In this document: piece after piece, positions 1-64,000 of the stretch
How the letters are laid out: every line of letters starts with the position of its first letter
How positions within the stretch are numbered: the stretch's first letter is position 1
Assembly: GCA_946403315.1 (NCBI GenBank)
Contig: CAMIZK010000001.1
Location: 1,588-65,587 of the forward strand
DNA length: 64,000 nt
DNA from: an uncultured Bacteroidales bacterium
Lineage (GTDB): Bacteria > Bacteroidota > Bacteroidia > Bacteroidales > Paludibacteraceae
Direction: 5' to 3'
Made by a program: the position numbers and the translations under genes
Notes under the pieces: model-generated
Database searches by the model: none
Told to the model about the DNA's origin: nothing
What the model saw: only the letters and a program-made list of their open reading frames with translations

Positions 1-1019
1 AGAAGTTCAATCTGCCCGATTTTATCGAGAAGGTTGAGCATTCAGCCATCAGCCATCAGCCATCTGCCATTTTTATCTCTCCCATCCGGGAGGTGGATGA
101 CTTCCACGGTGCCTACAGCAAGGATGACCGGACAAGGTGTTTCCTTAAAGTACAAGACGGATGTAACTATTTCTGCTCTTACTGCACCATCCCTATGGCA
201 CGCGGAAAAAGCAGAAACCCATCGATTTCATCGTTAGTAACAGAAGCCCAAGAAGCCTTAGACGGCGGTGCCAAAGAGATTATTTTAAGCGGCGTGAATA
301 TTGGTGATTTTGGTAGATCAACCAATGAACATTTCATTGACCTATTACGCGCTTTGGATAATCTTCAATCTCCAATATCCAATGTCCAATCTCCAATGGA
401 TACGTACCGTATCCGCATCTCCAGCTGTGAACCGAACCTGCTGAGCGATGAGATCATCGATTTTGTAGCGCACAGTGCCCATTTTGCACCCCATTTCCAT
501 ATTCCGTTGCAGTCCGGCAGTAACACGGTGCTCAAGATCATGGGTCGCCGTTATACGCGTGAGTTATTTGCTGAACGCGTTGCGCATATTAAGACCGTCA
601 TGCCGCATGCCTTCATCGGCGTCGATTGCATGGTAGGTGTGCGTGGTGAGACCGCCGAGTGTTGGGCAGATTATGTCGATTTCATCGAGTCTTTACCCGT
701 TTCTCAATTGCATGTATTCACCTATTCCGAACGCGCCAACACGCGCATGCTCGAGATGGATCTGGAGGTGATTCCGCAAAAAGAACGGGAACGCCGCAGC
801 AAAGTGCTGCACGAGATATCGGCTCGTAAAACTGAGGCGTTCTACAAAGAACACGAAGGCTTTGAGGCCCTCGTGCTTTGGGAGTCCGGTAACGGACGAA
901 AGGCGAACGGTGACCGGCTAATGTACGGTTTCACCGAGAATTATATCAAGGTCAGTTGTCCGTACAATCGTGCTAAAGTGAACACGTTTGAGCGCATAAC
1001 CGTGCCGCATCTTCATTAG
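1..1019 (+). CDS. mtaB: tRNA methylthiotransferase of the MtaB/MiaB radical-SAM family; the 5' end lies outside the window
   Basis: The frame of ORF 93..1019 stays open back to nt 3 (KFNLPDFIEKVEHSAISHQPSAIFISPIREVDDF...). CNYFCSYC is a CxxxCxxC radical-SAM motif. SGVNIGDFG and PHFHIPLQSGS motifs are present, with a TRAM-like C-terminus. The gene carries three in-frame heptamer arrays. Confidence 0.8.
   Translation, partial: KFNLPDFIEKVEHSAISHQPSAIFISPIREVDDFHGAYSKDDRTRCFLKVQDGCNYFCSYCTIPMARGKSRNPSISSLVTEAQEALDGGAKEIILSGVNIGDFGRSTNEHFIDLLRALDNLQSPISNVQSPMDTYRIRISSCEPNLLSDEIIDFVAHSAHFAPHFHIPLQSGSNTVLKIMGRRYTRELFAERVAHIKTVMPHAFIGVDCMVGVRGETAECWADYVDFIESLPVSQLHVFTYSERANTRMLEMDLEVIPQKERERRSKVLHEISARKTEAFYKEHEGFEALVLWESGNGRKANGDRLMYGFTENYIKVSCPYNRAKVNTFERITVPHLH
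43..70 (+). repeat. Heptamer array, CAGCCAT x3 plus CTGCCAT, in frame in mtaB (SAISHQPSAI)
   Basis: Read directly: cagccat cagccat cagccat ctgccat. Confidence 0.9.
360..394 (+). repeat. Heptamer array of the AATCTCC family, 5 units, in frame in mtaB (NLQSPISNVQSP)
   Basis: aatcttc aatctcc aatatcc aatgtcc aatctcc. Confidence 0.9.
887..921 (+). repeat. Degenerate heptamer array of the GGCGAAN family in mtaB (GNGRKANGDRL)
   Basis: cggtaac ggacgaa aggcgaa cggtgac cggctaa. The peptide matches the ANGE-type arrays elsewhere in the window. Confidence 0.6.
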
Positions 1020-1881
1020 GCAGACATTCCAGTTTATACACCGGAACGAGTTCCAACACCTGCGCGATGGATTCATAGATATGATCCATCATCTCCGGCA
1101 TCACTTTCAGTCCACTTACCGAAGCGAGGATATACGGATACGCCTGCGACATACGCAGTTTATTAATCTTATTCTCAGGCGCTTGCGCTAACTGTACCAA
1201 TGCCTGCAGGGTCACAGACTGCTGCTTGTAGCACGGGGTCTTTCCCGACCACGGCGAACCATAGACACGGACCGTATTATCCTCCAGCACACGCACCACA
1301 GGATTATCGTCATTCAACAGCCACGACTCCGGAAAGGCTTTCTTCCACTGCTGGGAATGGGTACTCTTTCCCGTTCCCGAATGACCAAGGAACATATGGC
1401 CTTTGTCGTCCAGCACGGTAACGGACGAATGGAAAAGAAGGGTCTTCTTGTCTCCCGTGGCAAAGGCATAGACCAGCATCGCCGCATTATCAATGGCAAA
1501 ACGCGTATAGGCAGCACGGGAATACAGTTGCACATCCCTCCAATCCCGAGAGCAAACCATCGTGCTCACCACCTCTCCTTCCCTACTCATCGAGATACGG
1601 AACAGCCATGCATCCGGACGCTGATACATCTCTATACGCGGCATATCGTCATCCGAACGATCCGTATAAACATGCTCCCAGCCTTCGGGGGAAGGCATGG
1701 CTTCGTCATTGAAATGAATGACGAAGAGGGGGGACGGGTTACGGGTTACGGGTGAGAGGAAGGGAGCATAGTTCGGCAGCTGTTTCACTTGTTCTTCTGT
1801 CACTTCCATGCCGAAAACGAAATCGGCGACATTAAAATAATTTACCATTTTATCATTTACCATTTGTGCATTTATTTTCAA
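973..1881 (-). CDS. HPr kinase-like P-loop protein of unknown role
   Basis: GHSGTGKSTH resembles the HprK C-terminal-domain P-loop. The start overlaps the stop of the upstream addB-like gene by 4 nt (1878-1881). It has one in-frame heptamer array (SPVTRNPSP). Its 3' end overlaps convergent mtaB by 47 nt. Confidence 0.55.
   Translation of the reverse strand: MKINAQMVNDKMVNYFNVADFVFGMEVTEEQVKQLPNYAPFLSPVTRNPSPLFVIHFNDEAMPSPEGWEHVYTDRSDDDMPRIEMYQRPDAWLFRISMSREGEVVSTMVCSRDWRDVQLYSRAAYTRFAIDNAAMLVYAFATGDKKTLLFHSSVTVLDDKGHMFLGHSGTGKSTHSQQWKKAFPESWLLNDDNPVVRVLEDNTVRVYGSPWSGKTPCYKQQSVTLQALVQLAQAPENKINKLRMSQAYPYILASVSGLKVMPEMMDHIYESIAQVLELVPVYKLECLPNEDAARLCAQTCSL
1729..1756 (-). repeat. Heptamer array with sense unit CCCGTAA (plus strand GGGTTAC), in frame in the HprK-like gene (SPVTRNPSP)
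   Basis: Plus strand: gggggac gggttac gggttac gggtgag. Confidence 0.85.
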
Positions 1882-4664
1882 AATTCTTTGGGTTTACGGC
1901 CGCAGAGCACGAAGAAGGGACAGAATTTAGGACATCTGCCTTCTTCGCACGGCGGAAAATCGGTTGTTTGTAACACTTGTGCTACTTTCGCTTGTAAGGC
2001 CGGCATCAGTTTCTCTTGAATGGCGCTTACATCGTGAACCGTTTCATTCTCCAGATCGAGTGTCGTCACCATATCCGTCAGTTTGCATTTGCAGAAATAC
2101 AGATGCGGTTCAATCGGCAGGTGCGTATCATCATGTTGCCGCACGGCTTCGGAATAGATCAGCGTCTGCCGTACATAACCTTTGTCTTCGCTTTCCATCA
2201 AGTCCTCCCAGGTAGCCGACATCTTCTTGGCATGCGTGGTGTCGGAATACGAACCGGATTTATAATCCACCACACGCAAGTGCTGATCGCCTTCCGGACC
2301 GTATATATCCAGTCGATCGACACGTCCGCCGGTAAGCACTTCCCCTACTCCTTCCACCGGTACGGTAAACAGCCGTTCCTGCTCTAACAGATGAATCTGC
2401 AATCCGACTTTCGCATCTTCGCGGTCACGCTCCAAGATATTGGATACATAGCCTTTGATGACCACATTCTCCGACGCATGTTCATCGGGGTTATACAGGT
2501 TCTCCTCTTCGTTCATAATCCGGTAGGCCTCCATCAGCGCCTCATTCATCTTGGCTTCATCGGTACGGATTGCCTCGATTTCATCGGGAGAAACACGTAC
2601 CGGCGCTTTGTTATCGCATTGCAGATAGTTCTTATAGATATGCTCCATCATATGATGCACGAACGAACCCATCGTAGCGGCATTGAAGAGCACTTCCTTC
2701 TCATCTTTCGGCCGTACACCGCGGATATACTGGAAATAAAACGAGCGGGGACAAGCTATGAACGTATTCAGCGCCGAAGGCGAGATGAGATACCGTTTGC
2801 CGTCTGCACGACGCAGGACACCGGTTTCGTCCTTTGTTAACATGCTTAACAAAGAGACATTGGAGATTGGAGATTGGAGATTGGATATTTCTGTCAGTTT
2901 GGCATCTTCCTGCAGGGTATATTGTTGCACGGCAAATTCCTCCGAATAGAGCAGTTGCATCACAAACCGCGACATCCCTTTTCCGCCTTCTGCACTCTGC
3001 GCATTGGCGTACATAAGCGTTGCCTGACCGGTACGGTTCAACAGACGGAAGAAGTTATACGCATAGACCGTTGCCCGTTCATCCGGCGTCTGCATATGAT
3101 AGGTCTTACGCAGATAGAAGGGAATGAAGGACAAGTCATTCTGCCGTTGCGGCAGCACTCCTTCTTCCACATTTAATATCAGCAATCTGTCAAAATCCAA
3201 CAGACGCGTCTCGAGTACACCCATCACTTGGATGTCCGTCACCGGTTCGCCATGGAACGGCATCGTCACACTCTCCATCGTGCGGCGGATCAGTAACCGC
3301 AGCAGTTTGAGTGTAAACGGCACATCTCCTAAGCCGGTCTCCACCAAGGACCGCATCTGATAGATGATCTTATGCACCTGGTACTCCGACTCCAGCGCCA
3401 ATAACTCTTGCCAGGATAAAGGTGATTGGTCTTCTTCCGATTTCTTGGGGAAGATAGCCTGTGATAATTCCTCGATGAAATCGGGAGAAACCAGATCCTC
3501 CGCATGCCCTCTTACATGCTCATTGAGCCACGCCAGCACACGCGCATAGATGGCGGTGTTACGCAGCGGAAAACCTTTTGTGATATTAACAGGAGCCTTT
3601 TCGCCATCCACCGTAATCGCCGGTAACGCATATATAACCGGTTCTAACATCGTCTCATCGCAGATGACGACACCCACTTTCTGGCCCTTCGCCGTATAGT
3701 TCTCCAGTAACCACCGGTGCACATACTGCGCCTGGGATTCTCGAGAACTACATTCGATAAGGGTTACGGGGGACGAGTTACGGGTTACGGGAGATTGGAG
3801 ATTTTTACCTCCTAAAATATCCCTATTCTGCTTGGTGAAAGAGAAGGCTTTCTCGTTGGTCTGGAAATTCGGCACGTAGTCCCAGAAGAACAGCGCTTGG
3901 TCATTGTCTCTGAGCCGCAGCATCAGATCCCGTTCCACCGGTAAGAGGTAGTTAAAACCCACAAAGACAAACGTGCGGCCTTGTATCTGCTGTTGCACCG
4001 ACTCATCGTTCCAGTTCTCTAACACAGCGCGCTGCCGCATACCCGGATAGCCCTTTTGCTCCGCCTGCATCTGCGCTTTGAGAGCCTTGTACAGTTCGTA
4101 TAACTGCGTCCAAAGTACTTCATACTGCGCCTTGACGGAATCTCCATTCGCCTTTCGCCCTTCGCCATTGGCCATTAAGGCTTTCAGCCTTGACTCCGTT
4201 TCCGGATCCAACTGCCATTGTTCCAGTTCATGGGCGGCGATGGTGTTCTCGAAGAAATTCGGCACTTCCTCCGCCGGCATTGAGGCATCGATATTCGTGA
4301 AATCGGCCAACATCTGCCTACCCCAACCGTAGAAGAGATCCAATGACATTGGAGATTGGAGATTGGAGATTGGAGTAATCTGATTAATCAGATTATTCCG
4401 ATAAATCCGATATAATCTGACTATCGTAAACAGTTCATCTTCGGCATAGAGGGGACTGAGGTCATCCTGCAATTGGGTAAGCGTCCGTACACGCGGTGCC
4501 CACACCGCCTGCGCATGCCGTTCCTGCTGAAGCCGCAGCAGTTCGTCTTTCAGCACCAGACCGGCACGGTGAGAGGGTAAGACCAGCGTGGTGCGATTGA
4601 GCTGTTTCCACTCCATCTGATCTAAGATCGCCTCTGCTGTTTGTCGTAGAAAACTATTGTTCAT
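1878..4664 (-). CDS. AddB-like PD-(D/E)XK nuclease subunit
   Basis: The 928-aa protein has a C-terminal nuclease signature (GGRVDRLDIY...LRVVDYKSG) and terminal cysteines (FIACPRSF ... CEEGRCPKFCPFFVLC), as in the AddB Fe-S staple. It overlaps the addA-like gene by 4 nt. Four in-frame heptamer arrays are present. Confidence 0.75.
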   Translation of the reverse strand: MNNSFLRQTAEAILDQMEWKQLNRTTLVLPSHRAGLVLKDELLRLQQERHAQAVWAPRVRTLTQLQDDLSPLYAEDELFTIVRLYRIYRNNLINQITPISNLQSPMSLDLFYGWGRQMLADFTNIDASMPAEEVPNFFENTIAAHELEQWQLDPETESRLKALMANGEGRKANGDSVKAQYEVLWTQLYELYKALKAQMQAEQKGYPGMRQRAVLENWNDESVQQQIQGRTFVFVGFNYLLPVERDLMLRLRDNDQALFFWDYVPNFQTNEKAFSFTKQNRDILGGKNLQSPVTRNSSPVTLIECSSRESQAQYVHRWLLENYTAKGQKVGVVICDETMLEPVIYALPAITVDGEKAPVNITKGFPLRNTAIYARVLAWLNEHVRGHAEDLVSPDFIEELSQAIFPKKSEEDQSPLSWQELLALESEYQVHKIIYQMRSLVETGLGDVPFTLKLLRLLIRRTMESVTMPFHGEPVTDIQVMGVLETRLLDFDRLLILNVEEGVLPQRQNDLSFIPFYLRKTYHMQTPDERATVYAYNFFRLLNRTGQATLMYANAQSAEGGKGMSRFVMQLLYSEEFAVQQYTLQEDAKLTEISNLQSPISNVSLLSMLTKDETGVLRRADGKRYLISPSALNTFIACPRSFYFQYIRGVRPKDEKEVLFNAATMGSFVHHMMEHIYKNYLQCDNKAPVRVSPDEIEAIRTDEAKMNEALMEAYRIMNEEENLYNPDEHASENVVIKGYVSNILERDREDAKVGLQIHLLEQERLFTVPVEGVGEVLTGGRVDRLDIYGPEGDQHLRVVDYKSGSYSDTTHAKKMSATWEDLMESEDKGYVRQTLIYSEAVRQHDDTHLPIEPHLYFCKCKLTDMVTTLDLENETVHDVSAIQEKLMPALQAKVAQVLQTTDFPPCEEGRCPKFCPFFVLCGRKPKEF
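2854..2888 (-). repeat. Heptamer array with sense unit AATCTCC, in the addB-like gene (ISNLQSPISNV)
   Basis: Plus strand: gagacat tggagat tggagat tggagat tggatat. Confidence 0.9.
3761..3802 (-). repeat. Chimeric 6-unit heptamer array (CCCGTAA family joined in phase to the AATCTCC family) in the addB-like gene (NLQSPVTRNSSPVT)
   Basis: Plus strand: gggttac gggggac gagttac gggttac gggagat tggagat. This is 42 nt, or 14 codons. Confidence 0.9.
4141..4176 (-). repeat. Heptamer array with sense unit GGCGAAN, in the addB-like gene (MANGEGRKANGD)
   Basis: Plus strand: cattcgc ctttcgc ccttcgc cattggc catt. Confidence 0.85.
4350..4377 (-). repeat. Heptamer array with sense unit AATCTCC, in the addB-like gene (TPISNLQSPM)
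   Basis: Plus strand: tggagat x3 plus tggagta. Confidence 0.9.
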
Positions 4665-7600
4665 TTGACCTCCTCCAATTTATTCTTTCGTGCGTACCAT
4701 AGGTAACCGCGAACAGGGTTATAACCGATCCTGCGCAGTGCCTCTTTATATTCGTTCACCTGCGTATGGTATTTTTTATCCGGATGCTCTCCGAACTTAT
4801 AGTCCAGTACAATGGCTTCATGGGTGACGGGATTGATCATCACACGGTCCGGCCGCAGCTCCTGCCGGTCAATATAGATGGCTTCTTCGAGCCGCAACTC
4901 CCAAGGGGCCGTGAACCAGTCTTTCATCTGCTCATTGCCTTGCCATGCCGATGAAATCAGCGCTTTTAATTCCTCCCGTTGTGCTTTATCCTTGATCTGA
5001 CCATTACTTTCAAACATATCCAGAACGGCATCCAGTTCCTCGGCTTTTCGTACATGCGCGAAGATCTCATGGCATAGCGTTCCTTCATCCATACGTGCCA
5101 CACGGCGGTAGGCTTCATCGCCGTAATCGGTGTATAACGCACCTTCCTGGGACTGAACGAACTGCACTTGTTTGCCATCCGACCATAGTTCGGCCGTCTC
5201 CCCATTCGCCGTTAACCTTTCGCCATTCGCCTTTATCACCGGTGTTCCTACTTCGTAATCATCGGCACCGACAAAATCCATGATATAGCGTCCGACGTGG
5301 TTACAGGTACCCATGACGCCGTTGACCGTAACGGGATAGGAAGTATAGACAAAGAGATTATCTTCCGCCCGGGTGAGCGCCACATAAAGCATATTGAGGT
5401 TATCTATCCGCATGTTGGCATGCTCCTCCTCATGGGCCTCAGCATAGGCCGAATCACCCATCTCCGGTCCGTCTTGAATGGGCACATAATCATCGCCCAT
5501 GTTTAGTTCCGGAGCCACCGGACACCACACTTTCTGCGGATGCCGACCGGCTTCTTTAGGCCACATGCAGAACGGCACGAACAGCGTCTGCGCCTGCAGG
5601 CCTTTGCTGGCATGGACGGTCATGATACGGATGGCATCAGAGGACGTAGCCGGAATAGCTTTGGCATGCATGGTGTCTTCCCAATACGTGAGGAAATCCT
5701 CCTTGCTGCTGCCATATGCGCCTACGTACGCCCGTGTGCGATCCAATAAGTTATTGAGATACGCCGTCTCCGAACCGTGGTACTGGCCGTTCGCATCACA
5801 AAGCAGGATACGGATCAATTCACTGATGGTTTCAAAAAGCGGCGTATCGGGTGTGATGGAGGAACGTATTTGTTCGATGAAACCGATAGAACCTGTACGC
5901 ATCTCGATATACAAAGCCGCCACTAAATCGTTTTTCACCAGCACTCTCAGTCCGGCGATGACCAATTGCACATCTGCCGACGCTTCGAGTACATAACTGT
6001 CTGCACTGACCACCGGATAAGGCGACAGGTCACAGATAAGGTTAGCTTCTTTCTTCTCACGCACCAGAATGAGGATATCCGACAGGCGGGTTCCTTTTTC
6101 TACCAGTTCCCCAATGCGGTCAAACATATAGAGCGCCATTTCCTCTTTCGTTCCTTTTGGAAAGGCTTTGAACTGCACATACCCGCCGGGTTTCTTATCC
6201 GCCTGGTAGAACTGCGATAACTTCTCCTCCTTATATCCTTCTGAGTAGATACGTTCCGGAGCACCGTCTTTACGGATGATACGATCGAAGAGGGAGAGGT
6301 TGAATTTCACCACCTCTTCGGAACTGCGGAAGTTCTGGGTAAGCGATTTGAATTTTTTGTTCAATCGTTCCCCATTCGCCGTTAGCCTTTCGCCATTCGC
6401 CGTTAAACCGTCCATGATATGCCAGTCACCGTTTCGCCAACGGTAGATAGACTGCTTGATATCGCCTACCACGAGCAGGGTGTGACCGGCACCGGCCAAT
6501 ACATCTTCGAGGAGTTTCCGGATAACGGACCATTGCAGCTGGCTCGTATCCTGGAACTCATCCATCAGCACATGCTTGTACCGGATACCGGCTTTCTCCA
6601 AGATAAAGTCGGCATCGCCTTCGCGTAAGGCCTTGCTGAGCGTACCGGCTGTTCGTGCCAGCAGGGCGCAATTGGCTTCCGCCAGATTACGTTGGATGAG
6701 TGCCTGAAGGGACGCCATCAGTTCCTGATCACGCGAAAAACGGATGGTGAGTTGCAGCGTATTATATCTTCGCCCTACCCGTGCCGCCAGTTCCGTCGCC
6801 TGCGCCATCTCATCGGCATTACAACTCTTCTCACTCACACCGCGAAAACGGTCTCTGACCGGTACACTCTCCGGATCGGCCACACTGCGTTTGAGACGCT
6901 CGAAAGCGGCGGTCGTATTTCGGTTATAGGACTCAGGATTACAGTGTTTGAGCAAGTCTTTGAGTTCCCGGAACGAAGGATCGTTGGCCCATTGTTCCTC
7001 GATCGCCTTGCGTCTGCGTTCGATAGCCGCAGCATCAAAAAGAATCTGACCGTCTGCATCCAGCACCTGCACCGATTCGTTATACAGTTCCTTGGCCATG
7101 GCGCAGAGACTTTCCCTCACATCCCAATGACTCTCCTGATCGAGTTTAAGACGCATATATTCCTCCATGATCGCCCGGTCCGCAGGCGTCATGTCAGTGG
7201 TTAGCAACTGATCCACCGCCTGGCGTATCACATGGTCGATGTCCAGTTCGGTATTCAGTCCGGCACTCATCTGCAGCACACCGGCCAGACCGCTGAGCAG
7301 GGTCTGGAGAAAAGCGTCGATCGTCATGACGTGCACATTATCATAGTCCAAGAGCATGCGTTTGAAACATTCCCCTGCGCGCTGCGCCAGCAGTTCTTGA
7401 GGTGCTTCCGCATCACGCAGCATGAACTGCCGGGCACGATTCAGGAAATCCTCTTCCTGACCTTGCGAGATACCATGCAGGTACTTGATGATACGCTCAC
7501 TCATCTCCGACGTCGCCTTGTTGGTAAACGTAATAGCGAGAATAGAGCGATAGTCTTCACCGGACAGCAACAAACCTACATAATACGCTGCTAAAGTATA

Positions 7601-7669
7601 AGTCTTACCCGTTCCTGCCGATGCCTTACACACCGTCACCGGACGATTTATGTCGATTAATTGATCCAT
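4661..7669 (-). CDS. AddA-like UvrD/Rep-family helicase-nuclease
   Basis: Motifs seen are Walker A (ASAGTGKTYTL), motif II (LMDEFQDTS), TVHASKGLQ, YVALTRA, and a C-terminal PD-(D/E)XK-like element (RPDRV...IVLDYKFG). I place the start at ATG 7669 (MDQLIDINRP). The ORF-track extension to 7858 runs through the promoter. Confidence 0.85.
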   Translation of the reverse strand: MDQLIDINRPVTVCKASAGTGKTYTLAAYYVGLLLSGEDYRSILAITFTNKATSEMSERIIKYLHGISQGQEEDFLNRARQFMLRDAEAPQELLAQRAGECFKRMLLDYDNVHVMTIDAFLQTLLSGLAGVLQMSAGLNTELDIDHVIRQAVDQLLTTDMTPADRAIMEEYMRLKLDQESHWDVRESLCAMAKELYNESVQVLDADGQILFDAAAIERRRKAIEEQWANDPSFRELKDLLKHCNPESYNRNTTAAFERLKRSVADPESVPVRDRFRGVSEKSCNADEMAQATELAARVGRRYNTLQLTIRFSRDQELMASLQALIQRNLAEANCALLARTAGTLSKALREGDADFILEKAGIRYKHVLMDEFQDTSQLQWSVIRKLLEDVLAGAGHTLLVVGDIKQSIYRWRNGDWHIMDGLTANGERLTANGERLNKKFKSLTQNFRSSEEVVKFNLSLFDRIIRKDGAPERIYSEGYKEEKLSQFYQADKKPGGYVQFKAFPKGTKEEMALYMFDRIGELVEKGTRLSDILILVREKKEANLICDLSPYPVVSADSYVLEASADVQLVIAGLRVLVKNDLVAALYIEMRTGSIGFIEQIRSSITPDTPLFETISELIRILLCDANGQYHGSETAYLNNLLDRTRAYVGAYGSSKEDFLTYWEDTMHAKAIPATSSDAIRIMTVHASKGLQAQTLFVPFCMWPKEAGRHPQKVWCPVAPELNMGDDYVPIQDGPEMGDSAYAEAHEEEHANMRIDNLNMLYVALTRAEDNLFVYTSYPVTVNGVMGTCNHVGRYIMDFVGADDYEVGTPVIKANGERLTANGETAELWSDGKQVQFVQSQEGALYTDYGDEAYRRVARMDEGTLCHEIFAHVRKAEELDAVLDMFESNGQIKDKAQREELKALISSAWQGNEQMKDWFTAPWELRLEEAIYIDRQELRPDRVMINPVTHEAIVLDYKFGEHPDKKYHTQVNEYKEALRRIGYNPVRGYLWYARKNKLEEVK
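5196..5237 (-). repeat. Heptamer array with sense unit GGCGAAN and a 21-nt superperiod, in the addA-like gene (KANGERLTANGETAE)
   Basis: Plus strand: cgtctcc cattcgc cgttaac ctttcgc cattcgc ctttatc. Confidence 0.85.
6366..6407 (-). repeat. Heptamer array with sense unit GGCGAAN and a 21-nt superperiod, in the addA-like gene (TANGERLTANGERL)
   Basis: Plus strand: cgttccc cattcgc cgttagc ctttcgc cattcgc cgttaaa. This is 42 nt. Confidence 0.9.
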
Positions 7670-7687
7670 ACTAACGATTTTGCGGCG

Positions 7688-7720
7688 CAAAATTACAAAA
7701 AAAAATTGATATATGCAAAT
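7688..7720 (-). promoter_or_regulatory. Bacteroidota sigma-A-type promoter for the addA-like operon
   Basis: Sense strand: TTTGCATATATCAATTTTTTTTTG-TAATTTTG. The TTTG-to-TAnnTTTG spacing is 20 nt. The ATG lies 19 nt below the -7 box. Confidence 0.8.
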
Positions 7721-7763
7721 AATTGGAAAGAAAAATAAAAAAATGGAAAAAAATGCCTGTGCA

Positions 7764-7808
7764 CTTGCATATGTCAGAAAAAAGCAGTACCTTTGCACTC
7801 GCAAAGGT
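7764..7808 (+). promoter_or_regulatory. Promoter cassette with an overlapping hairpin (copy 1), driving the 2-hydroxyacid dehydrogenase gene
   Basis: cTTGCATATgtcagaaaaaagcagTACCTTTGcactcgcaaaggt. The spacing is 20 nt, and the inverted repeat is CCTTTGC-actc-GCAAAGG. It matches 16070-16114 at 44 of 45 positions. Confidence 0.8.
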
Positions 7809-7814
7809 TTGAAT

Positions 7815-8723
7815 ATGACAATAGCTTTTACGACACAGTTACCGAAAGAGGGCTTCAAACGATTGGAAGGCCATCTGCTGGACGCACCGAAAGAGGAAGC
7901 GGAGGTGCTGGTGAGTACGTTTGATTACAAGGTGACGAAACAGATGATAGACGCGATGCCGAAGTTAAGACTGATTGCTAATTTCGGCGCCGGATACAAT
8001 AACATCGACCTAGAGGCCTGTAAGTCACGAGGAATACGGGTGACGAATACACCGCAGCCGGTAATCGAACCTACGGCGGAGTTAGCCTTTGCGCTGATGA
8101 TCGATATCGCACGGAAGGTAAGTGAATTCGACCGGAAGGTAAGAGCCGGTCAAGCCGTATTCGGGGTAATGAACAACCTGAGTCATTCGCTGTACGGCAA
8201 GACATTAGGGATCTTAGGCATGGGTCGGATTGGTCAGGCATTGGCGAGACGTGCCAAGGCTTCCGGCATGAAAATCATTTACTATAACCGTCATCGTTTG
8301 TCCGATGAAATCGAGCAAACTTACGATGCTACGTACGTCGATTTTCAGATGTTGTTGCAGGATAGTGATTTTTTGAGTTTGAACCTGCCCTATACGCCCG
8401 AGGTGCATCATATTATCGGCAAGCCGGAGTTAGGTATGATGAAACGTAGCGCATACCTCATCAATACCGCACGCGGTGCACATGTGGATGAGGCAGCATT
8501 GGTGGAAGCATTGAAGAGCGGCATCATCGCCGGAGCCGCGATGGATGTATATGAACACGAACCTGCGGTTTCACCGGAACTTTTGGACTTACCGAACGTG
8601 GTGCTCAGTCCGCACACCGGTACCGGCACTTGGGAAGGACGCATCGCTATGTGCGAGAATGTATGCGACAACATCATCGCTTTTGAACAGAAGGAAATTA
8701 ATAAAATGAATATCGTATTATGA
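7815..8723 (+). CDS. D-isomer-specific 2-hydroxyacid dehydrogenase (glyoxylate/hydroxypyruvate reductase-like)
   Basis: GILGMGRIGQALARRA is an NAD-binding GxGxxG motif. NTARGAHVDEAAL, DVYEHEP and SPHTG motifs are present. I place the start at ATG 7815, just downstream of the promoter; the 7713 start is a spurious extension. Confidence 0.85.
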   Translation: MTIAFTTQLPKEGFKRLEGHLLDAPKEEAEVLVSTFDYKVTKQMIDAMPKLRLIANFGAGYNNIDLEACKSRGIRVTNTPQPVIEPTAELAFALMIDIARKVSEFDRKVRAGQAVFGVMNNLSHSLYGKTLGILGMGRIGQALARRAKASGMKIIYYNRHRLSDEIEQTYDATYVDFQMLLQDSDFLSLNLPYTPEVHHIIGKPELGMMKRSAYLINTARGAHVDEAALVEALKSGIIAGAAMDVYEHEPAVSPELLDLPNVVLSPHTGTGTWEGRIAMCENVCDNIIAFEQKEINKMNIVL

Positions 8724-9241
8724 AGAAACTTTTGATGATGGCAGCAGTGGCTATGATGGTAGCCGGCTGCGGAATGTTAAAGAACGGAAGTAATGCAACC
8801 GCAAGCAGTCAGCAGACAGCAACAAGCAGTCAGCAGCAGACGGCAGTTAATGCCGGTCAAGGAGCCGGAAAGGCGTTGTTGGCATTGTATAACCAGTACA
8901 AGGCAGACGGCAACAAGTATGACTACAAGAACATGCAGAACGCATTGAACACCGTGACACTGATTGCTAACTGCGAAGGACTGAAATCCAATTACAAGGA
9001 CAAAGAGTATCTGAAGGATTTCGGTAAAGGTTTGATCTCTTCTTCTTTAGGTATGGTGAATCAGAGCAATGTGGAGACGGTGACGAACAGTCTGGTGACG
9101 ATGGTGAAAGAAAACGAAACCGTACAAAACGCTACGCAGACGGCACAGAACACCGCTAACACGGCAGCCGGTTACGCCAATACCGCCTCCCAATACGCAG
9201 GCGCCATCAGTTCGTTACTCAGTGCATTTGGAGGGAAGTAA
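8720..9241 (+). CDS. Hypothetical lipoprotein
   Basis: It has a signal peptide and lipobox ([18 protein letters not shown]). The start overlaps the upstream stop in an ATGA arrangement. A low-complexity [14 protein letters not shown] segment is encoded by 7-nt-periodic DNA. Confidence 0.55.
8801..8842 (+). repeat. 7-nt-periodic (21-nt superperiod) nnnAGCA array in a lipoprotein gene ([14 protein letters not shown])
   Basis: gcaagca gtcagca gacagca acaagca gtcagca gcagacg. Confidence 0.6.
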
Positions 9242-10428
9242 TGAATATCACAGATCGTTTTTTGAAATACGTATCGTTCTGCACAACGAGTGACGAGAAT
9301 ACGGGCATGACCCCTTCGACACCGGGTCAGATGGAGTTTGCCAAGTATCTGGCGCAGGAGTTAAAAACCATCGGTCTCACCGAGGTTTCTCTCGATGAAA
9401 ACGGATATATTATGGCGACATTAGAGGCGAATGGCGAAGGGCGAATGGCGAAGGGCGAATGTCCTACCATCGGTTTCATCGCCCATATGGACACGAGTCC
9501 GGATGCCAGTGGTAAGCATATCAAAGCTTCGATCGTGAAAGCGGAAGAGCGCGATTATATCGATGCGCGTTATGCGGGTCAGGACGTGATTGTAACAGAC
9601 ACAACGACGCTGCTCGGTGCGGACGACAAAGCCGGTATCGCTGAGATCGTAACGGCGATGGAGTATCTGGTACAACATCCGGAGATCAAGCATGGCAAGG
9701 TGCGGGTAGGCTTTACGCCGGACGAAGAGATCGGCCAAGGAGCGGATCATTTTGACGTCAAAGCCTTCGGTTGCGATTTTGCGTACACCATGGACGGCGG
9801 TGCGATTGGTGAGTTGGAGTTCGAGAACTTCAATGCGGCATCGGCGAAAATCAAAGTGCATGGTCTGAATGTGCATCCGGGTTACGGCTATCATAAGATG
9901 CGCAACTCCATGCGCATCGCTTACCAGATTGCCGTCATGTTACCGCGTTTCCAGACACCGGAGCATACGCAGGGTTACGAAGGATTCTACCATTTGGTAG
10001 GCATGAACGGTACCGTAGAAGAAACCACACTCAGTTACATCATCCGGGATCATGACCGCACCCAGTTCGAATACCGCAAACGGGAACTGGAGCATTTGGT
10101 GCGTAAGATTAACACCGAGTTCGGAGAAGGCACAGCGGAGATCGAGATCAAGGATCAATACTATAACATGCGGGAGATGATCGAACCCGTCATGCACATC
10201 ATCGATCTGGCCAAAGAGGCCATGACTGCCGTGGGTGTAACACCTAACGTGAAGCCGATTCGTGGCGGAACAGACGGTGCACGACTGAGTTTTGAAGGTC
10301 TGCCGTGTCCGAACATCTTTGCCGGCGGAGAGAACTTTCACAGCCGGTACGAATACTTACCGGTACCGAGTCTTGAGGCCGCGGAACAAGTTATTTTGGA
10401 AATCATTAAAAAAGCATCAATATGTTAA
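9241..10428 (+). CDS. pepT: Peptidase T (tripeptide aminopeptidase, M20B)
   Basis: The N-terminus is [14 protein letters not shown]. Motifs [29 protein letters not shown] and RGGTDGA are present. It contains an in-frame heptamer array ([12 protein letters not shown]). Confidence 0.85.
9426..9460 (+). repeat. Heptamer array, GGCGAAT/GGCGAAG x5, in frame in pepT ([11 protein letters not shown])
   Basis: ggcgaat ggcgaag ggcgaat ggcgaag ggcgaat. Confidence 0.92.
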
Positions 10429-11507
10429 AAACAACACCGTTTACCGACATCCATATTGCCTTAGGCGCAAAGATGGCGGAGTTTGCAGGCTTTAATATGC
10501 CTATTCAATACCCTACGGGTATTAACCAAGAGCACATGATCGTTCGGGAGGGCGTAGGTGTGTTCGATGTAAGTCATATGGGTGAGTTCTGGGTAAAAGG
10601 CGAGAAAGCCTTGGACTTCTTGCAGTATATTACCACCAATGACCTGAGTATTATCGCAGCCGGCAAGGCGCAGTACACCTGCATGCCGAACGGTAAAGGC
10701 GGTATCGTGGATGACCTGATTATTTACAAATACTCGACCACCAAGTACCTCATGGTGGTCAATGCCGGAAATATCGACAAGGACTGGGCATGGGTGAACA
10801 AGATCGCTGAGGAGAAATTCAATGGTGCCGATCTGAAACTGGAAAACGCTTCTGACCGTTATGGCCAATTGGCCGTTCAAGGACCAAAAGCAACGGAGCT
10901 GCTGCAACTGCTGACGGATGCAGACCTCAAATCCATTGACTACTATGCCTTCCGGGAGTGGAGTTTTGCCGGAGTGCAGGGAGTGATCCTGAGTAACACC
11001 GGTTACACCGGTGCCGGTGGATTCGAACTCTATTTCCCGGCAGAAAAGGGCAAACAGATCTGGGATGCTCTGTTTGAAGTAGGCAAACCCTTTGGTCTGG
11101 CACCGATCGGTTTGGGTGCTCGTGACAGTTTGCGTCTGGAGAAATGGTACTGTCTGTACGGTCACGATATCGATGATACGACCTCTCCGTTAGAAGCCGG
11201 TTTAGGATGGATCACCAAGTTAGATGCCAAGGATTTCATTGACCGTGATTTCCTCAAAGCACAGAAAGCGGAAGGCGTGAAACGCAAATTGGTTCACTTC
11301 GAGTGTCTGGACCGTGCGATACCGCGTAACGGTTACGAGATCTGCAACGAAGCAGGTGAGGTGATCGGTAACGTGACGTCGGGTATCATGCTGCCGAACA
11401 CGAAAGTAGGTATCGGCATGGGATACGTAAAAACCGAATACGCGAAGAAAGAGAATATCATCTATATTAAGATTCGTGAGAAACTGATTCCGGCAAAGGA
11501 GGTTTAA
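10422..11507 (+). CDS. gcvT: Glycine cleavage system aminomethyltransferase T
   Basis: The 361-aa protein has [46 protein letters not shown] and [11 protein letters not shown]. Confidence 0.9.
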
Positions 11508-12289
11508 TGGGTAAGCGCGTAGCGTTGGTACTGGGTTCCGGTGGAGCGCGTGGATTAGCGCATATCGGAGCTATTGAGGCGTTAGAGGAACGGGGTTATG
11601 CGATAACGAGTATAGCCGGTTGCTCGATGGGTGCCATCATTGCAGGGATGTATGCGGCAGGTGAACTGCAAGAAGCCAAGAAATGGTTTTTGCAGGTGGA
11701 CAAGCAGTTGATACTCCGAATGATGGATGTCAACCTGCTCAGCCGTAGTTCGTTAGTAAAAGGCCAACGGATCATCCGGGAATTAGAGAAGATCGTGCCG
11801 GACCGGCTGATGGAGGAACTGAATATCCCTTGTTCTATAGTTGCCACAGACCTGATGCACACGGAGCAGGTGGTGTTCCGCAGCGGAAGCCTGTTCGAAG
11901 CCGTACGGGCATCGATCAGTATTCCGTTGTTCTTTCGTCCGGTGCAGATGGAGGATAAGCTGCTGATCGACGGCGGAATTTTGAATCCTTTACCGCTGAA
12001 TATCGTGCAACGCACGGAAGGAGATATCTTAGTGGCAATGGACATCAGCGGAAAAGACAGTATGCCGTTGGAGCGCAAAGTCAATTTCATCAGTATCTTA
12101 GACCGCATGAGCGACCTGCAGATTCAGCAGAACACCTTATTATCTTTGCAACTGACGCCACCCGACATCCATGCCGTGATGCGGCAGTACGCTTATACCA
12201 CCTTCGATTTTGACAAGGCGGAAACGATTATCGAGGACGGCAAACGAATTATGAACGAAGCATTGGATGGCTATGAAACGGCACATTAG
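11507..12289 (+). CDS. Patatin-like phospholipase
   Basis: GSGGARGLAHIG forms the oxyanion hole, GCSMGA is the GxSxG nucleophile, and LIDGG contains the catalytic Asp. Confidence 0.85.
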   Translation: MGKRVALVLGSGGARGLAHIGAIEALEERGYAITSIAGCSMGAIIAGMYAAGELQEAKKWFLQVDKQLILRMMDVNLLSRSSLVKGQRIIRELEKIVPDRLMEELNIPCSIVATDLMHTEQVVFRSGSLFEAVRASISIPLFFRPVQMEDKLLIDGGILNPLPLNIVQRTEGDILVAMDISGKDSMPLERKVNFISILDRMSDLQIQQNTLLSLQLTPPDIHAVMRQYAYTTFDFDKAETIIEDGKRIMNEALDGYETAH

Positions 12290-14141
12290 TATATTGGTCG
12301 GTGTTATATGTTCTGTACTTTCTCTACGCGCACAAGACACGGTGCGCGTGGAGGATTTTACGTTGGACGAACTGGAAGTGCTGGAGACCTTTGTGATACA
12401 CGATGACTTCAGTGGTCCGGAGAACAAAATGAAGTATTTTACGCATGACGAGATTCAGCATCTGCCGATTTCCAATGTGGCAGATGTGCTTACTTGCCTT
12501 TCCGGTATCGATGTGCGGTCACGGGGAACAAGTAACATACAGACGGATGTGAGTCTGTACGGCGGCACGTTTGACCAGGTGCTGGTATGCATTAACGGTA
12601 TTCCCGTCAACGATGCACAGACGGGTCATTATGCGATGAACCTGCCTATCACACCGGCGCTGATCGAACGGATCGAGGTGCGTCAAGGGAATGCGGCACT
12701 GACTGCCGGTGCATTCACCGGTGCAATTAACATCATCACACGGGAGAAGTGGTCGGATCAATACATGCTGCAGATGGATGCGGGAACGAATGCCGATATT
12801 CATCCGCTTTTTGCCGGCAGTTGGGCCCGGAAGGACGTGCATATGAACCTATCTGCCGAATATGCACGCAGTGACGGGTATTATGCCCCGACGAACGAGG
12901 CCAAGGAGCAAACGGCCTTGCGAAACACCGACTATCAGTTGGCGAATCTCTATTTTCAGACACGCTGGAGAGATCTGGATGCACAAGTGGGCGTGCAATA
13001 CAAAGATGCCGGTTTAGGTAGCGGATACGGATTTGCGAGCACCGATCAGTTCGATGCTACGCGTACGCTCTTCGCATCGATCCAAAACAGATGGTGCTTC
13101 GGACCGTATTGGCGTCTGAACGCACAAGCGTCCTACCGCACCAACTACGACCGGTACGAATGGCATCGGGGAGCAGTGACGAACCGGCATTGGACGCATT
13201 CCGTTCGAGCGGCATTGGAAACCCAATACGATCATCCTAATGCAGGAACAACCACTCTTCGTGCCGAGATCAAGGACGAAACTATCCGTTCCACGAACAT
13301 GGGAGCGCATAACCGGATCCATGCAACGTTCAGCGCCAAACATTTGTACACATACCGGGGATGGATTGCCTCCTTGGGTGCCGCCGGACATTATAATAAT
13401 TGGTTCGGATGGGACGGAACGGGATTTGCGTATGTAGGTTATGAATCGCTTTTTCTGACCGCCAGCCGTTCGGTGCGTATGCCTACGTGGACGGACTTGT
13501 TTTACAAGGCCGGTGTACAACGGGGAAGTGAGGATCTGAAAGCAGAGAAAGCATGGACCTTGGCGCTGAACGGGCACTATGAATGGCGTTGGCAGAATGC
13601 CGGAAAATTAAACATTGCAGGAAACGTCTTCTACCGTTGGGGACAGGATGTCATCGACTGGACTTATGATTCGACAGATCAGTTGTTCCATGCCACCAAT
13701 CAGAATACAGTGAACACATTCGGTGTGGAACTGAACGCCGCTTATCACCTGAACGAATGGTTAAAGAACATCAGTGTACGGTATGCTTACACGAACTTAT
13801 CGCTGGATGTTGCCAAGGAAAAAAGCAACTATTTGGACTACTTACGGCACAAAGTAATATTGAACATTGACCATGGTATTTATGTGTGGAAAAGAGGTTG
13901 TGTGGGTGCCAACTGGACTCTGCGCTGGCAGGATCGGGAAGGGAGTTATGTAGATATCTACGGCACTGCAGGCAATGCGTATCAACCGGTGCTACTGTTA
14001 GACGGCAGTATATATATGGAGTGCGCACGCGTGCGCGTGAGTATGGAATGCACGAATATGACCAATCGGCATTACTATGACTACGGGGGTGTTTTGGAAC
14101 CCGGTGCACACGGAAGGCTTAGTGTGCGTGCAAACTTTTAA
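12267..14141 (+). CDS. TonB-dependent outer-membrane receptor (small, about 620 aa)
   Basis: It has a signal peptide ending SLRAQD and a plug-like region (VADVLTCLSGIDVRSRG, ERIEVRQGNAA). The C-terminus has alternating beta-strand character and ends in F. An alternative start is ATG 12273. Confidence 0.7.
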   Translation: MAMKRHISILVGVICSVLSLRAQDTVRVEDFTLDELEVLETFVIHDDFSGPENKMKYFTHDEIQHLPISNVADVLTCLSGIDVRSRGTSNIQTDVSLYGGTFDQVLVCINGIPVNDAQTGHYAMNLPITPALIERIEVRQGNAALTAGAFTGAINIITREKWSDQYMLQMDAGTNADIHPLFAGSWARKDVHMNLSAEYARSDGYYAPTNEAKEQTALRNTDYQLANLYFQTRWRDLDAQVGVQYKDAGLGSGYGFASTDQFDATRTLFASIQNRWCFGPYWRLNAQASYRTNYDRYEWHRGAVTNRHWTHSVRAALETQYDHPNAGTTTLRAEIKDETIRSTNMGAHNRIHATFSAKHLYTYRGWIASLGAAGHYNNWFGWDGTGFAYVGYESLFLTASRSVRMPTWTDLFYKAGVQRGSEDLKAEKAWTLALNGHYEWRWQNAGKLNIAGNVFYRWGQDVIDWTYDSTDQLFHATNQNTVNTFGVELNAAYHLNEWLKNISVRYAYTNLSLDVAKEKSNYLDYLRHKVILNIDHGIYVWKRGCVGANWTLRWQDREGSYVDIYGTAGNAYQPVLLLDGSIYMECARVRVSMECTNMTNRHYYDYGGVLEPGAHGRLSVRANF

Positions 14142-14207
14142 AATGCACAACAAAAATGTTTTGTATTTCAAAAATTGACAGAAAAATGCAAAAAAAATGA
14201 CAAAAAG

Positions 14208-14239
14208 TATTGTTAATTCAAAAAAATGTTGTAACTTTG
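14208..14239 (+). promoter_or_regulatory. Probable promoter of the first acyl-CoA ligase gene
   Basis: aTTG-N19-TAACTTTG, in an A-rich intergenic region 53 nt upstream of ATG 14292. Confidence 0.55.
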
Positions 14240-14291
14240 CAGTTGTTTTTGAATACAAGCGCAATAATAAAGAAAAATAGAACATTACAAT

Positions 14292-15941
14292 ATGGAAACA
14301 GAGCATTATTTATCGGCCCTTAAACGGACAATGAGTAAACGTTGGGATTGCCTTTCGATGACAGATCTGGACGGTGACCATAAATACACATATGCCGATT
14401 TGGCAAGAGAGATCGTTAAACTGCACGTCACCTGGCGTGAATGCGGTATCAAAGAGGGCGATAAAATTGCCTTGGCGGGACGTAACTGTTCCAACTGGGG
14501 TTTGTTATTCTTGGCGGCTACCAGTTACAAAGCCGTGGTAGTAAGTATTCTTCCGGATTTTACGGCAGAGGGCATCTACTCGTTGGTAGATCATTCGGAA
14601 TCCGTTCTGCTCTACGTAGGTCCGAATGTGAAGAAGAAGATTGATCCGTCTCAGATGAAGGGGCTGAAAGCGACCATTTTCATGGATGAGATGTCGATTG
14701 TAGCATCGGATGACAAGTTCCGCAAGGCTTATGAAGGAGCCGAAGCTGCCTTCCAAAAAGCCTATCCGAACGGTGTATCTCTGAACGATGTCAATTTCCC
14801 GACGGATAATATCAATGACTTGGCGGTGATCAACTACACCTCCGGTTCGACGGGCAATCCGAAGGGTGTGATGCTGAGCAACTTGAACCTGTCGGGTAAC
14901 GTGGACTTTGCGAACCATCGTATTCCTCACCGTCCGGGTGACAAGGTGTTGTCAATGCTTCCGATCGCCCATATGTTCGGTTTGATGTATGAGTTCTTAT
15001 ATCAGGTATGCGACGGTGCGGAAGTGTATTTCCTGACGCAGGCTCCTACCCCGTCGGTGCTGATGAAAGCGTTTGCGCAAGTGAAGCCGTTCATGATTCT
15101 TACCGTACCTTTGGTAATCGAGAAGATCGTGAAGAAGGGTGTGTTGCCGAAGATCAGCAGTCCTATGGCCAAGATCATGTGGAAGACCCCGATTCTCAAG
15201 AATATCATCCGTGGCAAAGTGAAAGAAGGACTGGACAAGACCTTTGGCGGTCAACTCCGTTTCCTGATTATCGGTGGTGCCGCGTTGAACGGAGAAGTGG
15301 AGCAAGTATTACACGATATCAAGTTCCAATACTGCGTAGGTTACGGTATGACCGAGTGCGCTCCGCTGATCAGTTACGAGGACTGGTGGAAATATGCGTT
15401 CCATAGTTGCGGTAAGGAGTTAGAGCAATGCCGTGTTCGTATCGATTCCGAGAACCCGATCGCCAAAGACGGTGAGATCCAGGTAAAGGGTATCAACGTG
15501 ATGATGGGTTATTATAAGAACGAGGAAGCGACAAAGGCAGTATTCACCAAGGACGGCTGGATGCGTACAGGAGACCTGGGTGTGCTGGATAAAGAAGGAA
15601 ATATCTATATCCACGGCCGTTCAAAGAACATGATTCTGGGTCCGAGTGGTCAGAATATCTATCCGGAGGAGTTGGAGGATAAACTGAACTCAATGCCTTG
15701 CGTGATAGAGTCAATTGTGGTAGATCGTGACAATAAATTAGTGGCACTCGTATTCCCGGATACGTCCAAAGAAGGACAGAAACAATTAGGAAACCGGACC
15801 ATTACGGAGTTGATGGAAGAGAATCGTGTGATCGTGAACCGGAATCTGCCGGCTTACAGTCAGATCAGTGAGATTGAATTGGTTGCATCGGAGTTTGAGA
15901 AAACCCCGAAACGCTCCATCAAGAGATATTTATACAAGTAA
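14292..15941 (+). CDS. AMP-dependent synthetase/ligase (long-chain acyl-CoA synthetase-like)
   Basis: The AMP-binding signature INYTSGSTGNPKGV is present, along with GYGMTEC, TGDLG and a C-terminal KRSIKRY. Confidence 0.85.
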   Translation: METEHYLSALKRTMSKRWDCLSMTDLDGDHKYTYADLAREIVKLHVTWRECGIKEGDKIALAGRNCSNWGLLFLAATSYKAVVVSILPDFTAEGIYSLVDHSESVLLYVGPNVKKKIDPSQMKGLKATIFMDEMSIVASDDKFRKAYEGAEAAFQKAYPNGVSLNDVNFPTDNINDLAVINYTSGSTGNPKGVMLSNLNLSGNVDFANHRIPHRPGDKVLSMLPIAHMFGLMYEFLYQVCDGAEVYFLTQAPTPSVLMKAFAQVKPFMILTVPLVIEKIVKKGVLPKISSPMAKIMWKTPILKNIIRGKVKEGLDKTFGGQLRFLIIGGAALNGEVEQVLHDIKFQYCVGYGMTECAPLISYEDWWKYAFHSCGKELEQCRVRIDSENPIAKDGEIQVKGINVMMGYYKNEEATKAVFTKDGWMRTGDLGVLDKEGNIYIHGRSKNMILGPSGQNIYPEELEDKLNSMPCVIESIVVDRDNKLVALVFPDTSKEGQKQLGNRTITELMEENRVIVNRNLPAYSQISEIELVASEFEKTPKRSIKRYLYK

Positions 15942-16020
15942 AGGTTTTTTCATAAGAAAGACGTTATTTTCATAACGTTATTAGTGAGTAAGTAGATGAG
16001 ATTCCTTGGATGGGATCGAA

Positions 16021-16060
16021 GCTTGCGGGTAGTTGTGAAACCACCCGCTTGTTTTTTTTT
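16021..16060 (+). terminator. Probable intrinsic terminator after the first acyl-CoA ligase gene
   Basis: A GCGGGT ... ACCCGC stem with a 12-nt loop is followed by a run of nine T. Confidence 0.55.
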
Positions 16061-16069
16061 CGCATTTTT

Positions 16070-16114
16070 CTTGCATATATCAGAAAAAAGCAGTACCTTT
16101 GCACTCGCAAAGGT
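16070..16114 (+). promoter_or_regulatory. Promoter cassette with an overlapping hairpin (copy 2), driving the second acyl-CoA ligase gene
   Basis: cTTGCATATatcagaaaaaagcagTACCTTTGcactcgcaaaggt, placed 31 nt upstream of ATG 16145. Confidence 0.8.
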
Positions 16115-16144
16115 ATTAGTTATATTACAAATCAGGAAACATCA

Positions 16145-17785
16145 ATGGTTAAACATTATTTGCAATATTTGTCCGAGGTGATATATCATCAATGGAATGA
16201 CGCTGCCTTGACGGACTACAATGAAGATCATGAATACACCTTCGGAGAGTTAGCAACGGAGATGCTTCGCCTGCATGTATTGTTTGAATTATACGGGATT
16301 AAGAAAGGGGATAAGATTGCATTGGCAGGCCGTAACTGCGCCAATTGGGCGGTTGCCTATCTGGCTATCGCTTCGTATGAAGGTGTTTGTGTAAGTATTC
16401 TGCAGGATTTCACGGCGGAAGATATCGCGCATCTATTGGAGCATTCGGACTCGGAGATGCTGTTTGTCGGACCGTACGTATGGAAAGATCTGCAGCAGCA
16501 AACCATGCCGGCTAAGATCAAGGCAGTGCATTCGTTGGAAGACTGGCGAACGCTCTATCATGCGGAAGGAACCAAAGCCATAAGCGAAGACGCATGGCAT
16601 GAGGCTTTCAAGGTAAAATTCCCGCAAGGCATCGAACCGGAGGACATTGCCTTTTCTGCTGATCCGGATGCGTTGTCGCTGATCAACTACACTTCCGGCT
16701 CAACGGGTCACCCTAAGGGCGTGATGCTCAACGGACGCAGTCTGAGCAATAACGTGGAAGTAGGCATGAAGATGCTGCCGGTTGACCCGGGACAGCGCTT
16801 AGTGTCCATGTTGCCATTAGCGCATATGTTCGGTCAGATATGCGAGTTATTATATCCGCTTACGTCCGGTACACATATTTATTTCCTGACCAAATCCCCT
16901 ACTCCGTCTATCTTGCTGAAGGCGATGAAAGAGGTGCAGCCGTACCTGGTTGTGACCGTGCCGCTGGTGATTGAGAAGATCTACAAGAAGAACCTGGATC
17001 CGTTACTGAGCAAACGGGTGATACGTGCATTCTGGCATACCCCGTTCATTGGCGCTATCCTCAAACGTAAAGTCAAACGAGGTCTGAGGAACGCTTTTGG
17101 CGGTAAGTTACGCTATTTCATCTGCGGTGGTGCAGCGATGAATCCGGTGGTTGAGAAATGTCTGATGGATATCCATTTCCCCTTGTCTATCGGTTACGGC
17201 ATGACAGAATGCGGACCGCTGATCGGAGGTAATCCACCGAAGTACTTCAAAGCGCGTTCCGGCGGTGTACCGGTGATGAATATGGAGGTGAAGATCGACG
17301 AGCCTAATCAAGCCGGCATCGGAGAGATTCTGGTCAAGGGCGAGAATGTGATGTTAGGCTATTACAAGAACGAAGAAGCGACGAAAGCCGTGTTCACCGA
17401 AGACGGATGGATGCGTACGGGAGACCTGGGCCGACTGGATAAAAAGAAGAATATCTATATCAAAGGACGTTCCAAAACCATGTTTTTAGGTGCGTCAGGA
17501 CAGAATATCTATCCGGAAGAGATTGAGGACAAACTCAATAACCAGGAAGCGGTAGGCGAATCACTGATCGTAGAAAGGGAAGGCAAACTGGTGGCACTCG
17601 TCTTTCCGGATGAGACGCTGACCAAGCGCATGACGCTGGAAGAAGTGCAAAAGATCATGAAGGCGAATCTGGAGAAACTGAACAAGCTTATTCCTTCCTA
17701 CAGCAAGGTATCGAATATCGAGGTGCAGGAGAAACCTTTTGAGCACACACCGAAGAAGTCTATCAAACGGTTTATGTACAAGTGA
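16145..17785 (+). CDS. AMP-dependent synthetase/ligase, tandem paralogue of 14292..15941
   Basis: INYTSGSTGHPKGV, GYGMTECGP and TGDLG are present, and the protein is collinear with its neighbour. I place the start at ATG 16145 (MVKHYLQYL); the 16010 extension crosses a terminator and a promoter. Confidence 0.85.
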   Translation: MVKHYLQYLSEVIYHQWNDAALTDYNEDHEYTFGELATEMLRLHVLFELYGIKKGDKIALAGRNCANWAVAYLAIASYEGVCVSILQDFTAEDIAHLLEHSDSEMLFVGPYVWKDLQQQTMPAKIKAVHSLEDWRTLYHAEGTKAISEDAWHEAFKVKFPQGIEPEDIAFSADPDALSLINYTSGSTGHPKGVMLNGRSLSNNVEVGMKMLPVDPGQRLVSMLPLAHMFGQICELLYPLTSGTHIYFLTKSPTPSILLKAMKEVQPYLVVTVPLVIEKIYKKNLDPLLSKRVIRAFWHTPFIGAILKRKVKRGLRNAFGGKLRYFICGGAAMNPVVEKCLMDIHFPLSIGYGMTECGPLIGGNPPKYFKARSGGVPVMNMEVKIDEPNQAGIGEILVKGENVMLGYYKNEEATKAVFTEDGWMRTGDLGRLDKKKNIYIKGRSKTMFLGASGQNIYPEEIEDKLNNQEAVGESLIVEREGKLVALVFPDETLTKRMTLEEVQKIMKANLEKLNKLIPSYSKVSNIEVQEKPFEHTPKKSIKRFMYK

Positions 17786-17793
17786 TACCAACG

Positions 17794-17823
17794 AAAACGA
17801 CGACCTTATGGCCGTCGTTTTTA
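17794..17823. terminator. Bidirectional hairpin terminator between convergent genes (ligase 2 and ABC-2 permease)
   Basis: AAAACGACGACC-ttat-GGCCGTCGTTTT. The stem is 11-12 bp with one mismatch and is flanked by A and T runs on both strands. Confidence 0.7.
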
Positions 17824-18687
17824 TTATATCGTGTCGATAAAGAATTTCTGCTTGCGGTTAAACATGCGTATACCGATTAGCAGTAAAACGAACATGAAAC
17901 CGATGCTATATGCCAATGCGGTCCAACTGAACTGACCGGCACCGTAGGCTCCGTATTTGAAAGTCTCGATAAGAGCCGTGAGCGGATTAAAGAACATGAT
18001 CTTATGTAATGTTGGATCAGTCACCGAACTGAGCGGATAGACGATCGGGGTCGCATACATCCAAAGGGAGACAAAGACACCGAAGAAATTGATCAGATCG
18101 CGGTACTTCGTTGTCAAAGACGAGATGATCAACCCCAGACCCAATGCGATACCTTGCAGCGTCACTAACACGACAGGGAAAAGGAGCAGGTACCAGGTGG
18201 GGTGCAAATCGACTCCACGAATGACGAAGAGCACATAGACAAAGATGAACGTGAACAGTTGCAGCGAGAAACGGAACAAACGTGAGATGACTACCGAGAT
18301 CGGTGACACCAAACGTGGGAAATAAACTTTTCCGAACAAATTAGCGTTTTTCTGGAACGTGCCGGCTACATCGGTCAGACAGGTAGAGAAATACTCCCAC
18401 AAGCAGATACCGCTCAGGTAGAACACCGGTTGCGGAATATCATCCGTCTCAATACCGGCAATTTTACCGAACACCACCATGTACATGAACATCGTGAATA
18501 AGGGAGATATAAAATACCATCCCATGCCGAAGATGGTTTGCTTGTATTGGACTGTTATATCCCGTTTGACAAACAACCAAATGAGGTACTTCTTCTTCCA
18601 AAGTTCCTTCAATCCGAGACCTTTCGCGAAGGATTTAGGCGAGATCTCAGTAGTCCAATAGTTTTCTTGAGTCTGCGCCATGATCAC
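17824..18687 (-). CDS. ABC-2 type transporter permease
   Basis: It is a roughly 6-TM hydrophobic protein. The N-terminal motif (KELWKKKYLIWLFVKRDITVQYKQTIFGMGWYF) is typical of ABC-2 exporter permeases. It overlaps the upstream paralogue by 4 nt. Confidence 0.75.
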   Translation of the reverse strand: MIMAQTQENYWTTEISPKSFAKGLGLKELWKKKYLIWLFVKRDITVQYKQTIFGMGWYFISPLFTMFMYMVVFGKIAGIETDDIPQPVFYLSGICLWEYFSTCLTDVAGTFQKNANLFGKVYFPRLVSPISVVISRLFRFSLQLFTFIFVYVLFVIRGVDLHPTWYLLLFPVVLVTLQGIALGLGLIISSLTTKYRDLINFFGVFVSLWMYATPIVYPLSSVTDPTLHKIMFFNPLTALIETFKYGAYGAGQFSWTALAYSIGFMFVLLLIGIRMFNRKQKFFIDTI

Positions 18688-19532
18688 ACGGTATCCATGA
18701 AGGATTTTTGAACTTTGTTAAACAACATCAATCCGAAGACAAGGAGGATAAAGGTGCAGAACACACTGTATCCGAGCCAAAGCCAGGAGAACTGTCCTTG
18801 TCCCAAAAGCGAATATCGGATGGCCTCCACCACAGGGGTGACAGGATTGAGATACATGAGCAGATGCAGTTTTGGATTCGTCACCATGCTCATCGGGTAG
18901 ATAATCGGTGTGATATATACCCAAAGAGAGATGATCTTGGCTAACATGATCTGCAAGTCACGGTACTTGGTAGTCAGCGAAGAGAAGATCATGCCGAATC
19001 CGACTGCCATGAACGCCAATATCGCTACCAGCAACGGGAAAAGCACGATCTGCCAATGAATGAACAGTTCCGTTCCCGTAGCGGCATAGTAAATATAGAA
19101 CGCTGTGAAAATCGCCAATTGGATAGCGAAGGATAACAAGTTCGTGGTCACTGCCACCAAAGGCATGATGATACGTGGAAAATAGACTTTTCCGAAGATA
19201 TCGGCATTGGACACAAACGAGTTGGACGTTGCGCTGACACAACTGGCAAAATATCCCCACACCGATATTCCCAAGAGGTAGAACAAGATCGGCGGAACAC
19301 CGTCCGTCTCGATACCGGCTATACCTCCAAACACCGCCACATAGACGATCACCGACAAAATCGGTGTGATCAAGAACCACAAGGGTCCCAGGATAGTCTG
19401 CTTGTATGCTACACGGAAGGCACGGAGAACGAAAAGGATGAACATGTCGCGGTAGCGCCAAATCTCCTTCCAGTCCACGGCCAGCAGTTTATCCTTCGGT
19501 GTAATTGTCAAATCCCACTTCTGCTCACTCAT
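18684..19532 (-). CDS. ABC-2 type transporter permease (paralogue)
   Basis: It has the same architecture (WKEIWRYRDMFILFVLRAFRVAYKQTILGPLWF). It overlaps the MMPL gene by 8 nt. Confidence 0.75.
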   Translation of the reverse strand: MSEQKWDLTITPKDKLLAVDWKEIWRYRDMFILFVLRAFRVAYKQTILGPLWFLITPILSVIVYVAVFGGIAGIETDGVPPILFYLLGISVWGYFASCVSATSNSFVSNADIFGKVYFPRIIMPLVAVTTNLLSFAIQLAIFTAFYIYYAATGTELFIHWQIVLFPLLVAILAFMAVGFGMIFSSLTTKYRDLQIMLAKIISLWVYITPIIYPMSMVTNPKLHLLMYLNPVTPVVEAIRYSLLGQGQFSWLWLGYSVFCTFILLVFGLMLFNKVQKSFMDTV

Positions 19533-22500
19533 GTTTCTTCTCCTTTATATGACGCAAGATCGTCGGTTCTTCCGTGAACCGGTTTTTCTTACCATACACC
19601 ACCCATTTATCCAAAGCTACCAGGACCGCAGGCACAACGGTGAGGGTTAAAACCACCGCCATGAATGCACCGACAGCCAGACAGCCGACAATATTACGAA
19701 TCATCAGATCATCGACGCACAATGCCATCACACCGGGACCGATCACCATGATAAGGCCGGAGGTGAGGATGGTTCGAATCGATCCTCTGTATGCGGCACA
19801 AACAGCTGCTACAGGCAGCATGGTCTTACGACTTTCCCGATAGTAGTTCGCAAAGAGGATGCCGTAGTCGATAGATGCACCCATGAGAATAGCCTGTACG
19901 ATGAGGTACGCCAGATAAAGCATCTGCCCCGATAGGAAACCGGCCACCACTACATTGACATACACCGCTGTCATCACAGCAACGATCAATATCGTCGGCA
20001 CAATAACCGAACGGAAAGTCAATGCCACGATGAGGAAGATCGCCAGAATGGTCAGTAGCGTCACCTTACGGGTCTCCGCACCAAAGCCGTTCTTCATCTC
20101 ATGGTACATCACGGAACGGCCGATGATATAATGATCACCCTGTATATGCGCATCCGTCAGCGCAAACAGCGTATCTACAAACGCATAGGTCTCAGGAGAC
20201 TCAGCCGGCAAGGAGGAAAGCACCACAAAGAGGGAGAATTTCTTACCTCGCAACTGCCCCAGACCACTCTGTATCTGCTCCTTGATCATCGGAACACCCA
20301 TCACTAATGCCGGCGGTAACATCTCCTCCAAGCGTTCATCATAGATGAGTGTATCGCAGAGGTACATCAAGAGATCTTCAAATCCCACACGCATGGTATC
20401 ACATTGGCTGTGAACGGCTCCATGAAAATCATACAGCAGGGACATCTGTTCCGGTGTGATAGGATCGGAATAAACCTCCGACAGTTTCATGAGTCTATTC
20501 AGTTTAGCCGACATCTGTTCCGGCGTGTACTCTTTTCCACCAAAAGCCAATTCCATGAACAACTGCGCCTGCCGGTCTTCTCTGGTCATGCGTTTCTTCA
20601 CTACTACCTCCTTCGGCTTCTCCGGCATGGATGCCGCAGCACGAGTGGTATCGGTACTATGCAAGGAGCGCTGCAGTTCAGCAATGGTCTGCAGCAATGC
20701 CTCGGTGTTGATATCGGCAGGCGAAGCCACCTTGGGTTCTTCCTTCTTCGGCGGATTGGCAATAGTCCATACTTCCTCATCCGACAAGTCGGTAATACCG
20801 AATGCCTGAATAAGGATATTCATATCCGAAGGTGTCAAAGACGCATTGGCATCCGCCAGATCCATAAGATATGCGCGCTGCTGCAACAAGCGTTTCTGTT
20901 CCTCGCTTACCATTCCGGCTAAAGCAGGGCGCTTGAACAGGTCGTCTTTCAACAGATGCACATACTCTAACGGTGTCAGTTTACGCTTTCCTTTAGGCGC
21001 ATAGCCGTACACGAACTTCGTCTGCCAGGAGGTGGATCCCATGAACAGAGACATTTCGCTGACCGACATCGGCACACGGATAGCCGTTGTGTCCGTCAGT
21101 TTATGCATCTCCACTGCTACCGCCGAAGGTTTTTCCGCCTTCAGATGTTCAAAGAATGGAACAACCGCTACCTTATCAATCTCCACACGCGGTGCCAGCG
21201 AGTCATTTGTGACAGCAAGCGGAGCCGGAGTGACCATGATAGGAGCAATCGTTTCACGCGGTAAAACCACCGTATCTTCAATCGGCTCCGGTTTAACAGC
21301 AACGACCGGCGCCGGTTCGGGTTCTTCCGGGATTGCCGGAGTCTGATCCAACATCGATTGCAGGCGCTCTATCTGCTCCGTCATCTCATCGTCCAGATAG
21401 GAGGCAAACAACGGATTATTAACCACATGCGAATGCAGGAAATGCGCCAACTCAGGGAAACTCATCTTCGTAGGAATCGAATCCTTGGAGCGCAAATAAT
21501 AGACGATACGTACCATTTCCGGCGTGATCATATCGACCATTTCAGGAGGTATGGCCATACCTTCGGGTAGCATCTCCTTGAAATCCGTCATCAAGGTGCG
21601 GGCATGGGATGCCATCTGGGCAGGTGTCAGTTTCTGACTCATCAAAGTCGGATAACTAACTACCGTCTGCACACCCTGTTTATCCAATACCGCATCGGCC
21701 AAGCTGTATATCGAATTTTCTTCCTCCGTGCGATAGAGCACCACAAACGGATTCGGCGACGGGAATACTTTTTCTATCTCCGACTCTGCTTTTTCCGAGA
21801 AGAAGATGGTAGTCTGTTGCGAGAAATACCATCCTGCGACAGCCAGCAGGATAGCGCCGGCAGCCATCGGCAGTTTATGTGCCGCCACAAAACGGGCAAA
21901 TTTATCCGTAGGAGGTACGTAGGCCGGTTTAGCGGTTTTATTGATCGTACGGCGGAACAACATCATCAGCGAAGGCATGACGGTGAATGTACAGATCAGC
22001 GAGAAGACCACTCCCTTCGCCAATACCACTCCCATGTCGGCACCTATCTTTAGGCGCATAAAGCACAACATAAGCAAACCGACAACGGTGGTAAAAGCGG
22101 AAGATAAGATCGAAGGTGCGGCACGACGGATGGCATTATTGGCTGCAATCACGGCCGTACTACGATCCATGCGGTCATTCTGTTCCTGTCTGTATCGATT
22201 CAGCAGCACGATGCAATAGTCCAAGGACAAGACGGCTTGCAGGATAGGTCCGATAAAGTTTGTCGTCATGGACACGGAGGGCAATAATGCATTCGTGCCC
22301 ACATTGAGGAGGATGGCAATTCCGGCGGTCAATAGAATCACGATAGGTTCAAACCAGCTCTGCGCCATAACAAAGAGCACAAGCATGATCATGACACCCG
22401 CTATGATCATCACCGATAACGGAGGGGTAGCACCGTCTTGACTGGTCTCCACGATACAGTTTCCTCCAAATCGGTTACTGATCTGCGAACCCAAAGACTT

Positions 22501-22848
22501 CTGGTTTACATGATTCGGAACATCCAGGTCAAACACCGTAGCCGTGCTATCTTCCGAATATCGGAAAGTTACCCCATGTACATCGGGGTAGCCCGACAAC
22601 AATGTCTTGACTCCGGGAATCTCATTAGGCCGCAAGCCTTCGAACATCACATGGACGTTTGATCCGGAAAGTTGCGAAATAGATCCAAACTCCGCTTCCA
22701 GGGAGTCTTTTCCCATCGTCATCTGGGAGTCATCGGGCAGATACTTGCTCATGTCATTATTCACGTTAATACGGAATATCATAATGACACTAAGCACCGC
22801 TATCAGCAGTGTACCCAGAAATAGAATATAATGCGTTCTACGTCTCAA
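19525..22848 (-). CDS. MMPL/RND-superfamily membrane exporter with an enlarged central soluble region
   Basis: Two blocks of about 6 TM helices flank soluble domains. The TM stretches are SSD/MMPL-like (LDYCIVLLNRYRQE; GASIDYGILFANYYRE). The protein is 1107 aa. Confidence 0.7.
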   Translation of the reverse strand: MRRRTHYILFLGTLLIAVLSVIMIFRINVNNDMSKYLPDDSQMTMGKDSLEAEFGSISQLSGSNVHVMFEGLRPNEIPGVKTLLSGYPDVHGVTFRYSEDSTATVFDLDVPNHVNQKSLGSQISNRFGGNCIVETSQDGATPPLSVMIIAGVMIMLVLFVMAQSWFEPIVILLTAGIAILLNVGTNALLPSVSMTTNFIGPILQAVLSLDYCIVLLNRYRQEQNDRMDRSTAVIAANNAIRRAAPSILSSAFTTVVGLLMLCFMRLKIGADMGVVLAKGVVFSLICTFTVMPSLMMLFRRTINKTAKPAYVPPTDKFARFVAAHKLPMAAGAILLAVAGWYFSQQTTIFFSEKAESEIEKVFPSPNPFVVLYRTEEENSIYSLADAVLDKQGVQTVVSYPTLMSQKLTPAQMASHARTLMTDFKEMLPEGMAIPPEMVDMITPEMVRIVYYLRSKDSIPTKMSFPELAHFLHSHVVNNPLFASYLDDEMTEQIERLQSMLDQTPAIPEEPEPAPVVAVKPEPIEDTVVLPRETIAPIMVTPAPLAVTNDSLAPRVEIDKVAVVPFFEHLKAEKPSAVAVEMHKLTDTTAIRVPMSVSEMSLFMGSTSWQTKFVYGYAPKGKRKLTPLEYVHLLKDDLFKRPALAGMVSEEQKRLLQQRAYLMDLADANASLTPSDMNILIQAFGITDLSDEEVWTIANPPKKEEPKVASPADINTEALLQTIAELQRSLHSTDTTRAAASMPEKPKEVVVKKRMTREDRQAQLFMELAFGGKEYTPEQMSAKLNRLMKLSEVYSDPITPEQMSLLYDFHGAVHSQCDTMRVGFEDLLMYLCDTLIYDERLEEMLPPALVMGVPMIKEQIQSGLGQLRGKKFSLFVVLSSLPAESPETYAFVDTLFALTDAHIQGDHYIIGRSVMYHEMKNGFGAETRKVTLLTILAIFLIVALTFRSVIVPTILIVAVMTAVYVNVVVAGFLSGQMLYLAYLIVQAILMGASIDYGILFANYYRESRKTMLPVAAVCAAYRGSIRTILTSGLIMVIGPGVMALCVDDLMIRNIVGCLAVGAFMAVVLTLTVVPAVLVALDKWVVYGKKNRFTEEPTILRHIKEKKHE

Positions 22849-22868
22849 AATATTTGTCCGCTTTTTGT

Positions 22869-23846
22869 TTATTCAAACGCTCCCATGTGCAGCATAGCCA
22901 CCTCTTTGGGCGTAAGGAAACGCCATTTGCCGCGACCGACATTCTTCTTGGTTAAACCGGCAAAAGACACACGATCCAGGTTCACCACCTTATATCCCAC
23001 TTTCTCGAAGATACGACGGACAACACGGTTTTGTCCGGAATGGATCTCCAAACCGATGTGCTTACGATCGGTTTTGGGGAACTCCAATGCATCGGGAACG
23101 ATGCGCTCGTCATCCAGTACCACACCGGCACGTACAATCGCCTCATCCACTTCATCCAATTCGCGATCCAGCGTAACGGCATAGATCTTCTTCTTATGGA
23201 ATTTAGGATGGGTCAGTTTGGCTGCCAAATCGCCGTCATTGGTAAGCAGCAGCACACCGGTAGTATTACGGTCCAAACGACCTACCGGATAGATACGCTC
23301 AGCACAAGCATTACGTACAATATCAATCACCGTGTGACGCTCTTGCGGATCATCGGTGGTCGTAACGGTGTTCTTGGGTTTATTGAGCAGGATATATACC
23401 TTCCGTTCCCGACGAACCGGCTGGTCATGGAAACGGATATCATCCGTCGGCAGCACTTTGGCACCCAAGTTATCTACGGTCACACCATTCACAGTGATTA
23501 CACCTGCTTGGATAAAATCATCTGCTTCACGACGGGAACAGATACCGGCATTCGCCAGGTATTTATTCAAACGAACCGGCTTTGTCGGATCTTCCATTTT
23601 CTCCCGGTACACCTGTTGCTTGTGTGCCGAATAGAGATTATTGTTCCGTTTAGGTTTACCTCCGAACGGTTTGTTCGGGCGTTGAGGACGCTCCGTTGAT
23701 TCTCCGAATGAACGTTTCGGACGATCTGTAGAGGGATGTTCAGAAAAATCCCGTGTAAAACGCGGTCTGGGCGAAACGGGAGTTCCCTCTCTATGGAAAC
23801 GCGGACGAGGTCTGCGTTCTCCATCATTGTTCAAGTTGTTATACAT
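22869..23846 (-). CDS. rluB: Pseudouridine synthase, RsuA/RluB family, with a basic N-terminal extension
   Basis: The S4 domain (RLNKYLANAGICSRREADDFI) and catalytic motif (GRLDRNTTGVLLLTNDG) are present. The first 80 or so residues are Arg/Pro-rich. Confidence 0.8.
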   Translation of the reverse strand: MYNNLNNDGERRPRPRFHREGTPVSPRPRFTRDFSEHPSTDRPKRSFGESTERPQRPNKPFGGKPKRNNNLYSAHKQQVYREKMEDPTKPVRLNKYLANAGICSRREADDFIQAGVITVNGVTVDNLGAKVLPTDDIRFHDQPVRRERKVYILLNKPKNTVTTTDDPQERHTVIDIVRNACAERIYPVGRLDRNTTGVLLLTNDGDLAAKLTHPKFHKKKIYAVTLDRELDEVDEAIVRAGVVLDDERIVPDALEFPKTDRKHIGLEIHSGQNRVVRRIFEKVGYKVVNLDRVSFAGLTKKNVGRGKWRFLTPKEVAMLHMGAFE

Positions 23847-23900
23847 TCTTTTATTGCATTATGCGTATACTCACGTACGCGCGTTAATTATATAATGTGA

Positions 23901-23927
23901 AAAGGCAAAAGGCATTTTACGCCTTTC
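23901..23927 (-). terminator. Possible hairpin downstream of rpmF, fused to the heptamer array
   Basis: Sense strand: AAAGGC-gtaaaat-GCCTTT followed by tgcctttt. The stem is short and the T tract is weak. Confidence 0.3.
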
Positions 23928-23957
23928 ACCTTTCACTTTTCACTTTTCACCTTTCTC
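23923..23957. repeat. Intergenic heptamer array, (C/T)TTTCAC x5, abutting the rpmF stop codon
   Basis: ctttcac ctttcac ttttcac ttttcac ctttctc. The last unit contains the rpmF stop (complement of tca). Confidence 0.85.
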
Positions 23958-24138
23958 AGGCTTCAGCTTGCTCGATAGCCAATTTACCACGGTAGTAGCC
24001 GCAGGAAGGGCATACGGTGTGATAAATGTGCAGAGCGCCACAGTTCGGGCATGTTGCCAATGTAGGAGCTTTTACTACGTCATGGGTACGACGTTTCGCT
24101 TGTCTGGTGTGGCTTTGTCTTCTTTTAGGATGTGCCAT
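23956..24138 (-). CDS. rpmF: 50S ribosomal protein L32
   Basis: MAHPKRRQSHTRQAKRRTHD followed by a CPNCG...CPSCG zinc ribbon; 60 aa. Confidence 0.95.
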   Translation of the reverse strand: MAHPKRRQSHTRQAKRRTHDVVKAPTLATCPNCGALHIYHTVCPSCGYYRGKLAIEQAEA

Positions 24139-24151
24139 AATATTCTAATTT

Positions 24152-24179
24152 TTTGATTTCTGATTTGTAATTTGTTATT
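24152..24179. repeat. Intergenic AT-rich heptamer array, TnTnATT x4, between the DUF177 gene and rpmF
   Basis: tttgatt tctgatt tgtaatt tgttatt. Confidence 0.7.
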
Positions 24180-24181
24180 TA

Positions 24182-24637
24182 TCAATCATCAATCTCGGGA
24201 TCCAAATCGTCACATAGGTGATCATGGAGGAGAAGTTCCATCTGCTTATTGCACTCACCTTCTTGGTGACAGTGAACGATCGGAATATTGATACTTACTA
24301 TTTCATAGGCGAGCCAAGAGAGATCGAGACGTTGACTATTAGCTATTGGCTGTTGGCCTTCTTCGTCTTCGGAGAATATCTCTTGTTCGTCATTTATTTC
24401 AAGGGGCATCGGGTCGAGGCATCTATCACACACGACAAAGACAGTTCCATGAACCGCGATGTTGAGCTGATAGTCCTCCTCCCGGAGATTTAGCGTCGCT
24501 TTTGCTACCACCGTTCCACTTAGAATTTCCGACTTCTCTAAGGAAGCAAAGAACTCGTCATCTAACTGAATATCAAACTGATGCGTGCCTATAGGCAGAC
24601 GCGACAAGTCGATCATATAGTGGTCTTTCTCGCTCAT
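24182..24637 (-). CDS. YceD/DUF177 family protein
   Basis: It sits in the conserved position immediately upstream of rpmF. It is an acidic protein of about 150 aa with CDRCL and HC..EGEC motifs. I place the start at ATG 24637, downstream of the promoter. Confidence 0.7.
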   Translation of the reverse strand: MSEKDHYMIDLSRLPIGTHQFDIQLDDEFFASLEKSEILSGTVVAKATLNLREEDYQLNIAVHGTVFVVCDRCLDPMPLEINDEQEIFSEDEEGQQPIANSQRLDLSWLAYEIVSINIPIVHCHQEGECNKQMELLLHDHLCDDLDPEIDD

Positions 24638-24654
24638 AGACGCAAAATCGGGTG

Positions 24655-24687
24655 CAAAATTACAAAAAAAAAATGACATACGCAAAT
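24655..24687 (-). promoter_or_regulatory. Promoter of the DUF177-rpmF(-rluB...) operon
   Basis: Sense strand: TTTGCGTATGTCATTTTTTTTTTG-TAATTTTG, with 20-nt spacing. Confidence 0.8.
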
Positions 24688-24728
24688 TTATATATCATTT
24701 TTTTGCATTTTTCCTAATTTTAGGAATA

Positions 24729-26990
24729 TTACAGTTGTATCACAGTAAGTCCAGCTCCACCGTGATTCACGTCTCCATCTCCGAAATCGAGTGTACTCAT
24801 ACCCCGTTTGCGGCGTTGATGATTCAATGAAGACAGGTAATCTCGCGTCAGTTGTTTGAGTGCGCCGGTACCGGTACCGTGCAATATCGTCACTTCCCCT
24901 GCTCCCACCATCATCGCATCGTCCATATAAGCGATGAGGCGTTCCAACGCTTCGTCGGCACGCATACCACGTAAATCCAACGTACGTGAAAAAGACAAAG
25001 TACGCTGACGCACAATAGAGGTAGTGGACGAAGGTGCTGCAGGAACGGTGTTCTTGAGAATCTTTAGATCCTTAAAATCCTTGAGCCGTTGCGGCACACC
25101 CACCTGCTCTTTAAGCGCCTCCACTTTGGCCCGGGCCACTTTGGTCTTTTCCTTATCCGCCTTCGCTTCTTTGATCTCACGAATCGTGCGTTCAATGGTA
25201 GCATTGGATTGCTGTAACAGTTCTGCCGCCTGCTCACGTGCTTCCTCAAGAATCATTTTCTTCTGCTGCTTGACGCCTTTCAACTGCTCCTCGTACTGTG
25301 CCATGCGCTCCTCCAATACTTTCTCTTTTTGACGGATCGCCTGCCGTTTATTCTCCCAATAGCGCTTGTCGCGTGCGATGTCCTGCAGTTGTTTATCGTA
25401 GTCAATATGTTGCTCTCCGACGAGATCAGTAGCATATTGAATGATTTCCTCACCAAGTCCTATTTGCCTTGCAATTTCAATAGCAAACGAACTGCCGGCC
25501 TGTCCGATGGATAATTGGAAAAGCGGTTTCATCGCCCCCCGGTCATAAAGCATCGCACCATTCACCACTCCCGGAGTAATCTCCGCAAAATGTTTGAGGT
25601 TCGTATAGTGAGTGGTAATAACACCGAAGACGTGCCGGTTCACCAATTCACGCAGGATAGCTTCCGCAATAGCACCACCGATAAGCGGTTCGGTACCCGT
25701 TCCCATCTCGTCGATCAGCACCAAGGTATGGTCATCCGCCTGCCGCAAGAACGTACGCATGTTTCGCAAATGCGAGGAATAAGTGGACAACTCATCCTGT
25801 ATCGACTGCTCATCTCCGATGTCGATCATCAGCTGGTGAAACAATCCTGCCCTACTCTGCTCTGCCACAGGCACCAATAGTCCGCATTGAAGCATGTACT
25901 GCAGCAAAGCGACTGTTTTAAGGCACACCGACTTACCGCCGGCATTTGCACCGGAGATAACGAGCACATGGTTTTTATATGCATGGAGCCGTATGGACAA
26001 TGGAACAACCGTCTTTCCCTGCGGCGTATAATGCAGCCAAAGAACCGGATGACGGGCTTCCGACCATTCCAACATCGGTTCATTCACCAGTTCCGGTCGA
26101 ATCGCATGCAAGGTATCGGCCAAGGATACTTTCGCTGAAAGAAAATCCACCTGCGCTAACATTCGTTGCGAAGCAAGAATCTGCTCCGTTTGTGGGCGTA
26201 ACTGATCGGTCACGGCCTGCAAAATACGAATGCGTTCCCTTCGCTCAGCGCCTTCCAGTTCCCGAATATGATTGTTGGCATCCACCACTTGCTGCGGTTC
26301 GATATACACCGTTTTTCCGGTAGCTGACTCATCGTGTACGATGCCGCCTATCTTGCGTTTGAAACCGGGAGAGACCGGAATAACCAATCGTCCTTCACGC
26401 AAAGTAGGTGCCGCATCCGCATCCACAAATCCATCTGCTTTCGCTTGCCGCAAGATAGAAGCCAACGCACGCCCGACGGCACCCTGCTGATTCGCTATCT
26501 CCCGACGGATACGGTGCAATTCCGGAGATGCGTTATCCGCCAAACGGCCATAACGGTCAAGAATGCGATCGATCTCTTTCACTAAGTTTCCTAAGACTCT
26601 CAGGCTTCCTAAACCGCCCAGTTCTTTCAGTAGCGGATATTTCTTTTCATCTAATCCGGCGAAGAACTGTTCTAACTCCACCGCAAATGCCAGCGTATGC
26701 CTTAGATCATCCAGTTCCGCTTCATCCAGAAAAAGTCCTTCCACACGAATGCGTGCCACACATTCCCGAACATCGTTGATGTCCCCACGCGGAAAAGAAA
26801 GCATGGGATCAGCTTGCGCCAGACGCATTTGATCCGTCAATGAAAGGATACGTTGCACGGTTTCAAAATCCGTCTCCATGCGCATGGCATCCACCTGTTC
26901 ACGCCCCAACGGAGAAGCACAGCGACGCTGCAACTCTTCCCGAATAACCGAAAAGTCGATCTTTGATTCTATGTTGGAAGGATAATACAT
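24729..26990 (-). CDS. mutS2: Endonuclease MutS2 (MutS ATPase plus C-terminal Smr domain)
   Basis: Walker A (ISGANAGGKS), LIDEMGTGTEP, a coiled-coil linker, and a C-terminal Smr domain (LDLRGMRADEAL...ILHGTGTGALK) are present. Confidence 0.85.
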   Translation of the reverse strand: MYYPSNIESKIDFSVIREELQRRCASPLGREQVDAMRMETDFETVQRILSLTDQMRLAQADPMLSFPRGDINDVRECVARIRVEGLFLDEAELDDLRHTLAFAVELEQFFAGLDEKKYPLLKELGGLGSLRVLGNLVKEIDRILDRYGRLADNASPELHRIRREIANQQGAVGRALASILRQAKADGFVDADAAPTLREGRLVIPVSPGFKRKIGGIVHDESATGKTVYIEPQQVVDANNHIRELEGAERRERIRILQAVTDQLRPQTEQILASQRMLAQVDFLSAKVSLADTLHAIRPELVNEPMLEWSEARHPVLWLHYTPQGKTVVPLSIRLHAYKNHVLVISGANAGGKSVCLKTVALLQYMLQCGLLVPVAEQSRAGLFHQLMIDIGDEQSIQDELSTYSSHLRNMRTFLRQADDHTLVLIDEMGTGTEPLIGGAIAEAILRELVNRHVFGVITTHYTNLKHFAEITPGVVNGAMLYDRGAMKPLFQLSIGQAGSSFAIEIARQIGLGEEIIQYATDLVGEQHIDYDKQLQDIARDKRYWENKRQAIRQKEKVLEERMAQYEEQLKGVKQQKKMILEEAREQAAELLQQSNATIERTIREIKEAKADKEKTKVARAKVEALKEQVGVPQRLKDFKDLKILKNTVPAAPSSTTSIVRQRTLSFSRTLDLRGMRADEALERLIAYMDDAMMVGAGEVTILHGTGTGALKQLTRDYLSSLNHQRRKRGMSTLDFGDGDVNHGGAGLTVIQL

Positions 26991-27283
26991 CAGCCCAATA
27001 TTCTGCAGTCTTTGATAGCGGGTGCACCGACGGCTTCATTCAACTTTCGAACCAGTTCAAAGCGGTTTTCAAAGAGTTGCGCCTTGAGTGCCGCTGAGTT
27101 CACATGCACAATGAGCATGCCGTCTTTCACCTCGATACTTCGTGTTAGTTTGGAAATCGTTTCCCCCATCACCTGCGGCCATATTTCTTCGATCTGCACA
27201 TCAAGCACAGACTGTTCCAAACCGCTCTCACGGAGGTATTCCACAAGAGCGTCGGTGATGGAAAGGGTATTAGCGGGCGCCAT
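26990..27283 (-). CDS. DUF721-like small protein
   Basis: The 97-aa protein matches the size and pattern recalled for DUF721 (WPQVMGE...T....V.DG.L.V.V.S.A....L). Its gene is tightly packed between the glucosaminidase gene and mutS2. Confidence 0.5.
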   Translation of the reverse strand: MAPANTLSITDALVEYLRESGLEQSVLDVQIEEIWPQVMGETISKLTRSIEVKDGMLIVHVNSAALKAQLFENRFELVRKLNEAVGAPAIKDCRILG

Positions 27284-28310
27284 CGTCTTTCACTTTTTTG
27301 AGATACAGTTTCTGGCGGGTACGGAAGGTACGGATCGTCGGATCCAGACCATTCAGTTTCTGAATCGCTTCGATCATCACACATTCTTCCTGACTGAGTT
27401 TCCAAAGCGACTGGCCGGGAAACGTCATCACATACTCCTTAGTTCCCGTTGATTTCTTTGCAGCCAGATAGATTCGGTCCCCCGGCATCAGATCCCGTCC
27501 CAAAGCATCGTTATTCTCCCGCAGATCCCGTTCCCGTACATTCAGCCGGAAAGCCACATTCGCATAGGTATCCCCTTCACGAGCCGTAACATAACTCACT
27601 CCGTTGAATTTCTTTTTCGGATGTGCTAACAGAAAACTGTCACGTTCCTGACGAGCCGTCAAAGGCTCTTTAAATTCCGGTTCCGGATCGTTATGAATGA
27701 CCATGATCGGTTCGGTCTTATGAACCACCACCGCCTTGAGCGGTCGTTTCGGCTGTTCATACACTTGATGTACCTGCGCCTGAGGATCAAACATACCTAC
27801 CTCCGCCAGGGAAACCAAGGTATCCAAACGGTAGTCTTCAATAATCTTAATTAGTTTCGGTGCATAGTTCTTATCCGTTGCATAACCGCATTCTTTGAGC
27901 CGATATGCCCAGCCTTCGTAGTCTTCCGGTACAATCTCAAAACAGGTCTCATAACGAGGCCGCTGCAAGAATAGCGCATGGTCATTAAAGGACTCTGCCG
28001 CATTAGCGTACTGACGGAAACACTCGCCCTTCGAATCATCGTCATAATAATAGACCGCACCCATCCAGTCATTATTGCATTTAATGCCGAAATGGTTATT
28101 GGCATTAACCGCCAGTTCACTCTGTCCGGCACCGGACTCCAGCAAGGCTTGCGCCATGATGATAGAAGCCGGAATACCATAGGTGGCCTGGTTCTCGATA
28201 GCGGTATATTTCCATTGTTCGATATAATCGAGATACGCCTGGTTTTGCGCCATAAGACCCATCGAGCAGGTCCAACATAATGCTAAAAAGAGTATTTTTT
28301 TCATATTCAC
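27270..28310 (-). CDS. Secreted N-acetylglucosaminidase-domain protein with C-terminal LysM repeats
   Basis: It has a signal peptide, a glucosaminidase motif (IIMAQALLESGAGQSELAVNANNHFGIK), and two LysM-like segments (YVTAREGDTYANVAFRLNV; MTFPGQSLWKLSQ). Confidence 0.8.
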   Translation of the reverse strand: MNMKKILFLALCWTCSMGLMAQNQAYLDYIEQWKYTAIENQATYGIPASIIMAQALLESGAGQSELAVNANNHFGIKCNNDWMGAVYYYDDDSKGECFRQYANAAESFNDHALFLQRPRYETCFEIVPEDYEGWAYRLKECGYATDKNYAPKLIKIIEDYRLDTLVSLAEVGMFDPQAQVHQVYEQPKRPLKAVVVHKTEPIMVIHNDPEPEFKEPLTARQERDSFLLAHPKKKFNGVSYVTAREGDTYANVAFRLNVRERDLRENNDALGRDLMPGDRIYLAAKKSTGTKEYVMTFPGQSLWKLSQEECVMIEAIQKLNGLDPTIRTFRTRQKLYLKKVKDDGAR

Positions 28311-28335
28311 TTTTCAATTTCCACAAAAACGGGCA

Positions 28336-28367
28336 CAAAAGTACAAAAAAATTTGCATATATGCAAA
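28336..28367 (-). promoter_or_regulatory. Promoter of the glucosaminidase/LysM gene (half of a divergent pair)
   Basis: Sense strand: TTTGCATATATGCAAATTTTTTTG-TACTTTTG, with 20-nt spacing. Confidence 0.75.
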
Positions 28368-28383
28368 AAAAGCAGTAATTTTG
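28352..28383 (+). promoter_or_regulatory. Promoter of the lipoprotein / DAHP synthase transcription unit (other half of the divergent pair)
   Basis: TTTGCATATATGCAAAAAAAGCAG-TAATTTTG, with 20-nt spacing. It shares the palindrome TTTGCATATATGCAAA (28352-28367) with the minus-strand promoter. Confidence 0.75.
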
Positions 28384-28403
28384 TGCCGTAAAATTTAATT
28401 TTT

Positions 28404-28853
28404 ATGAAAAAATACGTATTTATCAGTCTATTCGCGTTGGTAGCAGTAGCATTTACCGCTTGTACAAGCGCCGACGCACCGCAACACAAACGGACCGTTG
28501 ATCTGGTAGCGAACTCCAATAGTTGGACCTTCGATGAGGGAGCCAACATGTATTTCTGCCATTTCGATGTGGCGGAAATCACTTCGAAAGTATATAACTA
28601 CGGTGAGTTCAGCGTGAACCGCGAATACAACACAGGTACACCGAACGCCTATCAGGTAGCATTGCCGGAAACAACCTATCAGCAGGTGGATCTGGATAAC
28701 GGCGACGGCACGTCCAGTCCTTATTATTTCCAACAGCATATCGACTATGCCGTAGGCATCGGGTTTGTAGAAGTATTCTGCACGATCTCCGATTTCTACT
28801 ATGAAGGCTTCAGTCCGGAAGGAATGCTGTTCCGTCTGCAGATGACCTATTAG
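28404..28853 (+). CDS. Hypothetical lipoprotein
   Basis: It has a signal peptide and lipobox (LVAVAFTAC) and a promoter 20 nt upstream. I recognised no family. Confidence 0.5.
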   Translation: MKKYVFISLFALVAVAFTACTSADAPQHKRTVDLVANSNSWTFDEGANMYFCHFDVAEITSKVYNYGEFSVNREYNTGTPNAYQVALPETTYQQVDLDNGDGTSSPYYFQQHIDYAVGIGFVEVFCTISDFYYEGFSPEGMLFRLQMTY

Positions 28854-28882
28854 CAGTCAGCCATCAGACATCAGACATACAT
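28854..28882 (+). repeat. Heptamer array of the CAG(C/A)CAT family between the lipoprotein stop and the conserved start of the DAHP synthase homology
   Basis: cagt cagccat cagacat cagacat acat. It is in frame with the downstream GPCSAES motif (QSAIRHQTY). Confidence 0.85.
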
Positions 28883-28919
28883 ATTAGGACCCTGTAGCGC
28901 CGAAAGTCGCGAACAGGTA

Positions 28920-29864
28920 TTGTTCACCGCGGAACAAATCAAAGCGTCCTGCGGTGATATTCCTTTTATATTTCGCGCAGGCGCGTGGAAGCCACGTACG
29001 AGTCCGCATACCTTTCAAGGTGTTGGTGACGAGGCTTTGGTATGGTTGCAAGAAGTCAAAGCACGTTTCGGCATTCCGGTAGCCACGGAAGCAGCGACAC
29101 CGGAACACGTAGAGAAAGCGCTGAAGGTAGGGATAGACTATGTATGGATAGGCGCCAGAACCAGCGCCAGTCCTATTGCTGTAGAAGCCATCGCGCAAGC
29201 GCTGAAGGATCATCCTCTGAAAGGAGTGCTGATCAAGAACCCGGTGAATGCCGATGCGCAGTTATGGTTAGGGAACATCGAGCGCTTGGAAAAAACGGGT
29301 ATTCCGGTGATGGCGGTACATCGAGGCTGCAATCACCAGCCGTGCTGGTCTTTGGCGCATGCGATCCGTACACAACGACCGGATATACCGCTGCTGTTAG
29401 ACCCAAGCCATATGAGCGGCAATGCGGCCAAAGTGCCGGAGTTGATGTCCAAAATAGAAGAATTATCGTTGGACGGTGCGATGATCGAAGTGCATTGTGA
29501 TCCGGCGAATGCGTTATCCGACAATGCACAGCAGATAACCCCTGATCGTATAAATCACCTTATTACATCGATAGCATTACCTGATCATCCTAGACTTTAC
29601 ACCTATGAATCACCTACCCAGGACCTGGAAGAGTTGAACTGGCTGCGGGCGGAAATCGATGAACTGGATGACCGTCTATGGGACACAATTTCAGCGCGCA
29701 TGGAAGTGAGCAAACGGATCGGAGCATGGAAGAAAGCGCACGGCGTAGCACCGCTTCAGCCGGAACGGTACCGGCAGATAGCTGATAAAGTACAACAAAA
29801 AGGAGATTTTGCACTCCGCATATGGGATTTGATACACGAAGAGAGTTTGAAACAACAAGAATAG
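28920..29864 (+). CDS. 3-deoxy-7-phosphoheptulonate (DAHP) synthase fused to chorismate mutase type II; the start is unresolved
   Basis: FRAGAWKPRTSP, WIGARTSASP and DPSHMSG motifs match DAHPS I-beta. The C-terminal segment (ELNWLRAEIDELDDRL...RI) is chorismate-mutase-like. Family similarity (ILGPCSAESREQV) continues upstream of the TTG at 28920 to about 28881, and no canonical start is available there (see findings). Confidence 0.8.
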   Translation: MFTAEQIKASCGDIPFIFRAGAWKPRTSPHTFQGVGDEALVWLQEVKARFGIPVATEAATPEHVEKALKVGIDYVWIGARTSASPIAVEAIAQALKDHPLKGVLIKNPVNADAQLWLGNIERLEKTGIPVMAVHRGCNHQPCWSLAHAIRTQRPDIPLLLDPSHMSGNAAKVPELMSKIEELSLDGAMIEVHCDPANALSDNAQQITPDRINHLITSIALPDHPRLYTYESPTQDLEELNWLRAEIDELDDRLWDTISARMEVSKRIGAWKKAHGVAPLQPERYRQIADKVQQKGDFALRIWDLIHEESLKQQE

Positions 29865-32722
29865 TGAAAAGATTTTTATATATACTGATTTTTTTCCTGG
29901 GTATTGCCGGGATGGCAAAGGCGCAGGATGGTAGCGGTCTAACGACCGGTATATCGGGTATCGTGGTAGATGAAAATACCGGAGAGACCTTACCGTTTGT
30001 GCAAATCTACTTCCTTAAGTCCACAACGAACAAAGGTATGATTGCATCGGAAGTAGGTACTACCTCCGATATTGACGGTAATTTCTCCATCAGCAACACG
30101 GAGGGATATATCACCGTCAATTTTCAGATGATAGGTTACAAGACGGAGATGTTAACCTTGCGCAAAGGCCAAAACCGCACCAACGTGAAGGTGAAACTGA
30201 AACCCGACGTCTATGGCCTACAGGATATCGTAGTCACACCCAAGAACCGCAAACGGGATTACAAACGCAAAGGAAACCCAGCGGTAGAACTGATCAACAA
30301 CGTCATTGCACGCAAAGATTCGTTCTGTGTACGAACGGCCGACCAATACACAGCTACCAGTTATTCGCGTATGTCCTTTGCGCTGGATAACATCACGGTC
30401 AACTGGGAAAAACCATTCTGGAAGAAGTTCAATTTTGTGCAGAAATACATTGACACGACGGGTGTTTATCCGAACGTGACGGTAAGTATTCGGGAGCATT
30501 TGAACGAAGAGTATTTCCAGCGCAAACCGCACCGTGAGAAGAAAGTGCTGCAGAAAAAACGTATCTTCGGTATCGAGGATGTGATCGGTTCAGGCAGTTT
30601 TCAAGAGAACGTCAACGCTATCTTCAAAGATGTGGACATCAATGACAATAGCATGAACCTGCTGTTCAATCGCTTCGTGTCGCCTTTGTCCTCTACACTT
30701 GCCACCACGTTCTACCAGTACTATATCATGGATACGATCATGGTGGACGGCTATCCGTGTATCGACTTGGCGTTTGTGCCGGTGAACTCCCAGAGTTACG
30801 GGTTTACCGGTCACCTCTATATCGTAAATGACTCCACTTTCCGGCTTAAGAAATACGCCATTAACGTACCGCCGGAGATCAACCTCAACTTTGTAAGTAA
30901 CTTCTCCATCGAGCATAGCTACACCCAGTTGGAGAACGGTTTATGGGCGCCGGATAGAACGACGACATATGCCAAATTCTATATTCTGAACAACAAACGC
31001 GGTATTTTAGCTCGTCAGACAAGGATTTATACCGGATGGGATCTGGAGACCCCAATTCCCCGGGAGACGTTCTCCAGTTTTAATGAAGATGAAGTGGAAA
31101 CGAATGACTCTACGGCCGTCCGGCTCAATGCCGCCGCTTGGGAGAGTTTGCGACCGGAACCGCTGACATTCTATGAGAGTTCCGTGGAGAACCTGGTAGA
31201 CGAATTTACCCACACGCCGGCGTTTAACAGTCTGGCGCTCTTTGTGAATGCCATCACGACGGAGTTTATTCCTACGGTACCTTCCTCTATCATGTGGGAG
31301 AGTAAGTTTGACATCGGTCCGATTTATAACTTCCTCAGTTGGAATCCGCTGGAAGGGGTGCGTGTGCGTTTCGGTGGTGCCAGTACTTCCAAGTTACATG
31401 ACCAGGTGTTCTTCCGCAGTTATGTGGCCTTCGGTACCAAGGACTTGAGACCGAAATACAATGCGACGCTGGTGTATACCTTCGACAAACACAAGAACCA
31501 TCCTTATACCGGTCTACGTCACCATATTCAGTTTAGTGCGCAGTACGATGTAGAGGAACCGGGACAAGTAACTGACGTCGTGACACGAGATAATATCCTG
31601 ATGTCTATCCCGTTGAGCAAACCGACGGTGGGCTTTAACCAATATGTCTTCCATGCCAAAGTGGATTATATGAAGGAATGGCCGAATAAGTTCTCCATTA
31701 AGACCGGTTTTGACTTCAACAACAACGAAGCCGCCGGCGCGTTAACCTACAAACGGATGAATTGGGCCATGCAACCCGACTCGTCATGGACGCTGTCGCA
31801 AAACATCATTCCTTCTTATCGTAACTATGAGGGATACCTGGAGTTCCAATACTCACCGGGTAGCCGTATTTCCATTGACCGGATGGGCTTTGAAAGTCCG
31901 TGGGGAATGGAGAAAGATGCACCTACGTTTAAACTCAAACACGTAGTGGGCTATCTGGACGACCGGCACACCGGTGGTGACGGATTTATCTATAACCGTA
32001 CCGAGTTCTCGTTTGACAAGCGCTTCTGGTTCTCCGCTTTCGGTCACTTGGATATGCGAATCCAGACCGGTATGGTGTGGCAGAAAGCACCGTTCACTAA
32101 ACTGTATATCCCGGAGAGCAGTACCAGTATTCTGCTGGCACAACGGTCGTTTAACCAGATGAAACCGATGGAGTTCCTCATGGACCAGCACGTTTCGCTT
32201 TTCGCTACCTATTACTTCAAAGGCTGGATCTTGAACCGCATCCCGGGTATCAACAAACTCAAGTTACGCGGTGTCGTTTCGTTTGCAGGTGTGTACGGTG
32301 GTTTGACCAAGAAGAACAACCCGTATCTCGAAACAGGAACAGGTCTGTATGAGTTCCCTCACACGCCGTGGGAGAAAAATGCAGATGGAACGGATAACAT
32401 GCAGGCAGCATTTGACAATAACGGCTATATCAAAGATAACTTCCGCACCTCGTCTCCGATTGGTAAACTGCCGTACATGGAGATAACGGCCGGCTTTGAG
32501 AATATCTTGAAATTTATCCGTATCGATTATATCCGCCGTCTCACATATAATGACTACGAGTTGCCGTATATGATCCAGAAGATGGAGCCGGATCCGGAGA
32601 ATCCGGTGCAGTTCAAACCTGCCGTAGATGAGAACGGTGATCCGGTGATGATTCACGGTCGCCGTAAGATCGGTGCCTGGGGTCGAAACGGAGTAAAAAT
32701 AACCGTGCGTTTTGCTTTATGA
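29822..32722 (+). CDS. CarboxypepD_reg-domain outer-membrane protein (DUF5686-like)
   Basis: A signal peptide (...GIAGMAKAQ) is followed by GIVVDENTGETLPFVQIYF...TSDIDGNFSI, which is carboxypeptidase-regulatory-like. The long C-terminal region is beta-rich. Alternative starts are GTG 29864 (overlapping the upstream TAG) and ATG 29912. Confidence 0.6.
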   Translation: MGFDTRREFETTRIVKRFLYILIFFLGIAGMAKAQDGSGLTTGISGIVVDENTGETLPFVQIYFLKSTTNKGMIASEVGTTSDIDGNFSISNTEGYITVNFQMIGYKTEMLTLRKGQNRTNVKVKLKPDVYGLQDIVVTPKNRKRDYKRKGNPAVELINNVIARKDSFCVRTADQYTATSYSRMSFALDNITVNWEKPFWKKFNFVQKYIDTTGVYPNVTVSIREHLNEEYFQRKPHREKKVLQKKRIFGIEDVIGSGSFQENVNAIFKDVDINDNSMNLLFNRFVSPLSSTLATTFYQYYIMDTIMVDGYPCIDLAFVPVNSQSYGFTGHLYIVNDSTFRLKKYAINVPPEINLNFVSNFSIEHSYTQLENGLWAPDRTTTYAKFYILNNKRGILARQTRIYTGWDLETPIPRETFSSFNEDEVETNDSTAVRLNAAAWESLRPEPLTFYESSVENLVDEFTHTPAFNSLALFVNAITTEFIPTVPSSIMWESKFDIGPIYNFLSWNPLEGVRVRFGGASTSKLHDQVFFRSYVAFGTKDLRPKYNATLVYTFDKHKNHPYTGLRHHIQFSAQYDVEEPGQVTDVVTRDNILMSIPLSKPTVGFNQYVFHAKVDYMKEWPNKFSIKTGFDFNNNEAAGALTYKRMNWAMQPDSSWTLSQNIIPSYRNYEGYLEFQYSPGSRISIDRMGFESPWGMEKDAPTFKLKHVVGYLDDRHTGGDGFIYNRTEFSFDKRFWFSAFGHLDMRIQTGMVWQKAPFTKLYIPESSTSILLAQRSFNQMKPMEFLMDQHVSLFATYYFKGWILNRIPGINKLKLRGVVSFAGVYGGLTKKNNPYLETGTGLYEFPHTPWEKNADGTDNMQAAFDNNGYIKDNFRTSSPIGKLPYMEITAGFENILKFIRIDYIRRLTYNDYELPYMIQKMEPDPENPVQFKPAVDENGDPVMIHGRRKIGAWGRNGVKITVRFAL

Positions 32723-33519
32723 TCATGAAAAAGACATTATTGACACTTATTATCGCTGTGCTGTCGCTGAGTATGGCAGCGCAGAACAAGGAGACGAAAC
32801 TGCAGATGACGCTGGATGAGATGAAAGCGCAGTTGGAGGATTTTGACACAGAACGTTTGCTGGATTCTTTGGACCAGGAGAAACTGCCGAAACTGGTATC
32901 CGGAGGTGTGTTCGGTGGTGGAAACATAAGCAATTTCATCATCACCCGAAACCATCGCCCGATGAGTTCATATATGCGTATCGGTGCTGAAGTAGGCGGA
33001 TTCCTGGATTTCGCCATCACCAAGCATTTTGCAGTACAACCCCAAGTGATCCTCACCGCCCAACAAAACTATTTTGCGGCTACGGACACCACAAACCGTT
33101 TGTGGTCTTTCGGTGTGGATATACCTATTTATTTCCTGGGGCGTTTCGGCAACATGGAGAAAGGCTATATCCAGTTTGGCGGTGGTATCTTCACGCATTT
33201 CACATACCTCAGTAACGTGCAAAACAAATACCATAATGTAGATGCCACGCAAGCGACAACGCCCGATGCAGCGCCTCATCGAATCTTGATGGAGGATACC
33301 TATGATTACAGCCGTCTGTACAGCCTGCATAACAACCATTTCGGTGTCTGTCTGATGGTAGGATATGAATGCCCGTTCGGAATGATCATCAACGCACAAT
33401 ACAAGGTGAGCCTATCTGACATCGCCGGTTTTTACAGCGAAAAAAAGGGCACCGCCGATGCCGATGCCCTTATTTACCCTCAGTCGATAAGCTTACACGT
33501 AGGTTATCGCTGGAAATAA
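32719..33519 (+). CDS. Outer-membrane beta-barrel (porin-family) protein
   Basis: It has a signal peptide (LSLSMAAQ) and alternating aromatic/glycine beta-strand patterning, and ends in YRWK. The start overlaps the upstream stop in an ATGA arrangement. Confidence 0.55.
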   Translation: MIMKKTLLTLIIAVLSLSMAAQNKETKLQMTLDEMKAQLEDFDTERLLDSLDQEKLPKLVSGGVFGGGNISNFIITRNHRPMSSYMRIGAEVGGFLDFAITKHFAVQPQVILTAQQNYFAATDTTNRLWSFGVDIPIYFLGRFGNMEKGYIQFGGGIFTHFTYLSNVQNKYHNVDATQATTPDAAPHRILMEDTYDYSRLYSLHNNHFGVCLMVGYECPFGMIINAQYKVSLSDIAGFYSEKKGTADADALIYPQSISLHVGYRWK

Positions 33520-35339
33520 TTATTACGAATCACTTTATCGGATAACACGAACGCGTCTTTCTCTTGAATGGCGCGTTTTTGTGTGCTATCCATCAGGTTG
33601 ATACCAAAGCCGTGCCAACGATAGTTCTCCACACCTAACACAGACTGATAGGTAGGATAGATATCCATCTGGTACGCATCCTCCGTATATCTCGGATTGC
33701 CGTTGATCTTCGGGGAATAGATGATAAGCGGTAAGCAATCATCTTCCGGTGTAAGCTCCGAAATCCATGTATCTGCCGGATCTGTATTGTTCTTCTTGAA
33801 ACGCTTGATATACTCATGCATCGAATCGCGTAACTCATAATGGAGGATACGGTGATCACCGGTGATGACGATGGTGTAGTTCTGCAGTACCGGATCGGAC
33901 TCCACCTTACGGATGAAATACCCTACTCCGGCATCCAAGGCATTGAAGCCACGGATGAAGTTGTACATCACCCAATACATACCCTTGCCGGAAATATCCA
34001 GATTGCTGTATTTCTCATTCAGGAACGGTGCGTGCGTAGATTGCGTGATACACTGGATATACCGGTGTCCTTCATCCACCAGGCTGTCCAGTTTCTGGAA
34101 CAGGATCGTGTCCACATCGCAATAACTGATGGTGGTGTCGTATCCATAAGCCGGCGACATCTGCGTTTGGTTCCATACACACGGATCGTGCGGCAGCAAA
34201 CAGATGGCACTGTCCGGCGCCAAGGTCATGATACCCGGATAGGTGTTGGTCGGATAATGCAGACAAGTAGCGCCGGCATTAATCGGCAGCAGACCCGTGT
34301 TCACAATCATCTGGCCGTCTGCCGAAGGCGCACCTACGATCTGCGTATGAATCCTATTGGCATAGAACACATGATCGTTCTGCGTAAACCGATATAGGTT
34401 CGGCATGATCTCCGGTGTTACTACCCAGTTCTCCAAACTCTCCAGCAGCACGATGATCAACGGACTATCCAGCGTATCCTGCGCTTCTACGCCCTTATCC
34501 AAGGTAGCCATCATCACCGAATCCTGTGCATTCAACGGCCGTTCCGGTTGCATATCTTTCAGCATCAGATAATAGTCGGTCGTGATATAGAACGGTGAAT
34601 AGAGGATACTCGTGTTAGCCACCGCCATGGGGAAATGGTTTCCATATACCCGTTCCCGGTGTTCCCGGATAAAAGGAAGAGGATCGTACTTCGATTCGAT
34701 ATCCTGTTTCGTCTGCGCATGAACAAACAAGAGTTCCGATCCTTGACGCAGACCGATAGAAACCAGCACAATAATCAACCATGCTTTCCAGTTTCGCTGG
34801 GTACGCTTCGGCAGATACATGAACAGCAAGCCAAAGAGGGCAGTCATTCCGAAGAACAGCAGATCAATATCCAGTTCCACATAGATCAGTACCGACCAGA
34901 AATAGCCGTGTAAGTTACCGGACATATTAAATGCCTCCGCATCCAGCAAAATATGGTTATTGCGCATGTAAATCAGGTTCGCTATCATCCAGGCGTCTAC
35001 CACCACAGACAGGAAGATCAACCACCGCTTGTTCCGCAGCAGGAAAGTAAAAGAAGCAAACAGAAGCGCCGCAGCGATCTTACTGATGATCATCGCGAAA
35101 CCGTTTTGCACGGAGGTGTAAATCTCAAACTCCCGGAACGCAAAATGGTCAAAAATCAGGGTTTGCACAAAGAACAGCACCGCAAACGCACCAAACACAA
35201 ACCATCCGGCACGGTTTCCCACAGCCATCCATTCGCGGCATTTATCGCGCCAAACTACATACGCCGCACGACGCTGTTTCATCGATTCAAGGTGTTTCTT
35301 ACAATCCATAATGAATCTTATTGTTTTAAATTTTAGCAA
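33504..35339 (-). CDS. LTA synthase/sulfatase-family membrane protein (phosphoglycerol or phosphoethanolamine transferase-like)
   Basis: About 5 TM helices at the N-terminus are followed by a sulfatase-type domain (LIIVLLESLENW, ITGDHR). The start could instead be the internal Met at MDCKKH. Confidence 0.65.
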   Translation of the reverse strand: MLKFKTIRFIMDCKKHLESMKQRRAAYVVWRDKCREWMAVGNRAGWFVFGAFAVLFFVQTLIFDHFAFREFEIYTSVQNGFAMIISKIAAALLFASFTFLLRNKRWLIFLSVVVDAWMIANLIYMRNNHILLDAEAFNMSGNLHGYFWSVLIYVELDIDLLFFGMTALFGLLFMYLPKRTQRNWKAWLIIVLVSIGLRQGSELLFVHAQTKQDIESKYDPLPFIREHRERVYGNHFPMAVANTSILYSPFYITTDYYLMLKDMQPERPLNAQDSVMMATLDKGVEAQDTLDSPLIIVLLESLENWVVTPEIMPNLYRFTQNDHVFYANRIHTQIVGAPSADGQMIVNTGLLPINAGATCLHYPTNTYPGIMTLAPDSAICLLPHDPCVWNQTQMSPAYGYDTTISYCDVDTILFQKLDSLVDEGHRYIQCITQSTHAPFLNEKYSNLDISGKGMYWVMYNFIRGFNALDAGVGYFIRKVESDPVLQNYTIVITGDHRILHYELRDSMHEYIKRFKKNNTDPADTWISELTPEDDCLPLIIYSPKINGNPRYTEDAYQMDIYPTYQSVLGVENYRWHGFGINLMDSTQKRAIQEKDAFVLSDKVIRNNYFQR

Positions 35340-35682
35340 TAAACATACATCCGGTGATCACCATCGCCACACCGATCCACTGCATATATCCCACCTGTTC
35401 GTGGAAGACAAACAGACCGGCAAGAATACCGAAGATAAAACCGAGACTGGTCAACGGATAGATCTGCGAGAAAGGATATTTATTCAATAACCACAGCCAG
35501 AACAAGTTCGCTGCGATCATGAGGAAGATGGCAAACATCAACCAGGCGTTCGTCAGCACGTGATGCCAAATAAACGACCAACTCCACTCCCAAGTCAGAC
35601 CCTTCATCGCCAATTTAAGGGCGACTTGACTGAAGGCCAACATTGCTGTCTGCAACAGCATCAAAAGAATCATTCCTATCAT
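35326..35682 (-). CDS. Small 4-TM EamA/DMT-type membrane protein (ArnE/F-like)
   Basis: The protein is 118 aa with four hydrophobic helices. It overlaps both neighbouring genes (4 nt and 14 nt), so it is part of the operon. Confidence 0.5.
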   Translation of the reverse strand: MIGMILLMLLQTAMLAFSQVALKLAMKGLTWEWSWSFIWHHVLTNAWLMFAIFLMIAANLFWLWLLNKYPFSQIYPLTSLGFIFGILAGLFVFHEQVGYMQWIGVAMVITGCMFIAKI

Positions 35683-36857
35683 ACCGTTATACCGTGTTTC
35701 AATTTATACGACTGTTGGATATCCCGATAGCGCAGGATCACTTCCTCGATCACATTCTCCCAGGAACGTGCGATTGTGGAAGAAGCCTTGTTGCCCACCT
35801 GCTGCAGCATCTTTGGATGCGTCATCAGATAGACGATACGATCCGCATAGGCCTGCACATCATTCGGCGTTAAGAATCCGTTCACATCCGTTTGGATCAC
35901 TTCCGCTGCCGTGGACTCCTGTAACATCAAGGCCGGCGTATGCATGGCTGCAGCTTCACGTACCACCAACGGTGCATTGTCATACAACGACGGGAAGAGA
36001 AACAGATCCGCTGCCGCATCGATACGTTTGAGCCGTCCCCGATCATGGATATTGCCTAACAAAGTCACGCGATCCTGCAGCCCCAGTTCATCGATCTTAC
36101 GATGAATCGCACTGACGGCATACCCCGTTCCTACCATGTACAGATGGAAGGGCTTATCCTTGATCAACGCCAAAGCATCCAGGATAAATCCGATATTCTT
36201 CTCCCATATATGCTGCCCTACAAAAAGCAGCATAATCTCGTCTTGTTTCAGACCTAACTCGGCACGCATCTGCGCACGCATCGATTCGATCAACTCCACC
36301 GGTGTGCAGAAATCATTACCGTTCTCCACCACATCCACGTGACCTTTGAAACCGTACTCCCGTAAGGTCGGTTCTACCGCTGCCTGCGGTATCCATACTT
36401 CATCCGCTTTCTCGAAGAACTTAATAATATGCTTCACCATCCAGTCCACGACCCGTTTATTGGGCACGTTATGCTCAAAATCCTGACGGTATTTGGAATG
36501 GAAAGTAGCCACCAAGGGGATGCTTTGCTTCTTCGCCGCCGAATAAGCCAGGTCACCCGTCACAAACGGACAGTGCGCATGCACCAGTTCAAACTCCTGC
36601 TTATGGAACTGCCGAAGGAAAGAGGGCGACAGATGCGGCATACCGTACCGGTAGGGTGCTCTAAAAGGAATCGTCACCGACGGCACCAGATCTATCGGAT
36701 AAGGCGCTGCCTTAATCACATCGTCCATTTCAGGCGCATAGTCCGTGATGACACGTACGTCATACCCTTTCTGCGTCAACCAATAAGCATAGTTCTGCGC
36801 CGTTAACGCTACGCCGTCCAAGATAGGCGGAAAATTATCGTTAAAGATACCAAACAT
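35679..36857 (-). CDS. Glycosyltransferase family 4
   Basis: It has a GT-B fold pattern, LLFVGQHIWEKN, and a FLFPSLYDNAPLVVREAAAMHTP motif of the EX7E type. I place the start at ATG 36857 (MFGIFNDNFPP), below the promoter. Confidence 0.8.
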   Translation of the reverse strand: MFGIFNDNFPPILDGVALTAQNYAYWLTQKGYDVRVITDYAPEMDDVIKAAPYPIDLVPSVTIPFRAPYRYGMPHLSPSFLRQFHKQEFELVHAHCPFVTGDLAYSAAKKQSIPLVATFHSKYRQDFEHNVPNKRVVDWMVKHIIKFFEKADEVWIPQAAVEPTLREYGFKGHVDVVENGNDFCTPVELIESMRAQMRAELGLKQDEIMLLFVGQHIWEKNIGFILDALALIKDKPFHLYMVGTGYAVSAIHRKIDELGLQDRVTLLGNIHDRGRLKRIDAAADLFLFPSLYDNAPLVVREAAAMHTPALMLQESTAAEVIQTDVNGFLTPNDVQAYADRIVYLMTHPKMLQQVGNKASSTIARSWENVIEEVILRYRDIQQSYKLKHGITV

Positions 36858-36880
36858 ACTCTGTTTCGATTTTGCGGGCG

Positions 36881-36912
36881 CAAAATTACAAAAAAAATCC
36901 CACATATGCAAG
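36881..36912 (-). promoter_or_regulatory. Promoter of the GT4 / DMT-like / LTA-synthase-like operon
   Basis: Sense strand: cTTGCATATGTGGGATTTTTTTTG-TAATTTTG, with 20-nt spacing. Confidence 0.75.
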
Positions 36913-36952
36913 CATACGCAGGATTTTTTTCGAATTTATGTACTTTTTTTAA

Positions 36953-39900
36953 TTAATACAGCATAATTTTACCGGAACTGAGTCGTGTCTTCTCATCGGC
37001 AAAGAAACAATAGATATACGGCTGACCCGGTATCACATCGATCAACAGACCGGAACGGGTATCCGTCACATCGTTCAGATGTTGCTGCATGTCTGCGCCC
37101 TGAATGATCTGTGCATCATTCGGGTTTGCAACCGGTACTCGGTCATAGAATACCATATGTCCGTACTGGTCGTAGAGGGCGATAGTCACACCCTGACGAA
37201 CGGTAGCCGCCAGAATCTGGCACGAACCCTGTACGCGTTTGAGCAGCACGTCGGCGGAGGTCACCTGCTCACCCGGTTTGATATCCGAGATCGCAAAGTC
37301 AATATAGTAATACCGCTCGCTTCCGTCAGCTGCCGTACAAATGATGGCACAAGTATCACCAATTACCACACGACCCAGATCGACTTCCGCATTCTCCGAA
37401 CGTGCTTCCGCATTAATCTCCGGTACCGCACCACCTTCTAATATATAATAGGTGTAGAACGTGGTCTCCGGATCAAAGTCAGCCAGCATATTTCCATCCA
37501 CTGTGATCCATGCCAAAGCATTGTCACCGTCTTGCGCCGTGATCTGACTGATCAGATAGGTGCAGGATGTATATCCGTCTTGCGCCACAACCACGATATT
37601 GATCACGCCGTCTGCATCGGTATAGATCGTATCTACGGCCAGGCTGTCGCTTAAGGTATAAGTCACAGTCTCCTGCGTGAAGTAAGCCGCACTGTCTGTT
37701 CCGTACGGATGCGCATACACATATTCGGTCTTCGTCGGACGGAAGTCCGCAAACTCCTCACCATTCATTGCCAGCGAGATCAACAAGGCGTCAGACGGTT
37801 TGACGAAATGGAAAGTGATCGTATAGATCGCCTGATCCTCACCGTTCGGTGCCGTCACCGTCACATCGATCTGCACATCGCCGTTCGGCAGGTAATGCAA
37901 GGTCGTATCCGCCTGCTGCTCCTCGTCGTAATAAACCGGAGTGATCGTCGGCAACTGCGCCTCTAAGCTCTGCTCCTTGTCGTATTGCAGGTTCACCAGA
38001 TAACTGTACACCTCCGGACGATACGGGAATTGCGACGTCGGATAGGTCGTTCCGTCCGCATCCGTCAGCACGATGTCACGCAACGTGGTGTTAGCCGATT
38101 TGAGGCGCTCAAACGTCATCTTATAGGTACTCTGATAATTAATATCTTCCGCCGTCACATAAACCAGCACCGTATCTTCTACCACTTGGATCTCGTACAC
38201 TTGTGCTTCCTCTTTCTTGATCACGGAAACTACCGGAACAGATGCTTCTTTCTCGATCTCCACCTTGTAGTTGAAGCGCTCCGAATCGAAGTAAGCCAAC
38301 GGTTTACCACCTAAGTTAATCATGTTCAGCGTCGCTACCGTGGACAGTTCCACCGGATAATGGATCGTGTACAGACGCGTCTTACCGGTAGCTGCCGTCA
38401 CGGTGATGATGGATTTGTAACCGAGCGACTTACCGCTTAACGAGTCTTCCGGCATCTGGGAAACAAGCACCGTCTGATAGTCGTCACCGGCGATGTATTC
38501 CACGTTCGGCATCTGACCGTTCAGCTCTGCGGCATATTCCGCACTGAGGGTCACGTAATAGTCTGTCGTAGCCGGCGCAAAGTTCGCCAATTGCTTTTGA
38601 TCCACAAAGATCATCTGCAGGTAATCCACATCGGATTTGTCGATGGTATACGAAACGGTGTACGTATTCTTCTTGCCGCTCTCCGAGGTGACGTAGATCT
38701 GACGAATGAGCGTGTTCGTGGTGTGCTCCACGGTATCCATATAAATGGTCTGCCAGTCGTCTTGTTCCTGCCAACTCAGATCCGGGAAAGCGATGGTACC
38801 TACCGGTAAGGAGAGTGCATAATACATTGTGCTCGCATCAAAGCCCTCCAAAGCCTGACCGTCCTGATAGATCATGTTCAGCTGATCGGCATCGGACTGC
38901 GTGAGGTGGAATACCACTACATAGGTATTCTCCCGAACCGTCGGATCTTCTGCCTGCACCTTGATGGTAGCCTGCAGTTTGTCGGTATCGATCTCGATGG
39001 ATTGGATCACCTGACCGGCTTCCGCTTTCTGCGCAGCCACTTCCGGCATCGCGTGTATACCTACCGGCAGATCTACCTGGTAGAAGTAATACGCCGGATC
39101 AAAACTGTCCAACGAGTCTCCATCCAGGAAGATCATACTCAGGTCAGCATTCTTCGACAACGGCACGGTAAACTTCAGCGTGTACGTATTAAGCGTTCCG
39201 TCCACGGCACGTACATCCAGCAATATCGAATCCGGACGATGAAGGATCTCTACCGTCTGACCGTCCATCTTGAGTTGTGCACTCACTTCCGGCAGCACGG
39301 TCGTGCCGGACGGCAGATGGATCTCGTAGTTGTTATTACCGCCGTTAAATGCCAGGTCGGCATTCAGTGCATGCTCAAACGTATCCATCGTCTGACCGTT
39401 CAGCAGGATATTCGCCAACTGCGCGTCGTTCGATTTGTTCTCGATGTAAATCATCACCTCGTACTTGGAATGGTCACCGTTCTCTGCCGTCACCTGTAAT
39501 GTATATTTGTACTGGTGGTTCTCCTGGATCGTTTCGATCTCCGTCGTCACGGTCTGGAAGCGGTCATCGGAAGTATAATCGATCTCGATAGAGGAAGAAC
39601 GAATGGACTGCGAATAGAAATGGCGTCCGGCTTCAAACTGCTCCACCGGTTCACCGTTCACCATGATACCCGTCAGATCCACACAACTGCTCTTGGCGGC
39701 TGAGATAGTGATGGTATAGGTGTTATCGCTTCCGTCGCCTGCCTGTACATACAGTTCGGTAGCCGAACCGTTGAGTTCACCGGTAGTCAAGGTCACGTGT
39801 TGCTCTTCGTCACCTACCACATACGTGATCGACGGCATCGTCGGTATAGCCGTCTTCACCGCCGGAACCGGCAGCTCAACGGTATAGTCAAACGTGGTCG

Positions 39901-42900
39901 GAACAAAACCATCCAATGCCACACCATCCAGCAGAATCGCCGACAAAGTAGCATTATGGCTCTTCGGACGACGAATGGTTACTTGATAGGTCTTAGTGGT
40001 ACTGTCTTCTGCCGTCACTGTCGCCGTATAAACAACCACTTCTCCTGCCGCCGTCGCTTGATTGGTCACAATGGTCTGAACGCTCTCTGCCTCCACTGCT
40101 TTGATGACAAACTCACCGTCCAACTCGATTGTATATTGGGTATCCGACGCACTGAATTCAGTATATGGTTCACCGTTAATCAGGATATTCGCCAGGTTCG
40201 CATTACCGCTCTTCTCCGTCGGATAGGTCAGCACGTAGGTATGATTGGTATTTCCAAATACTTGCCATTCCATGTGATCCGGCGCCTGGATATATACCAC
40301 CGAGTCCTTATCGAACTTACGCTCAAACAAGATCGCCTGAGTCGGTTTAGCCTCCGTTGCGGAATAGGTGTCGCCACCTAATGCCTGCCAAGGCGTACCG
40401 TTCTTCGTGAACTCCTTGATCTGACCGTTCGTCGTGATCGTCGGATCAATACGGTGGATCGTGTACGTCTGTTGGGTCACACCGTCCTGAGCAGTTACGG
40501 TGAATACCGCACCGTCTTTGGTATAATCGATATCGACTAACTGACCCTCTTTCTTGATGATCTCCACGATCGGCATAGTCGTTGCTTCTACGGAGTAGAT
40601 CAGCTGACCGGCATCTACCGTGTTGAGCGTACCGCTTTCCAAGGACCAGCTCTCCGGTTCGGCATCGTTGCTCTTGGTCTCACGGAATACATAGACGGTC
40701 GTTTTCTCACTGCCGTTCTCTGCGGCCACTTTCACCGTCACCGCATTACCGTTCTTGCTCATCGTGATCAACTGATGGATACTCTCCGGCGTGACGGTCA
40801 TACCCGGTAACTGCTTCGTACCGTACGGCAGTGCCACAAAGACGGTGTCGTCCTTGGTGGTGGTTGCATACGAACCGAAAGCAGCGGTGTAATCGAGTGT
40901 TGTCACCGGTGTACGTTTGAGCACCACCGTATAAACAGTACTATCCTTGGCGTTCTCACCGTAGTTAACCACTTTCGCTTGCAATTCTCCGTTAATCCAT
41001 TCGCCGTTATTGAGCCACTCGATAGTTTGCATTTGATCATGAACCTTACCGGTGAACTTCAGTTCCGGCAAACCTAAGATCACTTCATTCGCACCTAAGG
41101 TGTACGTAAACGTGTTACCGCTCTTCGTCGCCGATTGACCGTTCACCTTCACACCCGTCAACTCGGAGTTATAGACGAAATGAATATTGTTATAGATCAC
41201 ACTGGACTCGTAGATTGTTGTTCCGTTGAATTTAGACGAGTTCTCTTGATCGCAGGACGACAGCATCACATTGAATTTCGACACTGCGTTGGTAGGCAAA
41301 GTGATCGGTACATTCACCGTCTGCCACGTGTTGAGAGACGAGAAATCACCGGTATAACTGCTTTCTTTGTAATTCGATCCGTCCGACATCGTCAGCCACA
41401 TCTTCCAGTTGGTGATGTTATTAGTGGACAGCGGTTTGGCTTCAAACGCCAAGGATTCCGGAGTATTTTTGAAGTTCGTACCGGTAGAAGCATTCTTACC
41501 GACAGATGAAGATGTTTTTCCTGTACTACCTAAAGAAAGACTCATAGTACCCAGAGTCATTTGTCCGGATACGGAACAGTTCATCGGAGCGCCGCGTAAA
41601 GTAGAGAGCAGTACACCGTTCGAACCGGACGGAACAACCTCCATTCCAGTCGAATAGGTGAAGTCAATGCCCATGATACCCCACGTATATCCGTCGTCGC
41701 AGTCGGCCGGCACTTTCCAAAGCGAAGAGGGTTTATAGCCGTTTCCTTGTGCTGCCTTAGTCCAGTCCACCGTGAAATCAAAGATATTATCATAGTTGGT
41801 ATAATACCAACATACACTGTACGTCTCGCCGTTCGCTACCGTCAGCGTCACTTGCTTCTTCTTGTTATCCAAATTGGAAACCGTCACGTTAGCATTGCCG
41901 TAAGCCGTACCTGCGAAATCGGATTTGGCAGGCTGTCCCGTCACTTTGACGATGTAGTTATATACATCCGGACGGAAATTGGGTACCGTCACGCCTTTGA
42001 AGGTCAGGTTCTGCAACTTACCTGCGGTCTCATATGCCGGCATCTTAGGTACGACGGTATAGGTCACGTCGGACTCCCCTGCCCGGTTGGCGGCAGCAAT
42101 CACCGTTGCTCCGCGACGGATACCTCCGTTGTAGAAATAAACGGTTTGTTCGTTATAGTTCTTCTCCACATTTGTCACCTCAAAACTCTTGGCGCCGAAC
42201 GGCAGGTTCACGATGTTCTCACCCGCTACCGGTTGCAGTTCACCATTCACCGTAGCACCCGAAGCGTTCGTGTACGAATAAGCGATATGCTTGATCTTGT
42301 TCTCGCCTTCCGGAACGGCTACGTTGTAACGGATCGAATAGGTGCGGCTGTTCGTACCCTTCTCGTTGGTCACGATGATCTTCGTCTCACCCGTCAGCGG
42401 TGCTTCGATATAATGAACCGTCTGACCGGCTTGCGCCTTATACACCACGTCGTACGGTTCTACCTGCTCAAACGGCACGTTGAACGTGAACTCCGTCGTG
42501 TTCACATCTTTGGCTTCACCGTCTATCATCAGGGTTTGTAACTGCGTGTCATCCGATAACTCAACCGGGAAAGCAATCGTATAGTCTCCTTCCGAACCGT
42601 CTTGGGCTACCACATGAATCCGGGCCACTCCGTTGGGACGGCAGAAATAGGTTGTTACCGTCTGGTTGTCCGATTGCGGCACCGCGTTGATATTCGGAAT
42701 CACCTTCGCATCACGCGGCAAAGCGATGCTGTAGTTCGTCTTGTCGGCACGGAAACCATCCATCGACACACCGTCGATAAGAATGTCCGCCAACTGTACA
42801 TTATTACTTTTAACACGCGTGTACTCGATCGTGTAGATGTTCTGCGCTCCATTCTCGGCTTGTACCAGCACATGCTGCGTCGAGTCATTCTCCGCATAAA

Positions 42901-45900
42901 CCATCACTGCCTGACCGGGTTCCGGTACAGCAGTCACGTTCGGTAAGGCAGCACCTTCCGGTACCACAAATCCGCTGTAGTTATTCCGGGTCTTGCTATA
43001 GTTCAAGTCGTATCCTTCGATTGCCAGATCCTGCAGCGTCGCATCCGCATGCAGTGCGATAGTATAGGTCACGGTGTACGTCGCTTGACTTCCGTCTTCG
43101 GCAGCTACCGTAATACCGAATGTACCTGTTTCCAGCTGACCGCAGAAGATCACCTGCGTGTTCTCTTTCGCCAGATACGAGATCGCCGGATATGCACTGC
43201 CTGCCGGTAAATCATAAGCGTACGTCAACTGACCGGCATCAAAACCGTCTATCAGCGCACCGTCTGCATAGATCGCTTCCAGCGCTTTGTCCGACGAATA
43301 GAGACGGGTGAACGAGACGCTGTACGATGCTTTCTCACCCTCGTCGTTGGTCACATACACCCATGCCACGTCGCCTTTCCATAACACATTCACATGCTGC
43401 GATGCGTCTGCGGCAATACCTTCTACCGTCGGACGAACGCTCCTATACGTTGCCTCATAGGTCATCTGCGTCGGTGCAAAACCGGCGATGCTCACGCCGT
43501 TCACTAACAAGTCTTGCAACTGCACCGCCGTCGAGGCTACCGGCACAAACGTGATGGTGTACGTGTTGGCAGCACCTTCTTCCGGCAGCACCTTGATGGT
43601 AGCCACGCCGGCTGCGTACGGTGCCGTGATCGTCACCTGCTGACCGGCGGCTTTATCCACCGTGATTGCCGGACAGGTCTCACCCGGTAAAGTCAGGATA
43701 TATGTCAACGAATCCGAACGGAAACCGTCCAGTTCCACGCCGTCCAAGTAAATCATCTCTAAGAACGCGTTCTGCGATACCTGCACGATGAACGTGATCG
43801 TATATTCGCGTTTGGCACCGCTCTCGGCCGTCACCGTTATCTTCTGCACCTTGCCTTCTAATACACTCAGTACCCGTTGGCTCGCCTCGGCCTTGTCGTA
43901 CGTCACCGTCGGAATAGCACTCACGCCTTCCGGCAGATGATACTCATATGCGGTAGTCTGAGGATCAAAACCGTCCAAGGCTACCCCGCCCACGTAGATC
44001 ATGTTCAGGTTCACGTTCGTGCTGGTAGCTACCGAGAAATGGAGGATATACGTGCGGCTGGCACCACTCTGGGGACGAACCGTGATCTTGTAATCACCCG
44101 TCAGACCGCTGATCGTACGTACCGTCGCGGTCTGGAAGTTCTCGTTCTGCAGCGTATAGGTTACTTCCGGTAAAACGGTTGTTCCCTGCGGCAGGTTGAT
44201 ATAGTATTCCTCCGTCTGAGGATCAAAAGCAATATCGTATCCGGCTACACTCAGGTTCGCTAAGGTGTTATCCGTGTACGTCGTTACCGAGAAAGCAATC
44301 TGGTAGATCGTCGTGCTTCCGTCACCGGCAGTGACCGTGATACGGGTCTTACCGTTCAAACCTGCCGTCGTGATGCTGTAGGTCTGCCATTCGTCGCCGA
44401 GAACCGGTTCTATCGTCGGCAGTTCGGTCGTTCCTACCGGTAACGGATAGGCATACGACGTCTGATCCGGATTAAATCCTTCGATCGCTACTCCGCCGAT
44501 GAGGATTCCGTTCAGCGTCGAGCGGTCGGATTTCTCCGTGGAGAACACGATCTTATACACCGTCTGGTCTCCGTTGCCTGCCGTCACCGTGATACGTACC
44601 GTTCCGTCCAACGCACCATCCGGCAGGTCGGTCTTCTCGATCGTCTGGTAGTCATCGCCCTTGATCCAGGTGATCGCCGGCAAAGCGGTTGTACCTAACG
44701 GCATGTTCACGTAATAGGTCGTGTTCATCGGATCGAAGGTCGTGATATAGTCACCTGCCGACAGGTTCTGCAGATAGGTGTACGAAGAAGCCTCCAGACG
44801 GAAGTTCAGTTTATACACTTTCGCTACCGTATTCCCCGGCGTGGTCACGCTTACCGTGTAGGTTCCGCCGTCAATGATCGACGGTGCCTTATAGACGATC
44901 GTCTGCTCCCCTGCCGGATAAGCCGAAACACCCTCCACCGTCGGCATGGTGGTCGTGTTGGTAGGCAGCGACACCTTATATACCGCCTGCGAAGGTGTGA
45001 AACCCGGTATCGATTTTCCGTTCACCTTGATATCCTGCAGCGTGTTATCCGCTAACAGTCCCACTTTGAACGTGATGTTATACGTCGCTTTACCGGTTCC
45101 GTTAGCCGCCGTCACGTTGACGGTTGCTTTACCCGTCAGCGAAGCAGCCTGCGTGATCGTGTAGGTCTGTTCATCTTCCTGCTTCTCCGCATCCACTACC
45201 GGCACACCTTGCGCACCGTACGGTAGCTCTACCGTGTAGTTATAGGTACTCGGACTGAAATTCGAGATAGCGGCCTGTTGCTGATTGCCGTGGATATCCG
45301 TGTAAGAATAATAGATGTTCGCCAACTTGGCATTACTGCTCTTCTCGGCTTGGAACAGGATCTGATAGGTTGTGGTACTGCTGCCGTCTTCGGCACGCAC
45401 CACGATCGTGGTCGGTGTTCCGCCTACGGTACCGTTGGTGATCGTGATCTCGCTGCCTTGCAACTTACGACCCGGGAAGGACTTCGTCGTTCCTCGAGCA
45501 TTGGTCAATGAACCGGCACCGCGGAATGCCTCCACAGACGGAACGGCCGTCGTACCTTCCGGTACCGAATAGACCTGCACACCCGTGTTGTCGGGATCAA
45601 AACCCTTCCATTCCTTACCGCCCACACGCAGGGTCTGGATCTTGGAGGAATAGATCAAATTCACATCATCCACGTACAGTGAGTTGCCTTCATACAAACC
45701 GTCGTTGGCACGGAAGTTCGGATAGTTGGACGCCGAGAAGATCATGTTCATGTACTTCGGCGTGTTGTCGTTGAAGTAATAGATCGGCACTTTGATGTTC
45801 GTCCAGTTGCCGTAGTTGGCGCGTTCACGCCACATACCTTCGCATACCTGGTCACCGGCTACCGTCGTCTTACATTCGTTTCCGTTCATGGCGATACGGA

Positions 45901-46447
45901 TATCCGACTCCTCGTTGGTCTCGGAGTGGGAAGTACACTGGGTGTTCTTTCCCTTATAGGACGTACCCTGCGCTTGTTTCTCCCATGCGTAATACAAGAG
46001 GTAAAAATCCTCTTTGTCCCAATTGCTTCCCGTACGCTTGATCCATACCGACATCGTATCCGGACGATGGGTCCAACTCTGGCCGCCCGACGTACCGGCT
46101 GTCGCCTGGTTGATAGCCGTGATACTCGGCAAGTAGGCCCAAGGCTGACCGATCGCAAAATAACCCGGACTGGTCTCCGTGATACCCATGGCCCCCACCG
46201 ACTGATCCTGTACCATCAGACAGTAACCGCCGTTATGACCGCTCTCCTTATGGGCAAAGTTAAACTTCATACCCACCTGCTCCACGTTCGACGCATTCCA
46301 TCCTTTCGGCTGCGGCTCGCCGCTGAAAGCAGCTCCGGACCAATCCTCAAAATTAGCGTTGGTCACCTGATACGAGTCTGCCCACACGGCCAAAGGCATG
46401 CCGATAAGGACCAAAGAGACTAATACCTTACGTAAAAATGTACTCAT
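36953..46447 (-). CDS. Giant (3164 aa) secreted surface protein with two PCMD-like domains, roughly 25-30 cadherin-like beta-sandwich repeats and a T9SS-type C-terminal domain
   Basis: The signal peptide is MSTFLRKVLVSLVLIGMPLAVWA. The N-terminal segment (YQVTNANFEDWSG...PKGWNASNVEQ) is PCMD-like. A module of about 90 aa recurs, of the form L..I.V.G..I.GF.P....Y...LP.GT...P.V........Q...I.........I.VTAEDG....Y.I.F. A second PCMD-like domain lies mid-protein. The C-terminal roughly 90 aa (VTIALYDQYGHMVFY...SSGKIMLY) resemble a T9SS sorting domain. Confidence 0.75.
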   Translation of the reverse strand: MSTFLRKVLVSLVLIGMPLAVWADSYQVTNANFEDWSGAAFSGEPQPKGWNASNVEQVGMKFNFAHKESGHNGGYCLMVQDQSVGAMGITETSPGYFAIGQPWAYLPSITAINQATAGTSGGQSWTHRPDTMSVWIKRTGSNWDKEDFYLLYYAWEKQAQGTSYKGKNTQCTSHSETNEESDIRIAMNGNECKTTVAGDQVCEGMWRERANYGNWTNIKVPIYYFNDNTPKYMNMIFSASNYPNFRANDGLYEGNSLYVDDVNLIYSSKIQTLRVGGKEWKGFDPDNTGVQVYSVPEGTTAVPSVEAFRGAGSLTNARGTTKSFPGRKLQGSEITITNGTVGGTPTTIVVRAEDGSSTTTYQILFQAEKSSNAKLANIYYSYTDIHGNQQQAAISNFSPSTYNYTVELPYGAQGVPVVDAEKQEDEQTYTITQAASLTGKATVNVTAANGTGKATYNITFKVGLLADNTLQDIKVNGKSIPGFTPSQAVYKVSLPTNTTTMPTVEGVSAYPAGEQTIVYKAPSIIDGGTYTVSVTTPGNTVAKVYKLNFRLEASSYTYLQNLSAGDYITTFDPMNTTYYVNMPLGTTALPAITWIKGDDYQTIEKTDLPDGALDGTVRITVTAGNGDQTVYKIVFSTEKSDRSTLNGILIGGVAIEGFNPDQTSYAYPLPVGTTELPTIEPVLGDEWQTYSITTAGLNGKTRITVTAGDGSTTIYQIAFSVTTYTDNTLANLSVAGYDIAFDPQTEEYYINLPQGTTVLPEVTYTLQNENFQTATVRTISGLTGDYKITVRPQSGASRTYILHFSVATSTNVNLNMIYVGGVALDGFDPQTTAYEYHLPEGVSAIPTVTYDKAEASQRVLSVLEGKVQKITVTAESGAKREYTITFIVQVSQNAFLEMIYLDGVELDGFRSDSLTYILTLPGETCPAITVDKAAGQQVTITAPYAAGVATIKVLPEEGAANTYTITFVPVASTAVQLQDLLVNGVSIAGFAPTQMTYEATYRSVRPTVEGIAADASQHVNVLWKGDVAWVYVTNDEGEKASYSVSFTRLYSSDKALEAIYADGALIDGFDAGQLTYAYDLPAGSAYPAISYLAKENTQVIFCGQLETGTFGITVAAEDGSQATYTVTYTIALHADATLQDLAIEGYDLNYSKTRNNYSGFVVPEGAALPNVTAVPEPGQAVMVYAENDSTQHVLVQAENGAQNIYTIEYTRVKSNNVQLADILIDGVSMDGFRADKTNYSIALPRDAKVIPNINAVPQSDNQTVTTYFCRPNGVARIHVVAQDGSEGDYTIAFPVELSDDTQLQTLMIDGEAKDVNTTEFTFNVPFEQVEPYDVVYKAQAGQTVHYIEAPLTGETKIIVTNEKGTNSRTYSIRYNVAVPEGENKIKHIAYSYTNASGATVNGELQPVAGENIVNLPFGAKSFEVTNVEKNYNEQTVYFYNGGIRRGATVIAAANRAGESDVTYTVVPKMPAYETAGKLQNLTFKGVTVPNFRPDVYNYIVKVTGQPAKSDFAGTAYGNANVTVSNLDNKKKQVTLTVANGETYSVCWYYTNYDNIFDFTVDWTKAAQGNGYKPSSLWKVPADCDDGYTWGIMGIDFTYSTGMEVVPSGSNGVLLSTLRGAPMNCSVSGQMTLGTMSLSLGSTGKTSSSVGKNASTGTNFKNTPESLAFEAKPLSTNNITNWKMWLTMSDGSNYKESSYTGDFSSLNTWQTVNVPITLPTNAVSKFNVMLSSCDQENSSKFNGTTIYESSVIYNNIHFVYNSELTGVKVNGQSATKSGNTFTYTLGANEVILGLPELKFTGKVHDQMQTIEWLNNGEWINGELQAKVVNYGENAKDSTVYTVVLKRTPVTTLDYTAAFGSYATTTKDDTVFVALPYGTKQLPGMTVTPESIHQLITMSKNGNAVTVKVAAENGSEKTTVYVFRETKSNDAEPESWSLESGTLNTVDAGQLIYSVEATTMPIVEIIKKEGQLVDIDYTKDGAVFTVTAQDGVTQQTYTIHRIDPTITTNGQIKEFTKNGTPWQALGGDTYSATEAKPTQAILFERKFDKDSVVYIQAPDHMEWQVFGNTNHTYVLTYPTEKSGNANLANILINGEPYTEFSASDTQYTIELDGEFVIKAVEAESVQTIVTNQATAAGEVVVYTATVTAEDSTTKTYQVTIRRPKSHNATLSAILLDGVALDGFVPTTFDYTVELPVPAVKTAIPTMPSITYVVGDEEQHVTLTTGELNGSATELYVQAGDGSDNTYTITISAAKSSCVDLTGIMVNGEPVEQFEAGRHFYSQSIRSSSIEIDYTSDDRFQTVTTEIETIQENHQYKYTLQVTAENGDHSKYEVMIYIENKSNDAQLANILLNGQTMDTFEHALNADLAFNGGNNNYEIHLPSGTTVLPEVSAQLKMDGQTVEILHRPDSILLDVRAVDGTLNTYTLKFTVPLSKNADLSMIFLDGDSLDSFDPAYYFYQVDLPVGIHAMPEVAAQKAEAGQVIQSIEIDTDKLQATIKVQAEDPTVRENTYVVVFHLTQSDADQLNMIYQDGQALEGFDASTMYYALSLPVGTIAFPDLSWQEQDDWQTIYMDTVEHTTNTLIRQIYVTSESGKKNTYTVSYTIDKSDVDYLQMIFVDQKQLANFAPATTDYYVTLSAEYAAELNGQMPNVEYIAGDDYQTVLVSQMPEDSLSGKSLGYKSIITVTAATGKTRLYTIHYPVELSTVATLNMINLGGKPLAYFDSERFNYKVEIEKEASVPVVSVIKKEEAQVYEIQVVEDTVLVYVTAEDINYQSTYKMTFERLKSANTTLRDIVLTDADGTTYPTSQFPYRPEVYSYLVNLQYDKEQSLEAQLPTITPVYYDEEQQADTTLHYLPNGDVQIDVTVTAPNGEDQAIYTITFHFVKPSDALLISLAMNGEEFADFRPTKTEYVYAHPYGTDSAAYFTQETVTYTLSDSLAVDTIYTDADGVINIVVVAQDGYTSCTYLISQITAQDGDNALAWITVDGNMLADFDPETTFYTYYILEGGAVPEINAEARSENAEVDLGRVVIGDTCAIICTAADGSERYYYIDFAISDIKPGEQVTSADVLLKRVQGSCQILAATVRQGVTIALYDQYGHMVFYDRVPVANPNDAQIIQGADMQQHLNDVTDTRSGLLIDVIPGQPYIYCFFADEKTRLSSGKIMLY

Positions 46448-46511
46448 TTTAATATTTTTATTAAATTTATTACGTTTTTAGGCCCCAAAAGGGCGCATTT
46501 TTTATCGGGTG

Positions 46512-46543
46512 CAAAATTACTGCTTTTTTGTCAACCCCACAAT
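46512..46543 (-). promoter_or_regulatory. Probable promoter of the giant surface-protein gene
   Basis: Sense strand: aTTGtggggttgacaaaaaagcag-TAATTTTG, with 20-nt spacing. The AAAAAAGCAGTAnnTTTG block is the same as in three other promoters. The ATG lies about 65 nt downstream. Confidence 0.6.
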
Positions 46544-46633
46544 AGCGATTATTATGAAAAAGTACACGATTATTAAGCACCACTCTAAAGAGTGTTGCTA
46601 AATAGAGTTTACAAAATATCCGATTTTTAAGAT

Positions 46634-47797
46634 TTATGCAATATCTGAATGCTGACGGCTGACGGCTGATAGCTTTTTCAAATGACAGAGCATGAGACTG
46701 CCGTCTTCCCGGCGAAGGTGCATTCCGTTGCCTTCGCAGAACGAGAAAGCCTTGCAGTCTTTGCAGGGTTCCGTTTGCCGCATCCAACTGCGGTCACGGT
46801 ACGGTTTAAATCCGTTTTCCCAAACGGACCAGAAAGAGTCTTTGTAGATATTGCCCTGGTAGTATTTTCCCCGGATGGAGGTGCAGGCAGATATCGAACC
46901 GTCGATGAGAATAGAGGCAACGGAGATACCGGCTGCGCATTGGTAGAGATGATCCCGTACACGCCCTTCATAGTCCCCCAAATAGCCTTCGCACGAATAG
47001 CTCACATGCCTACCCGCTTCCCGTTCGCACACGATATAGTCCATTAGCTGTTTGAACTGCGCATCCATAAGGATCAATTCCGGATTTTCCGCTGCACGCC
47101 CCATAGGGTCGATACCGAAGACACGCCAATTGCGAACACCCAGTTCCCACAGCATCTCCCTTATCGCCGGTAAGTGGTCTATCGTGCGCTGGTTCACACA
47201 CGTCACCACATCCCAGGCTATCGGCTGACGGCTGACGGCTAAATGCTGACGGCTGACGGCTGAATGCTGACGGCTGACGGCTGAATGCTGACGGCTGTTA
47301 TAATCCGCAATCAGTTTGATTGCTCGTGTGGCACCTTCGAAAGCCAAAGGGTGCTGCCGCAGCCATACATGGTCCGCTTCCAAACCGTCACACGAGACGG
47401 TGATGGAGCGTAAACCGGCATCTAACAGTTCATGAAATTTCTTCTCCGTCAGCGCCAAACCGTTGGTCACCATTCCCCATGGATAGCCGCGTTGCTTGAG
47501 CGCCCTACCCACTTCCGCCAAGTCTTTGCGCATCAGCGGTTCACCGCCGGAGATAACGATCATCACTTCATGCGGATCCACGTGCGGTGTCACTTCCGTG
47601 TCGATGACCTTAAGAAAGTCTTCCGCCGGCATGTCCGGCGTCTCGATAGACGCAATGCAGTCGCTGCCGCAATGCAGGCAATGTACATTACATCGTAATG
47701 TGGACTCCCAGAACAGCTGGCGTAACGGATGCAACTCCTTCAAGTTATGCCTCCGCCAACGCTCTAACCACAGCGCTATCTTCAGCCTCAGTCTCAT
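46634..47797 (-). CDS. Radical SAM enzyme with a C-terminal SPASM domain
   Basis: CNVHCLHC is a CxxxCxxC motif, and ISGGEPL is present. The C-terminal Cys-rich SPASM-like region reads CAAGISVASILIDGSISAC...CKDCKAFSFCEGNGMH. The start overlaps the lipoprotein stop (ATGA, 47794-47797). It has two in-frame heptamer arrays. Confidence 0.85.
   Translation of the reverse strand: MRLRLKIALWLERWRRHNLKELHPLRQLFWESTLRCNVHCLHCGSDCIASIETPDMPAEDFLKVIDTEVTPHVDPHEVMIVISGGEPLMRKDLAEVGRALKQRGYPWGMVTNGLALTEKKFHELLDAGLRSITVSCDGLEADHVWLRQHPLAFEGATRAIKLIADYNSRQHSAVSRQHSAVSRQHLAVSRQPIAWDVVTCVNQRTIDHLPAIREMLWELGVRNWRVFGIDPMGRAAENPELILMDAQFKQLMDYIVCEREAGRHVSYSCEGYLGDYEGRVRDHLYQCAAGISVASILIDGSISACTSIRGKYYQGNIYKDSFWSVWENGFKPYRDRSWMRQTEPCKDCKAFSFCEGNGMHLRREDGSLMLCHLKKLSAVSRQHSDIA
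46644..46671 (-). repeat. Heptamer array with sense unit CAGCCGT, at the extreme C-terminus of the rSAM/SPASM gene (LSAVSRQHSDIA-stop)
   Basis: Plus strand: tctgaat gctgacg gctgacg gctgata. Confidence 0.85.
47217..47300 (-). repeat. 12-unit (84 nt) heptamer array with a 21-nt superperiod inside the rSAM/SPASM gene (SRQHSAV x about 4)
   Basis: Plus strand: gctatcg gctgacg gctgacg gctaaat gctgacg gctgacg gctgaat gctgacg gctgacg gctgaat gctgacg gctgtta. Confidence 0.95.
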
Positions 47798-47997
47798 TCG
47801 TACAGATTGAACGCAGGCGGAATACCGTACTTAACGTACACTTCCGGATCCGGTTTTACCGGCTGCACTTTTGTCGTATCCGACGGGTTCTCGTCCTTCG
47901 GCGTCTGCGGCACAGGCTTCGAAGAATGACAACCTGCTAAGGCCAAACTGGCTGCTCCTAACAGCACATTGATTCGTAATAAGGCTTTCTTTTTCAT
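47794..47997 (-). CDS. Small (67 aa) lipoprotein translationally coupled to the radical SAM/SPASM enzyme
   Basis: It has a signal peptide and lipobox (LALAGC), a Pro/Lys-rich spacer, and a C-terminal VYVKYGIPPAFNLYE. A strong promoter lies 23 nt upstream. Confidence 0.65.
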   Translation of the reverse strand: MKKKALLRINVLLGAASLALAGCHSSKPVPQTPKDENPSDTTKVQPVKPDPEVYVKYGIPPAFNLYE

Positions 47998-48019
47998 AAC
48001 CGAACTTCAAAATCTGCGG

Positions 48020-48052
48020 CAAAGGTACAACAAAAAAATGATATATGCAAAT
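48020..48052 (-). promoter_or_regulatory. Promoter of the lipoprotein-rSAM/SPASM pair
   Basis: Sense strand: TTTGCATATATCATTTTTTTGTTG-TACCTTTG, with 20-nt spacing. ATG 47997 lies 23 nt below the -7 box. Confidence 0.8.
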
Positions 48053-48078
48053 TTTTTATTGGGAATTTTGTTGGGAAA

Positions 48079-48516
48079 TTACAAATCGGGGTTTTCGACG
48101 CGGATGACGGCACGGATGAAGTTATCCGGACGGACATAGATAGTGTAGTTTCCGTCTTTGTCACGCGGTGCGATAGGATCGGGTTTTCCTTTGAGTTGGG
48201 CGTAGAAACGAGTCATGTAGGAGTCTAACAAGGCCTGTTTGGCAGGTTCGAGGGGCGTTTTGTTTTTGGCAGCATTGATGAGTTCCTGCGCAAGATGGGA
48301 GGCCTTTCCGAATGCGGTCATGTTGGCTTTTTCGCGGAGAAGAGGCGGATTTGTCTTGAAGTTACGGGGGTTTGGTTTAAAGACCTCCATACGTCCGACT
48401 TTGGTGATTTCACCATCAAAACCACGGAATGTTTTCTTGCGGATAGTCAGTCCGTTTCGAGTGTTCAACGAGCCTGTAATCTCTTCCACAGAAGAGTTGT
48501 ATTTGAGTTTTGCCAT
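48079..48516 (-). CDS. Conserved hypothetical 145-aa protein (paralogue of 62139..62576)
   Basis: It aligns collinearly with the other 145-aa ORF (MAK..Y, TG.L.TR, ITK, ALLD.Y..RF..QLKG.PDP.AP.DK.G, DNFIRA.I). It has its own promoter and a long repeat-bearing leader. Confidence 0.6.
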   Translation of the reverse strand: MAKLKYNSSVEEITGSLNTRNGLTIRKKTFRGFDGEITKVGRMEVFKPNPRNFKTNPPLLREKANMTAFGKASHLAQELINAAKNKTPLEPAKQALLDSYMTRFYAQLKGKPDPIAPRDKDGNYTIYVRPDNFIRAVIRVENPDL

Positions 48517-48562
48517 ATATGAAAAATAGTTGTTATTTCGAAGTTAAAAACCCTAATTATTT

Positions 48563-48617
48563 CGCACTTATCGCGCACAAATGACGCACTTATCTCGTAC
48601 TTATCACGCACTAATTT
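48563..48617 (-). repeat. Five tandem 11-nt repeats in the 5' leader of the 145-aa gene 48079..48516
   Basis: Plus strand: cgcacttatcg cgcacaaatga cgcacttatct cgtacttatca cgcactaattt. The sense-strand consensus is ATAAGTGCGnn. Confidence 0.85.
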
Positions 48618-48635
48618 TAGCATGTAATTATATTG

Positions 48636-48660
48636 GTATTATATACTATGTATATAATAC
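48636..48660. repeat. Perfect 11-bp inverted repeat with a 3-nt spacer in the same leader
   Basis: GTATTATATAC tat GTATATAATAC, about 20-45 nt downstream of the predicted transcription start. Confidence 0.85.
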
Positions 48661-48684
48661 TAGAGAGATGATTGATTTTCGGTG

Positions 48685-48716
48685 CAAAGATACTAAAAAT
48701 TTTTGGAATATGCAAG
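48685..48716 (-). promoter_or_regulatory. Promoter of the 145-aa gene 48079..48516 (long leader)
   Basis: Sense strand: cTTGCATATTCCAAAAATTTTTAG-TATCTTTG, with 20-nt spacing. The ATG is about 165 nt downstream. Confidence 0.7.
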
Positions 48717-48762
48717 AAAAATGCGAATAATTAAGAAAAAAGATGAAAAAAACGCGCGTGCG

Positions 48763-48794
48763 CTTGCGTATTCCAAATATTTTTTGTAATTTTG
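48763..48794 (+). promoter_or_regulatory. Promoter of the RelA/SpoT gene
   Basis: cTTGCGTATTCCAAATATTTTTTG-TAATTTTG, with 20-nt spacing. ATG 48813. Confidence 0.75.
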
Positions 48795-48812
48795 TGCGGA
48801 ATTTTGTGAGTT

Positions 48813-51053
48813 ATGCAGAAAAGTGAGTTCACAGAGGCTGAAGAGCAAATGATCCAACGCGAGTTTGAGGCGTTGCTGGACGACTATGCCCACACTCCCC
48901 ACCGGCAGAAAGTGGAGATCATCACGCATGCGTTCAATTTTGCGCACAAGGCGCACTACGGAGTGCGTCGGTTGAGTGGTGAGCCGTATATCATGCATCC
49001 CCTTGCTGTCGCGCGCATCTGTGTGCGTGAGATCGGTTTGGGTAGCACGAGTATCTGTGCTGCGTTGTTGCATGATGTGGTGGAAGACACCGATTATACG
49101 GTGGAAGACATCGCCGGGCTGTTTGGCGACAAGATCGCCCAGATCGTGAGTGGTCTGACGAAGATCAGCGGCGGAGTGTTCGGCGACCAGGCGAGTGAAC
49201 AGGCGGAGAACTTCCGTCATCTGCTGCTCACCATCAACGAGGATATCCGTGTCGTACTGGTGAAGATCGCCGACCGCCTGCATAACATGCGTACGTTGGG
49301 TGCCCAGCCGAAAGAGAAACAGTACAAAATCGCCGGTGAGACAGAGTATATCTACGCGCCGTTAGCGCACCGCTTAGGTCTGTTTCCGATTAAGACGGAG
49401 TTGGAGGATCTGAGTTTCAAATACGAACATCCGGAAACCTGGCAGGAGATACACGACAAGCTGGAGGCAGTAAAGGCATCGCAGTTGGAGAGTTTCGAGC
49501 AATTTGCCAAACCTATCCGTGAACGGTTGACGTCAATGGGTTACACCTTCTCGATGAAGGCGCGTATCAAAACCGTCTATTCGATCTGGAAGAAGATGAT
49601 GAGCAAGCAATGTGCCTTTGAGGACGTATATGACCTGATGGCCGTTCGAATCATCTTCACGCCGCACGAGACGATGAGTGAGAAAGACCAGTGCTGGATG
49701 ATCTATTCGGCCATCACGGAGTTTTATCGTCCTCACCCGGAACGGATACGCGACTGGATCTCGACGCCGAAGGCGAACGGATACGAGGCCTTGCATGTGA
49801 CGGTCATGGGCACTCACGGCGAGTGGATCGAAGTGCAGATCCGTACCGACCGCATGAACGAGATTGCGGAACACGGCTACGCGGCGCATTGGAAATACAA
49901 GACCGGGGTGTCAGACGATTCGGAACTGGATAAGTGGTTGCAGGAGATCAAGGATATCTTGGCGCACCCGGACACCAACGCGATGGATTTCATCGGTAAT
50001 TTCCGTTTGAACCTTTTTGCGCAAGAGGTGTTTGTCTTCACGCCGACCGGTGAGATCAAGACCATGCCTGCCGGATCGACCGCTTTGGATTTTGCGTTTA
50101 TGCTGCATTCCGAGATCGGAGAGCATTGTATGGGAGCCAAAGTCAACCACACGCTGGTGCCGCTTTCGTATCAACTGAAAGGCGGCGACCAGGTGGAGAT
50201 CATGACGTCCAACAGCCAGCATCCCCAGAAGGAGTGGTATAACATGGTGACGACGTCCAAGGCGCGTAACGGACTGAATGAGTACTTCCGCAAGGAAGAA
50301 CGCAAATATATCAAGCACGGAGAGCGTCTGTTCAACGATGCCGTCGCGATGGATAAGGACCTCGCCAAGAACCACGATCAGGCTTTGGCACGGATCTTGT
50401 CGTACTACCAAAAGAACAAACCGGATGAGTTATATCTGGAGATAGGCCAAGGTGCGATTAGGCTGGATAACCTCCGGGAGATCGTCTATCCGAGACGCAG
50501 TCTGCTGTCGTATGTGCCGTTTATCGGCAAGAAGCCGTCAGTAGTCAGCGTTCAGCCTTCAGAAGAAAACAAGGAGATCGTCAAGCCGCAGAAAGGACGG
50601 CACCGGATCATCCTGACGGATGAGAACTTAGGCAAGGAGTATATCCTCAGTCCCTGCTGTCATCCGATACCGGGCGATGAGGTGTTAGGCTACCTGGACG
50701 AGAAAGGCACGATGCATATCCATAAGATCGACTGCGACGAGGCGATGGTGCTCAAGAGCAGTTTCGGCAAACGGATCTACGAGGCGACGTGGAACACCCA
50801 TCGTGTGCAGTCGTTTGTGGAGACGATCGAGCTGAAGGGTATCGATAAGTTCGGTGTCTTCATCCGGGTACTGCAGAAGATCACGACGGATTTCCACATC
50901 AACCTGCGTTCGGTGAACGTGGTGAGTGACGACGGAATTTTCAAAGGCACCATGGAGATCTACGTCTATGACCGAAGCGAGTTGGAACAGTTATTGAAAG
51001 CGATCCGTCAGATTGAAGATGTCAAAGAAGTTAAACGAGTAATTAAAGAATAG
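48813..51053 (+). CDS. RelA/SpoT-family (p)ppGpp synthetase/hydrolase
   Basis: The HD domain (HPLAVARI...LHDVVEDT), synthetase domain (RIKTVYSIWKKM, YEALHVTV, EVQIRT), a TGS segment (VFVFTPTGEIKTMPAGSTALDFAF) and a C-terminal ACT-like domain are present. Confidence 0.9.
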   Translation: MQKSEFTEAEEQMIQREFEALLDDYAHTPHRQKVEIITHAFNFAHKAHYGVRRLSGEPYIMHPLAVARICVREIGLGSTSICAALLHDVVEDTDYTVEDIAGLFGDKIAQIVSGLTKISGGVFGDQASEQAENFRHLLLTINEDIRVVLVKIADRLHNMRTLGAQPKEKQYKIAGETEYIYAPLAHRLGLFPIKTELEDLSFKYEHPETWQEIHDKLEAVKASQLESFEQFAKPIRERLTSMGYTFSMKARIKTVYSIWKKMMSKQCAFEDVYDLMAVRIIFTPHETMSEKDQCWMIYSAITEFYRPHPERIRDWISTPKANGYEALHVTVMGTHGEWIEVQIRTDRMNEIAEHGYAAHWKYKTGVSDDSELDKWLQEIKDILAHPDTNAMDFIGNFRLNLFAQEVFVFTPTGEIKTMPAGSTALDFAFMLHSEIGEHCMGAKVNHTLVPLSYQLKGGDQVEIMTSNSQHPQKEWYNMVTTSKARNGLNEYFRKEERKYIKHGERLFNDAVAMDKDLAKNHDQALARILSYYQKNKPDELYLEIGQGAIRLDNLREIVYPRRSLLSYVPFIGKKPSVVSVQPSEENKEIVKPQKGRHRIILTDENLGKEYILSPCCHPIPGDEVLGYLDEKGTMHIHKIDCDEAMVLKSSFGKRIYEATWNTHRVQSFVETIELKGIDKFGVFIRVLQKITTDFHINLRSVNVVSDDGIFKGTMEIYVYDRSELEQLLKAIRQIEDVKEVKRVIKE
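50537..50564 (+). repeat. Possible decayed heptamer array, (G/T)TCAGnn x4, in the RelA/SpoT linker (PSVVSVQPSEE)
   Basis: gtcagta gtcagcg ttcagcc ttcagaa. The periodicity is weak. Confidence 0.35.
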
Positions 51054-51055
51054 AT

Positions 51056-52138
51056 ATGAAAAAGATTTTTAGCACTTTGTTCATGGCGCTCATAGCAGTA
51101 GCCATGATGGGTCAAGAGCCGGTCATCACGTTTGAGAAGACCGAGCATGACTTTGGTAAGATTCACGAAGAAGACGGCCGTGTGTCCGTTGAGTTTTCCT
51201 TTAAGAACGAAGGTATGTCACCGTTAGTTCTCAGTAACGTACGTGCCAGCTGCGGTTGCACCACTCCGAAATGGAGTAAAGAGCCGATTGAGCCGGGTCA
51301 GACCGGTAGCATCACCGTGACGTATAACCCCAACGGCCGTCCGGGTCGTTTCCAGAAGACCGTCACCATCACCTCCAATGCCAAGGAGTCCACTACCCGT
51401 GTGTATATCAAGGGTGAAGTGATTCCGAAGCAGGCAAAACCGGTGAACAAATACACCGTAGCCGTAGGTGAGCTGAACATGAAGGGTACGACACTCGATC
51501 TGGGTAAGATCAAGAAAGGCGAGCGTGCACACGGAGAACTGGAGTACACGAACCTCAAGGATGCGGAGCACAAAGTAGAATTGGCTACCAACGGTGCCGA
51601 TGATGCATACCTGGCATCGCAAGTAACGCTGCAGGATGTGAAGAAAGGCGAAGTAGGTAAGTTCGTGTTTGAGCTGAACACGGCTAACAACCGGCTCTAC
51701 GGCCCGGTTCAGTTCCTTGCATATGTAGTCATTGACGGTAAAAAAGAGATTGCTGATCCGTTCAAGCTGACTATCTCTGCAAATGTAGAGGAGGACTTCA
51801 GCAATATGACCACCGAGCAGAAACAGCAGGCACCGATCATTGAGTTGCAGAACGAGTACAAGTTAGGCACCATCGCAGCCGGTAAGAACCATAAGTTCTC
51901 CTTCCCGATCAAGAACAGCGGTGTGAACCCGTTGGAGATCCGTCGTATCTACTCGACCGACGAGACGATGAAGATCAAAGAGCCGAAAGCCATCAAGTCG
52001 GGTAAGAAAGGTTCCGTATCCATCGAGATCAGCACCAAGGGTCTGGAGGCAGGCGAATACATGCGTGACGTGATCATCATCACCAACGACTACCTGCACC
52101 CGATTCAGAAAGTAAGAATCAACTTCGCCGTTGAATAA
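51056..52138 (+). CDS. DUF1573 repeat protein (three Ig-like modules), secreted
   Basis: It has a signal peptide. The first module carries the DUF1573 signature (FEKTEHDFGKI...F.FKNEG..PLVLSNVRASCGCTTPKWSKEPIEPG). Two further modules are degenerate. Confidence 0.7.
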   Translation: MKKIFSTLFMALIAVAMMGQEPVITFEKTEHDFGKIHEEDGRVSVEFSFKNEGMSPLVLSNVRASCGCTTPKWSKEPIEPGQTGSITVTYNPNGRPGRFQKTVTITSNAKESTTRVYIKGEVIPKQAKPVNKYTVAVGELNMKGTTLDLGKIKKGERAHGELEYTNLKDAEHKVELATNGADDAYLASQVTLQDVKKGEVGKFVFELNTANNRLYGPVQFLAYVVIDGKKEIADPFKLTISANVEEDFSNMTTEQKQQAPIIELQNEYKLGTIAAGKNHKFSFPIKNSGVNPLEIRRIYSTDETMKIKEPKAIKSGKKGSVSIEISTKGLEAGEYMRDVIIITNDYLHPIQKVRINFAVE

Positions 52139-53229
52139 TGATTGATCATCCGGAAAATAGTGCCGAATACAAAGGGTTGACAGTGAATGCAGGTGTAGAA
52201 AACCTGCCTTCCGTCAACCCGTATGCCACTTTCCGCCGCAAGAAGACGGTACTGACACCCGAACAGTATTTCGAGGGTATCCGCCGGGGCGACATGACGA
52301 TTCTCAGTCAAGCCGTGACGCTGGTGGAGAGTAACCTGTTAGCCGACCAGGCGATTGCGCAGAAAGTGATTGAACTGTGCCTACCCTATGCCGGAAACTC
52401 CATTCGTGTGGGTATCACCGGTGTACCGGGTGCAGGCAAATCGACGTTCATCGAGGCCTTGGGCAGCGATTTATGCGACAAGGGGAAGAAGTTAGCGGTA
52501 TTGGCTATAGACCCGTCGAGCGAACGCAGCAAAGGATCGATCTTGGGTGACAAGACACGCATGAACGAGTTGTCCGTCAAGTCGAATGCCTTTATCCGTC
52601 CCAGTCCGAGTGCCGGATCATTAGGCGGTGTGGCACGTAAGACACGGGAGACGATCGTGCTTTGTGAGGCCGCCGGGTTCGATACCATCCTGCTGGAGAC
52701 GGTAGGTGTCGGTCAATCGGAGACGGCAGCGCACTCGATGGTGGACTATTTTCTGCTGTTGCAAGTGACGGGAACGGGTGACGAACTGCAAGGCATCAAA
52801 CGCGGCATCATGGAGATGGCAGACGGTATCGCAATCAACAAATGCGACGGTAATAATATTGAACGCGCACGCGCAGCGCGTGTGAGCTTCAAGAACGCGT
52901 TGATGCTCTTTCCGCCTTCGGAGTCCGGCTGGAAACCCGAGGCCATCTGCTGTTCGTCCATCGACCATAGCGGTGTGATGGATGTATGGAACAACATCGA
53001 AGAGTATATCGCGTTTACCAAAGCGAACGGTTTCTTTGACGCCCACCGTACGGAGCAGGCCAAGTACTGGATGTATGAGACGATCAACCAGGCACTCTTG
53101 GACGGATTCTACAAGAACGAGCACATGGAGCATCAGATCGAAGTAGCTGAACGCCAGGTGCTGAATAACGAAATAAGCAGTTTTATTGCTGCCCATAACC
53201 TATTAACTGCATATGGCAGGAACAAGTAA
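52138..53229 (+). CDS. meaB: MeaB/ArgK-type G3E GTPase (methylmalonyl-CoA mutase-associated)
   Basis: GITGVPGAGKST, ILLETVGVGQSE and AINKCDG motifs are present. The start overlaps the upstream stop in a TAATG arrangement. Confidence 0.8.
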   Translation: MIDHPENSAEYKGLTVNAGVENLPSVNPYATFRRKKTVLTPEQYFEGIRRGDMTILSQAVTLVESNLLADQAIAQKVIELCLPYAGNSIRVGITGVPGAGKSTFIEALGSDLCDKGKKLAVLAIDPSSERSKGSILGDKTRMNELSVKSNAFIRPSPSAGSLGGVARKTRETIVLCEAAGFDTILLETVGVGQSETAAHSMVDYFLLLQVTGTGDELQGIKRGIMEMADGIAINKCDGNNIERARAARVSFKNALMLFPPSESGWKPEAICCSSIDHSGVMDVWNNIEEYIAFTKANGFFDAHRTEQAKYWMYETINQALLDGFYKNEHMEHQIEVAERQVLNNEISSFIAAHNLLTAYGRNK

Positions 53230-54793
53230 GACAAGCAAACGCGCACCGCAGACCACCATCATCAAGGTGGGTGCCAACGAGGCGGGTAAGTTACCCCCTC
53301 AGGCGCAGGAGTTGGAAGACTCCGTCATCGGTGCGTTGATGATAGAGAAAGAAGCCTACGGAACGGTAGCCGATCTGTTACGTCCGGAGGTGTTCTATAA
53401 GGATCAGAACCGCATGGTTTTTGAAGCCATCCGTGAACTGGCGGCCAAAGACCAGCCGATCGACGTGATGACGGTAGGTGAGAAGATGAAGACGCAGGGC
53501 ACGCTGGAGAAAGCCGGCGGTCTGGTGTACTTAGCCGACCTGAGTAGACGTGTAGCGTCTGCGGCACACCTGCGTTACCATGCGCAGATCATCGCTCAGA
53601 AAGCGACGGCGCGTGACCTGATCGCGATGGCTGCACAGATCGAAGAGAAAGCGTACGACGAGACCCAGGATATCGATGACCTGATGCAGGAAGCGGAAGC
53701 CGGAATCTTCGAGATCACACAGAGAAGTCAGAAACGGGATGTGACACAGATCGACCCCGTCATTGAAGAGGCCTTCAAACGTATGGAGAAAGCGGCACAG
53801 AACACGGGTTCGATATCCGGTATTCCGTCCGGTTTCAACGCATTGGATAAGATCACGTCCGGCTGGCAGACACCGGATCTGGTGATCATCGCCGCTCGTC
53901 CGGCGATGGGTAAGACGGCGTTTGTGCTGTCCATGGCCAAGCATATGGCCATTGACCGGGAGATACCTACGGCGATCTTCAGTCTGGAGATGAGTAACGT
54001 GCAGTTGGTTAACCGTCTGATTATGAACGTGTGCGAGATCGAAGGCGAGAAGATCAAAACGGGTAAGATGAGTAAGGCGGACAGCCAGAAACTGAACACG
54101 AAGATCAATATCATGAAGGGTAAACCGCTGTACATGGACGATACACCTTCTCTGTCGATCTTTGAGTTGCGGTCCAAAGCCCGTAAGCTGGTGCATGACC
54201 ACGGTGTACGAATCATCATCATCGACTATCTGCAGCTGATGAACGCACAGGGTTCGTCTTTCGGCAGCCGTGAGCAGGAAGTAAGTATCATCTCCCGTGG
54301 ACTGAAAGGTCTGGCGAAGGAGTTGGATATACCGATTATTGCGTTGTCGCAGTTGAACCGTGGTGTGGAAGCGCGTACGGGTATTGAAGGCAAGACACCG
54401 CAGTTGAGTGACCTACGTGAGTCGGGTGCCATCGAGCAAGACGCCGATATGGTATGCTTTATCCATCGTCCGGAGTACTATCATATCTATACCGATGAGA
54501 AATCCGCTAAGGACCTGCGTGGTCTGGCACAGATCATTGTGGCGAAGCACCGTAACGGTGCTACGGATAGTATCTGGTTGCGGTTCCGAGGCAAGTATGC
54601 CAAGTTCCAGAACGAGGATGAGGCCATCGATCCGGATGAGTTGAATACACCGATGATCCCGGATGGCGGAGGCATGTCCATTCAGTCGAGCATGAACAGC
54701 GCAATGGGAGCCGTGTCCTTCGGACAACAGATGAATGCGGACGGCGCAAGTATGAACAGTTTAGGTGAAGATTTAAGTCAATATCAATTATAG
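53213..54793 (+). CDS. dnaB: Replicative DNA helicase DnaB
   Basis: PPQAQELEDSVIGALM (N-terminal domain), Walker A (AARPAMGKTAF), IIIDYLQLM, ALSQLNR, SDLRESGAIEQDAD and KHRNG motifs are present. Confidence 0.9.
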   Translation: MAGTSKTSKRAPQTTIIKVGANEAGKLPPQAQELEDSVIGALMIEKEAYGTVADLLRPEVFYKDQNRMVFEAIRELAAKDQPIDVMTVGEKMKTQGTLEKAGGLVYLADLSRRVASAAHLRYHAQIIAQKATARDLIAMAAQIEEKAYDETQDIDDLMQEAEAGIFEITQRSQKRDVTQIDPVIEEAFKRMEKAAQNTGSISGIPSGFNALDKITSGWQTPDLVIIAARPAMGKTAFVLSMAKHMAIDREIPTAIFSLEMSNVQLVNRLIMNVCEIEGEKIKTGKMSKADSQKLNTKINIMKGKPLYMDDTPSLSIFELRSKARKLVHDHGVRIIIIDYLQLMNAQGSSFGSREQEVSIISRGLKGLAKELDIPIIALSQLNRGVEARTGIEGKTPQLSDLRESGAIEQDADMVCFIHRPEYYHIYTDEKSAKDLRGLAQIIVAKHRNGATDSIWLRFRGKYAKFQNEDEAIDPDELNTPMIPDGGGMSIQSSMNSAMGAVSFGQQMNADGASMNSLGEDLSQYQL

Positions 54794-54820
54794 TCGAAAG
54801 ATAAAAGTCGAAAGATAAAA
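54793..54820. repeat. Direct 14-nt repeat x2 (two 7-nt half-units) between dnaB and asnS
   Basis: gtcgaaagataaaa gtcgaaagataaaa, immediately after the dnaB stop. Confidence 0.85.
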
Positions 54821-54824
54821 GAAT

Positions 54825-56222
54825 ATGCAAAGAACAGTAATTATCGATGCGTTAAAACGCACGGATTTTGGGTCAGAGATCAACGTGAGAGGATGGGTTC
54901 GCAGCCGTCGCGGCAATAAACAAGTGTCGTTTATTGCGCTGAATGACGGTTCGACGATCAAGAACATCCAGATCGTGGTGGACCTGGAGAAATTCGATGA
55001 GGAGCGACTCAAACCTGTGACTACCGGTTCGTGTATCTCAGCGACGGGTATCCTGGTAGAGAGTCAGGGAGCAGGTCAGGCGGTTGAGATTCAACTGAAG
55101 GATCTGGAAGTCTATGGTACCGCTGATCCGGAGAAATACCCGTTACAGAAGAAAGGTCTGAGTATGGAGTTTTTGCGTACTATCGCACATCTCCGTCCCC
55201 GTACCAACACCTTTGGTGCGGTATTCCGTATCCGTCATAACATGGCCATGGCGATTCACACCTATTTCCATGAGCATGGATACTTCTATTTCCACACGCC
55301 GCTCATCACGGCCAGTGACTGCGAAGGTGCCGGTCAGATGTTCCAGGTGACGACCAAGAACCTGTATAACCTCAAGTACGACGAGAACGGTCAGATCGAT
55401 TATAGCGACGATTTCTTCGGCAAACAGGCAGCGCTTACCGTTTCCGGGCAGTTGGAAGGTGAGTTAGGCGCCATGGCATTAGGAAAAATCTATACCTTCG
55501 GTCCTACGTTCCGTGCAGAGAACAGTAACACACCGCGTCACTTAGCGGAGTTCTGGATGATTGAGCCGGAAGTGGCGTTCATTCAGAAAGAGGAACTCAT
55601 GGACCTCGAAGAAGACTTCATCAAATACTGCGTTCGTTGGGCCTTAGAGCATTGTATGGATGACCTGGAGTTCCTCAACCAGTTTGTGGACAAGGGTCTG
55701 ATCGAGCGTCTGAAATCGGTGGTAGATACCGAGTTTGTCCGCCTACCCTACACCGAGGGTATTAACATCCTGCAGGAAGCCATCAAGAACGGTAAGAAGT
55801 TTGAGTTCCCCTGCAACTGGGGCGATGACTTGAGTTCGGAGCATGAGCGTTTCTTAGTGGAAGAGCACTTCAAGAAACCCGTCATCATGACCGACTATCC
55901 GAAGGATATCAAGGCGTTCTACATGAAGATCAACGAGGACGGAAAGACCGTGCAAGGTACCGACGTGCTGTTCCCGCAGATCGGTGAGATCATCGGCGGT
56001 AGTGTACGTGAGGAGAGTCTGGACCTGCTGAACGATGAGATTGAGCGTCGTCATATCCCGATGAAGGATATGTGGTGGTATTTGGACACCCGTCGTTTCG
56101 GTAGCGCACCGCACGCAGGCTTCGGTTTAGGCTTCGAGCGTCTGATGCTGTTCGTAACGGGTATGCAAAACATCCGTGACGTCATTCCGTTCCCGAGAAC
56201 ACCGAAAACGGCGGAGTTCTAA
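54825..56222 (+). CDS. asnS: Asparagine--tRNA ligase
   Basis: The 465-aa protein has an OB-fold N-terminus ([23 protein letters not shown]) and class II motifs ([34 protein letters not shown]). Confidence 0.92.
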
Positions 56223-56223
56223 T

Positions 56224-56258
56224 TGAAAAATGAAAAATGAAAATTGAAAATTGAAAAT
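56224..56258. repeat. Intergenic heptamer array, TGAAAA(A/T) x5, immediately after the asnS stop
   Basis: tgaaaaa tgaaaaa tgaaaat tgaaaat tgaaaat. Confidence 0.9.
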
Positions 56259-56291
56259 TTCATATCATAAAAACACTAACAAACAATCGTT

Positions 56292-59200
56292 ATGAGACAA
56301 AAACTCTTTTCTCTGATGGCGGTGCTGATGCTGAGTGTAGCAGTTATGGCACAGACATCACTCAAGGGCCGCGTTATCGATGACGCTACACAACTGCCGG
56401 TTGTGGGAGCCAAGATAACTTTGGCGAATCAGAACATCTCAACCACGACGAATGCAGCGGGTGAGTTCTCGTTGCTGTATCTGGAAGCGATGGATGAGGA
56501 GATTCTGATTGAAGCAGACGGTTATGTCGTTGATCTTCAATTGATTAATCTCTTAGAGAACCAAGTGAACACGATGGATGACATCTTGCTCAAACAAGAC
56601 ATTGTGTCGCAGGCACAGGATGAGATCCTGCTGAACCTGACGGAAGAAGAGATGACGGATGATGAAGGTCGTTCGCAATCCCAGGCTTCGTCATCGTCTG
56701 CCTCAACGGATGTGTTCAATTCGAACACCTCTTTCGCTTGGTCCACCGCACGTTACCGTAACCGTGGTTATTCCTCCAACGTAGAGAACTACTACATCGA
56801 GGGTCTGAATTTCAGTTCTCAGGAACGCGGTCAGTTCAACTACTCTGCTATGGGTGGTCTGAATGATGCCAGTCGTTACAAAGAGGTGCTGAACCCGATG
56901 GAGGCGACCAACTTCACCTTTGGTGGTATCGGTCAATCGACCAATTACATGATGGGTGCAAGTCGTTATGCGCAAGGATGGAAAGTAGGTGCAGCGGGAA
57001 CGAACCGTAACTACAAAGCCCGTGTGAACGCTACGTATTCGAGTGGTGTGATGAACAACGGCTGGGCAGTAACGGCACAGTTGGCTTACCGTTTCTCTCC
57101 GTACGTGGACAACAAAGGTATCATCGGTGAAGGTATCAAGTACTATTCGTTGGGTTACTTCCTGACGGCCGAGAAGATCTGGGACAACGCCCGTTTGAAA
57201 CTCATCACTTTCGGTGCTCCGACAGAGCGTGGTCAGAACGCAGCGGTGACGCAAGAGGTGTATGACCTGACGGGATCGATCAACTACAACCCCTATTGGG
57301 GCTATCAGGACGGTAAGGTACGTAACAGTCGTATTGTGAAGTCGTATGACCCGACGGTGATTGCTGCTTATGAGTACAAGATCGATGAGCAGCAGAAGAT
57401 CAAAGCAGCCGTTGGATACCATTATTCCTGGTATTCGAACTCAGCGCTGAACTTCTTCAACGCGCCGGATCCCCGTCCGGATTATTACCGTAACCTGCCT
57501 TCGTTCTACTGGGACGGTCAGATTGCGAATCCGAACAATGAGACTTCCGCCGGTCAACTATTTGACGAGAACGGAAACCACTATCCGTGGGGTCTGTTCA
57601 TCGGAGAAGATATGAAGGGTGTGAACTTAGGTAGCGGTTTCGTAGGCGACGACGGTAACTTAGTGGGTCCGTCGGTAGATAAAGATATGTATAACAACCT
57701 CGTTCATCTGTGGCAGACGCGTGATAACAAGACGACGCAGATCGACTGGGCAAATATCTATGCCGCCAACTACGCCAACAATGCCAATGATGCGGCAAGT
57801 GATACAATTACATCGGCACGTTATATCTTGGAACGCCGTCACAATGACATCCAAGAGGCCAACGCTTCGTTTAACTACGTGAACGAGCAGTTTGATCATC
57901 TGCGTATGACCTTAGGTGTAGAAGGTAAGTTCTCCCAAGGTATTCATTATAAGACGATTGATGACTTGTTAGGTGGTAACCAATGGATCGATATTGATGC
58001 GTTTGCGGACCGTGATATCAAGGAATTGGCATCGAACGGCGGATTCACACAAGCCGATATCATCAATGTTCGTAAGAACGAAGTAGCAGAAGACTATGAT
58101 CCGATCGTGAAAGCGGACGGTCGCCGTTACGGTTATGACTACCGCATTAACATGGGCAATGCGAAGGTATGGTTTCAGAACGAATGGACGCTGAATGAGG
58201 TGGATCTGTACTATGCGCTGCAGTTGAACTACAGCATGATGCAACGTAGCACGAACATGCTCAACGGTCGTGCATGGTACCAGACGAAGATTGCGAAAGA
58301 GAAAGCGTTAGCAGGCGAAGAGATTGATCCGGCTATCTATTACGGTCACAAAGCTTACGAGCAGATCGAGGCAGCAACGGCAGCCGGTACGTTAAAGTCC
58401 GGTACGACCTATGTGGGTGACGCTCACCATTTCTTGGATCCGGCGTTTAAGTTAGGAGCCAACTATAAGATCAACGGTCGTAACCACCTGAAGCTGAATG
58501 TATTGGCAGAGACACGTGCACCATTTGCGCGTGATGCCTATATCTCGCAGCGTGTGTATGACCGCGTGTTGGATCAAATCTACGCACACGATAACGCCAA
58601 GAGTCTGAAGGACTTCTATGCAGCCAGTGAGAAAGTTGTTTCTGCGGATCTGACGTATGAGTTTAACTACCCGATCGTTCGTGGTCGTGTTACCGGATTC
58701 TTCACCCAGAGTTGGGATGGTTCGGAATTGAACGGATACTATGACGACGAGGCACGTACGTTTGTGAACCAGGCGATGTCGGGTATCGGTAAACGTTACA
58801 TGGGTATCGAGGCAGCAGCAGCCGTTAAGTTGGGTACGTACTTCACCTTGACCGGTGTGGCTTCGGTAGGTGACTATCGTTATACGACAGACGCTACTTC
58901 GATCACTTCTGCGGAAAACGGTATGCCGATGACGCAGGATAAATCCACGAAGGCGTTAGTATTTGAAACCAAAGATAAGGTGTTGCTGAAGGGCTTGAAG
59001 TTATCGAACGGACCGCAGGCGAACGCCAGCTTGAAGTTGAGTTTCTTCCACCCGAAGATGTGGTTCGCTGATGTAACAGTTAGTTACCATGACTGGAATT
59101 TCCTCAGTGTAGCTCCGAGTCGTCGTATGCAAGGTCTGTACACCGGTGTACGTGTGGACGGAACGGATGTGAACGGTTGGTTCGGCGATGAGAACGCGAA

Positions 59201-59633
59201 TGCGATCGAGACTACAGACGGTCAGATGTTACGCGTGACGGTGGATGAAGCGGGTAACGCTGTTTATGAGAATGCGGTATTGGATGCCAACGGTGTTCCG
59301 GTACTGAAATATCCGTATAACCTGATGACGATGCAAGAGAGTCTGGCAGCAACGAATCCGTTGAACCGCTTCCTGATCGATGCATCGGTAGGTAAGTTGA
59401 TCTATCTGCCGAACCGTCAGTCGGTATCTATCAACCTGAGTGTAACGAACTTAGGCAACAACACGCATTTCAAGACCGGAGGTTATCAACAAGCCCGTCT
59501 GCCGCGTGCCGTTCGTCAGGGAGAGAAAGACTACCAGAACTCGATCATCACCGCCAACGCATGGAAATACCCGTCGAAGTACTACTATGCTTGGGGAGCT
59601 AACTTCTTCTTAACCGTAACGTATAAATTCTAA
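56292..59633 (+). CDS. Large TonB-dependent-receptor-like outer-membrane protein with an N-terminal CarboxypepD_reg domain
   Basis: A signal peptide (VAVMAQT) is followed by LKGRVIDDATQLPVVGAKITL...NAAGEFSL. The body is about 1000 aa and beta-rich, ending in TVTYKF (terminal aromatic residue). Confidence 0.6.
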   Translation: MRQKLFSLMAVLMLSVAVMAQTSLKGRVIDDATQLPVVGAKITLANQNISTTTNAAGEFSLLYLEAMDEEILIEADGYVVDLQLINLLENQVNTMDDILLKQDIVSQAQDEILLNLTEEEMTDDEGRSQSQASSSSASTDVFNSNTSFAWSTARYRNRGYSSNVENYYIEGLNFSSQERGQFNYSAMGGLNDASRYKEVLNPMEATNFTFGGIGQSTNYMMGASRYAQGWKVGAAGTNRNYKARVNATYSSGVMNNGWAVTAQLAYRFSPYVDNKGIIGEGIKYYSLGYFLTAEKIWDNARLKLITFGAPTERGQNAAVTQEVYDLTGSINYNPYWGYQDGKVRNSRIVKSYDPTVIAAYEYKIDEQQKIKAAVGYHYSWYSNSALNFFNAPDPRPDYYRNLPSFYWDGQIANPNNETSAGQLFDENGNHYPWGLFIGEDMKGVNLGSGFVGDDGNLVGPSVDKDMYNNLVHLWQTRDNKTTQIDWANIYAANYANNANDAASDTITSARYILERRHNDIQEANASFNYVNEQFDHLRMTLGVEGKFSQGIHYKTIDDLLGGNQWIDIDAFADRDIKELASNGGFTQADIINVRKNEVAEDYDPIVKADGRRYGYDYRINMGNAKVWFQNEWTLNEVDLYYALQLNYSMMQRSTNMLNGRAWYQTKIAKEKALAGEEIDPAIYYGHKAYEQIEAATAAGTLKSGTTYVGDAHHFLDPAFKLGANYKINGRNHLKLNVLAETRAPFARDAYISQRVYDRVLDQIYAHDNAKSLKDFYAASEKVVSADLTYEFNYPIVRGRVTGFFTQSWDGSELNGYYDDEARTFVNQAMSGIGKRYMGIEAAAAVKLGTYFTLTGVASVGDYRYTTDATSITSAENGMPMTQDKSTKALVFETKDKVLLKGLKLSNGPQANASLKLSFFHPKMWFADVTVSYHDWNFLSVAPSRRMQGLYTGVRVDGTDVNGWFGDENANAIETTDGQMLRVTVDEAGNAVYENAVLDANGVPVLKYPYNLMTMQESLAATNPLNRFLIDASVGKLIYLPNRQSVSINLSVTNLGNNTHFKTGGYQQARLPRAVRQGEKDYQNSIITANAWKYPSKYYYAWGANFFLTVTYKF

Positions 59634-59638
59634 GAACT

Positions 59639-60865
59639 ATGAGAAAGTCTATTTATACATATGCAATGTTGCTGGCAATGCCGGTCATTGCGCTTATGAC
59701 CTCTTGTGAACCGCGTGAGTTAACGGAGGACGATGTATTCGTTCAGGAGAGTTCGTTAGACCAGATCCTTCAGGAAGAGAACGGCGATCAGGGATATAAG
59801 ATCTACGATCTGAATGAGTTCCTGGATACGTTCATGACCGAGGAAGGAAGTTTCCACAGCGACACTTGTCCGTACCGTGAACGCTCGTACGATGCTACGC
59901 ACGGTATCTATCTGTATTCGGTGGATACGCTACCGACCAACGGTGCCGGTATCTATATCCGTGGTCGTGTGACGACCGACGACTACGCCGGAAACTTCTA
60001 CAAAGCAATGGTGATCCAGCAGATCGTGAACGGTGAGCAGCAGAACCTTCGTATCTCGGTGGATCTGGGTTCGAGTGCCGGAATGTACCAGTTAGGTCAG
60101 GAAATCATTATCCGTTGTAACGGTCTGGCTGTAGGTCGTTATGCGAACCAGCCGCAGTTATGTATCCCGTCGTACAACAACAATATCTACGCGATGAACG
60201 CAAGCCAGAAAGTGGGCTGGTGTCCGGGACGTATCCAAGGTTCGGTATTCCGTAGAGCAACGCGTATGATCGGTACGCCTGACGTGAAGGCAATTCAAGT
60301 GGACGAGTTGACTATGGCTGATTTGTACACACAGATCGCATTAAAGCCGACGGCAGACGCTGCAGGTATGGATGCGGTTCGTAAAATGGACGGTCGCCTG
60401 ATTCGTCTGAAAGATGTGCATTTCACAGGTCAATACGATGACAGCGGTACGCTGAAAAACTGCGACACCACGGATCCGGATTCGGAAGGTGGAGGCGGAG
60501 CGAATGTGTTTGCACCTTCGACGCAGAATATCGGATATCCGCAGAGCCGTCTGTTAGGTGACCAAGGTTCGAATAAGTTAATGTGCTCGAGTTCGGAGTA
60601 CGCTAAGTTCGCTTACTACTACCTGCCGGGTGCAGACAAGAACGGCGTGACGAACTGCAAGAACTACGAAGGTACCGTAACGGGTATCTTAGGCTGGTAT
60701 CTGGACAAGGCATCGGACTTGGCACAAGGCAAGTTGGACGGCTATGAGTGGTCGGTAACGCCGCGTGGTATCCCCGGTATCGGTGTTATGGATATCGATA
60801 TGAAAGATACGCACGACGAGCCGTGGGTTCCTAAAGAGTACGATCCTAAGACTCAAGAAGAATAA
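59639..60865 (+). CDS. Putative lipoprotein partner of the preceding outer-membrane receptor (DUF5689-like, tentative)
   Basis: A lipobox (LMTSC) lies 5 nt after the receptor stop, so it is probably co-transcribed. The family assignment comes from memory of neighbourhood patterns only. Confidence 0.45.
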   Translation: MRKSIYTYAMLLAMPVIALMTSCEPRELTEDDVFVQESSLDQILQEENGDQGYKIYDLNEFLDTFMTEEGSFHSDTCPYRERSYDATHGIYLYSVDTLPTNGAGIYIRGRVTTDDYAGNFYKAMVIQQIVNGEQQNLRISVDLGSSAGMYQLGQEIIIRCNGLAVGRYANQPQLCIPSYNNNIYAMNASQKVGWCPGRIQGSVFRRATRMIGTPDVKAIQVDELTMADLYTQIALKPTADAAGMDAVRKMDGRLIRLKDVHFTGQYDDSGTLKNCDTTDPDSEGGGGANVFAPSTQNIGYPQSRLLGDQGSNKLMCSSSEYAKFAYYYLPGADKNGVTNCKNYEGTVTGILGWYLDKASDLAQGKLDGYEWSVTPRGIPGIGVMDIDMKDTHDEPWVPKEYDPKTQEE

Positions 60866-61363
60866 ATGAACTGGTTAGATGTTCTCATCTTATTACCTGT
60901 TCTGTATGGCCTGATAAGAGGCTTTATGCGCGGGTTTGTCTCCGAGGTCATCGCCTTTGCGGTGGTGATCTTCGGAGCACTCGGCGCACGACTTATCGCT
61001 CCGCCTGTATCGGGCGCTATCCGGTCAGCGTTTAATTGGGATGAAGGAACGTGCGATGTGATTGCCTATGTGGTGGTATTTATCGTCGTAGCCGTCATCC
61101 TTTCCCTGCTGGCCAAACAGGTCAACCGGTTTGTGCATGCTATCCATTTAGCGTGGCTGAACAGCGTGTTAGGCGGAGTATTCGGAGCATTAAAAGCATG
61201 TCTGCTGGTACTGATCGTGGTGTTTGTATTTGAACGCACGAATGAGGAGTATCACTATCTGGACAATGCGCCAATTATTCAGAAATCCACTTTGTATCCG
61301 AAGGCATCGGAAGCGACGCATGTATTATTTTCTTTCTCTCGGGAGCAACTTGGGGAACTGTGA
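60866..61363 (+). CDS. cvpA: CvpA-family membrane protein
   Basis: MNWLDVLILLPVLYGLIRGFMRGFVSEV is present, with 4 TM helices in 165 aa. Confidence 0.75.
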   Translation: MNWLDVLILLPVLYGLIRGFMRGFVSEVIAFAVVIFGALGARLIAPPVSGAIRSAFNWDEGTCDVIAYVVVFIVVAVILSLLAKQVNRFVHAIHLAWLNSVLGGVFGALKACLLVLIVVFVFERTNEEYHYLDNAPIIQKSTLYPKASEATHVLFSFSREQLGEL

Positions 61364-61772
61364 GCAGACGCTGCAGACAGCGCTGCAACAGATTGAACAG
61401 GAAGTAGGGCACGTAGATCGCTGCTCTTCTTTTTTCTATTCCGAGCCTTGGGGTTTCGAGAGCACCCACGGGTTTTGTAACCTCTGCTGCCGCGTAGAGA
61501 CGGAGTTGATGCCGTTAGAGGTACTGCATAAGACGCAGGCGATTGAACGGGCGTTGGGACGAACGCATAAGAGCATGGATGGCCATTATGCGGACCGAAC
61601 GATCGATATAGATCTGATACGGGTTTTTGATAAGGAGGGGAAAGAGATAAAATTAGCTATCAGCCATCAGCCGTCAGCCATCAGCGATGAGCCTCAATGG
61701 CTTACGCTCCCCCACCCGCTTTGGGAGCAGCGGGATTTTGTGAAGCTTCCATTAGCTGAGATAATGTACTGA
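61320..61772 (+). CDS. folK: 2-amino-4-hydroxy-6-hydroxymethyldihydropteridine diphosphokinase (HPPK)
   Basis: YFLSLGSNLGN, YSEPWGF, RTIDIDLI and LTLPHPLWEQRDFVKLPLAEI motifs are present. I place the start at ATG 61320, overlapping cvpA by 44 nt. It has an in-frame heptamer array (LAISHQPSAISDE). Confidence 0.85.
   Translation: MYYFLSLGSNLGNCEQTLQTALQQIEQEVGHVDRCSSFFYSEPWGFESTHGFCNLCCRVETELMPLEVLHKTQAIERALGRTHKSMDGHYADRTIDIDLIRVFDKEGKEIKLAISHQPSAISDEPQWLTLPHPLWEQRDFVKLPLAEIMY
61654..61688 (+). repeat. Heptamer array of the CAGCC(A/G)T family, in frame in folK (AISHQPSAISD)
   Basis: tagctat cagccat cagccgt cagccat cagcgat. Confidence 0.9.
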
Positions 61773-62139
61773 GGCGATAGGATATCGTGATATGACGGTT
61801 TCCTTCGGCATTAATCCGCTTCATCTCGGAGCGGAATAGTTTGCCGTGTGCCGAGGTGTCACGGAGTTGGTTGACGGCGATGTAATAATGGATCATCTCA
61901 TGGAGGATCGTGTCTTGGATGAGTTCTTCAGGTAAGTCAAAGCGGGTGTTAATGCGGAGAACGAATTTCTCATTACGTACCGAGCCGAAGAGCCAGGTAC
62001 GATGCCGCACAAAAGTCACCTTGCCGAGGAAGGTGCGGGCATGGGAGAGTTTGATGGGTATCGGAGGAAGGGAGCCGCCGAAATAACGGGCGTTGTACTC
62101 ATCAAAGCGGGCTTGTATGTAATCGAGCGTGGGGACCAT
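61702..62139 (-). CDS. SprT-like zinc metalloprotease-domain protein
   Basis: YFGGSLPPIPIKLSHARTFLGKV is followed by an HExxH motif (ILHEMIHYY). The start ATG shares one nucleotide with the upstream TAA (TAATG). Confidence 0.7.
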   Translation of the reverse strand: MVPTLDYIQARFDEYNARYFGGSLPPIPIKLSHARTFLGKVTFVRHRTWLFGSVRNEKFVLRINTRFDLPEELIQDTILHEMIHYYIAVNQLRDTSAHGKLFRSEMKRINAEGNRHITISYRLSTLSQLMEASQNPAAPKAGGGA

Positions 62140-62576
62140 TATGATTTGAGTTCCTGATAGATCATGGCACGGATGAAGTTATCGAAGCGGAAATAGTACT
62201 TCTGCTTGCCTGATTTGTCGGTCGGGGCTTGTGGGTCAGGGGCTCCTTTGAGTTGCGACTCAAAACGACGGCGGTACTCATCGAGAAGGGCGTGTTGCTC
62301 ATCGGAGGCGGTGTCAGGGAACTTATAGGCATAGATGAGGGCGGTGGTACGCTTAGCCGCTTCGCCGAAATGCTGCAGGTGGGCCAACTCGTTGCCTTGA
62401 GGAGGTGTTTGGTTGTAATCGCGTTTGTGTTTCTGCAGATAGACTTCCGGATCACATTGTTTAGTGATCGCACCTCTCGTGTCATGTAGATGCTTGACAC
62501 GCGTAATGAGTTCGTGTCTTGTGTCAAGGGCGCCTGTTGTGAGGTCAATGCCTGCTGAATAAGTTACTTTTGCCAT
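62139..62576 (-). CDS. Conserved hypothetical 145-aa protein (paralogue of 48079..48516)
   Basis: See 48079..48516. It has the same length, shared motifs, its own promoter and a leader bearing 11-nt repeats. Confidence 0.6.
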   Translation of the reverse strand: MAKVTYSAGIDLTTGALDTRHELITRVKHLHDTRGAITKQCDPEVYLQKHKRDYNQTPPQGNELAHLQHFGEAAKRTTALIYAYKFPDTASDEQHALLDEYRRRFESQLKGAPDPQAPTDKSGKQKYYFRFDNFIRAMIYQELKS

Positions 62577-62669
62577 ATTGTGTGTATTTTTGAATTGCTT
62601 TTGGGTATTTAGAGGGTAAGGACTCTATAGTGCCGTTGTAAGGTGGTCCGTGGATGAAACCGATTATAA

Positions 62670-62735
62670 CCTACTAATTACCTACTAACCACCTACTAAT
62701 CACCTACTAAATACATACTAATCTCATACTAGAGT
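62670..62735 (-). repeat. Six tandem 11-nt repeats in the 5' leader of the 145-aa gene 62139..62576
   Basis: Plus strand: cctactaatta cctactaacca cctactaatca cctactaaata catactaatct catactagagt. The sense-strand consensus is TTAGTAGGTnn. Confidence 0.9.
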
Positions 62736-62750
62736 ATGCTAAATTTGATG

Positions 62751-62783
62751 CAAAGGTACAACAAAAAAATGAGATATGCAAGG
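62751..62783 (-). promoter_or_regulatory. Promoter of the 145-aa gene 62139..62576 and the coupled SprT-like gene (long leader)
   Basis: Sense strand: cTTGCATATCTCATTTTTTTGTTG-TACCTTTG, with 20-nt spacing. The ATG is about 170 nt downstream. Confidence 0.75.
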
Positions 62784-62812
62784 AAAAGATGAAAAAAATG
62801 CTAAAATTTATA

Positions 62813-62851
62813 AAAAACGGTATCCCGGGACAGCGGAATCACGGAATACCG
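62813..62851 (-). terminator. Possible terminator downstream of the WG-repeat gene
   Basis: Sense strand: CGGTAT...(long loop containing CCCGGGA)...ATACCG followed by TTTTTT. Confidence 0.35.
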
Positions 62852-62933
62852 AAGAAAGAGGAGAGAGCCCGAATATGATTCAGGATTATGGACGAAGCGG
62901 ATCTAGCGACAATGATGTCGCCAAAATGCACGA

Positions 62934-63983
62934 TTAGTCATTCATTTGGGCACATTGCAATGCTAATGGATAGTACGGGGTGCCTTCAAACCGCTGAAGC
63001 ATCAATTCTCTGCAATCAGGTTTCATATGTTCCGGTATTCTATGGGCACTGTTTTGCTGATTAACAGGTTCTTGCGGCCAACTATAGATCACTTCGCCTT
63101 GCAGGTTCATATAATAATACCAGTACGGTTGATTCCAATCAAAAATCAGGCAAAGTCCATTATGATAATAGCCACATACATTACTGGCCGGCTCTTGCAT
63201 CGGTTCCAATTCTAAGATCTTTTGTCCTTGCAAATTTATCAACGTACAAACGACTATACTATTTTCGTTCCGTGCACGGACCCAAGCATATCCATTACAG
63301 AAAGGTTCTGCGTATTCATATTGATAGGGAATCTGTAACGTACCATTTTTATCTATATAGCCATATTTTGCGTTAGCACCCACATTATTTTCTTTAACCG
63401 GCATAAGACCTCCGTCACCAAAGAAACTATTATATTCTATTGTTATAAAGGGTTCCGTAATTATATTTCCTTGGGTATCTATTAATCCAGCGTGATAATC
63501 TCCATTTTTCAATCGATATAACAATCTGTCATTTCCTGCGGATTGAAGAAATTTGTAAATCGTATCAATTACCACTTCGCCTTTGGTATTTATAGCACGA
63601 TATCTATCATAAACCAAGGACATATCATTCAAATCCATATAATCTTCAACTACGGCTAATCCATCACAGAAATCATCCCGTTTTTCATAGATATTACCAT
63701 CCACTCCATTAATATGGCTGGAAATGACCAATTCACCGGCTTTATTGAAATAGCCGAGCACAGATGAGGCCAAGCCGTCTTTGGTCATGACGCCCAATCT
63801 AATACCCGAATATTTACCATCAGGAATAATCGGGTTAAAATGCGTATCCATCATGCCAATATTGTCCACGCAACCAAACCTGCAACACCCATAGTAAAAA
63901 TAATGATCAGTAAAAGCATAATACTGTGGAAGAGAGAAAAGAATTTTTCCGTGTTTGTCAATAAAAGCTTGCTGATGACCCAT
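62934..63983 (-). CDS. WG-repeat (KWG-like) protein; the N-terminus may lie beyond the window
   Basis: Modules of the type KYGYIDKNGTLQIPYQYEYAEPFCNGYAWV, FNKAGELVIS and INTKGEVVIDTIYKFL recur. Confidence 0.6.
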   Translation of the reverse strand: MGHQQAFIDKHGKILFSLPQYYAFTDHYFYYGCCRFGCVDNIGMMDTHFNPIIPDGKYSGIRLGVMTKDGLASSVLGYFNKAGELVISSHINGVDGNIYEKRDDFCDGLAVVEDYMDLNDMSLVYDRYRAINTKGEVVIDTIYKFLQSAGNDRLLYRLKNGDYHAGLIDTQGNIITEPFITIEYNSFFGDGGLMPVKENNVGANAKYGYIDKNGTLQIPYQYEYAEPFCNGYAWVRARNENSIVVCTLINLQGQKILELEPMQEPASNVCGYYHNGLCLIFDWNQPYWYYYMNLQGEVIYSWPQEPVNQQNSAHRIPEHMKPDCRELMLQRFEGTPYYPLALQCAQMND

Positions 63984-64000
63984 TAGGTTCGCTTGATACC

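Follow-up and report, generated by a model that had tools for sequence, protein, structure and literature searches.

Tandem heptanucleotide repeats inside housekeeping genes of rumen Paludibacteraceae and their turnover between strains

A 64-kb stretch of DNA from a rumen member of the Paludibacteraceae (Bacteroidales), called the window below, holds about 20 tandem arrays with a period of 7 nt and almost none at any other period. About 15 of them lie in-frame within genes for MtaB-like, AddB-like, AddA-like, PepT, HPPK (folK) and radical-SAM/SPASM proteins. These arrays are probably dispersed heptanucleotide simple-sequence repeats that were seeded locally, grew or were rewritten by pairing 7 nt out of register, and then passed through selection at the protein level. 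They are of the same class as the cyanobacterial STRRs and the GGGAATC, GGGGAYT and TAACTGA repeats of Xanthomonas, Nostoc and Beggiatoa, respectively; the STRR name and units reportedly go back to Mazel et al. in 1990. Within essential genes they extend the reading frame by additional surface-loop peptides, and this type of repeat, already known from bacteria but so far unexplained, is the principal source of the length variation that proteins show between strains here.

The window was searched with Tandem Repeats Finder and with our own lag-match scan. In the latter, 15 period-7 arrays scored at least 9, compared with 0-2 at each of the other periods from 4 to 13 and 0.2 in shuffled sequence, which is an extreme excess. 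An earlier note had listed arrays inside genes, and period-7 arrays were recovered at essentially every one of its positions, clearly at 42-70, 360-397, 1734-1753, 2856-2889, 3761-3802, 4141-4176, 4345-4375, 6366-6407, 9426-9461, 46645-46669, 47216-47297 and 61652-61693; at 887-921 and 5196-5237 the arrays are there in degenerate form. All of them lie uninterrupted inside long ORFs, as the note had said. Its unit families and their peptides also hold (AATCTCC for NLQSPIS, GGCGAAN for ANGEGRK/ANGERLT, TCAGCCR for SAISHQP/SAVSRQH and CCCGTAA for VTRNPSP), and it argued correctly that, 7 and 3 being coprime, such an array encodes the identical periodic peptide in whichever frame it is read. GGCGAAN, AATCTCC and TCAGCCR occupy 4-6 sites apiece in the window. 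CCCGTAA contains TAA in one frame, so its arrays end before three units or bear a mutation. The TAACTGA unit was not seen among the arrays here. Overlooked by the note were arrays in spacers or at gene ends (23900-23955, 24150-24194, 28857-28878, 56221-56259), one at a gene start (1840-1875) and weak ones in coding sequence (8804-8836, 24332-24357, 50545-50562). The arrays, in window coordinates, are:

42..70, + strand: TCAGCCA, 4.1 units, in-frame in the MtaB-like radical-SAM gene; peptide SAISHQPSAI
360..397, + strand: AATCTCC, 5.4 units, MtaB-like gene; NLQSPISNVQSPM; +10 aa vs most orthologues
887..921, + strand: degenerate GGNGAAN, 5 units, MtaB-like gene; GNGRKANGDR; +5 aa vs ancestral SKKDG
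1734..1753, - strand: sense CCCGTAA, 2.9 units, ScmC-like ORF; PVTRNPSP; variable loop overwritten at equal length
1840..1875, - strand: degenerate 7/8-nt array, 5' end of the ScmC-like ORF; hypervariable among strains
2856..2889, - strand: sense AATCTCC, 4.4 units, AddB-like gene; ISNLQSPISN; predicted coil, pLDDT below 50
3761..3802, - strand: composite, sense AATCTCC, 2 units, then CCCGTAA, 4 units, AddB-like gene; NLQSPVTRNSSPVT
4141..4176, - strand: sense GGCGAAN, 5 units, AddB-like gene; ANGEGRKANG
4345..4375, - strand: sense AATCTCC, 4 units, AddB-like gene; PISNLQSPM
5196..5237, - strand: degenerate sense GGCGAAN array, AddA-like gene; KANGERLTANGE
6366..6407, - strand: sense GGCGAAN, 4.9 units, AddA-like gene; TANGERLTANGER
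8804..8836, + strand: weak AGCAGAC-like array, in ORF 8720-9241
9426..9461, + strand: GGCGAAK, 5.1 units, perfect 14-nt period, pepT; +5 aa, in the loop preceding the metal-binding HxD motif
23900..23955, no strand: AAAAGGC, 2 units, then inversely oriented CCTTTCA, 4.9 units, intergenic; possible hairpin
24150..24194, no strand: degenerate period-7 array spanning the 3' end of the YceD-like gene
24332..24357, - strand: sense GCCAAYA, 3.7 units, YceD-like gene
28857..28878, + strand: TCAGMCA, 3.1 units, intergenic, directly past a stop codon; family shared with coding-sequence arrays
46645..46669, - strand: sense TCAGCCG, 3 units, C-terminus of the radical-SAM/SPASM protein
47216..47297, - strand: sense TCAGCCG/TCAGCAT, 10.9 units, as a 21-nt super-unit, 3.5 copies, radical-SAM/SPASM gene; SRQHSAV three times
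50545..50562, + strand: weak TCAGCNT, 2.5 units, RelA/SpoT-like gene
56221..56259, + strand: TGAAAAW, 5.6 units, intergenic, separating a class-II aminoacyl-tRNA synthetase gene from the next
61652..61693, + strand: AGCCATC, 5.6 units, folK/HPPK; AISHQPSAIS; part of an insertion of about 18 aa vs solved HPPKs

Pfam and PDB matches upheld the host enzymes named by the note: a MiaB/MtaB-type radical SAM protein (the full-length orthologue has a UPF0004 domain), an AddB-like protein (PD-(D/E)XK), an AddA-like protein (UvrD-type), Peptidase T (1e-134 to PDB entry 3ife), HPPK and a radical SAM protein with SPASM. The arrays had been taken there for lineage-specific insertions into loops, not ancestral sequence; orthologues, PDB structures and pLDDT support both the lineage specificity and the loops, but some arrays are overwrites of equal length and not clean indels. 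Among the insertions, the PepT array adds 5 aa relative to the PDB structures and makes its stretch 5-6 residues longer than in array-free Paludibacteraceae orthologues, two MtaB loops, of 16 and 20 residues in most orthologues, are longer here by 10 and 5 aa, and there are about 25 extra residues in the radical-SAM protein relative to 7vob and about 18 in HPPK relative to 8sk1 and 4cyu. The equal-length overwrites are at ScmC-like aa 42-52, AddA aa 810-826 and MtaB aa 14-24.

Arrays inside genes are confined to a few permissive loops per protein. All five array hot spots of the window AddB protein are predicted coil with pLDDT below 50, and among 81 AddB orthologues 29 carry arrays, 49 in all, which map to 7 sites of the alignment. 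The loop sites that hold window arrays are array-free in many orthologues, without sign of compensation. Moreover, other repeats occur at the same spots: nearly all orthologues have some 7-aa-periodic peptide at MtaB 42..70, with differing units (AAAGTCG in L010), the MtaB loop at 887..921 carries AAAGTCG, AAAAATC or GGTTAGC arrays in other species, and NVQSPIS- or SSNRQ-type peptides are found in orthologues at AddB 4141..4176.

A census of 80-81 Paludibacteraceae-related species genomes (1.61 Mb in total) gave 293 arrays of period 7, compared with 2, 10, 33, 40, 9, 68, 15 and 6 for the non-harmonic periods 5, 6, 8, 9, 10, 11, 12 and 13. The array density is about 0.2 per kb across rumen and gut Paludibacteraceae genomes. 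Coding sequence holds 63% of the arrays and spacers or gene edges 37%, while ORFs make up about 93% of the DNA. Per base, arrays are several-fold denser in non-coding DNA and gene edges than inside genes, which does not bear out the "CDS-invading system" of the earlier note; they appear concentrated in genes because the genome is about 90% coding. Of the edge arrays, 43 overlap stop ends and 14 overlap start ends. The 184 coding-sequence arrays have about 90 distinct sense-strand units, and unit repertoires vary from genome to genome. Identical units were found in 5.6% of within-genome array pairs and 1.1% of between-genome pairs, against 0.08% expected from native 7-mers. In addition, an arbitrary permuted heptamer was as frequent in viral contigs as the clade's own units.

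Inside genes, arrays survive only in loops, and only when the sense strand is stop-free in all frames, a hydrophilic peptide results and length changes by a net multiple of 3. The orientation present in genes is free of stops whichever frame is read, and its hydrophilic peptides abound in Ser, Gln, Thr, Arg, Lys and Asn; read the other way round, 95 of 153 arrays would contain a stop. Of the 58 arrays that are stop-free in both orientations, 49 encode their more hydrophilic peptide in the sense direction; the mean Kyte-Doolittle hydropathy is -1.54 for sense versus +0.63 for antisense (p=2e-9). Net length differences within genes among strains are 6, 9, 15, 18, 21, 24 and 36, all multiples of 3, and none of the assemblies or cluster members examined had an out-of-frame allele.

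Turnover is fast enough to make arrays the main structural difference between strains at about 95% nucleotide identity, where they account for 16 of about 18 such differences. The strain comparison for copy-number polymorphism proposed by the note yielded one in-frame change of 42 nt: the radical-SAM/SPASM array at 47216..47297 has three copies of its 21-nt super-unit in the window and one in L109, which is exactly 42 nt shorter. Long arrays change in 21-nt steps. The pepT array has the same sequence in six assemblies made independently from different samples and shows only point changes across its cluster; in related strains and species, this loop is taken by four other unit families. Most other window arrays recur in L002, L007 and L010; that at 8804..8836 has 3 additional nt (CAG) in L002. 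At AddB 4345..4375, at least six alleles exist within a 90%-identity protein cluster.

At AddB 3761..3802, four strains have the same segment length and in-phase units CGGGTTA, TTGGCTA and TTGGTGA. Similarly, at ScmC-like 1734..1753 four strains have one segment length and three different units in phase with native GGAAAGG; over 1722-1770, GGGTTAC, TGGAGAT and AGGTGAG arrays all keep this phase. A CGGTTAG array at 8288-8343 replaces a non-periodic native stretch at equal length, with native GAG kept. The AddA site at 5196..5237 carries ACGGGTT in L010 and TTGGCTA in L235/L236, and strains with a 100% identical synthetase have AATGGCG/AAAGGCG in place of the intergenic array at 56221..56259. 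GGTKAWN occurs in L235/L236 at at least eight sites in 14 kb, several of which hold no array in the window or in L010. Between strains, units differ bimodally, at either 0 or 3-5 of 7 positions, and replaced tracts are at most about 50 nt long with ordinary flanks. Alleles of a given site keep one 7-nt phase, with native sequence as the anchor, and their units agree at 2-5 of 7 positions. Putative native seeds were found for ATTGGAG units (on native GTGATTGGTC), GACTACT (on GACTACC), AATCTYC (on AATCTT) and AAAGTCG/AAAGGCG (on AAAGACG), and the MtaB array at 360..397 begins on the native codons GAT AAT CTT. In a permutation test of seeding, the mean minimum distance was 2.02 versus 2.15+-0.065 (p about 0.025), a statistically weak signal.

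These alleles suggest that arrays may arise where native sequence already resembles one or two units, and may then grow or be rewritten through pairing 7 nt out of register. Slippage would be such pairing repaired as gain or loss of units, while repair by short-patch conversion or template switching would leave the length unchanged, homogenise the units and spread periodicity into flanking native sequence. The outcomes would afterwards be filtered by protein-level selection, and the periodic peptides would be tolerated passengers, not functional modules. We know of no established process of ectopic conversion between 30-nt arrays of 60-70% identity. Several observations count against this model: plain slippage would alter lengths by multiples of 7, which most net changes (6, 9, 15, 18, 24, 36) are not; slippage alone cannot account for one unit family at many unlinked sites per genome (5.6% versus 1.1% versus 0.08%); sister strains are dominated by different families (GGTKAWN in L235/L236); the bimodal unit differences look like wholesale replacement, not gradual drift; replaced tracts do not exceed about 50 nt and have ordinary flanks; and the seeding signal is weak.

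Part of the data would suit an active templated "writer", in which one or more lineage master templates install or overwrite arrays at many sites and the families act like very small mobile elements, either from an RNA or DNA template with a dedicated polymerase or reverse transcriptase, or from a large pool of donor arrays via template switching. Genome-specific families (GGCGAAN, AATCTCC and TCAGCCR in the window, GGTKAWN in L235/L236), within-genome identical units 70 times more frequent than native 7-mers predict, net insert lengths without a multiple-of-7 pattern, replacement that stays within the array, an intergenic array swapped beside a 100% identical protein and the two-family composite at 3761-3802 all point this way. 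Nevertheless, we think this unlikely: Pfam on 17 scanned window ORFs and precomputed labels for further window genes, taken from related loci, gave only housekeeping functions and no candidate enzyme, conserved flanks, terminal repeats and target duplications are absent, and same-site alleles in phase on a native anchor fit descent with modification. The diversity of sense-strand units in coding sequence and the equal frequency of a permuted heptamer in viral contigs also argue against it. Still less probable is that the arrays are kept for their own function, as flexible linker peptides or as DNA/RNA motifs (protein-binding sites, structured elements, translational pause sites, leader elements). 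Intergenic arrays do gather at gene ends and starts, much like the TAACTGA and GGGAATC repeats, whose proposed roles are regulatory (PMC4679880, PMC4692102), and MtaB aa 14-24 has some periodic peptide in nearly every species. However, the unit at a site is not conserved even between close strains, many orthologues lack arrays in these loops and show no sign of compensation, unit repertoires differ by genome, and avoidance of stop codons and hydrophobic residues fully explains orientation and composition.

Phase-variable contingency loci, in which adding or removing a single 7-nt unit would throw the gene out of frame and turn it on or off, are very improbable here. In their favour, the unit of 7 nt is not divisible by 3, the arrays are polymorphic among strains, and heptanucleotide phase-variable repeats are known in Haemophilus HMW1/2 promoters. 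On the other hand, the hosts are housekeeping enzymes, the arrays are short (3-5 units), out-of-frame alleles are absent from all assemblies and cluster members examined, within-gene length differences are all multiples of 3, and the pepT array has one length in six samples. Finally, the window and all relatives derive from metagenome assemblies, but assembly or chimera artefacts are hardly credible, with identical arrays in independent ENA, JGI, NCBI and Logan assemblies from different samples and assemblers, open reading frames through the arrays, and arrays shorter than one sequencing read. Locally seeded heptamer repeats filtered by protein-level selection remain our preferred explanation.

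Heptamers are the commonest unexplained bacterial tandem repeat, and Mori et al. (SPADE) reported a global tandem-heptamer excess with "no clear clue" to function (10.1101/309039). Long simple-sequence repeats with 5-11-nt units were described by Mrazek et al. (2007), as summarised in PMC4679880 and PMC4692102. These surveys likewise find period 7 favoured and ascribe arrays to a general expansion tendency, not function; they stress large genomes and intergenic sites and expect multiple-of-3 units in coding regions, whereas non-multiple-of-3 units are common inside genes here. The earlier note knew of no described CDS-invading heptamer system in Bacteroidota. Heptamer tandem repeats as such are no novelty in that phylum: TAACTGA repeats had already been reported in five Bacteroidetes including Paludibacter propionicigenes, as well as in marine Beggiatoaceae and cyanobacteria (MacGregor 2015, PMC4679880). 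They are heptamer direct repeats at many sites, with 2-6 or more copies per site, and there too stop codons limit orientation in ORFs and a 7-residue periodic peptide results (LSVISYQ). They differ in having a single dominant unit and in being overwhelmingly intergenic, just upstream of start codons, with intragenic cases mostly in small hypothetical proteins (PMC4679880).

Cyanobacterial STRRs and the GGGGA(C/T)T repeats that Rehm et al. (2015, PMC4692102) describe in Nostoc PCC 7120 resemble our arrays in their tandem 7-nt units, few families dispersed over very many loci, typically about 4 units, excess in non-coding DNA and beside stop codons, substantial intragenic fraction and unexplained mechanism. 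In both Xanthomonas and Nostoc, heptamer arrays of about 4 units are favoured and tend to lie close to stop codons; in Nostoc, 32% are intragenic (PMC4692102). Our arrays are instead from Bacteroidota of the anaerobic gut, with many co-existing families (one to three there), mostly intragenic and in-frame in conserved enzymes, and with documented strain-level turnover; their units differ and are not G-rich, so the G-quadruplex rationale does not apply. The literature searched appears to contain no description of this mostly intragenic, multi-family, fast-turnover form, nor of in-frame arrays within genes on the scale and with the behaviour found in this clade. Phase-variable loci of Haemophilus and Neisseria also have short non-multiple-of-3 tandem units in or beside genes and slippage-driven length change, but those are surface or restriction-modification genes, whereas here the arrays are short, all observed alleles are in frame and the hosts are housekeeping genes.

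A lag-match scan of the window (score of at least 9) detected 15 period-7 arrays compared with 0-2 at each of the other periods from 4 to 13, and the same scan of shuffled window sequence gave 0.2 period-7 arrays. Tandem Repeats Finder showed period 7 at almost every place where the earlier note, made by reading the DNA alone, had claimed in-frame heptamer arrays; those at 887-921 and 5196-5237 are present, but their units are degenerate. Mapping onto ORFs bore out the claimed read-through, as about 15 arrays lie wholly within long ORFs with the frame open throughout, and they are predicted from the DNA to encode periodic peptides such as SRQHSAVSRQHSAV. The host enzymes had also been named correctly: a radical SAM protein with a UPF0004 domain (MiaB/MtaB type), a PD-(D/E)XK AddB-like nuclease, a UvrD-type AddA-like helicase, Peptidase T (1e-134 to 3ife), HPPK and a radical SAM plus SPASM protein. 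An artefactual origin of the arrays is very unlikely, because six assemblies made independently from different samples agree exactly on the pepT array; most other window arrays were found again in the related loci L002, L007 and L010. Moreover, arrays outside genes, sometimes of the same unit family as the coding ones, had been overlooked. Examples of non-genic arrays and of arrays at gene edges are as follows.

1840-1875: edge array at a gene start
24150-24194: edge array that spans a stop codon
28857-28878: non-genic array of TCAGMCA units
56221-56259: non-genic array of TGAAAAW units

Some other features of the window were recorded. A Gln/Ser-rich stretch at 8804-8846, in a 173-aa ORF, consists of AGCAGAC-like units and CAG; it differs in L002 by one CAG codon, which is ordinary trinucleotide slippage beside a weak heptamer array. 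A single 3164-aa ORF (36953-46447, 9.5 kb) with a faint Cadherin-like Pfam match, probably a giant surface protein, holds no strong heptamer array. The region 24729-26990 encodes a MutS2-type protein (MutS domain V plus Smr).

Close homologues of the window AddB-like protein belong to named Paludibacteraceae. The clade scan took one genome per species and covered 80 loci from nearly exclusively rumen or gut MAGs labelled Paludibacteraceae or Bacteroidales, of which L010 (RUG14556) is the closest to the window. In 1.61 Mb we found 293 period-7 arrays and at most 68 at any other non-harmonic period (2, 10, 33, 40, 9, 68, 15 and 6 at periods 5, 6, 8, 9, 10, 11, 12 and 13, respectively). About 65 of these 80 loci contain one array or more, and array density ranges from 0 to 0.58 per kb. 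Thus, the excess of period 7 is a clade-wide, period-specific property that varies by lineage. The same family recurs at unlinked loci of one genome, with AATCTCC, GGCGAAN and TCAGCCR each at 4-6 sites within 64 kb, and 5.6% of within-genome array pairs have identical units against 0.08% expected from native 7-mers, a 70-fold excess. The second commonest non-harmonic period is 11 (68 arrays in 1.6 Mb against 2-48 at the others, from 5 to 15 inclusive), which is also prime and near one helical turn; such arrays, for example ACCTACTAATC x5.7, lie in spacers at 14170-14206, 48563-48612 and 62669-62731 of the window, and also in the related loci L010-L089.

Beyond the clade, at least three tandem copies of AATCTCC, AAAGTCG and TCAGCCG were found in 17, 50 and 36 IMG/VR viral contigs, respectively, and of the permuted control ACTCATC in 38, so that every heptamer tried occurred in 17-50 contigs against about 0.03 by chance. 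This shows that tandem heptamers are widespread beyond Paludibacteraceae, and because the permuted heptamer is equally at home there, it gives no evidence of special units or horizontal spread. In each of several viral contigs (G+C about 62%), 3-5 different heptamer arrays occur together. A search of a 5.8-billion-protein database with synthetic NLQSPIS x6 gave 18 weak matches, all to small hypothetical ORFs (Kuenenia, Chloroflexota, Caldilineae); since short arrays in real proteins score too low, this search is silent on the range of host proteins.

The description of a 'CDS-invading' system proved to be the wrong picture, since arrays are depleted per base in coding DNA: about 93% of the scanned DNA is ORF, and 63% of the arrays lie fully in ORFs, with the other 37% intergenic or across ORF ends. 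Those at ORF ends are mostly at stop ends, which 43 edge arrays overlap. Within genes the arrays gather at particular places. In AddB orthologues, 49 arrays in 29 of 81 proteins fall at seven alignment sites, with many different units per site. Five AddB sites that are occupied or variable in the window protein are predicted to be coil between helices, with pLDDT below 50, in an AlphaFold model of moderate quality (mean pLDDT 64.8) that served to place loops only. In four species (L030, L033, L035 and L059) the MtaB loop matching window 360-397 holds another insert type, GCCCCCCAGCCCCCCAAAGGGGGAG, a C-run/G-run inverted repeat with the peptide APQPPKGGE, which is duplicated in L035; this loop thus tolerates non-heptamer repeat types, too. 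An intergenic array at 23900-23955, between the YceD-like and pseudouridine-synthase genes, consists of AAAAGGC x2, a 7-nt spacer and CCTTTCA x5. Through pairing of AAAGGC with GCCTTT, its two parts, which are almost reverse-complementary, could fold into a hairpin that, judged from its sequence, may serve as a terminator. In the related strain L236, a 30-nt AGGTGAT/AGGTTAT array (5352-5385, corresponding to window 9219-9263) lies between two genes that, in the window, overlap by their stop and start codons (TAATG); with this array, the N-terminus of pepT changes from MNITDR to MGIVDR, indicating that arrays can remodel gene junctions.

The proposal that the coding arrays are lineage-specific insertions into loops, not ancestral sequence, holds for most but not all of them. 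Additions relative to orthologues or solved structures were found in PepT (+5 aa against 3ife and 1fno; the array stretch has 24-28 residues compared with 19-20 in array-free Paludibacteraceae, that is 5-6 more), in MtaB at aa 120-133 (+10 aa, most orthologues having 16 residues here; other units have been inserted independently at this loop in other species) and at aa 295-307 (+5 aa against SKKDG), in the radical SAM protein, where the array corresponds to about 25 residues that 7vob lacks, and in HPPK, which has about 18 residues more than solved HPPKs over the array region. On the other hand, ScmC-like aa 42-52, AddA aa 810-826 and MtaB aa 14-24 are equal-length overwrites of variable loops, in which the segment length is constant in nearly every species, whether periodic or not.

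Two kinds of change were seen between strains. When 14.5 kb of the window was aligned with L010, L235 and L236 (nucleotide identity about 94-95% in each case; 94.3% for L010), heptamer arrays accounted for 16 of the roughly 18 blocks that show indels or strong divergence. Presence/absence blocks gave net differences of 6, 6, 6, 9, 15, 18, 18, 21, 24 and 36 nt in genes and of +30 and +21 nt at gene junctions, while in the second kind a different unit was swapped in at equal length. The in-gene length differences were always multiples of 3, with no preference for multiples of 7. The copy-number polymorphism suspected earlier was found in the radical-SAM array, with three 21-nt super-units in the window and one in the related L109, a clean in-frame change of 42 nt. 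AddB aa 88-106 has at least six alleles within a 90%-identity protein cluster, in which new arrays of +7 aa and +12 aa also appear in single strains; L007, which is 98% identical, differs at two sites. An intergenic TGAAAAW array gives way to an AATGGCG/AAAGGCG array in strains that have a 100% identical synthetase next to it.

Selection on the protein product appears to shape the coding arrays. For 95 of 153, the antisense orientation would bring in a stop codon; of the 58 without a stop in either orientation, 49 have a sense peptide that is more hydrophilic than the antisense one, with mean Kyte-Doolittle hydropathy of -1.54 for sense and +0.63 for antisense (p=2e-9) and the same direction in 25 of 28 distinct units. 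Sense-strand units are A-rich, and the encoded residues are chiefly S, Q, T, R, K and N. CCCGTAA, which has TAA in one frame, occurs in arrays of fewer than three units or in mutated form. This filter of stop codons and hydropathy accounts for the fact that AATCTCC, AAAGTCG and others occur strictly in sense, with no need of a strand-specific mechanism.

Clues to the origin of the arrays come from their joints with native sequence. Arrays join native codons in phase where the codons resemble the unit, as in the following cases.

ATTGGAG units: on native GTGATTGGTC
GACTACT: on native GACTACC
AATCTYC: on native GAT AAT CTT
AAAGTCG/AAAGGCG: on native AAAGACG
ATTAAAA: on native ATTAAAAAA

A permutation test of local seeding reached significance, though with a weak signal (p about 0.025); its 'empty' comparators were mostly species of only about 70% identity. 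Equal-length alleles of different strains have a common 7-nt phase and share 2-5 unit positions: GGGTTAC, TGGAGAT and AGGTGAG have xGGxxAx in common, and TTCGCCA and TTGGCTA differ at two positions. A CGGTTAG array stands in for an equally long non-periodic native stretch, with the native GAG kept. Such in-phase alleles of equal length fit out-of-register pairing with repair by conversion, a process that can run at constant length and so avoids frameshifts. The explanation that we favor, with some reserve, is that these are dispersed heptanucleotide repeats arising from 7-nt out-of-register pairing, in which arrays would be generated by slippage together with either short-patch conversion or template switching, and protein-level selection would then filter the outcomes.

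The main rival, which we consider rather doubtful, is an active templated writer or homogeniser of heptamers in Paludibacteraceae, acting through a trans-acting template or array-to-array template switching, that would install a dominant family at many sites and overwrite loops at constant length. Plain slippage does not explain the genome-specific families, namely GGCGAAN, AATCTCC and TCAGCCR dominating the window and GGTKAWN at no fewer than eight sites in L235/L236, some of them empty in the window. Nor does it explain the 70-fold excess of identical units, the bimodal unit differences between strains (0 or 3-5 of 7) or why replaced tracts span at most about 50 nt and have ordinary flanks. 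These features leave some room for such templating. However, no candidate enzyme for a writer was seen: the Pfam hits on the 17 window ORFs scanned and the precomputed labels of further window genes seen in related loci are all housekeeping. Import of divergent alleles by homologous recombination was rejected: the flanks of replaced arrays are no more divergent than background, which makes long recombination tracts unlikely. Gradual neutral drift of units was rejected as the sole cause of the swaps, as it predicts about 1.3 differences in 7 at this divergence, unlike the bimodal distribution found. Phase variation by the arrays is also unlikely; no out-of-frame allele of +/-7 nt occurred in any strain or cluster compared, among consensus assemblies from which rare variants would escape. 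Nor is a selected function of the arrays likely.

Out-of-register pairing remains our preferred reading. If writing were true instead, most of the clade's diversity in protein loops and spacers would come from a previously unrecognised mutational mechanism, which could also be the reason why bacteria in general have an excess of tandem heptamers. Because the arrays lie inside conserved genes, each can be compared with the orthologous site of a close relative, where there is either no array ('empty') or another filling. Alignments then show directly how arrays are seeded, in which phase they lie, by which steps they grow, how they are replaced and how the protein-level filter acts. This intragenic setting is a natural experiment that makes the 'why seven?' problem tractable, unlike with intergenic arrays. 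As the main structural difference among rumen strains of about 95% identity, the arrays should be useful strain markers. They also inflate apparent protein divergence, add low-complexity loops to enzymes and can mislead gene callers and the clustering of metagenome-derived proteins.

The canonical STRR units of heterocystous cyanobacteria are CCCCAGT, TTGGTCA and CAACAGT. Our arrays are not STRR in this strict sense: the organism is of Paludibacteraceae, the units differ, and the TTGGTCA class was found only once among the relatives (L047). Nor do they appear to be GGGNATC-type G-quadruplex repeats with a G-tract per unit and four units, since most units have no GGG run; the exception is ACGGGTT (= GGGTTAC), with at least four units at 3761-3791 in the window and in L010. 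Phase-variable contingency loci show variants in non-multiples of 3, typically in surface or restriction-modification genes, whereas here in-gene differences keep the frame and the hosts are housekeeping. Unlike miniature mobile elements (MITE, REP, small dispersed repeat), the arrays blend in phase into native sequence, and comparisons of filled and empty sites revealed no conserved flanks or target duplications. A diversity-generating retroelement target (variable region, template repeat and reverse transcriptase) does not fit, either, as whole units are replaced without adenine specificity, and no reverse transcriptase was found among the 17 Pfam-scanned window ORFs or the precomputed labels of further window genes.

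Tandem heptamers are the most abundant periodic repeat in prokaryotic intergenic regions, with 'no clear clue' to function (Mori et al., 10.1101/309039), and, among long simple-sequence repeats with units of 5-11 nt, heptanucleotides form the commonest class (as cited in PMC4679880). Genome-specific dispersed families include Xanthomonas GGGAATC and Nostoc GGGGAYT, which prefer four units and lie near stop codons, 32% being intragenic in Nostoc (PMC4692102). TAACTGA repeats are known from Beggiatoaceae, cyanobacteria and five Bacteroidetes including Paludibacter; the limits that stop codons set on their orientation and the LSVISYQ peptide were already discussed, and no mechanism for spread between lineages was evident (MacGregor, PMC4679880). 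The earlier suggestion that no CDS-invading heptamer system was described in Bacteroidota therefore needs qualification as to TAACTGA, and stands in that we found no description, in the searchable literature, of a majority of arrays in frame in conserved enzymes. The same search returned none of many co-existing heptamer families, fixed loop hot spots, equal-length in-phase overwrites or heptamer dominance of strain-level structural variation. With head-to-tail 7-nt units in excess over chance and over other periods, unit families at many unlinked loci of one genome, and a per-base excess in non-coding DNA and near gene termini, the arrays are dispersed heptanucleotide tandem repeats, that is, STRR-like long simple-sequence repeats with 7-nt units.

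Follow-up and report, generated by a model that had tools for sequence, protein, structure and literature searches.

Mazel and colleagues reportedly described in 1990 the cyanobacterial STRR, several families of tandem heptamers scattered through the genome, and Ogata and colleagues are said to have reported in 2000 the Rickettsia palindromic elements (RPE), about 100–150 bp long and lying in frame within genes. The repeat tract of neuO in Escherichia coli K1, as Deszo and colleagues reportedly found in 2005, is perfect and long, stands at the 5' end of a single accessory gene and serves as an on/off switch. This tract is built of heptanucleotides (PMC13001214). Among prokaryotic long simple sequence repeats (LSSR), units of seven are more frequent than those of any other length, and the phylogenetic distribution is sporadic; in the survey of Mrazek et al. 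(2007), as relayed in PMC4679880, coding regions mainly hold unit lengths that are multiples of three. MacGregor (2015) found TAACTGA repeats in Beggiatoaceae, Cyanobacteria, and some Bacteroidetes, with Paludibacter among the named hosts; this unit carries stops and is nearly always intergenic (PMC4679880).

We analyzed a 64-kb stretch of DNA from a Bacteroidales bacterium of rumen or gut (the window), in which Tandem Repeats Finder and a separate period-7 scan recovered heptamer arrays at the positions given in an earlier note on this DNA. The window holds at least six heptamer families at more than 20 sites (table 1). Compared with dinucleotide-preserving shuffles of the window, AATCTCCAATCTCC at up to two mismatches had 14 matches (0.59 expected), GGCGAANGGCGAA at up to one mismatch had 13 (0.29 expected) and CCCGTAACCCGTAA at up to two mismatches had 4 (0.34 expected). 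Across 287 kb, comprising the window and its relatives, there were 93 period-7 arrays versus 4.2 in codon-shuffled controls. The arrays are thus tandem 5–11 nt units above chance, as is characteristic of LSSR, with which they share head-to-tail 7-nt units, many loci, length beyond chance and a sporadic phylogeny, but they differ from that class, as it is portrayed in PMC4679880, in lying mostly in genes (69 of 90), in frame, and with a strand rule. The host genes encode HPPK, AddA and AddB, MtaB, an M20 peptidase, YceD and a radical-SAM protein.

Several dispersed heptamer families, and composite arrays of different units that also occur in the loci compared, recall the STRR; however, the units are different (the canonical CCCCAGT, TTGGTCA, and CAACAGT gave no tandem match in the window), the host is a Paludibacteraceae-like member of the Bacteroidales, and most of the arrays lie in coding sequence. 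With the TAACTGA repeats they have in common heptamers in distant phyla, a marked orientation to neighboring genes and proximity to start and stop codons, but TAACTGA likewise had no tandem match in the window and the arrays here are translated. The AATCTCC and GGCGAAN units recur in Chloroflexota, Verrucomicrobiota, Bacteroidota, Acidobacteriota, and Cyanobacteria. The RPE offer a further parallel as selfish or neutral repeats tolerated in surface loops of conserved genes, where frame is kept and the translation product constrains both orientation and frame; here too, conserved proteins carry in-frame insertions in their loops, in HPPK and at the AddB hot spots. In contrast to the RPE, the arrays are tandem heptamers, with no discrete conserved palindromic element. 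Those of the window are direct repeats without an inverted partner, palindromic sequence being confined to 4376–4395 and 23900–23955, whereas the Chloroflexota pairs are palindromic.

Table 1. Heptamer arrays, host genes, and adjoining features in the window
Feature	Position	Strand	Basis or remark
MtaB/MiaB-like radical-SAM gene, 3' part	3–1019	+	Pfam Radical_SAM E 3e-20; frame open from base 3; orthologues in relatives have UPF0004 and Radical_SAM domains
CAGCCAT array, sense, MtaB-like gene	34–70	+	Period-7 scan, Tandem Repeats Finder
AATCTCC array, 5.4 units, sense, MtaB-like gene	360–397	+	Encodes NLQSPISNVQSP
GGCGAAN remnant, two units (GACGAAAGGCGAA), sense, MtaB-like gene	895–907	+	Encodes part of GNGRKANGD
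ScmC-like gene	973–1881	-	Orthologues carry PF27840 ScmC
CCCGTAA array, sense, ScmC-like gene	1732–1753	-	Stops just short of in-frame TAA
AddB-like PD-(D/E)XK nuclease gene, five arrays at hot-spot loops	1878–4664	-	Pfam PDDEXK_1 E 4e-29
AATCTCC array, sense, AddB	2855–2889	-	Encodes EISNLQSPISNV
Composite array, sense, AddB: two AATCTCC units, then CCCGTAA units	3757–3803	-	
CCCGTAA part of composite	3757–3791	-	
AATCTCC part of composite	3790–3803	-	
GGCGAAN array, sense, AddB	4144–4176	-	Encodes MANGEGRKANG
AATCTCC array, sense, AddB	4344–4375	-	
Perfect 20-nt palindrome TAATCTGATTAATCAGATTA	4376–4395		Immediately adjoins array 4344–4375
AddA/UvrD-like helicase gene	4661–7858	-	Pfam; orthologues span 94% of query; true start probably ~60 codons downstream of longest-ORF start
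GGCGAAN array, sense, AddA	5202–5231	-	Encodes KANGERLTANGE
GGCGAAN array, sense, AddA	6368–6401	-	Irregular 30-mer in common with 5202 array
GGCGAAT/GGCGAAG array, sense, M20 peptidase gene (9241–10428)	9426–9461	+	Perfect 14-nt period
Intergenic inverted pair: (AAAAGGC)2, spacer, (CCTTTCA)5	23900–23955		
CAGCCAA/TAGCCAA array, degenerate, sense, YceD-like gene	24332–24357	-	
Intergenic TCAGCCA/TCAGACA array	28857–28878	+	41 nt upstream of DAHP synthase/chorismate mutase gene
CAGCCGT array, sense, near 3' end of radical-SAM/SPASM gene (46634–47797)	46651–46669	-	
CAGCCGT array, sense, 21-nt superperiod (3.5 copies, 98% match)	47222–47297	-	Encodes (SRQHSAV)n
Intergenic A-rich array, DnaB stop to AsnRS start codon	54797–54822	+	2 nt from AsnRS start
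Intergenic TGAAAAA/TGAAAAT array	56221–56259	+	Begins at AsnRS stop codon
CAGCCAT array, sense, HPPK gene (61320–61772)	61655–61693	+	

The earlier note had claimed a fixed orientation relative to the coding strand, and throughout the window this holds. All four AATCTCC arrays (one in a plus-strand gene, three in a minus-strand gene), all five GGCGAAN arrays (two plus, three minus) and both CCCGTAA arrays (minus) are on the sense strand of Pfam-matched genes or long ORFs, which remain open through them in frame. The two antisense matches to AATCTCCAATCTCC, at 4139–4152 and 5452–5465, are not arrays, one being a lone GGAGATT unit and the other a two-mismatch match. Trinucleotide enumeration confirmed that AATCTCC, GGCGAAN, and their complements are all stop-free, so stop avoidance cannot explain their orientation. 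The CAGCC(A/G)T arrays also read sense and in frame, and their antisense unit ATGGCTG contains TGA. For CCCGTAA the occupied strand is the one containing a stop, TTACGGG being stop-free, and, as the earlier note observed, its runs never exceed two adjacent perfect units. The unit that would place TAA in frame is changed in both arrays (1732–1753 and 3757–3791), to TCGTCC in the composite, and in eight arrays the changed units are exactly those that would otherwise give in-frame stops. CCCGTAA took the stop-containing strand in all of its 3–4 independent cases, so that selection on the peptide would have to outweigh a three-fold stop-filter disadvantage, which counts against it.

Replication direction was among the causes put forward, with leading- or lagging-strand placement setting the orientation and genes merely co-oriented. 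GC skew does switch sign with gene strand across the window, and dnaA adjoins AddA in relatives, so that the array-rich region may be near an origin. However, AATCTCC is on the plus strand at 360–397 and on the minus strand at 2855–4375, while GGCGAAN is plus at 895–907, minus at 4144–6401 and plus again at 9426. Opposite strands are thus occupied 2–4 kb apart (MtaB-like plus, AddB and AddA minus), which would require several origin or terminus switches inside 10 kb, and neighboring opposite-strand genes of a close relative (L212) repeat the pattern. Orientation tracks gene strand and not replichore, and we regard a replication cause as effectively refuted and excluded inside the window.

Beyond the window the claim of a fixed orientation fails. 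Two GGCGAAN arrays in validated L212 genes, encoding an NTP-transferase and an APH, are antisense (ATTCGCC as sense), and one array in another relative (L254) has GGAGATT as sense. In Chloroflexota, real genes contain arrays of both orientations, and Trp-bearing peptides of the GDWRLEI type are tolerated in validated genes. Orientation in the lineage is therefore a strong tendency and not a fixed rule.

The nine-of-nine count might even reflect chance together with non-independence through shared genes, gene-conversion copies, or ancestry. AddB alone holds three of the four AATCTCC arrays, the two AddA arrays have the same irregular 30-mer and so are copies (that at 6368–6401 has an orthologous copy in L254), some arrays are orthologous among the window, L254, and L176, a per-gene count in the window alone gives about 1/16 under a coin-flip null, and the GGCGAAN ratio in the lineage is only ~8 to 2. 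It is nevertheless very doubtful that the bias is unreal: strand-neutral searches gave ~13 sense and 1 antisense AATCTCC-type arrays in at least nine genes and at least six genomes, stop-free families are never reversed in 120 AddB orthologues, and the residue rule described below covers many unrelated families.

The reading we favor, with some reservation, is that the arrays are hypermutable heptanucleotide simple sequence repeats in permissive loops, whose near-constant orientation comes from selection on the translated peptide. Arrays of the LSSR/STRR kind would settle at a few disordered surface loops where ordinary proteins are permissive, and also beside stop and start codons, in this Paludibacteraceae-like lineage. 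Because seven is coprime with three, translation passes through the unit in each of the three frames in turn, giving a 7-residue repeat. We infer that the process by which arrays arise or are swapped has no built-in polarity with respect to transcription, and that the orientation persisting in coding DNA is settled afterwards by purifying selection on what is translated. The surviving strand would be one free of in-frame stops whose peptide is low in Trp, Cys, and hydrophobic residues, leaving the loop soluble and flexible. The rejected strand would encode GDWRLEI for AATCTCC, with one Trp per heptad, the I/F-rich IRHSPFA for GGCGAAN, and LRVTGYG for CCCGTAA.

Residue tests support selection on the peptide. 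Among the 24 in-CDS arrays of the 287 kb that would have no stop in any frame if reverse-complemented (the unforced set), W/C/F/I/Y/V/L/M residues are fewer on the sense than on the reverse strand in 23 (binomial p 3e-6), a residue class picked after the Trp pattern had been seen and a count in which some arrays are orthologous or mutual copies, so that the effective sample is below the raw number. Trp occurs once in the unforced arrays versus 15.3 expected from the reverse strand, and the lone exception to the rule is the lone antisense AATCTCC-type array. AddA obeys the rule in four of four cases, and ~10–11 of 14 AddB site-by-family combinations obey it, with two against (hand tally). The earlier note had linked selection on the peptide, one of its three candidate causes, to hydrophilicity, and this part does not stand: by Kyte–Doolittle hydropathy the observed strand is preferred in only 16 of 21 arrays, and not for AATCTCC, where NLQSPIS (-0.27) scores as less hydrophilic than GDWRLEI (-0.64). 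What sets the observed strand apart is that it avoids Trp, Cys, and hydrophobic residues. Single AATCTCC-type 7-mers in the same genes number 85 sense and 195 antisense, hence background k-mer usage does not explain the orientation. The variable base of GGCGAAN provides a finer test, as T at the first codon base of GGCGAA[N]GG creates TGG, the codon for Trp; N is T at none of 8 such positions and at 7 of the 13 in the remaining phases (Fisher p 0.018). The avoidance of T is confined to the reading-frame position creating TGG and so acts at the level of translation.

Intergenic arrays raise the question of whether polarity is tied instead to transcription, through one-strand generation, an RNA intermediate, or a constraint on the transcript itself such as A-rich or unstructured RNA, or Rho loading on C-rich untranslated RNA. 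Between co-directional genes of the lineage the intergenic sense strand is A-rich or purine-rich in ~14 of 16 cases, for which peptide selection cannot account. At the AsnRS stop site the purine-rich strand is sense for three families in different strains, and coding arrays too have A>T on the sense strand (41 vs. 11 overall, 21 vs. 2 in the unforced set). On the other hand, the families AAAGGTG/ACCTTTC, AAAGTTG/AACTTTC and GGAGATT/AATCTCC lie on one strand between genes and on the other within them, genic AATCTCC running against the tendency of intergenic arrays to have the G-rich strand as sense, and intergenic GGCGAAN between co-directional genes is split 16 to 14 in a broad metagenome sample. 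The frame dependence of T avoidance and the antisense arrays in L212 genes also argue against a tie to transcription, which we consider unlikely; the strand flips and antisense arrays contradict the transcription- or RNA-coupled fixed polarity that the earlier note had offered.

The sites themselves fit loops that tolerate change. The HPPK array matches the sole segment with pLDDT<50 in the AlphaFold2 model (residues 116–126) and falls in an indel-hypervariable alignment block, and in 120 AddB orthologues arrays occupy about eight sites with differing families per site. Between close strains a whole array is swapped for another family; clean alleles differing by 7 nt were not found among the few strain pairs compared. 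At the site of the AATCTCC array at 4344–4375 a strain 98% identical has an AACTTTC array, and at the AsnRS stop a GGCGAAA array stands instead in strains whose AsnRS protein is identical.

Such variation among close strains, with a unit length that is no multiple of three, could point to phase-variation switches, in which adding or dropping a single 7-nt unit shifts the frame and turns the gene off or on. As in neuO, a 7-nt repeat in coding sequence is translated into 7-residue repeats as long as the number of units preserves the frame, but the arrays here are short (3–5 units) and imperfect, with no long perfect tract, and none of the orthologues inspected has one out of frame. They lie in many housekeeping genes (HPPK, AddAB, MtaB, and the M20 peptidase among them) and not in surface, virulence, or modification genes, and strains differ by replacement of the array family and not by unit number. 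The longest array repeats with a 21-nt superperiod, having grown by three-unit, frame-preserving steps. Contingency switching is hardly credible for these loci.

Of 55 inverted array pairs, 52 place the G-rich arm on the 5' side; for ordinary inverted repeats the ratio is 156:143.

A dedicated polar synthesis might lay down the arrays, for example by extending 3' DNA ends at breaks, either from a template or reiteratively, akin to telomere healing, although we think this distinctly improbable. The G-rich strand would then be written 5' to 3'. Such a process would cover the G-first inverted pairs across many unrelated units, the recurrence of units across phyla, the whole-array swaps at fixed hot spots between near-identical strains, and the period of always seven; genic orientation would be the residue after a translational filter. 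A literature search returned no description of whole-array turnover between strains at fixed hot spots, of identical heptamer units common to several phyla, or of strict G-first polarity in inverted array pairs, and all three bear on how heptamer repeats are made.

The analysis separates a selective cause from the mechanistic causes listed in the earlier note. Selection on the peptide, as favored above, would mean that 7-nt microsatellites, an out-of-frame length, can populate essential genes at scale given a disordered loop and a strand with a benign three-frame translation, and the arrays amount to a natural experiment on the short peptides that proteins tolerate. Orientation may be predicted by a simple rule, every base of the unit being a second codon base once per 21 nt. 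Most arrays are coding, and an intergenic position near a start codon, as at 54797–54822 and 28857–28878, is that of a minority.

The window has a G+C content of ~50% and an ordinary Bacteroidales gene content; homologues of its proteins are labelled Paludibacteraceae in public records, and ENA metagenome contigs contain proteins identical to its own. Tandem Repeats Finder (TRF) returned ~20 period-7 arrays in the window, in concordance with a period-7 autocorrelation scan, and two-unit patterns far exceeded expectation for AATCTCC (14 matches vs 0.59 expected), GGCGAAN (13 vs 0.29), and CCCGTAA (4 vs 0.34). All arrays named in the earlier note lie within long open reading frames (ORFs), and all of these ORFs except the ScmC-like one have a Pfam match (table); a look-up of the exact protein of the latter gave no record. 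In a 287-kb set comprising the window and related contigs obtained through strand-neutral pattern scans and HPPK and AddB orthologue look-ups, 93 period-7 arrays were found compared with 4.2 in codon-shuffled controls, and 69 of 90 were in genes once overlapping TRF calls had been merged. The largest target in the window, a cadherin-like-domain ORF of 3164 residues, is nonetheless essentially free of arrays.

Positions of array hosts, arrays, and associated features (L-numbers are relatives and other loci compared with the window)
Feature	Locus	Position	Remark
Array host, MtaB-like radical-SAM gene	window		Pfam match
Array host, ScmC-like gene	window	973-1881	no Pfam match in window ORF; orthologues in relatives are PF27840 ScmC
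Array host, AddB-like nuclease	window		Pfam match
Array host, AddA/UvrD-like helicase	window		Pfam match
Array host, M20 peptidase	window		Pfam match
Array host, YceD	window		Pfam match
Array host, radical-SAM/SPASM gene	window		Pfam match
Array host, HPPK	window		Pfam match
Fourth AATCTCC array	window	3790-3803	two-unit run adjoining CCCGTAA array
Fifth GGCGAAN array	window	895-907	remnant
Inverted pair	L019	2111-2175
Inverted pair	L105	3759-3810
Inverted pair	L148	504-609
Inverted pair	L209	494-558
Inverted pair	window	23900-23955
Intergenic placement	L142	2082
Intergenic placement	L169	3584
Intergenic placement	L229	4588
Intergenic placement	L034	1331	Chloroflexota
Intergenic placement	L010	6785	Chloroflexota
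AsnRS stop site	window	56221-56259
AsnRS stop site	L001	3438-3513	also compared: L002, L242, L246, L250
20-nt palindrome	window	4376-4395
dnaA upstream of AddA-AddB	L255	5529-6896
dnaA upstream of AddA-AddB	L256	5563-6930
2-hydroxyacid dehydrogenase gene	window	7858-8723	other strand
Cadherin-like-domain ORF	window	36953-46447	- strand
Period-11 array	window	48563-48612
Period-11 array	window	62669-62731
AT-rich divergent intergenic region	window	48516-48813	300 nt

The earlier note held that the arrays keep a fixed orientation relative to the coding strand that stop-codon avoidance does not explain, and proposed replication direction, a transcription-coupled insertion mechanism, or peptide selection as the cause. 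Within the window the orientation claim stands: every named array has its unit on the sense (coding) strand and is read through in frame, in genes on both strands. The enumeration of stops was also correct, and in both CCCGTAA arrays a unit is altered or the array ends exactly where TAA would enter the frame. The statistical weight of the window observation is modest because one gene holds three AATCTCC arrays and an irregular 30-mer is common to the two AddA arrays. Replication direction is rejected as the cause within the window. In the MtaB-like gene AATCTCC and GGCGAAN occupy the + strand, and in AddB/AddA, 2-4 kb away, they occupy the - strand; GGCGAAN is back on the + strand at 9426, so array orientation tracks the gene and not the fork.

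Across the lineage, fixed orientation is a strong tendency and not a law. Totals were ~13 sense vs 1 antisense for AATCTCC-type arrays, ~8-10 vs 2 for GGCGAAN, and 3-4 vs 0 for CCCGTAA. Both antisense GGCGAAN arrays are in L212, a contig of the same lineage (ranked 4th of 192 loci by tetranucleotide similarity to the window, with ribosomal proteins 96-99% identical to those of a Paludibacteraceae relative), where they occupy an NTP-transferase gene and an APH-family kinase gene that also hold AATCTCC-type arrays in sense orientation. The antisense AATCTCC-type array, with GGAGATT on the sense strand, is in the ACPS gene of L254. Exceptions also occur outside the lineage. Using our own codon-based gene caller for the broad samples, we assigned the Chloroflexota AATCTCC arrays among the matches listed as 45 sense, 26 antisense, 53 intergenic, and 12 edge, and all eight of the antisense host genes scanned from this phylum match Pfam. 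Among the matches listed in a metagenome scan, GGCGAAN arrays were mostly intergenic.

Orientation is best predicted by the encoded peptide. Any base of a unit occupies the second codon position once per 21 nt, so that the number of Ts sets the number of hydrophobic residues, with A giving polar residues, C giving S/P/T/A, and G giving G/W/R/C. We examined 24 unforced coding arrays, defined as those with no stop in any of the three frames of the reverse complement. On the sense strand A exceeded T in 21 of these and T exceeded A in 2. The residue class W/C/F/I/Y/V/L/M, picked after the Trp pattern had been noticed (1 Trp vs 15.3 for the reverse strand), was encoded less often by the sense strand than it would be by the reverse strand in 23 of 24 (p 3e-6). 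The sole exception is the antisense AATCTCC-type array. Codon phase provides independent support for a peptide-level rule: in GGCGAA[N]GG, N is T in 0 of 8 cases as first codon base vs 7 of 13 elsewhere in the codon (Fisher p 0.018), and eight arrays have changes precisely in those units where an in-frame stop would arise. Of the three proposed causes, selection on the encoded peptide is the best supported, with stops, Trp, Cys, and hydrophobic residues being avoided where arrays insert into loops. Simple hydropathy is not the full cause, since Kyte-Doolittle values alone account for 16 of 21 arrays, fitting GGCGAAN and most families and failing for AATCTCC.

Three further explanations fail. 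For AATCTCC, seed availability or codon bias would favor the opposite orientation: single 7-mers of the AATCTCC type in the same genes are split 85 sense vs 195 antisense. An mRNA-level avoidance of Shine-Dalgarno-like GGAG is at odds with the sense-strand counts, in which GGAG outnumbers CTCC twofold (1464 vs 693). Avoidance of R-loops or G-quadruplexes through a G-poor sense strand is not a general rule: on the sense strand, C exceeds G in 13 unforced arrays and G exceeds C in 11.

A separate polarity is seen in the intergenic arrays of the lineage: in ~14 of 16, the strand that is sense for the flanking co-directional genes is A-rich or purine-rich. Because a peptide filter cannot explain this polarity, we retain the idea that polarity is tied to the transcript level, although we regard it as unlikely. 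A fixed transcription-linked polarity is countered by the occurrence of the same families on opposite strands in intergenic and coding contexts: between genes the sense unit is AAAGGTG or AAAGTTG, and within genes it is the respective complement, ACCTTTC or AACTTTC. Long intergenic AATCTCC-family arrays of Flavobacteriales and other taxa, among the matches listed, have GGAGATT as the sense unit directly after stop codons. These context flips, together with the antisense exceptions in L212 and L254, also contradict a transcription-coupled insertion mechanism, which is unneeded. Rho avoidance behind the intergenic polarity was unsupported in the broad samples (between co-directional genes, 26 vs 17 for AATCTCC and 16 vs 14 for GGCGAAN among the matches listed).

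The arrays are hypervariable simple-sequence elements at permissive sites. The HPPK array falls in an alignment block where close relatives carry no insert or different 7-residue repeats, and coincides with the sole segment of the AlphaFold2 model with pLDDT<50. Among 120 AddB orthologues, heptamer-derived peptides occur at ~8 sites, with up to 10 unit families at one site. A strain 98% identical to the window over 7.7 kb (L259) has an AACTTTC array in place of AATCTCC at 4344-4375. Between 4329 and 4453 the AATCTCC array and ~40 nt upstream have been swapped for the AACTTTC array with many synonymous differences, a pattern suggestive of a short recombination tract or local hypermutation. The CCCGTAA array at 1734 differs between the same two strains by 4 substitutions in ~25 nt vs ~2% elsewhere. 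At the AsnRS stop site the flanks are conserved and the families differ; directly 3' of the stop is a TGAAAAA array in the window, GGCGAAA in strains with an identical AsnRS protein, AGGTGAA/AGGAAAA in another species, and no array in a further one. A 21-nt superperiod (98% identity) in the longest coding array indicates growth in frame-preserving steps. Array load is uneven between related species: L246, 20 kb of which is syntenic with window 51000-64000, has zero period-7 arrays and an HPPK without insert, and syntenic HPPK neighborhoods in relatives have few, so load is species-dependent.

The (AATCTCC)3 genome scan matched mostly Chloroflexota, with Verrucomicrobiota, Flavobacteriales, Bacteroidales, Acidobacteriota, Gemmatimonadota, and one cyanobacterium as further hosts among the matches listed. 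AATCTCC and GGCGAAN arrays occur in these groups, in a Chamaesiphon, and in many unassigned soil and water contigs (L003-L121, L122-L241; among the matches listed). About half of heptamer classes are stop-free on both strands, and openness alone is therefore no explanation for the recurrence of units across phyla. Of 55 pairs of adjacent arrays in opposite orientation (L003-L241), built of many unrelated units, 52 follow the order (G-rich)n-spacer-(C-rich)n whichever strand is read, and GGAGATT/AATCTCC pairs alone are G-first by 33:1, compared with 156 vs 143 for ordinary inverted repeats of the same loci (all among the matches listed). Some pairs sit within Chloroflexota genes without breaking the frame and encode GDWRLEI...SPISNLQ-type peptides. 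Fold-back copying was rejected as the origin of the inverted pairs, the arms not being mirror images. Among the matches listed, intergenic arrays with a G-rich sense strand (GGCGAAN, GGAGATT) mostly start ~0-12 nt from the stop codon of the upstream gene, and C-rich-sense arrays precede the next start codon by no more than ~40 nt. The G-first pairs, the placement at stops and starts, and the identical units across phyla hint at a polar generating process, which merits separate study.

Cyanobacterial STRRs and the neuO switch are heptanucleotide repeats, and Rickettsia genes contain tolerated in-frame repeats. Heptanucleotides are the commonest long simple-sequence repeats of prokaryotes, and TAACTGA repeats are orientation-specific (PMC4679880). 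The present arrays differ from all of these in their dense multi-family colonization of housekeeping-gene loops and in their translational strand rule, and literature searches on heptanucleotide repeats in general and on these particular unit sequences yielded no account of them.

A perfect 20-nt palindrome, TAATCTGATTAATCAGATTA, adjoins the AATCTCC array within the AddB coding sequence. In relatives dnaA is immediately upstream of AddA-AddB, and its place in the window is taken by a 2-hydroxyacid dehydrogenase gene, indicating a rearrangement beside the most array-dense 10 kb. The window also has two tandem arrays of period 11 (also 22 and 33), one of them within an AT-rich divergent intergenic region that coincides with the minimum of the window's cumulative GC skew and may be regulatory or origin-like.

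What the first reader, a model, noticed from the sequence alone, without database searches (positions are those of the whole stretch)
28851..28925. A heptamer array replaces the 5' end of the DAHP synthase gene and leaves no canonical start codon upstream of the catalytic GPCS motif
The ORF track starts the gene at TTG 28920, but the frame is open from 28854 and translates QSAIRHQTYILGPCSAESREQV-L-FTAEQIK. The segment I(L/A)GPCS.ES.EQ is the conserved N-terminal strand of type I-beta DAHP/KDO8P synthases. From memory of the Thermotoga enzyme, the Cys of GPC is a metal ligand. A product starting at 28920 would lack it. Between the upstream TAG (28851-28853) and 28920 there is no ATG, GTG or TTG in any frame; only ATC 28863 and ATA 28881 are in frame. 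The 18 or so residues that normally precede this motif are occupied by cagccat-cagacat-cagacat. The upstream lipoprotein ORF is in the same frame, separated only by the single TAG. Possible explanations are initiation at a non-canonical ATA/ATC codon, a truncated (inactive or altered) enzyme, or a switch dependent on repeat copy number.
Basis: partly seen in the sequence, partly recalled or inferred. Interest (0 to 1): 0.65.

Follow-up and report, generated by a model that had tools for sequence, protein, structure and literature searches.

The report
DAHP synthase gene with ATC start
The gene for the first enzyme of aromatic amino-acid synthesis is intact, not beheaded: its whole family has a naturally short front end, and here, as in about 20 related rumen bacteria, it most likely starts at a rare non-standard start codon (ATC) that gene finders cannot see.

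Summary
TAG lies at 28851-53, the frame is open from 28854 (QSAIRHQTYILGPCS...), and there is no ATG, GTG or TTG in any frame before TTG 28920. Three heptamers lie at 28857-78.

The main interpretation is not supported. Nothing was replaced. In this family (rumen Paludibacteraceae DAHP synthase fused to chorismate mutase), orthologues with ATG starts have only 7-9 residues before GPC.

Across 31 related loci:
- Codons GPC to V, all upstream of TTG 28920, are invariant at positions 1 and 2 and saturated at position 3.
- No in-frame stop occurs in codons -9 to -1, while 17 of 31 loci have one at -12 to -10.
- Start-like codons pile up at -8 and -9: ATC/ATT/ATA/CTG in about 20 loci, TTG/GTG/ATG in the rest.

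The window's ATC 28863 is codon -8, which is where L026 and five outgroup loci have their ATG. The gene is under purifying selection (dN/dS about 0.1) and is transcribed together with the upstream lipoprotein gene. The junction is identical in at least 10 independent assemblies, with no heptamer copy-number variants.

Best reading: a 333-aa active enzyme that starts at ATC 28863, 9 nt after the upstream stop, possibly by termination-reinitiation. TTG 28920 is a gene-caller artefact. The heptamers belong to a genome-wide family of arrays.

The parts
28352..28383 (+). Promoter-like region for the operon: TTTG (28352-55), a 20-nt spacer, then TAATTTTG (28376-83). This resembles the Bacteroidota -33/-7 consensus TTTG / TAnnTTTG.
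   Evidence: Sequence. A 24-mer containing it recurs upstream of the giant gene at 46512-35. The consensus itself is from memory of the Bacteroides promoter literature. Function is inferred, not shown.
28404..28853 (+). Upstream gene: a 149-aa predicted lipoprotein (MKKYVFISLFALVAVAFTAC...) that ends ...FRLQMTY-TAG. It is the syntenic partner of the DAHPS gene across the clade.
   Evidence: ORF. No Pfam hit, and only a weak PG1828-family lipoprotein signal-peptide match. A homologue lies directly upstream of the DAHPS gene in 29 of the 31 close-clade loci; L019's contig is too short to tell.
28851..28853 (+). TAG stop of the lipoprotein gene, 9 nt before the proposed DAHPS start.
28857..28878 (+). 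Heptamer array TCAGCCA-TCAGACA-TCAGACA-T. It is one member of a genome-wide family of sense-strand heptamer arrays, and it contains the proposed start codon and codons 2-5.
   Evidence: TRF, chance test, the same TCAGNNA unit at 42-70 and 61653-91, and identical copy number in all assemblies.
28863..28865 (+). ATC, the proposed near-cognate initiation codon (codon -8 relative to GPC).
   Evidence: It sits at the position of the ATG in L026, L033, L036, L037, L039 and L040; other outgroup loci have ATG at -5, -7 or -9. ATC/ATT/ATA occupy this position (-8 or -9) in about 19 loci. It is the only near-cognate codon in frame between the stop and codon -3. A natural variant, ATT (C>T at 28865), occurs in RNA contigs X25/X26.
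28863..29864 (+). Proposed full coding sequence of the bifunctional DAHP synthase/chorismate mutase: 333 aa, ending at stop TAG 29862-64.
   Evidence: Pfam PF00793 covers residues 9-234 and PF01817 covers residues 264-336 of the 28854-based translation. PDB relatives match at E = 2e-30. dN/dS is 0.09-0.13.
28887..28898 (+). The GPCS motif. Cys codon TGT 28893-95 aligns with Cys31 of 1zco (metal ligand).
   Evidence: Alignment. G, P and C are invariant in 31 loci, with third positions saturated.
28920..28922 (+). TTG (codon +11), the start chosen by ORF and gene callers. Rejected as the real start.
   Evidence: Public protein calls P0001 (314 aa, 58 members) and P0002 begin here or one codon upstream. 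Codon +11 is L, M or I in orthologues, and the 11 codons before it are under strong protein-level constraint.
29864..32722 (+). Downstream gene (CarboxypepD_reg plus DUF5686). It most likely starts at GTG 29864, which overlaps the DAHPS stop by 1 nt (TAGTG), giving MKRFLYILIFFLGIAGMAKAQ.
   Evidence: Sequence, Pfam. In related loci this junction shows ATGA, GTGA or TAGTG overlaps, or a canonical start (ATG, GTG or TTG) after a spacer.

Best explanation
The gene is intact and encodes an active 333-aa type I-beta DAHP synthase with a C-terminal AroQ chorismate mutase. Its N-terminus is naturally minimal, with about 8 residues before GPCS. Translation starts at the near-cognate codon ATC 28863, read by initiator tRNA as Met. 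The message is polycistronic: promoter at about 28352-83, then the lipoprotein gene, then the DAHPS-CM gene, then the DUF5686 gene. The ATC lies 9 nt after the lipoprotein gene's TAG and inside a heptamer array.

Mechanism (inferred, not shown): ribosomes that terminate at TAG 28851-53 re-initiate at the nearby ATC (termination-reinitiation coupling). The weak codon holds the enzyme's output well below that of the upstream gene. TTG 28920 is an artefact of gene finders, which only allow ATG, GTG and TTG.

Shown here: the region upstream of TTG 28920 is under protein-level selection, the reading-frame boundary lies at codons -9/-8, ATC occupies the homologue of the orthologues' start, the two genes are co-transcribed, and the junction is stable.

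Inferred: use of ATC as the start, the coupling, and the dosage rationale.
For: 1. Orthologues have short N-termini. P0006 starts MSINKPIYILGPC. L026, L033, L036, L037, L039 and L040 have ATG at codon -8.
2. In 31 close-clade loci, codons 0 to +10 (GPC(S/A)AE(S/T)REQV) have zero or near-zero entropy at positions 1 and 2, and up to 1.94 bits at position 3. They are therefore translated, and all lie upstream of TTG 28920.
3. There are no in-frame stops in codons -9 to -1 across 31 loci, while 17 of 31 loci have a stop at -12 to -10. Start-like codons pile up at -8 (21 loci) and -9 (12 loci), with almost none at -7 to -5.
4. At that position, ATC, ATT, ATA or CTG is the only option in about 18-20 species-level lineages. 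These are spread over the whole clade, down to 58% protein identity.
5. In the window, ATC 28863 is the only near-cognate codon in frame upstream of the conserved Tyr(-3).
6. dN/dS is 0.086 against L001, 0.126 against L044 and 0.126 against L002.
7. The junction is identical in the window, L001, L044 (dS 0.44), L045-L048 and four DNA metagenomes. The only polymorphisms are ATC>ATT and synonymous changes at 28907, codon +4 and codon +10.
8. RNA contigs span the lipoprotein-to-DAHPS junction in four metatranscriptomes: X24, X29, X30 and X33.
9. Relatives show stop/start overlap geometries typical of coupling, but with weak codons: ATTAA or ATTAG (L010, L011, L022, L024), TAATC (L021), TGATA or CTGA (L027), and TTGA (L007, L028). 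ATTAA, ATTAG and ATTGA overlaps of -5 nt were predicted as possible in PMC10666635.
10. The downstream gene in the same loci has a canonical start codon available at the junction in every locus examined, so the weak codon is specific to this gene.
11. There is a precedent in the phylum. Flavobacterium johnsoniae infC starts at ATA and had been mis-annotated by 57 codons (PMC7797042).
Against: - There is no direct evidence for the N-terminus: no proteomics and no ribosome profiling.
- The context of ATC 28863 is not A-rich (G at -3), so de novo initiation should be poor.
- Coupling is not established. Six ATH loci have spacers of 17-61 nt (L012, L013, L014, L023, L025, L031). At that range termination-reinitiation nearly fails in E. 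coli and Haloferax (PMC10666635).
- Spacer length does not differ significantly between weak-codon and canonical loci (Mann-Whitney p = 0.13, Fisher p = 0.46).
- The association of weak codons with the lipoprotein neighbour (18 of 30 against 0 of 11, p = 0.0008) is confounded with phylogeny.
- Every Ile codon is a near-cognate codon by definition. The conserved Ile codons at -4 (absent in the window) and -2 (ATA 28881) cannot be formally excluded as additional start sites.
- Metatranscriptome contigs can contain DNA carry-over.
Confidence: 0.7

Rival explanations
1. The start is the same ATC 28863, but initiation is de novo and not coupled. The stop-free, unstructured heptamer array would act as a leader or standby site for ribosomes, which in this phylum do not use a Shine-Dalgarno sequence.
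For: - Several ATH loci have 17-61-nt spacers filled with 7-8-mer arrays.
- There is no significant link between spacer length and codon type.
- The junction RNA is unstructured (z = -0.22).
- Canonical start triplets in any frame are about two-fold depleted around the ATH codons: 27 observed against 49 expected. This matches the AUG avoidance in Bacteroidota initiation regions summarised in PMC7797042.
- Heptamer repeats next to start codons are described in Beggiatoaceae, cyanobacteria and Bacteroidetes (PMC4679880).
Against: - In E. coli, ATH codons give only about 0.1-1% of ATG activity de novo. Hecht et al. 2017, as quoted in PMC10666635, report ATT at about 0.3%.
- The window's context lacks the favourable A at -3 and -6.
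- 12 of 18 weak-codon loci lie within 10 nt of the upstream stop or overlap it.
- No function has ever been shown for such arrays.
Confidence: 0.25
2. Translation starts at ATA 28881 (codon -2), alone or in addition to ATC, giving M-L-G-P-C-S...
For: - ATA 28881 is in frame and near-cognate.
- Codon -2 is ATA in 26 of 31 loci.
- F. johnsoniae infC uses ATA.
Against: - Codon -2 is also Ile in orthologues that start with ATG. It corresponds to a hydrophobic beta-strand residue in solved enzymes (TIIAGPCS and FVFGPCS), so its conservation is explained structurally.
- Codons -3 (Tyr, with both TAC and TAT) and -4 (Ile or Val) show coding-type conservation.
- No stops occur in codons -9 to -3 in 31 loci.
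Confidence: 0.08
3. The product starts at TTG 28920, as annotated. This would be a truncated enzyme lacking the GPCS strand and the Cys ligand: inactive, or retaining only the chorismate mutase function.
For: - TTG 28920 is the first canonical start codon.
- All public gene calls use it or its neighbour (P0001 and P0002).
Against: - The 11 codons before it are invariant at the protein level, with saturated synonymous change across 31 loci.
- Codon +11 is Leu, Met or Ile in orthologues that have upstream starts.
- dN/dS is about 0.1 over the whole barrel. Such constraint would be pointless for a barrel lacking strand 1 and a metal ligand.
Confidence: 0.03
4. This is a pseudogene, or a gene recently beheaded when a heptamer array or the lipoprotein gene was inserted.
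For: No canonical start codon is present, and an array sits at the 5' end.
Against: - The same arrangement (lipoprotein gene, short or array-filled spacer, weak start) is found in about 30 species-level lineages.
- dN/dS is about 0.1.
- The gene is transcribed.
- Nothing is missing relative to orthologues that start with ATG.
Confidence: 0.02
5. The array is a phase-variable switch: gain or loss of 7-nt units moves a start codon in or out of frame.
For: Three tandem 7-nt units overlap the start, and the ATC recurs at 28870 in another frame.
Against: - The copy number is identical in the window, L001, L044-L048 and the contigs of four DNA and four RNA metagenomes. These span up to dS 0.44.
- A pattern search that allowed a 10-40 nt spacer returned only the 24-nt form.
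- Another array (23922-55) also keeps its copy number between strains.
- Three units is short for slippage.
Confidence: 0.02
6. TAG read-through or recoding fuses the lipoprotein and the DAHPS, which are in the same frame.
For: The two ORFs are in frame and separated by a single TAG.
Against: - The relative frame is not conserved. The distance from stop to GPC is 19, 20, 23, 28, 37, 41, 43... nt in relatives, and overlaps occur in other frames.
- Fusing a secreted lipoprotein to a cytosolic enzyme makes little biological sense.
Confidence: 0.01

Closest known systems
Genes with near-cognate AUU/AUA starts: E. coli infC (AUU) and Flavobacterium johnsoniae infC (ATA) (PMC7797042)
   Same: An Ile-type near-cognate codon serves as the start of a conserved bacterial gene. 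Automatic annotation picks a downstream canonical codon and cuts off conserved residues. One of the examples is in Bacteroidota.
   Different: infC's weak codon is the sensor of an IF3 autoregulatory loop, whereas here the gene is a metabolic enzyme with no known link to IF3. The start here has not been verified experimentally. The codon identity drifts among ATC, ATT, ATA, CTG, TTG, GTG and ATG across the clade.
Translational coupling by termination-reinitiation at overlapping or abutting stop/start codons such as ATGA and TAATG (PMC6728339, PMC10666635)
   Same: The two genes are co-directional and co-transcribed. The spacer is 9 nt in the window. Relatives have -5 (ATTAA, ATTAG), -4 (TTGA, CTGA) and -1 (TAATC, TGATA) overlaps. 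The -5 ATT overlaps are exactly those PMC10666635 listed as the only way to obtain a -5 overlap.
   Different: The start codons are mostly non-canonical. Several relatives have spacers of 17-61 nt, where coupling should fail. The partners are not subunits of one complex. Dependence on upstream translation has not been tested.
TAACTGA/TCAGTTA heptamer direct repeats adjacent to start codons in Beggiatoaceae, cyanobacteria and some Bacteroidetes, including Paludibacter propionicigenes (MacGregor 2015, PMC4679880)
   Same: Short tandem arrays of period 7 sit at gene junctions, next to or overlapping start codons, with no predicted RNA structure. The exact unit TCAGTTA occurs at the orthologous junction in L013, L015 and L029. 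The window's TCAGCCA and TCAGACA differ from it by two bases.
   Different: The arrays here are in the translatable ('reverse') orientation and come in several unrelated unit families. Many lie inside housekeeping ORFs as in-frame peptide insertions. The one in question encodes the first residues of the enzyme. The function of either set is unknown.
Characterised Bacteroidales DAH7PS-CM fusion enzymes from Porphyromonas gingivalis and Prevotella nigrescens (PMC12202928, PMC8408635)
   Same: Both have an N-terminal type I-beta DAH7PS barrel, a short linker and a C-terminal AroQ chorismate mutase.
   Different: PgiDAH7PS-CM has 366 aa, and its Pfam domain begins at residue 17. The Paludibacteraceae enzymes have 333-348 aa, and here the Pfam match begins at residue 6 of the 333-aa product, at profile position 20. 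About 25 N-terminal positions of TIGR01361 are absent.
Phase-variable simple-sequence-repeat (contingency) loci
   Same: A tandem repeat overlaps a translation start.
   Different: No copy-number polymorphism was found in at least 10 independent assemblies. There are only three units, and the gene is a housekeeping enzyme.

Membership tests
Type I-beta DAHP synthase fused to C-terminal AroQ chorismate mutase (DAH7PS-CM) | A DAHP_synth_1 TIM-barrel domain followed by a CM_2 domain in one polypeptide | tested here: met
   PF00793 at E = 7.7e-33 (residues 9-234) and PF01817 at E = 2.6e-15 (residues 264-336). NCBIfam matches to DAHP synthase and chorismate mutase models are all below their curated cut-offs.
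Type I-beta DAHP synthase fused to C-terminal AroQ chorismate mutase (DAH7PS-CM) | The four metal ligands Cys, His, Glu and Asp are present (Cys31, His201, Glu227 and Asp238 in the P. furiosus enzyme; residue list from memory) | tested here: met
   The alignment to 1zco places the query residues GPC, DPSH, IEVH and LSD on those positions. The Cys is encoded at 28893-95, upstream of TTG 28920.
Type I-beta DAHP synthase fused to C-terminal AroQ chorismate mutase (DAH7PS-CM) | Catalytic activity (PEP + E4P to DAHP; chorismate to prephenate) | not testable with these tools
   Only indirect support: dN/dS of 0.09-0.13 and transcription in the rumen.
Gene with a near-cognate (non-ATG/GTG/TTG) initiation codon | No canonical start codon lies upstream of residues shown to be under protein-level selection | tested here: met
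   No ATG, GTG or TTG in 28854-28919. Codons 0 to +10 are constrained at the protein level in 31 loci.
Gene with a near-cognate (non-ATG/GTG/TTG) initiation codon | A near-cognate codon sits at the position homologous to orthologues' canonical start, bounded upstream by stops | tested here: met
   ATC 28863 is codon -8. ATG is at -8 in L026, L033, L036, L037, L039 and L040. Stops occur at -12 to -10 in 17 of 31 loci and never at -9 to -1.
Gene with a near-cognate (non-ATG/GTG/TTG) initiation codon | Experimental N-terminus or initiating-ribosome footprint at that codon | not testable with these tools
   No proteomic or ribosome-profiling data were accessible.
Termination-reinitiation coupled gene pair | The two genes are co-directional and on one transcript | tested here: met
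   RNA contigs span 28407/28490-30000 in X24 and X29, 28408-29300 in X30, and 28813-29022 in X33. No TAnnTTTG motif lies between the genes. Caveat: DNA carry-over cannot be excluded.
Termination-reinitiation coupled gene pair | The stop and start overlap or are at most about 10 nt apart | tested here: inconclusive
   The window has +9 nt, and 12 of 18 weak-codon loci have 10 nt or less. Six have 17-61 nt, and there is no significant difference from loci with a canonical start.
Termination-reinitiation coupled gene pair | Downstream translation depends on upstream translation and termination | not testable with these tools
   This needs reporter constructs.
Phase-variable simple-sequence-repeat locus | Repeat copy number is polymorphic within or between closely related populations | tested here: not met
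   The junction has three units in the window, L001, L044-L048, X1, X2, X4, X5, X24, X29, X30 and X33. A variable-gap search found only the 24-nt form.
Pseudogene | Relaxed selection (dN/dS near 1), frameshifts or internal stops, or loss of conserved parts | tested here: not met
   dN/dS is 0.086-0.126. The frame is uninterrupted for 333 codons. No residues are missing relative to orthologues that start with ATG.
TAACTGA-type heptamer direct repeats (MacGregor 2015) | Tandem direct repeats of a 7-nt unit at gene junctions near start codons, present many times per genome | tested here: met
   10 stringent (about 22 by TRF) period-7 arrays in 64 kb, against 0 expected. Arrays occur at this junction in many orthologous loci.
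TAACTGA-type heptamer direct repeats (MacGregor 2015) | Unit sequence TAACTGA (or its complement TCAGTTA) | tested here: not met
   The window units are TCAGCCA and TCAGACA. TCAGTTA itself appears only in relatives L013, L015 and L029. The window array therefore resembles this class but is not a member by sequence.

The most novel reading that the evidence does not exclude
A weak AUH/CUG start codon on the entry enzyme of aromatic amino-acid synthesis has been actively maintained for a long time across rumen Paludibacteraceae. It would work through re-initiation after a conserved lipoprotein gene and/or through heptamer-array leaders. It would act as a translational set-point, or as an IF3/ribosome-state sensor, for flux into the shikimate pathway in a phylum that does not use Shine-Dalgarno sequences. 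The clade would then offer a natural allelic series (ATC, ATT, ATA, CTG, TTG, GTG, ATG; overlaps of -5, -4 and -1; spacers up to 81 nt) for dissecting start selection and coupling in Bacteroidota.
Probability: 0.25. Interest if true: 0.6.

Novelty: new member of a known kind. Interest (0 to 1): 0.4.

Why it matters
**Annotation.** Public catalogues store this enzyme as a 314-316-aa protein that lacks its catalytic Cys (P0001 with 58 member sequences, and P0002). Roughly 20 related species have no callable start at all. Metabolic reconstructions of abundant rumen Paludibacteraceae may therefore wrongly score aromatic amino-acid synthesis as broken or doubtful.

**Biology.** This is a rare example of a metabolic gene whose near-cognate start is conserved across many species, while the neighbouring gene in the same loci keeps canonical starts. 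It includes real examples of the ATTAA and ATTAG -5 overlaps that had only been proposed. That makes it a good natural test bed for start-codon selection and translational coupling in Bacteroidota, which do not use Shine-Dalgarno sequences.

**Heptamer arrays.** The finding also ties the locus to a poorly understood, genome-wide class of heptamer arrays that can sit inside coding sequence.

Tried and rejected
- **RNA element at the junction.** Rfam with permissive E-values found only two sub-threshold chance hits upstream of the lipoprotein gene. RNA folding of 28815-28935 was no more stable than shuffled sequence (z = -0.22). No structured element, riboswitch or attenuator is therefore seen.
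- **Copy-number variation of the heptamers.** I compared five assemblies, laid contigs from four DNA metagenomes, and ran a variable-gap pattern scan of JGI metagenomes. Only the three-unit form was found.
- **Spacer length against start-codon strength, as a test of coupling.** The result was not significant.
- **Internal promoter for the DAHPS gene.** No TAnnTTTG motif lies in 28700-28860. An inverted chimeric RNA contig that begins at 28835 in X25/X26 could mark an RNA 5' end, but it is a single assembly artefact-like observation and was not pursued.
- **Literature on re-initiation at non-canonical codons.** PMC4648390 turned out to describe a eukaryotic (Xenopus oocyte) system and was not used.
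- **Fusion by TAG read-through.** Rejected because the relative frame is not conserved.
- **Second DAHPS gene in the genome.** This could not be tested.
- **Structure prediction.** Not run. Homologues returned by the search were too similar (about 70% identity) to add to what the E = 1e-30 alignments to solved structures already show.
Full report
**1. The observation**

The sequence is as described.
- The 149-aa lipoprotein ORF (28404-28853) ends with TAG at 28851-53.
- The same frame continues open from 28854 as QSAIRHQTYILGPCSAESREQV-L-FTAEQIK.
- The first ATG, GTG or TTG in any frame is TTG 28920.
- ATC 28863 and ATA 28881 are the only in-frame near-cognate codons.

Tandem Repeats Finder reports TCAGCCA-TCAGACA-TCAGACA at 28857-78.

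The gene is a DAHP_synth_1 barrel with a C-terminal CM_2 domain. Its closest solved relatives are type I-beta DAH7P synthases (E down to 2e-30). The Cys of GPC aligns with Cys31 of the P. furiosus enzyme, so a product starting at 28920 would indeed lack it.

**2. Where the window comes from, and whether the junction is real**

The window matches the rumen MAG RUG14556 ('uncultured Bacteroidales', Paludibacteraceae) at 96% nucleotide identity.

The junction from 28841 to 28920 is letter-for-letter the same in:
- that MAG;
- a 90%-identical strain (L044);
- two Logan contigs (L045, L046);
- two JGI metagenome contigs (L047, L048);
- contigs of four further DNA metagenomes.

The only differences are synonymous: codon +4 GCC>GCT, codon +10 GTA>GTG and 28907 T>C. 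A pattern search that allowed the spacer to be 10-40 nt found only the 24-nt form.

It is therefore neither an assembly error nor a copy-number-variable site.

**3. The family's N-terminus is short**

That fits Porphyromonas (366 aa, Pfam domain from residue 17; PMC12202928) and the archaeal and Firmicute enzymes. It does not fit this clade.
- Orthologues at 70% identity start MSINKPIYILGPC.
- L026, L033, L036, L037, L039 and L040 have ATG exactly eight codons before GPC; other outgroup loci have it at -5, -7 or -9.
- The window's residues S-A-I-R-H-Q-T-Y-I-L align with these N-termini. Compare SAISHQPIFIF in L008 and VISHQKIYIL in L015.

Nothing has been replaced.

**4. Where translation must begin**

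I anchored 31 close-clade loci (species representatives plus the window) on GPC.
- Codons 0 to +10 are all upstream of the window's TTG. They are invariant or nearly so at positions 1 and 2, and close to saturated at position 3. This is the signature of a translated, constrained segment.
- Codons -4 to -1 (I/V, Y, I, L/V/F) also look coding. Upstream of -9, all three positions are random.
- In-frame stops never occur in codons -9 to -1, yet 17 of 31 loci have one at -12 to -10.
- Start-like codons pile up at -8 (21 loci) and -9 (12 loci), and are essentially absent at -7 to -5.

At that position the codon varies by locus:

| Codon at the start position | Loci |
|---|---|
| ATC, ATT or ATA | about 19 |
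| CTG | 1-2 |
| TTG | 3-6 |
| GTG | 4 |
| ATG | 2 |

In at least 13 loci there is no canonical codon at all between the stop and GPC. The window's ATC 28863 is codon -8. A natural variant in two metatranscriptomes changes it to ATT.

An NJ tree shows the weak codons spread over the whole clade (20 loci, down to 58% protein identity), interspersed with TTG, GVG-type (GTG) and ATG. The outgroup uses ATG.

The gene is under purifying selection, with dN/dS of 0.086-0.126.

I conclude that the gene is intact and that ATC 28863 is its most likely start, giving a 333-aa protein. TTG 28920 is what ORF finders fall back on: P0001 (314 aa, 58 member sequences) and P0002 (316 aa) in the public protein collection.

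**5. How it may work**

The operon:
- The lipoprotein gene is the conserved upstream neighbour. A homologue is found upstream in 29 of the 31 close-clade loci.
- Upstream of it lies a Bacteroidota-type promoter-like TTTG...TAATTTTG at 28352-83.
- RNA contigs from four rumen metatranscriptomes run across the lipoprotein-to-DAHPS junction.
- The downstream DUF5686 gene most likely starts at GTG 29864, overlapping the DAHPS stop (TAGTG).

The picture is one operon with tight junctions.

Evidence bearing on coupling:
- At the DAHPS start, relatives show the classical coupling geometries, but with weak codons: ATTAA or ATTAG (-5) in L010, L011, L022 and L024; TAATC or TGATA (-1) in L021 and L027; CTGA or TTGA (-4) in L027, L007 and L028; and +1 to +10 nt in the window, L008, L009, L015, L020 and L043.
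- PMC10666635 noted that ATT is the only start that could give -5 overlaps. These loci are such cases.
- The same paper shows that termination-reinitiation decays steeply with distance. That fits the window (+9 nt) but not the six weak-codon loci with 17-61-nt spacers.
- Spacer length does not separate weak from canonical loci (p = 0.13).

Coupling is therefore my preferred mechanism, but only at about even odds. The alternative is de novo initiation on an unstructured array leader:
- The junction RNA shows no structure (z = -0.22).
- No Rfam element is present.
- Canonical start triplets are about two-fold depleted around the ATH codons.

The weak codon is specific to this gene. In the same loci, the next gene has an ATG, GTG or TTG available at its junction in every case. 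This argues for tolerance of, or selection for, low output of this enzyme relative to its neighbours, rather than a lineage-wide relaxation of start selection.

Within Bacteroidota, use of ATA as a genuine start, and its mis-annotation, has been shown for F. johnsoniae infC (PMC7797042).

**6. The heptamers**

The array is real, but it is one of many.
- The window holds about 22 period-7 arrays by TRF, or 10 by a stringent criterion against 0 expected.
- They fall into a few unit families and always have the same orientation relative to the sense strand.
- The TCAGNNA family recurs at 42-70 and 61653-91.
- Many arrays lie inside conserved genes as in-frame insertions: AISHQPSAIS in HPPK, SRQHSAV repeats in a radical-SAM/SPASM protein, and ANGE(G/R) repeats in the AddB/UvrD-like nuclease and helicase genes and in an M20 peptidase gene.
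- At the orthologous DAHPS junction, other species carry different 7-8-mer arrays: L013 TCAGTTA/TCAGTAG, L016-L018 octamers, L025 AAATTGA and L038 AAATGGT. These fill whatever spacer exists. The same is true of the next junction.
- Copy numbers are stable between strains at about 97-98% nucleotide identity.

The closest described phenomenon is the set of TAACTGA/TCAGTTA direct repeats next to start codons in Beggiatoaceae, cyanobacteria and some Bacteroidetes, including Paludibacter (PMC4679880). Their function is unknown.

In the window, the array encodes the first residues of the enzyme and supplies the ATC. Whether it contributes to initiation is untested.

**7. Verdict**

The headline interpretation (5' end replaced, enzyme possibly truncated or switched) is not supported.

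This is a new, clade-wide example of a known kind of feature: a near-cognate start codon, probably in a coupled operon context. It has a practical consequence for annotation and moderate interest for translation-initiation biology in Bacteroidota.

Noticed in passing
window 42-70, 360-397, 1734-1753, 2859-2889, 3761-3791, 4144-4176, 4348-4417, 5202-5231, 6368-6401, 8804-8846, 9426-9461, 23922-23955, 24332-24357, 46651-46669, 47222-47297, 56221-56259, 61655-61693: There are heptamer tandem arrays across the whole window, in a few unit families (TCAGCCA, CTCCAAT, GGCGAAT, GTAACCC, TGAAAGG, AATTGAA). They always have the same orientation relative to the sense strand. Many sit inside conserved housekeeping ORFs (HPPK, AddB-like nuclease, UvrD-like helicase, M20 peptidase, two radical-SAM genes, YceD) as in-frame peptide insertions such as AISHQPSAIS, SRQHSAV x3 and ANGEGR. 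Stringent count: 10 period-7 arrays against 0 expected. This may be the most unusual feature of the window.
   Followed up: partly
L005, L012-L020, L023, L025, L029, L038 around the DAHPS start; L012-L020 and L023 after the DAHPS stop: Orthologous gene junctions in other Paludibacteraceae MAGs are filled with unrelated 7-8-nt tandem arrays. Examples are CCATTTA, TCAGTTA/TCAGTAG, GAAAGART, GATGGART, GAATTAGY, AAATTGA and AAATGGT before the DAHPS start, and GTTGAAA, AGATTTGA and TAATTGA after the DAHPS stop. In this lineage, array turnover appears to create the intergenic spacers.
   Followed up: partly
L010, L011, L022 (ATTAA) and L024 (ATTAG), at the lipoprotein/DAHPS junction: These are apparent natural -5-nt stop/start overlaps that use ATT as the start. 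PMC10666635 mentioned this configuration only as a theoretical possibility.
   Followed up: partly
window 29822-29866: The ORF list starts the DUF5686/CarboxypepD_reg gene at ATG 29822, which overlaps the DAHPS gene by 43 nt. The real start is more likely GTG 29864, which overlaps the TAG stop (TAGTG) and gives a clean signal peptide, MKRFLYILIFFLGIAGMAKAQ. Relatives use ATGA, GTGA or TAGTG at this junction.
   Followed up: yes
window 28344-28386 and 46512-46535 (- strand): The promoter-like 24-mer (T/G)(A/T)TG(C/A)CAAAAAAGCAGTAATTTTG lies upstream of the lipoprotein operon and again upstream of the 3164-aa gene. The 28344-86 stretch also matches many different, highly covered RNA contigs in rumen metatranscriptomes (up to about 700x), and it lies directly upstream of the DAHPS gene in L030. 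This may be a shared strong promoter or leader module.
   Followed up: partly
window about 27750 (gene 27270-28310, - strand), compared with L047 4694-4754 and L048: There is a 61-nt insertion/deletion difference between strains inside the linker of the LysM/glucosaminidase-like ORF. It is not a heptamer array.
   Followed up: no
window 48563-48612 and 62669-62731: There are intergenic 11-nt tandem arrays (CGCACTTATCA x4.5 and ACCTACTAATC x5.7), distinct from the heptamer families.
   Followed up: no
window 28835 / 28930 in RNA runs X25 and X26: The same inverted (snap-back-like) chimeric RNA contig begins at 28835 in two metatranscriptomes, while no contig covers the lipoprotein gene there. 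It could mark an RNA 5' end or processing site 28 nt before the ATC/ATT, or it could be an assembly artefact.
   Followed up: no
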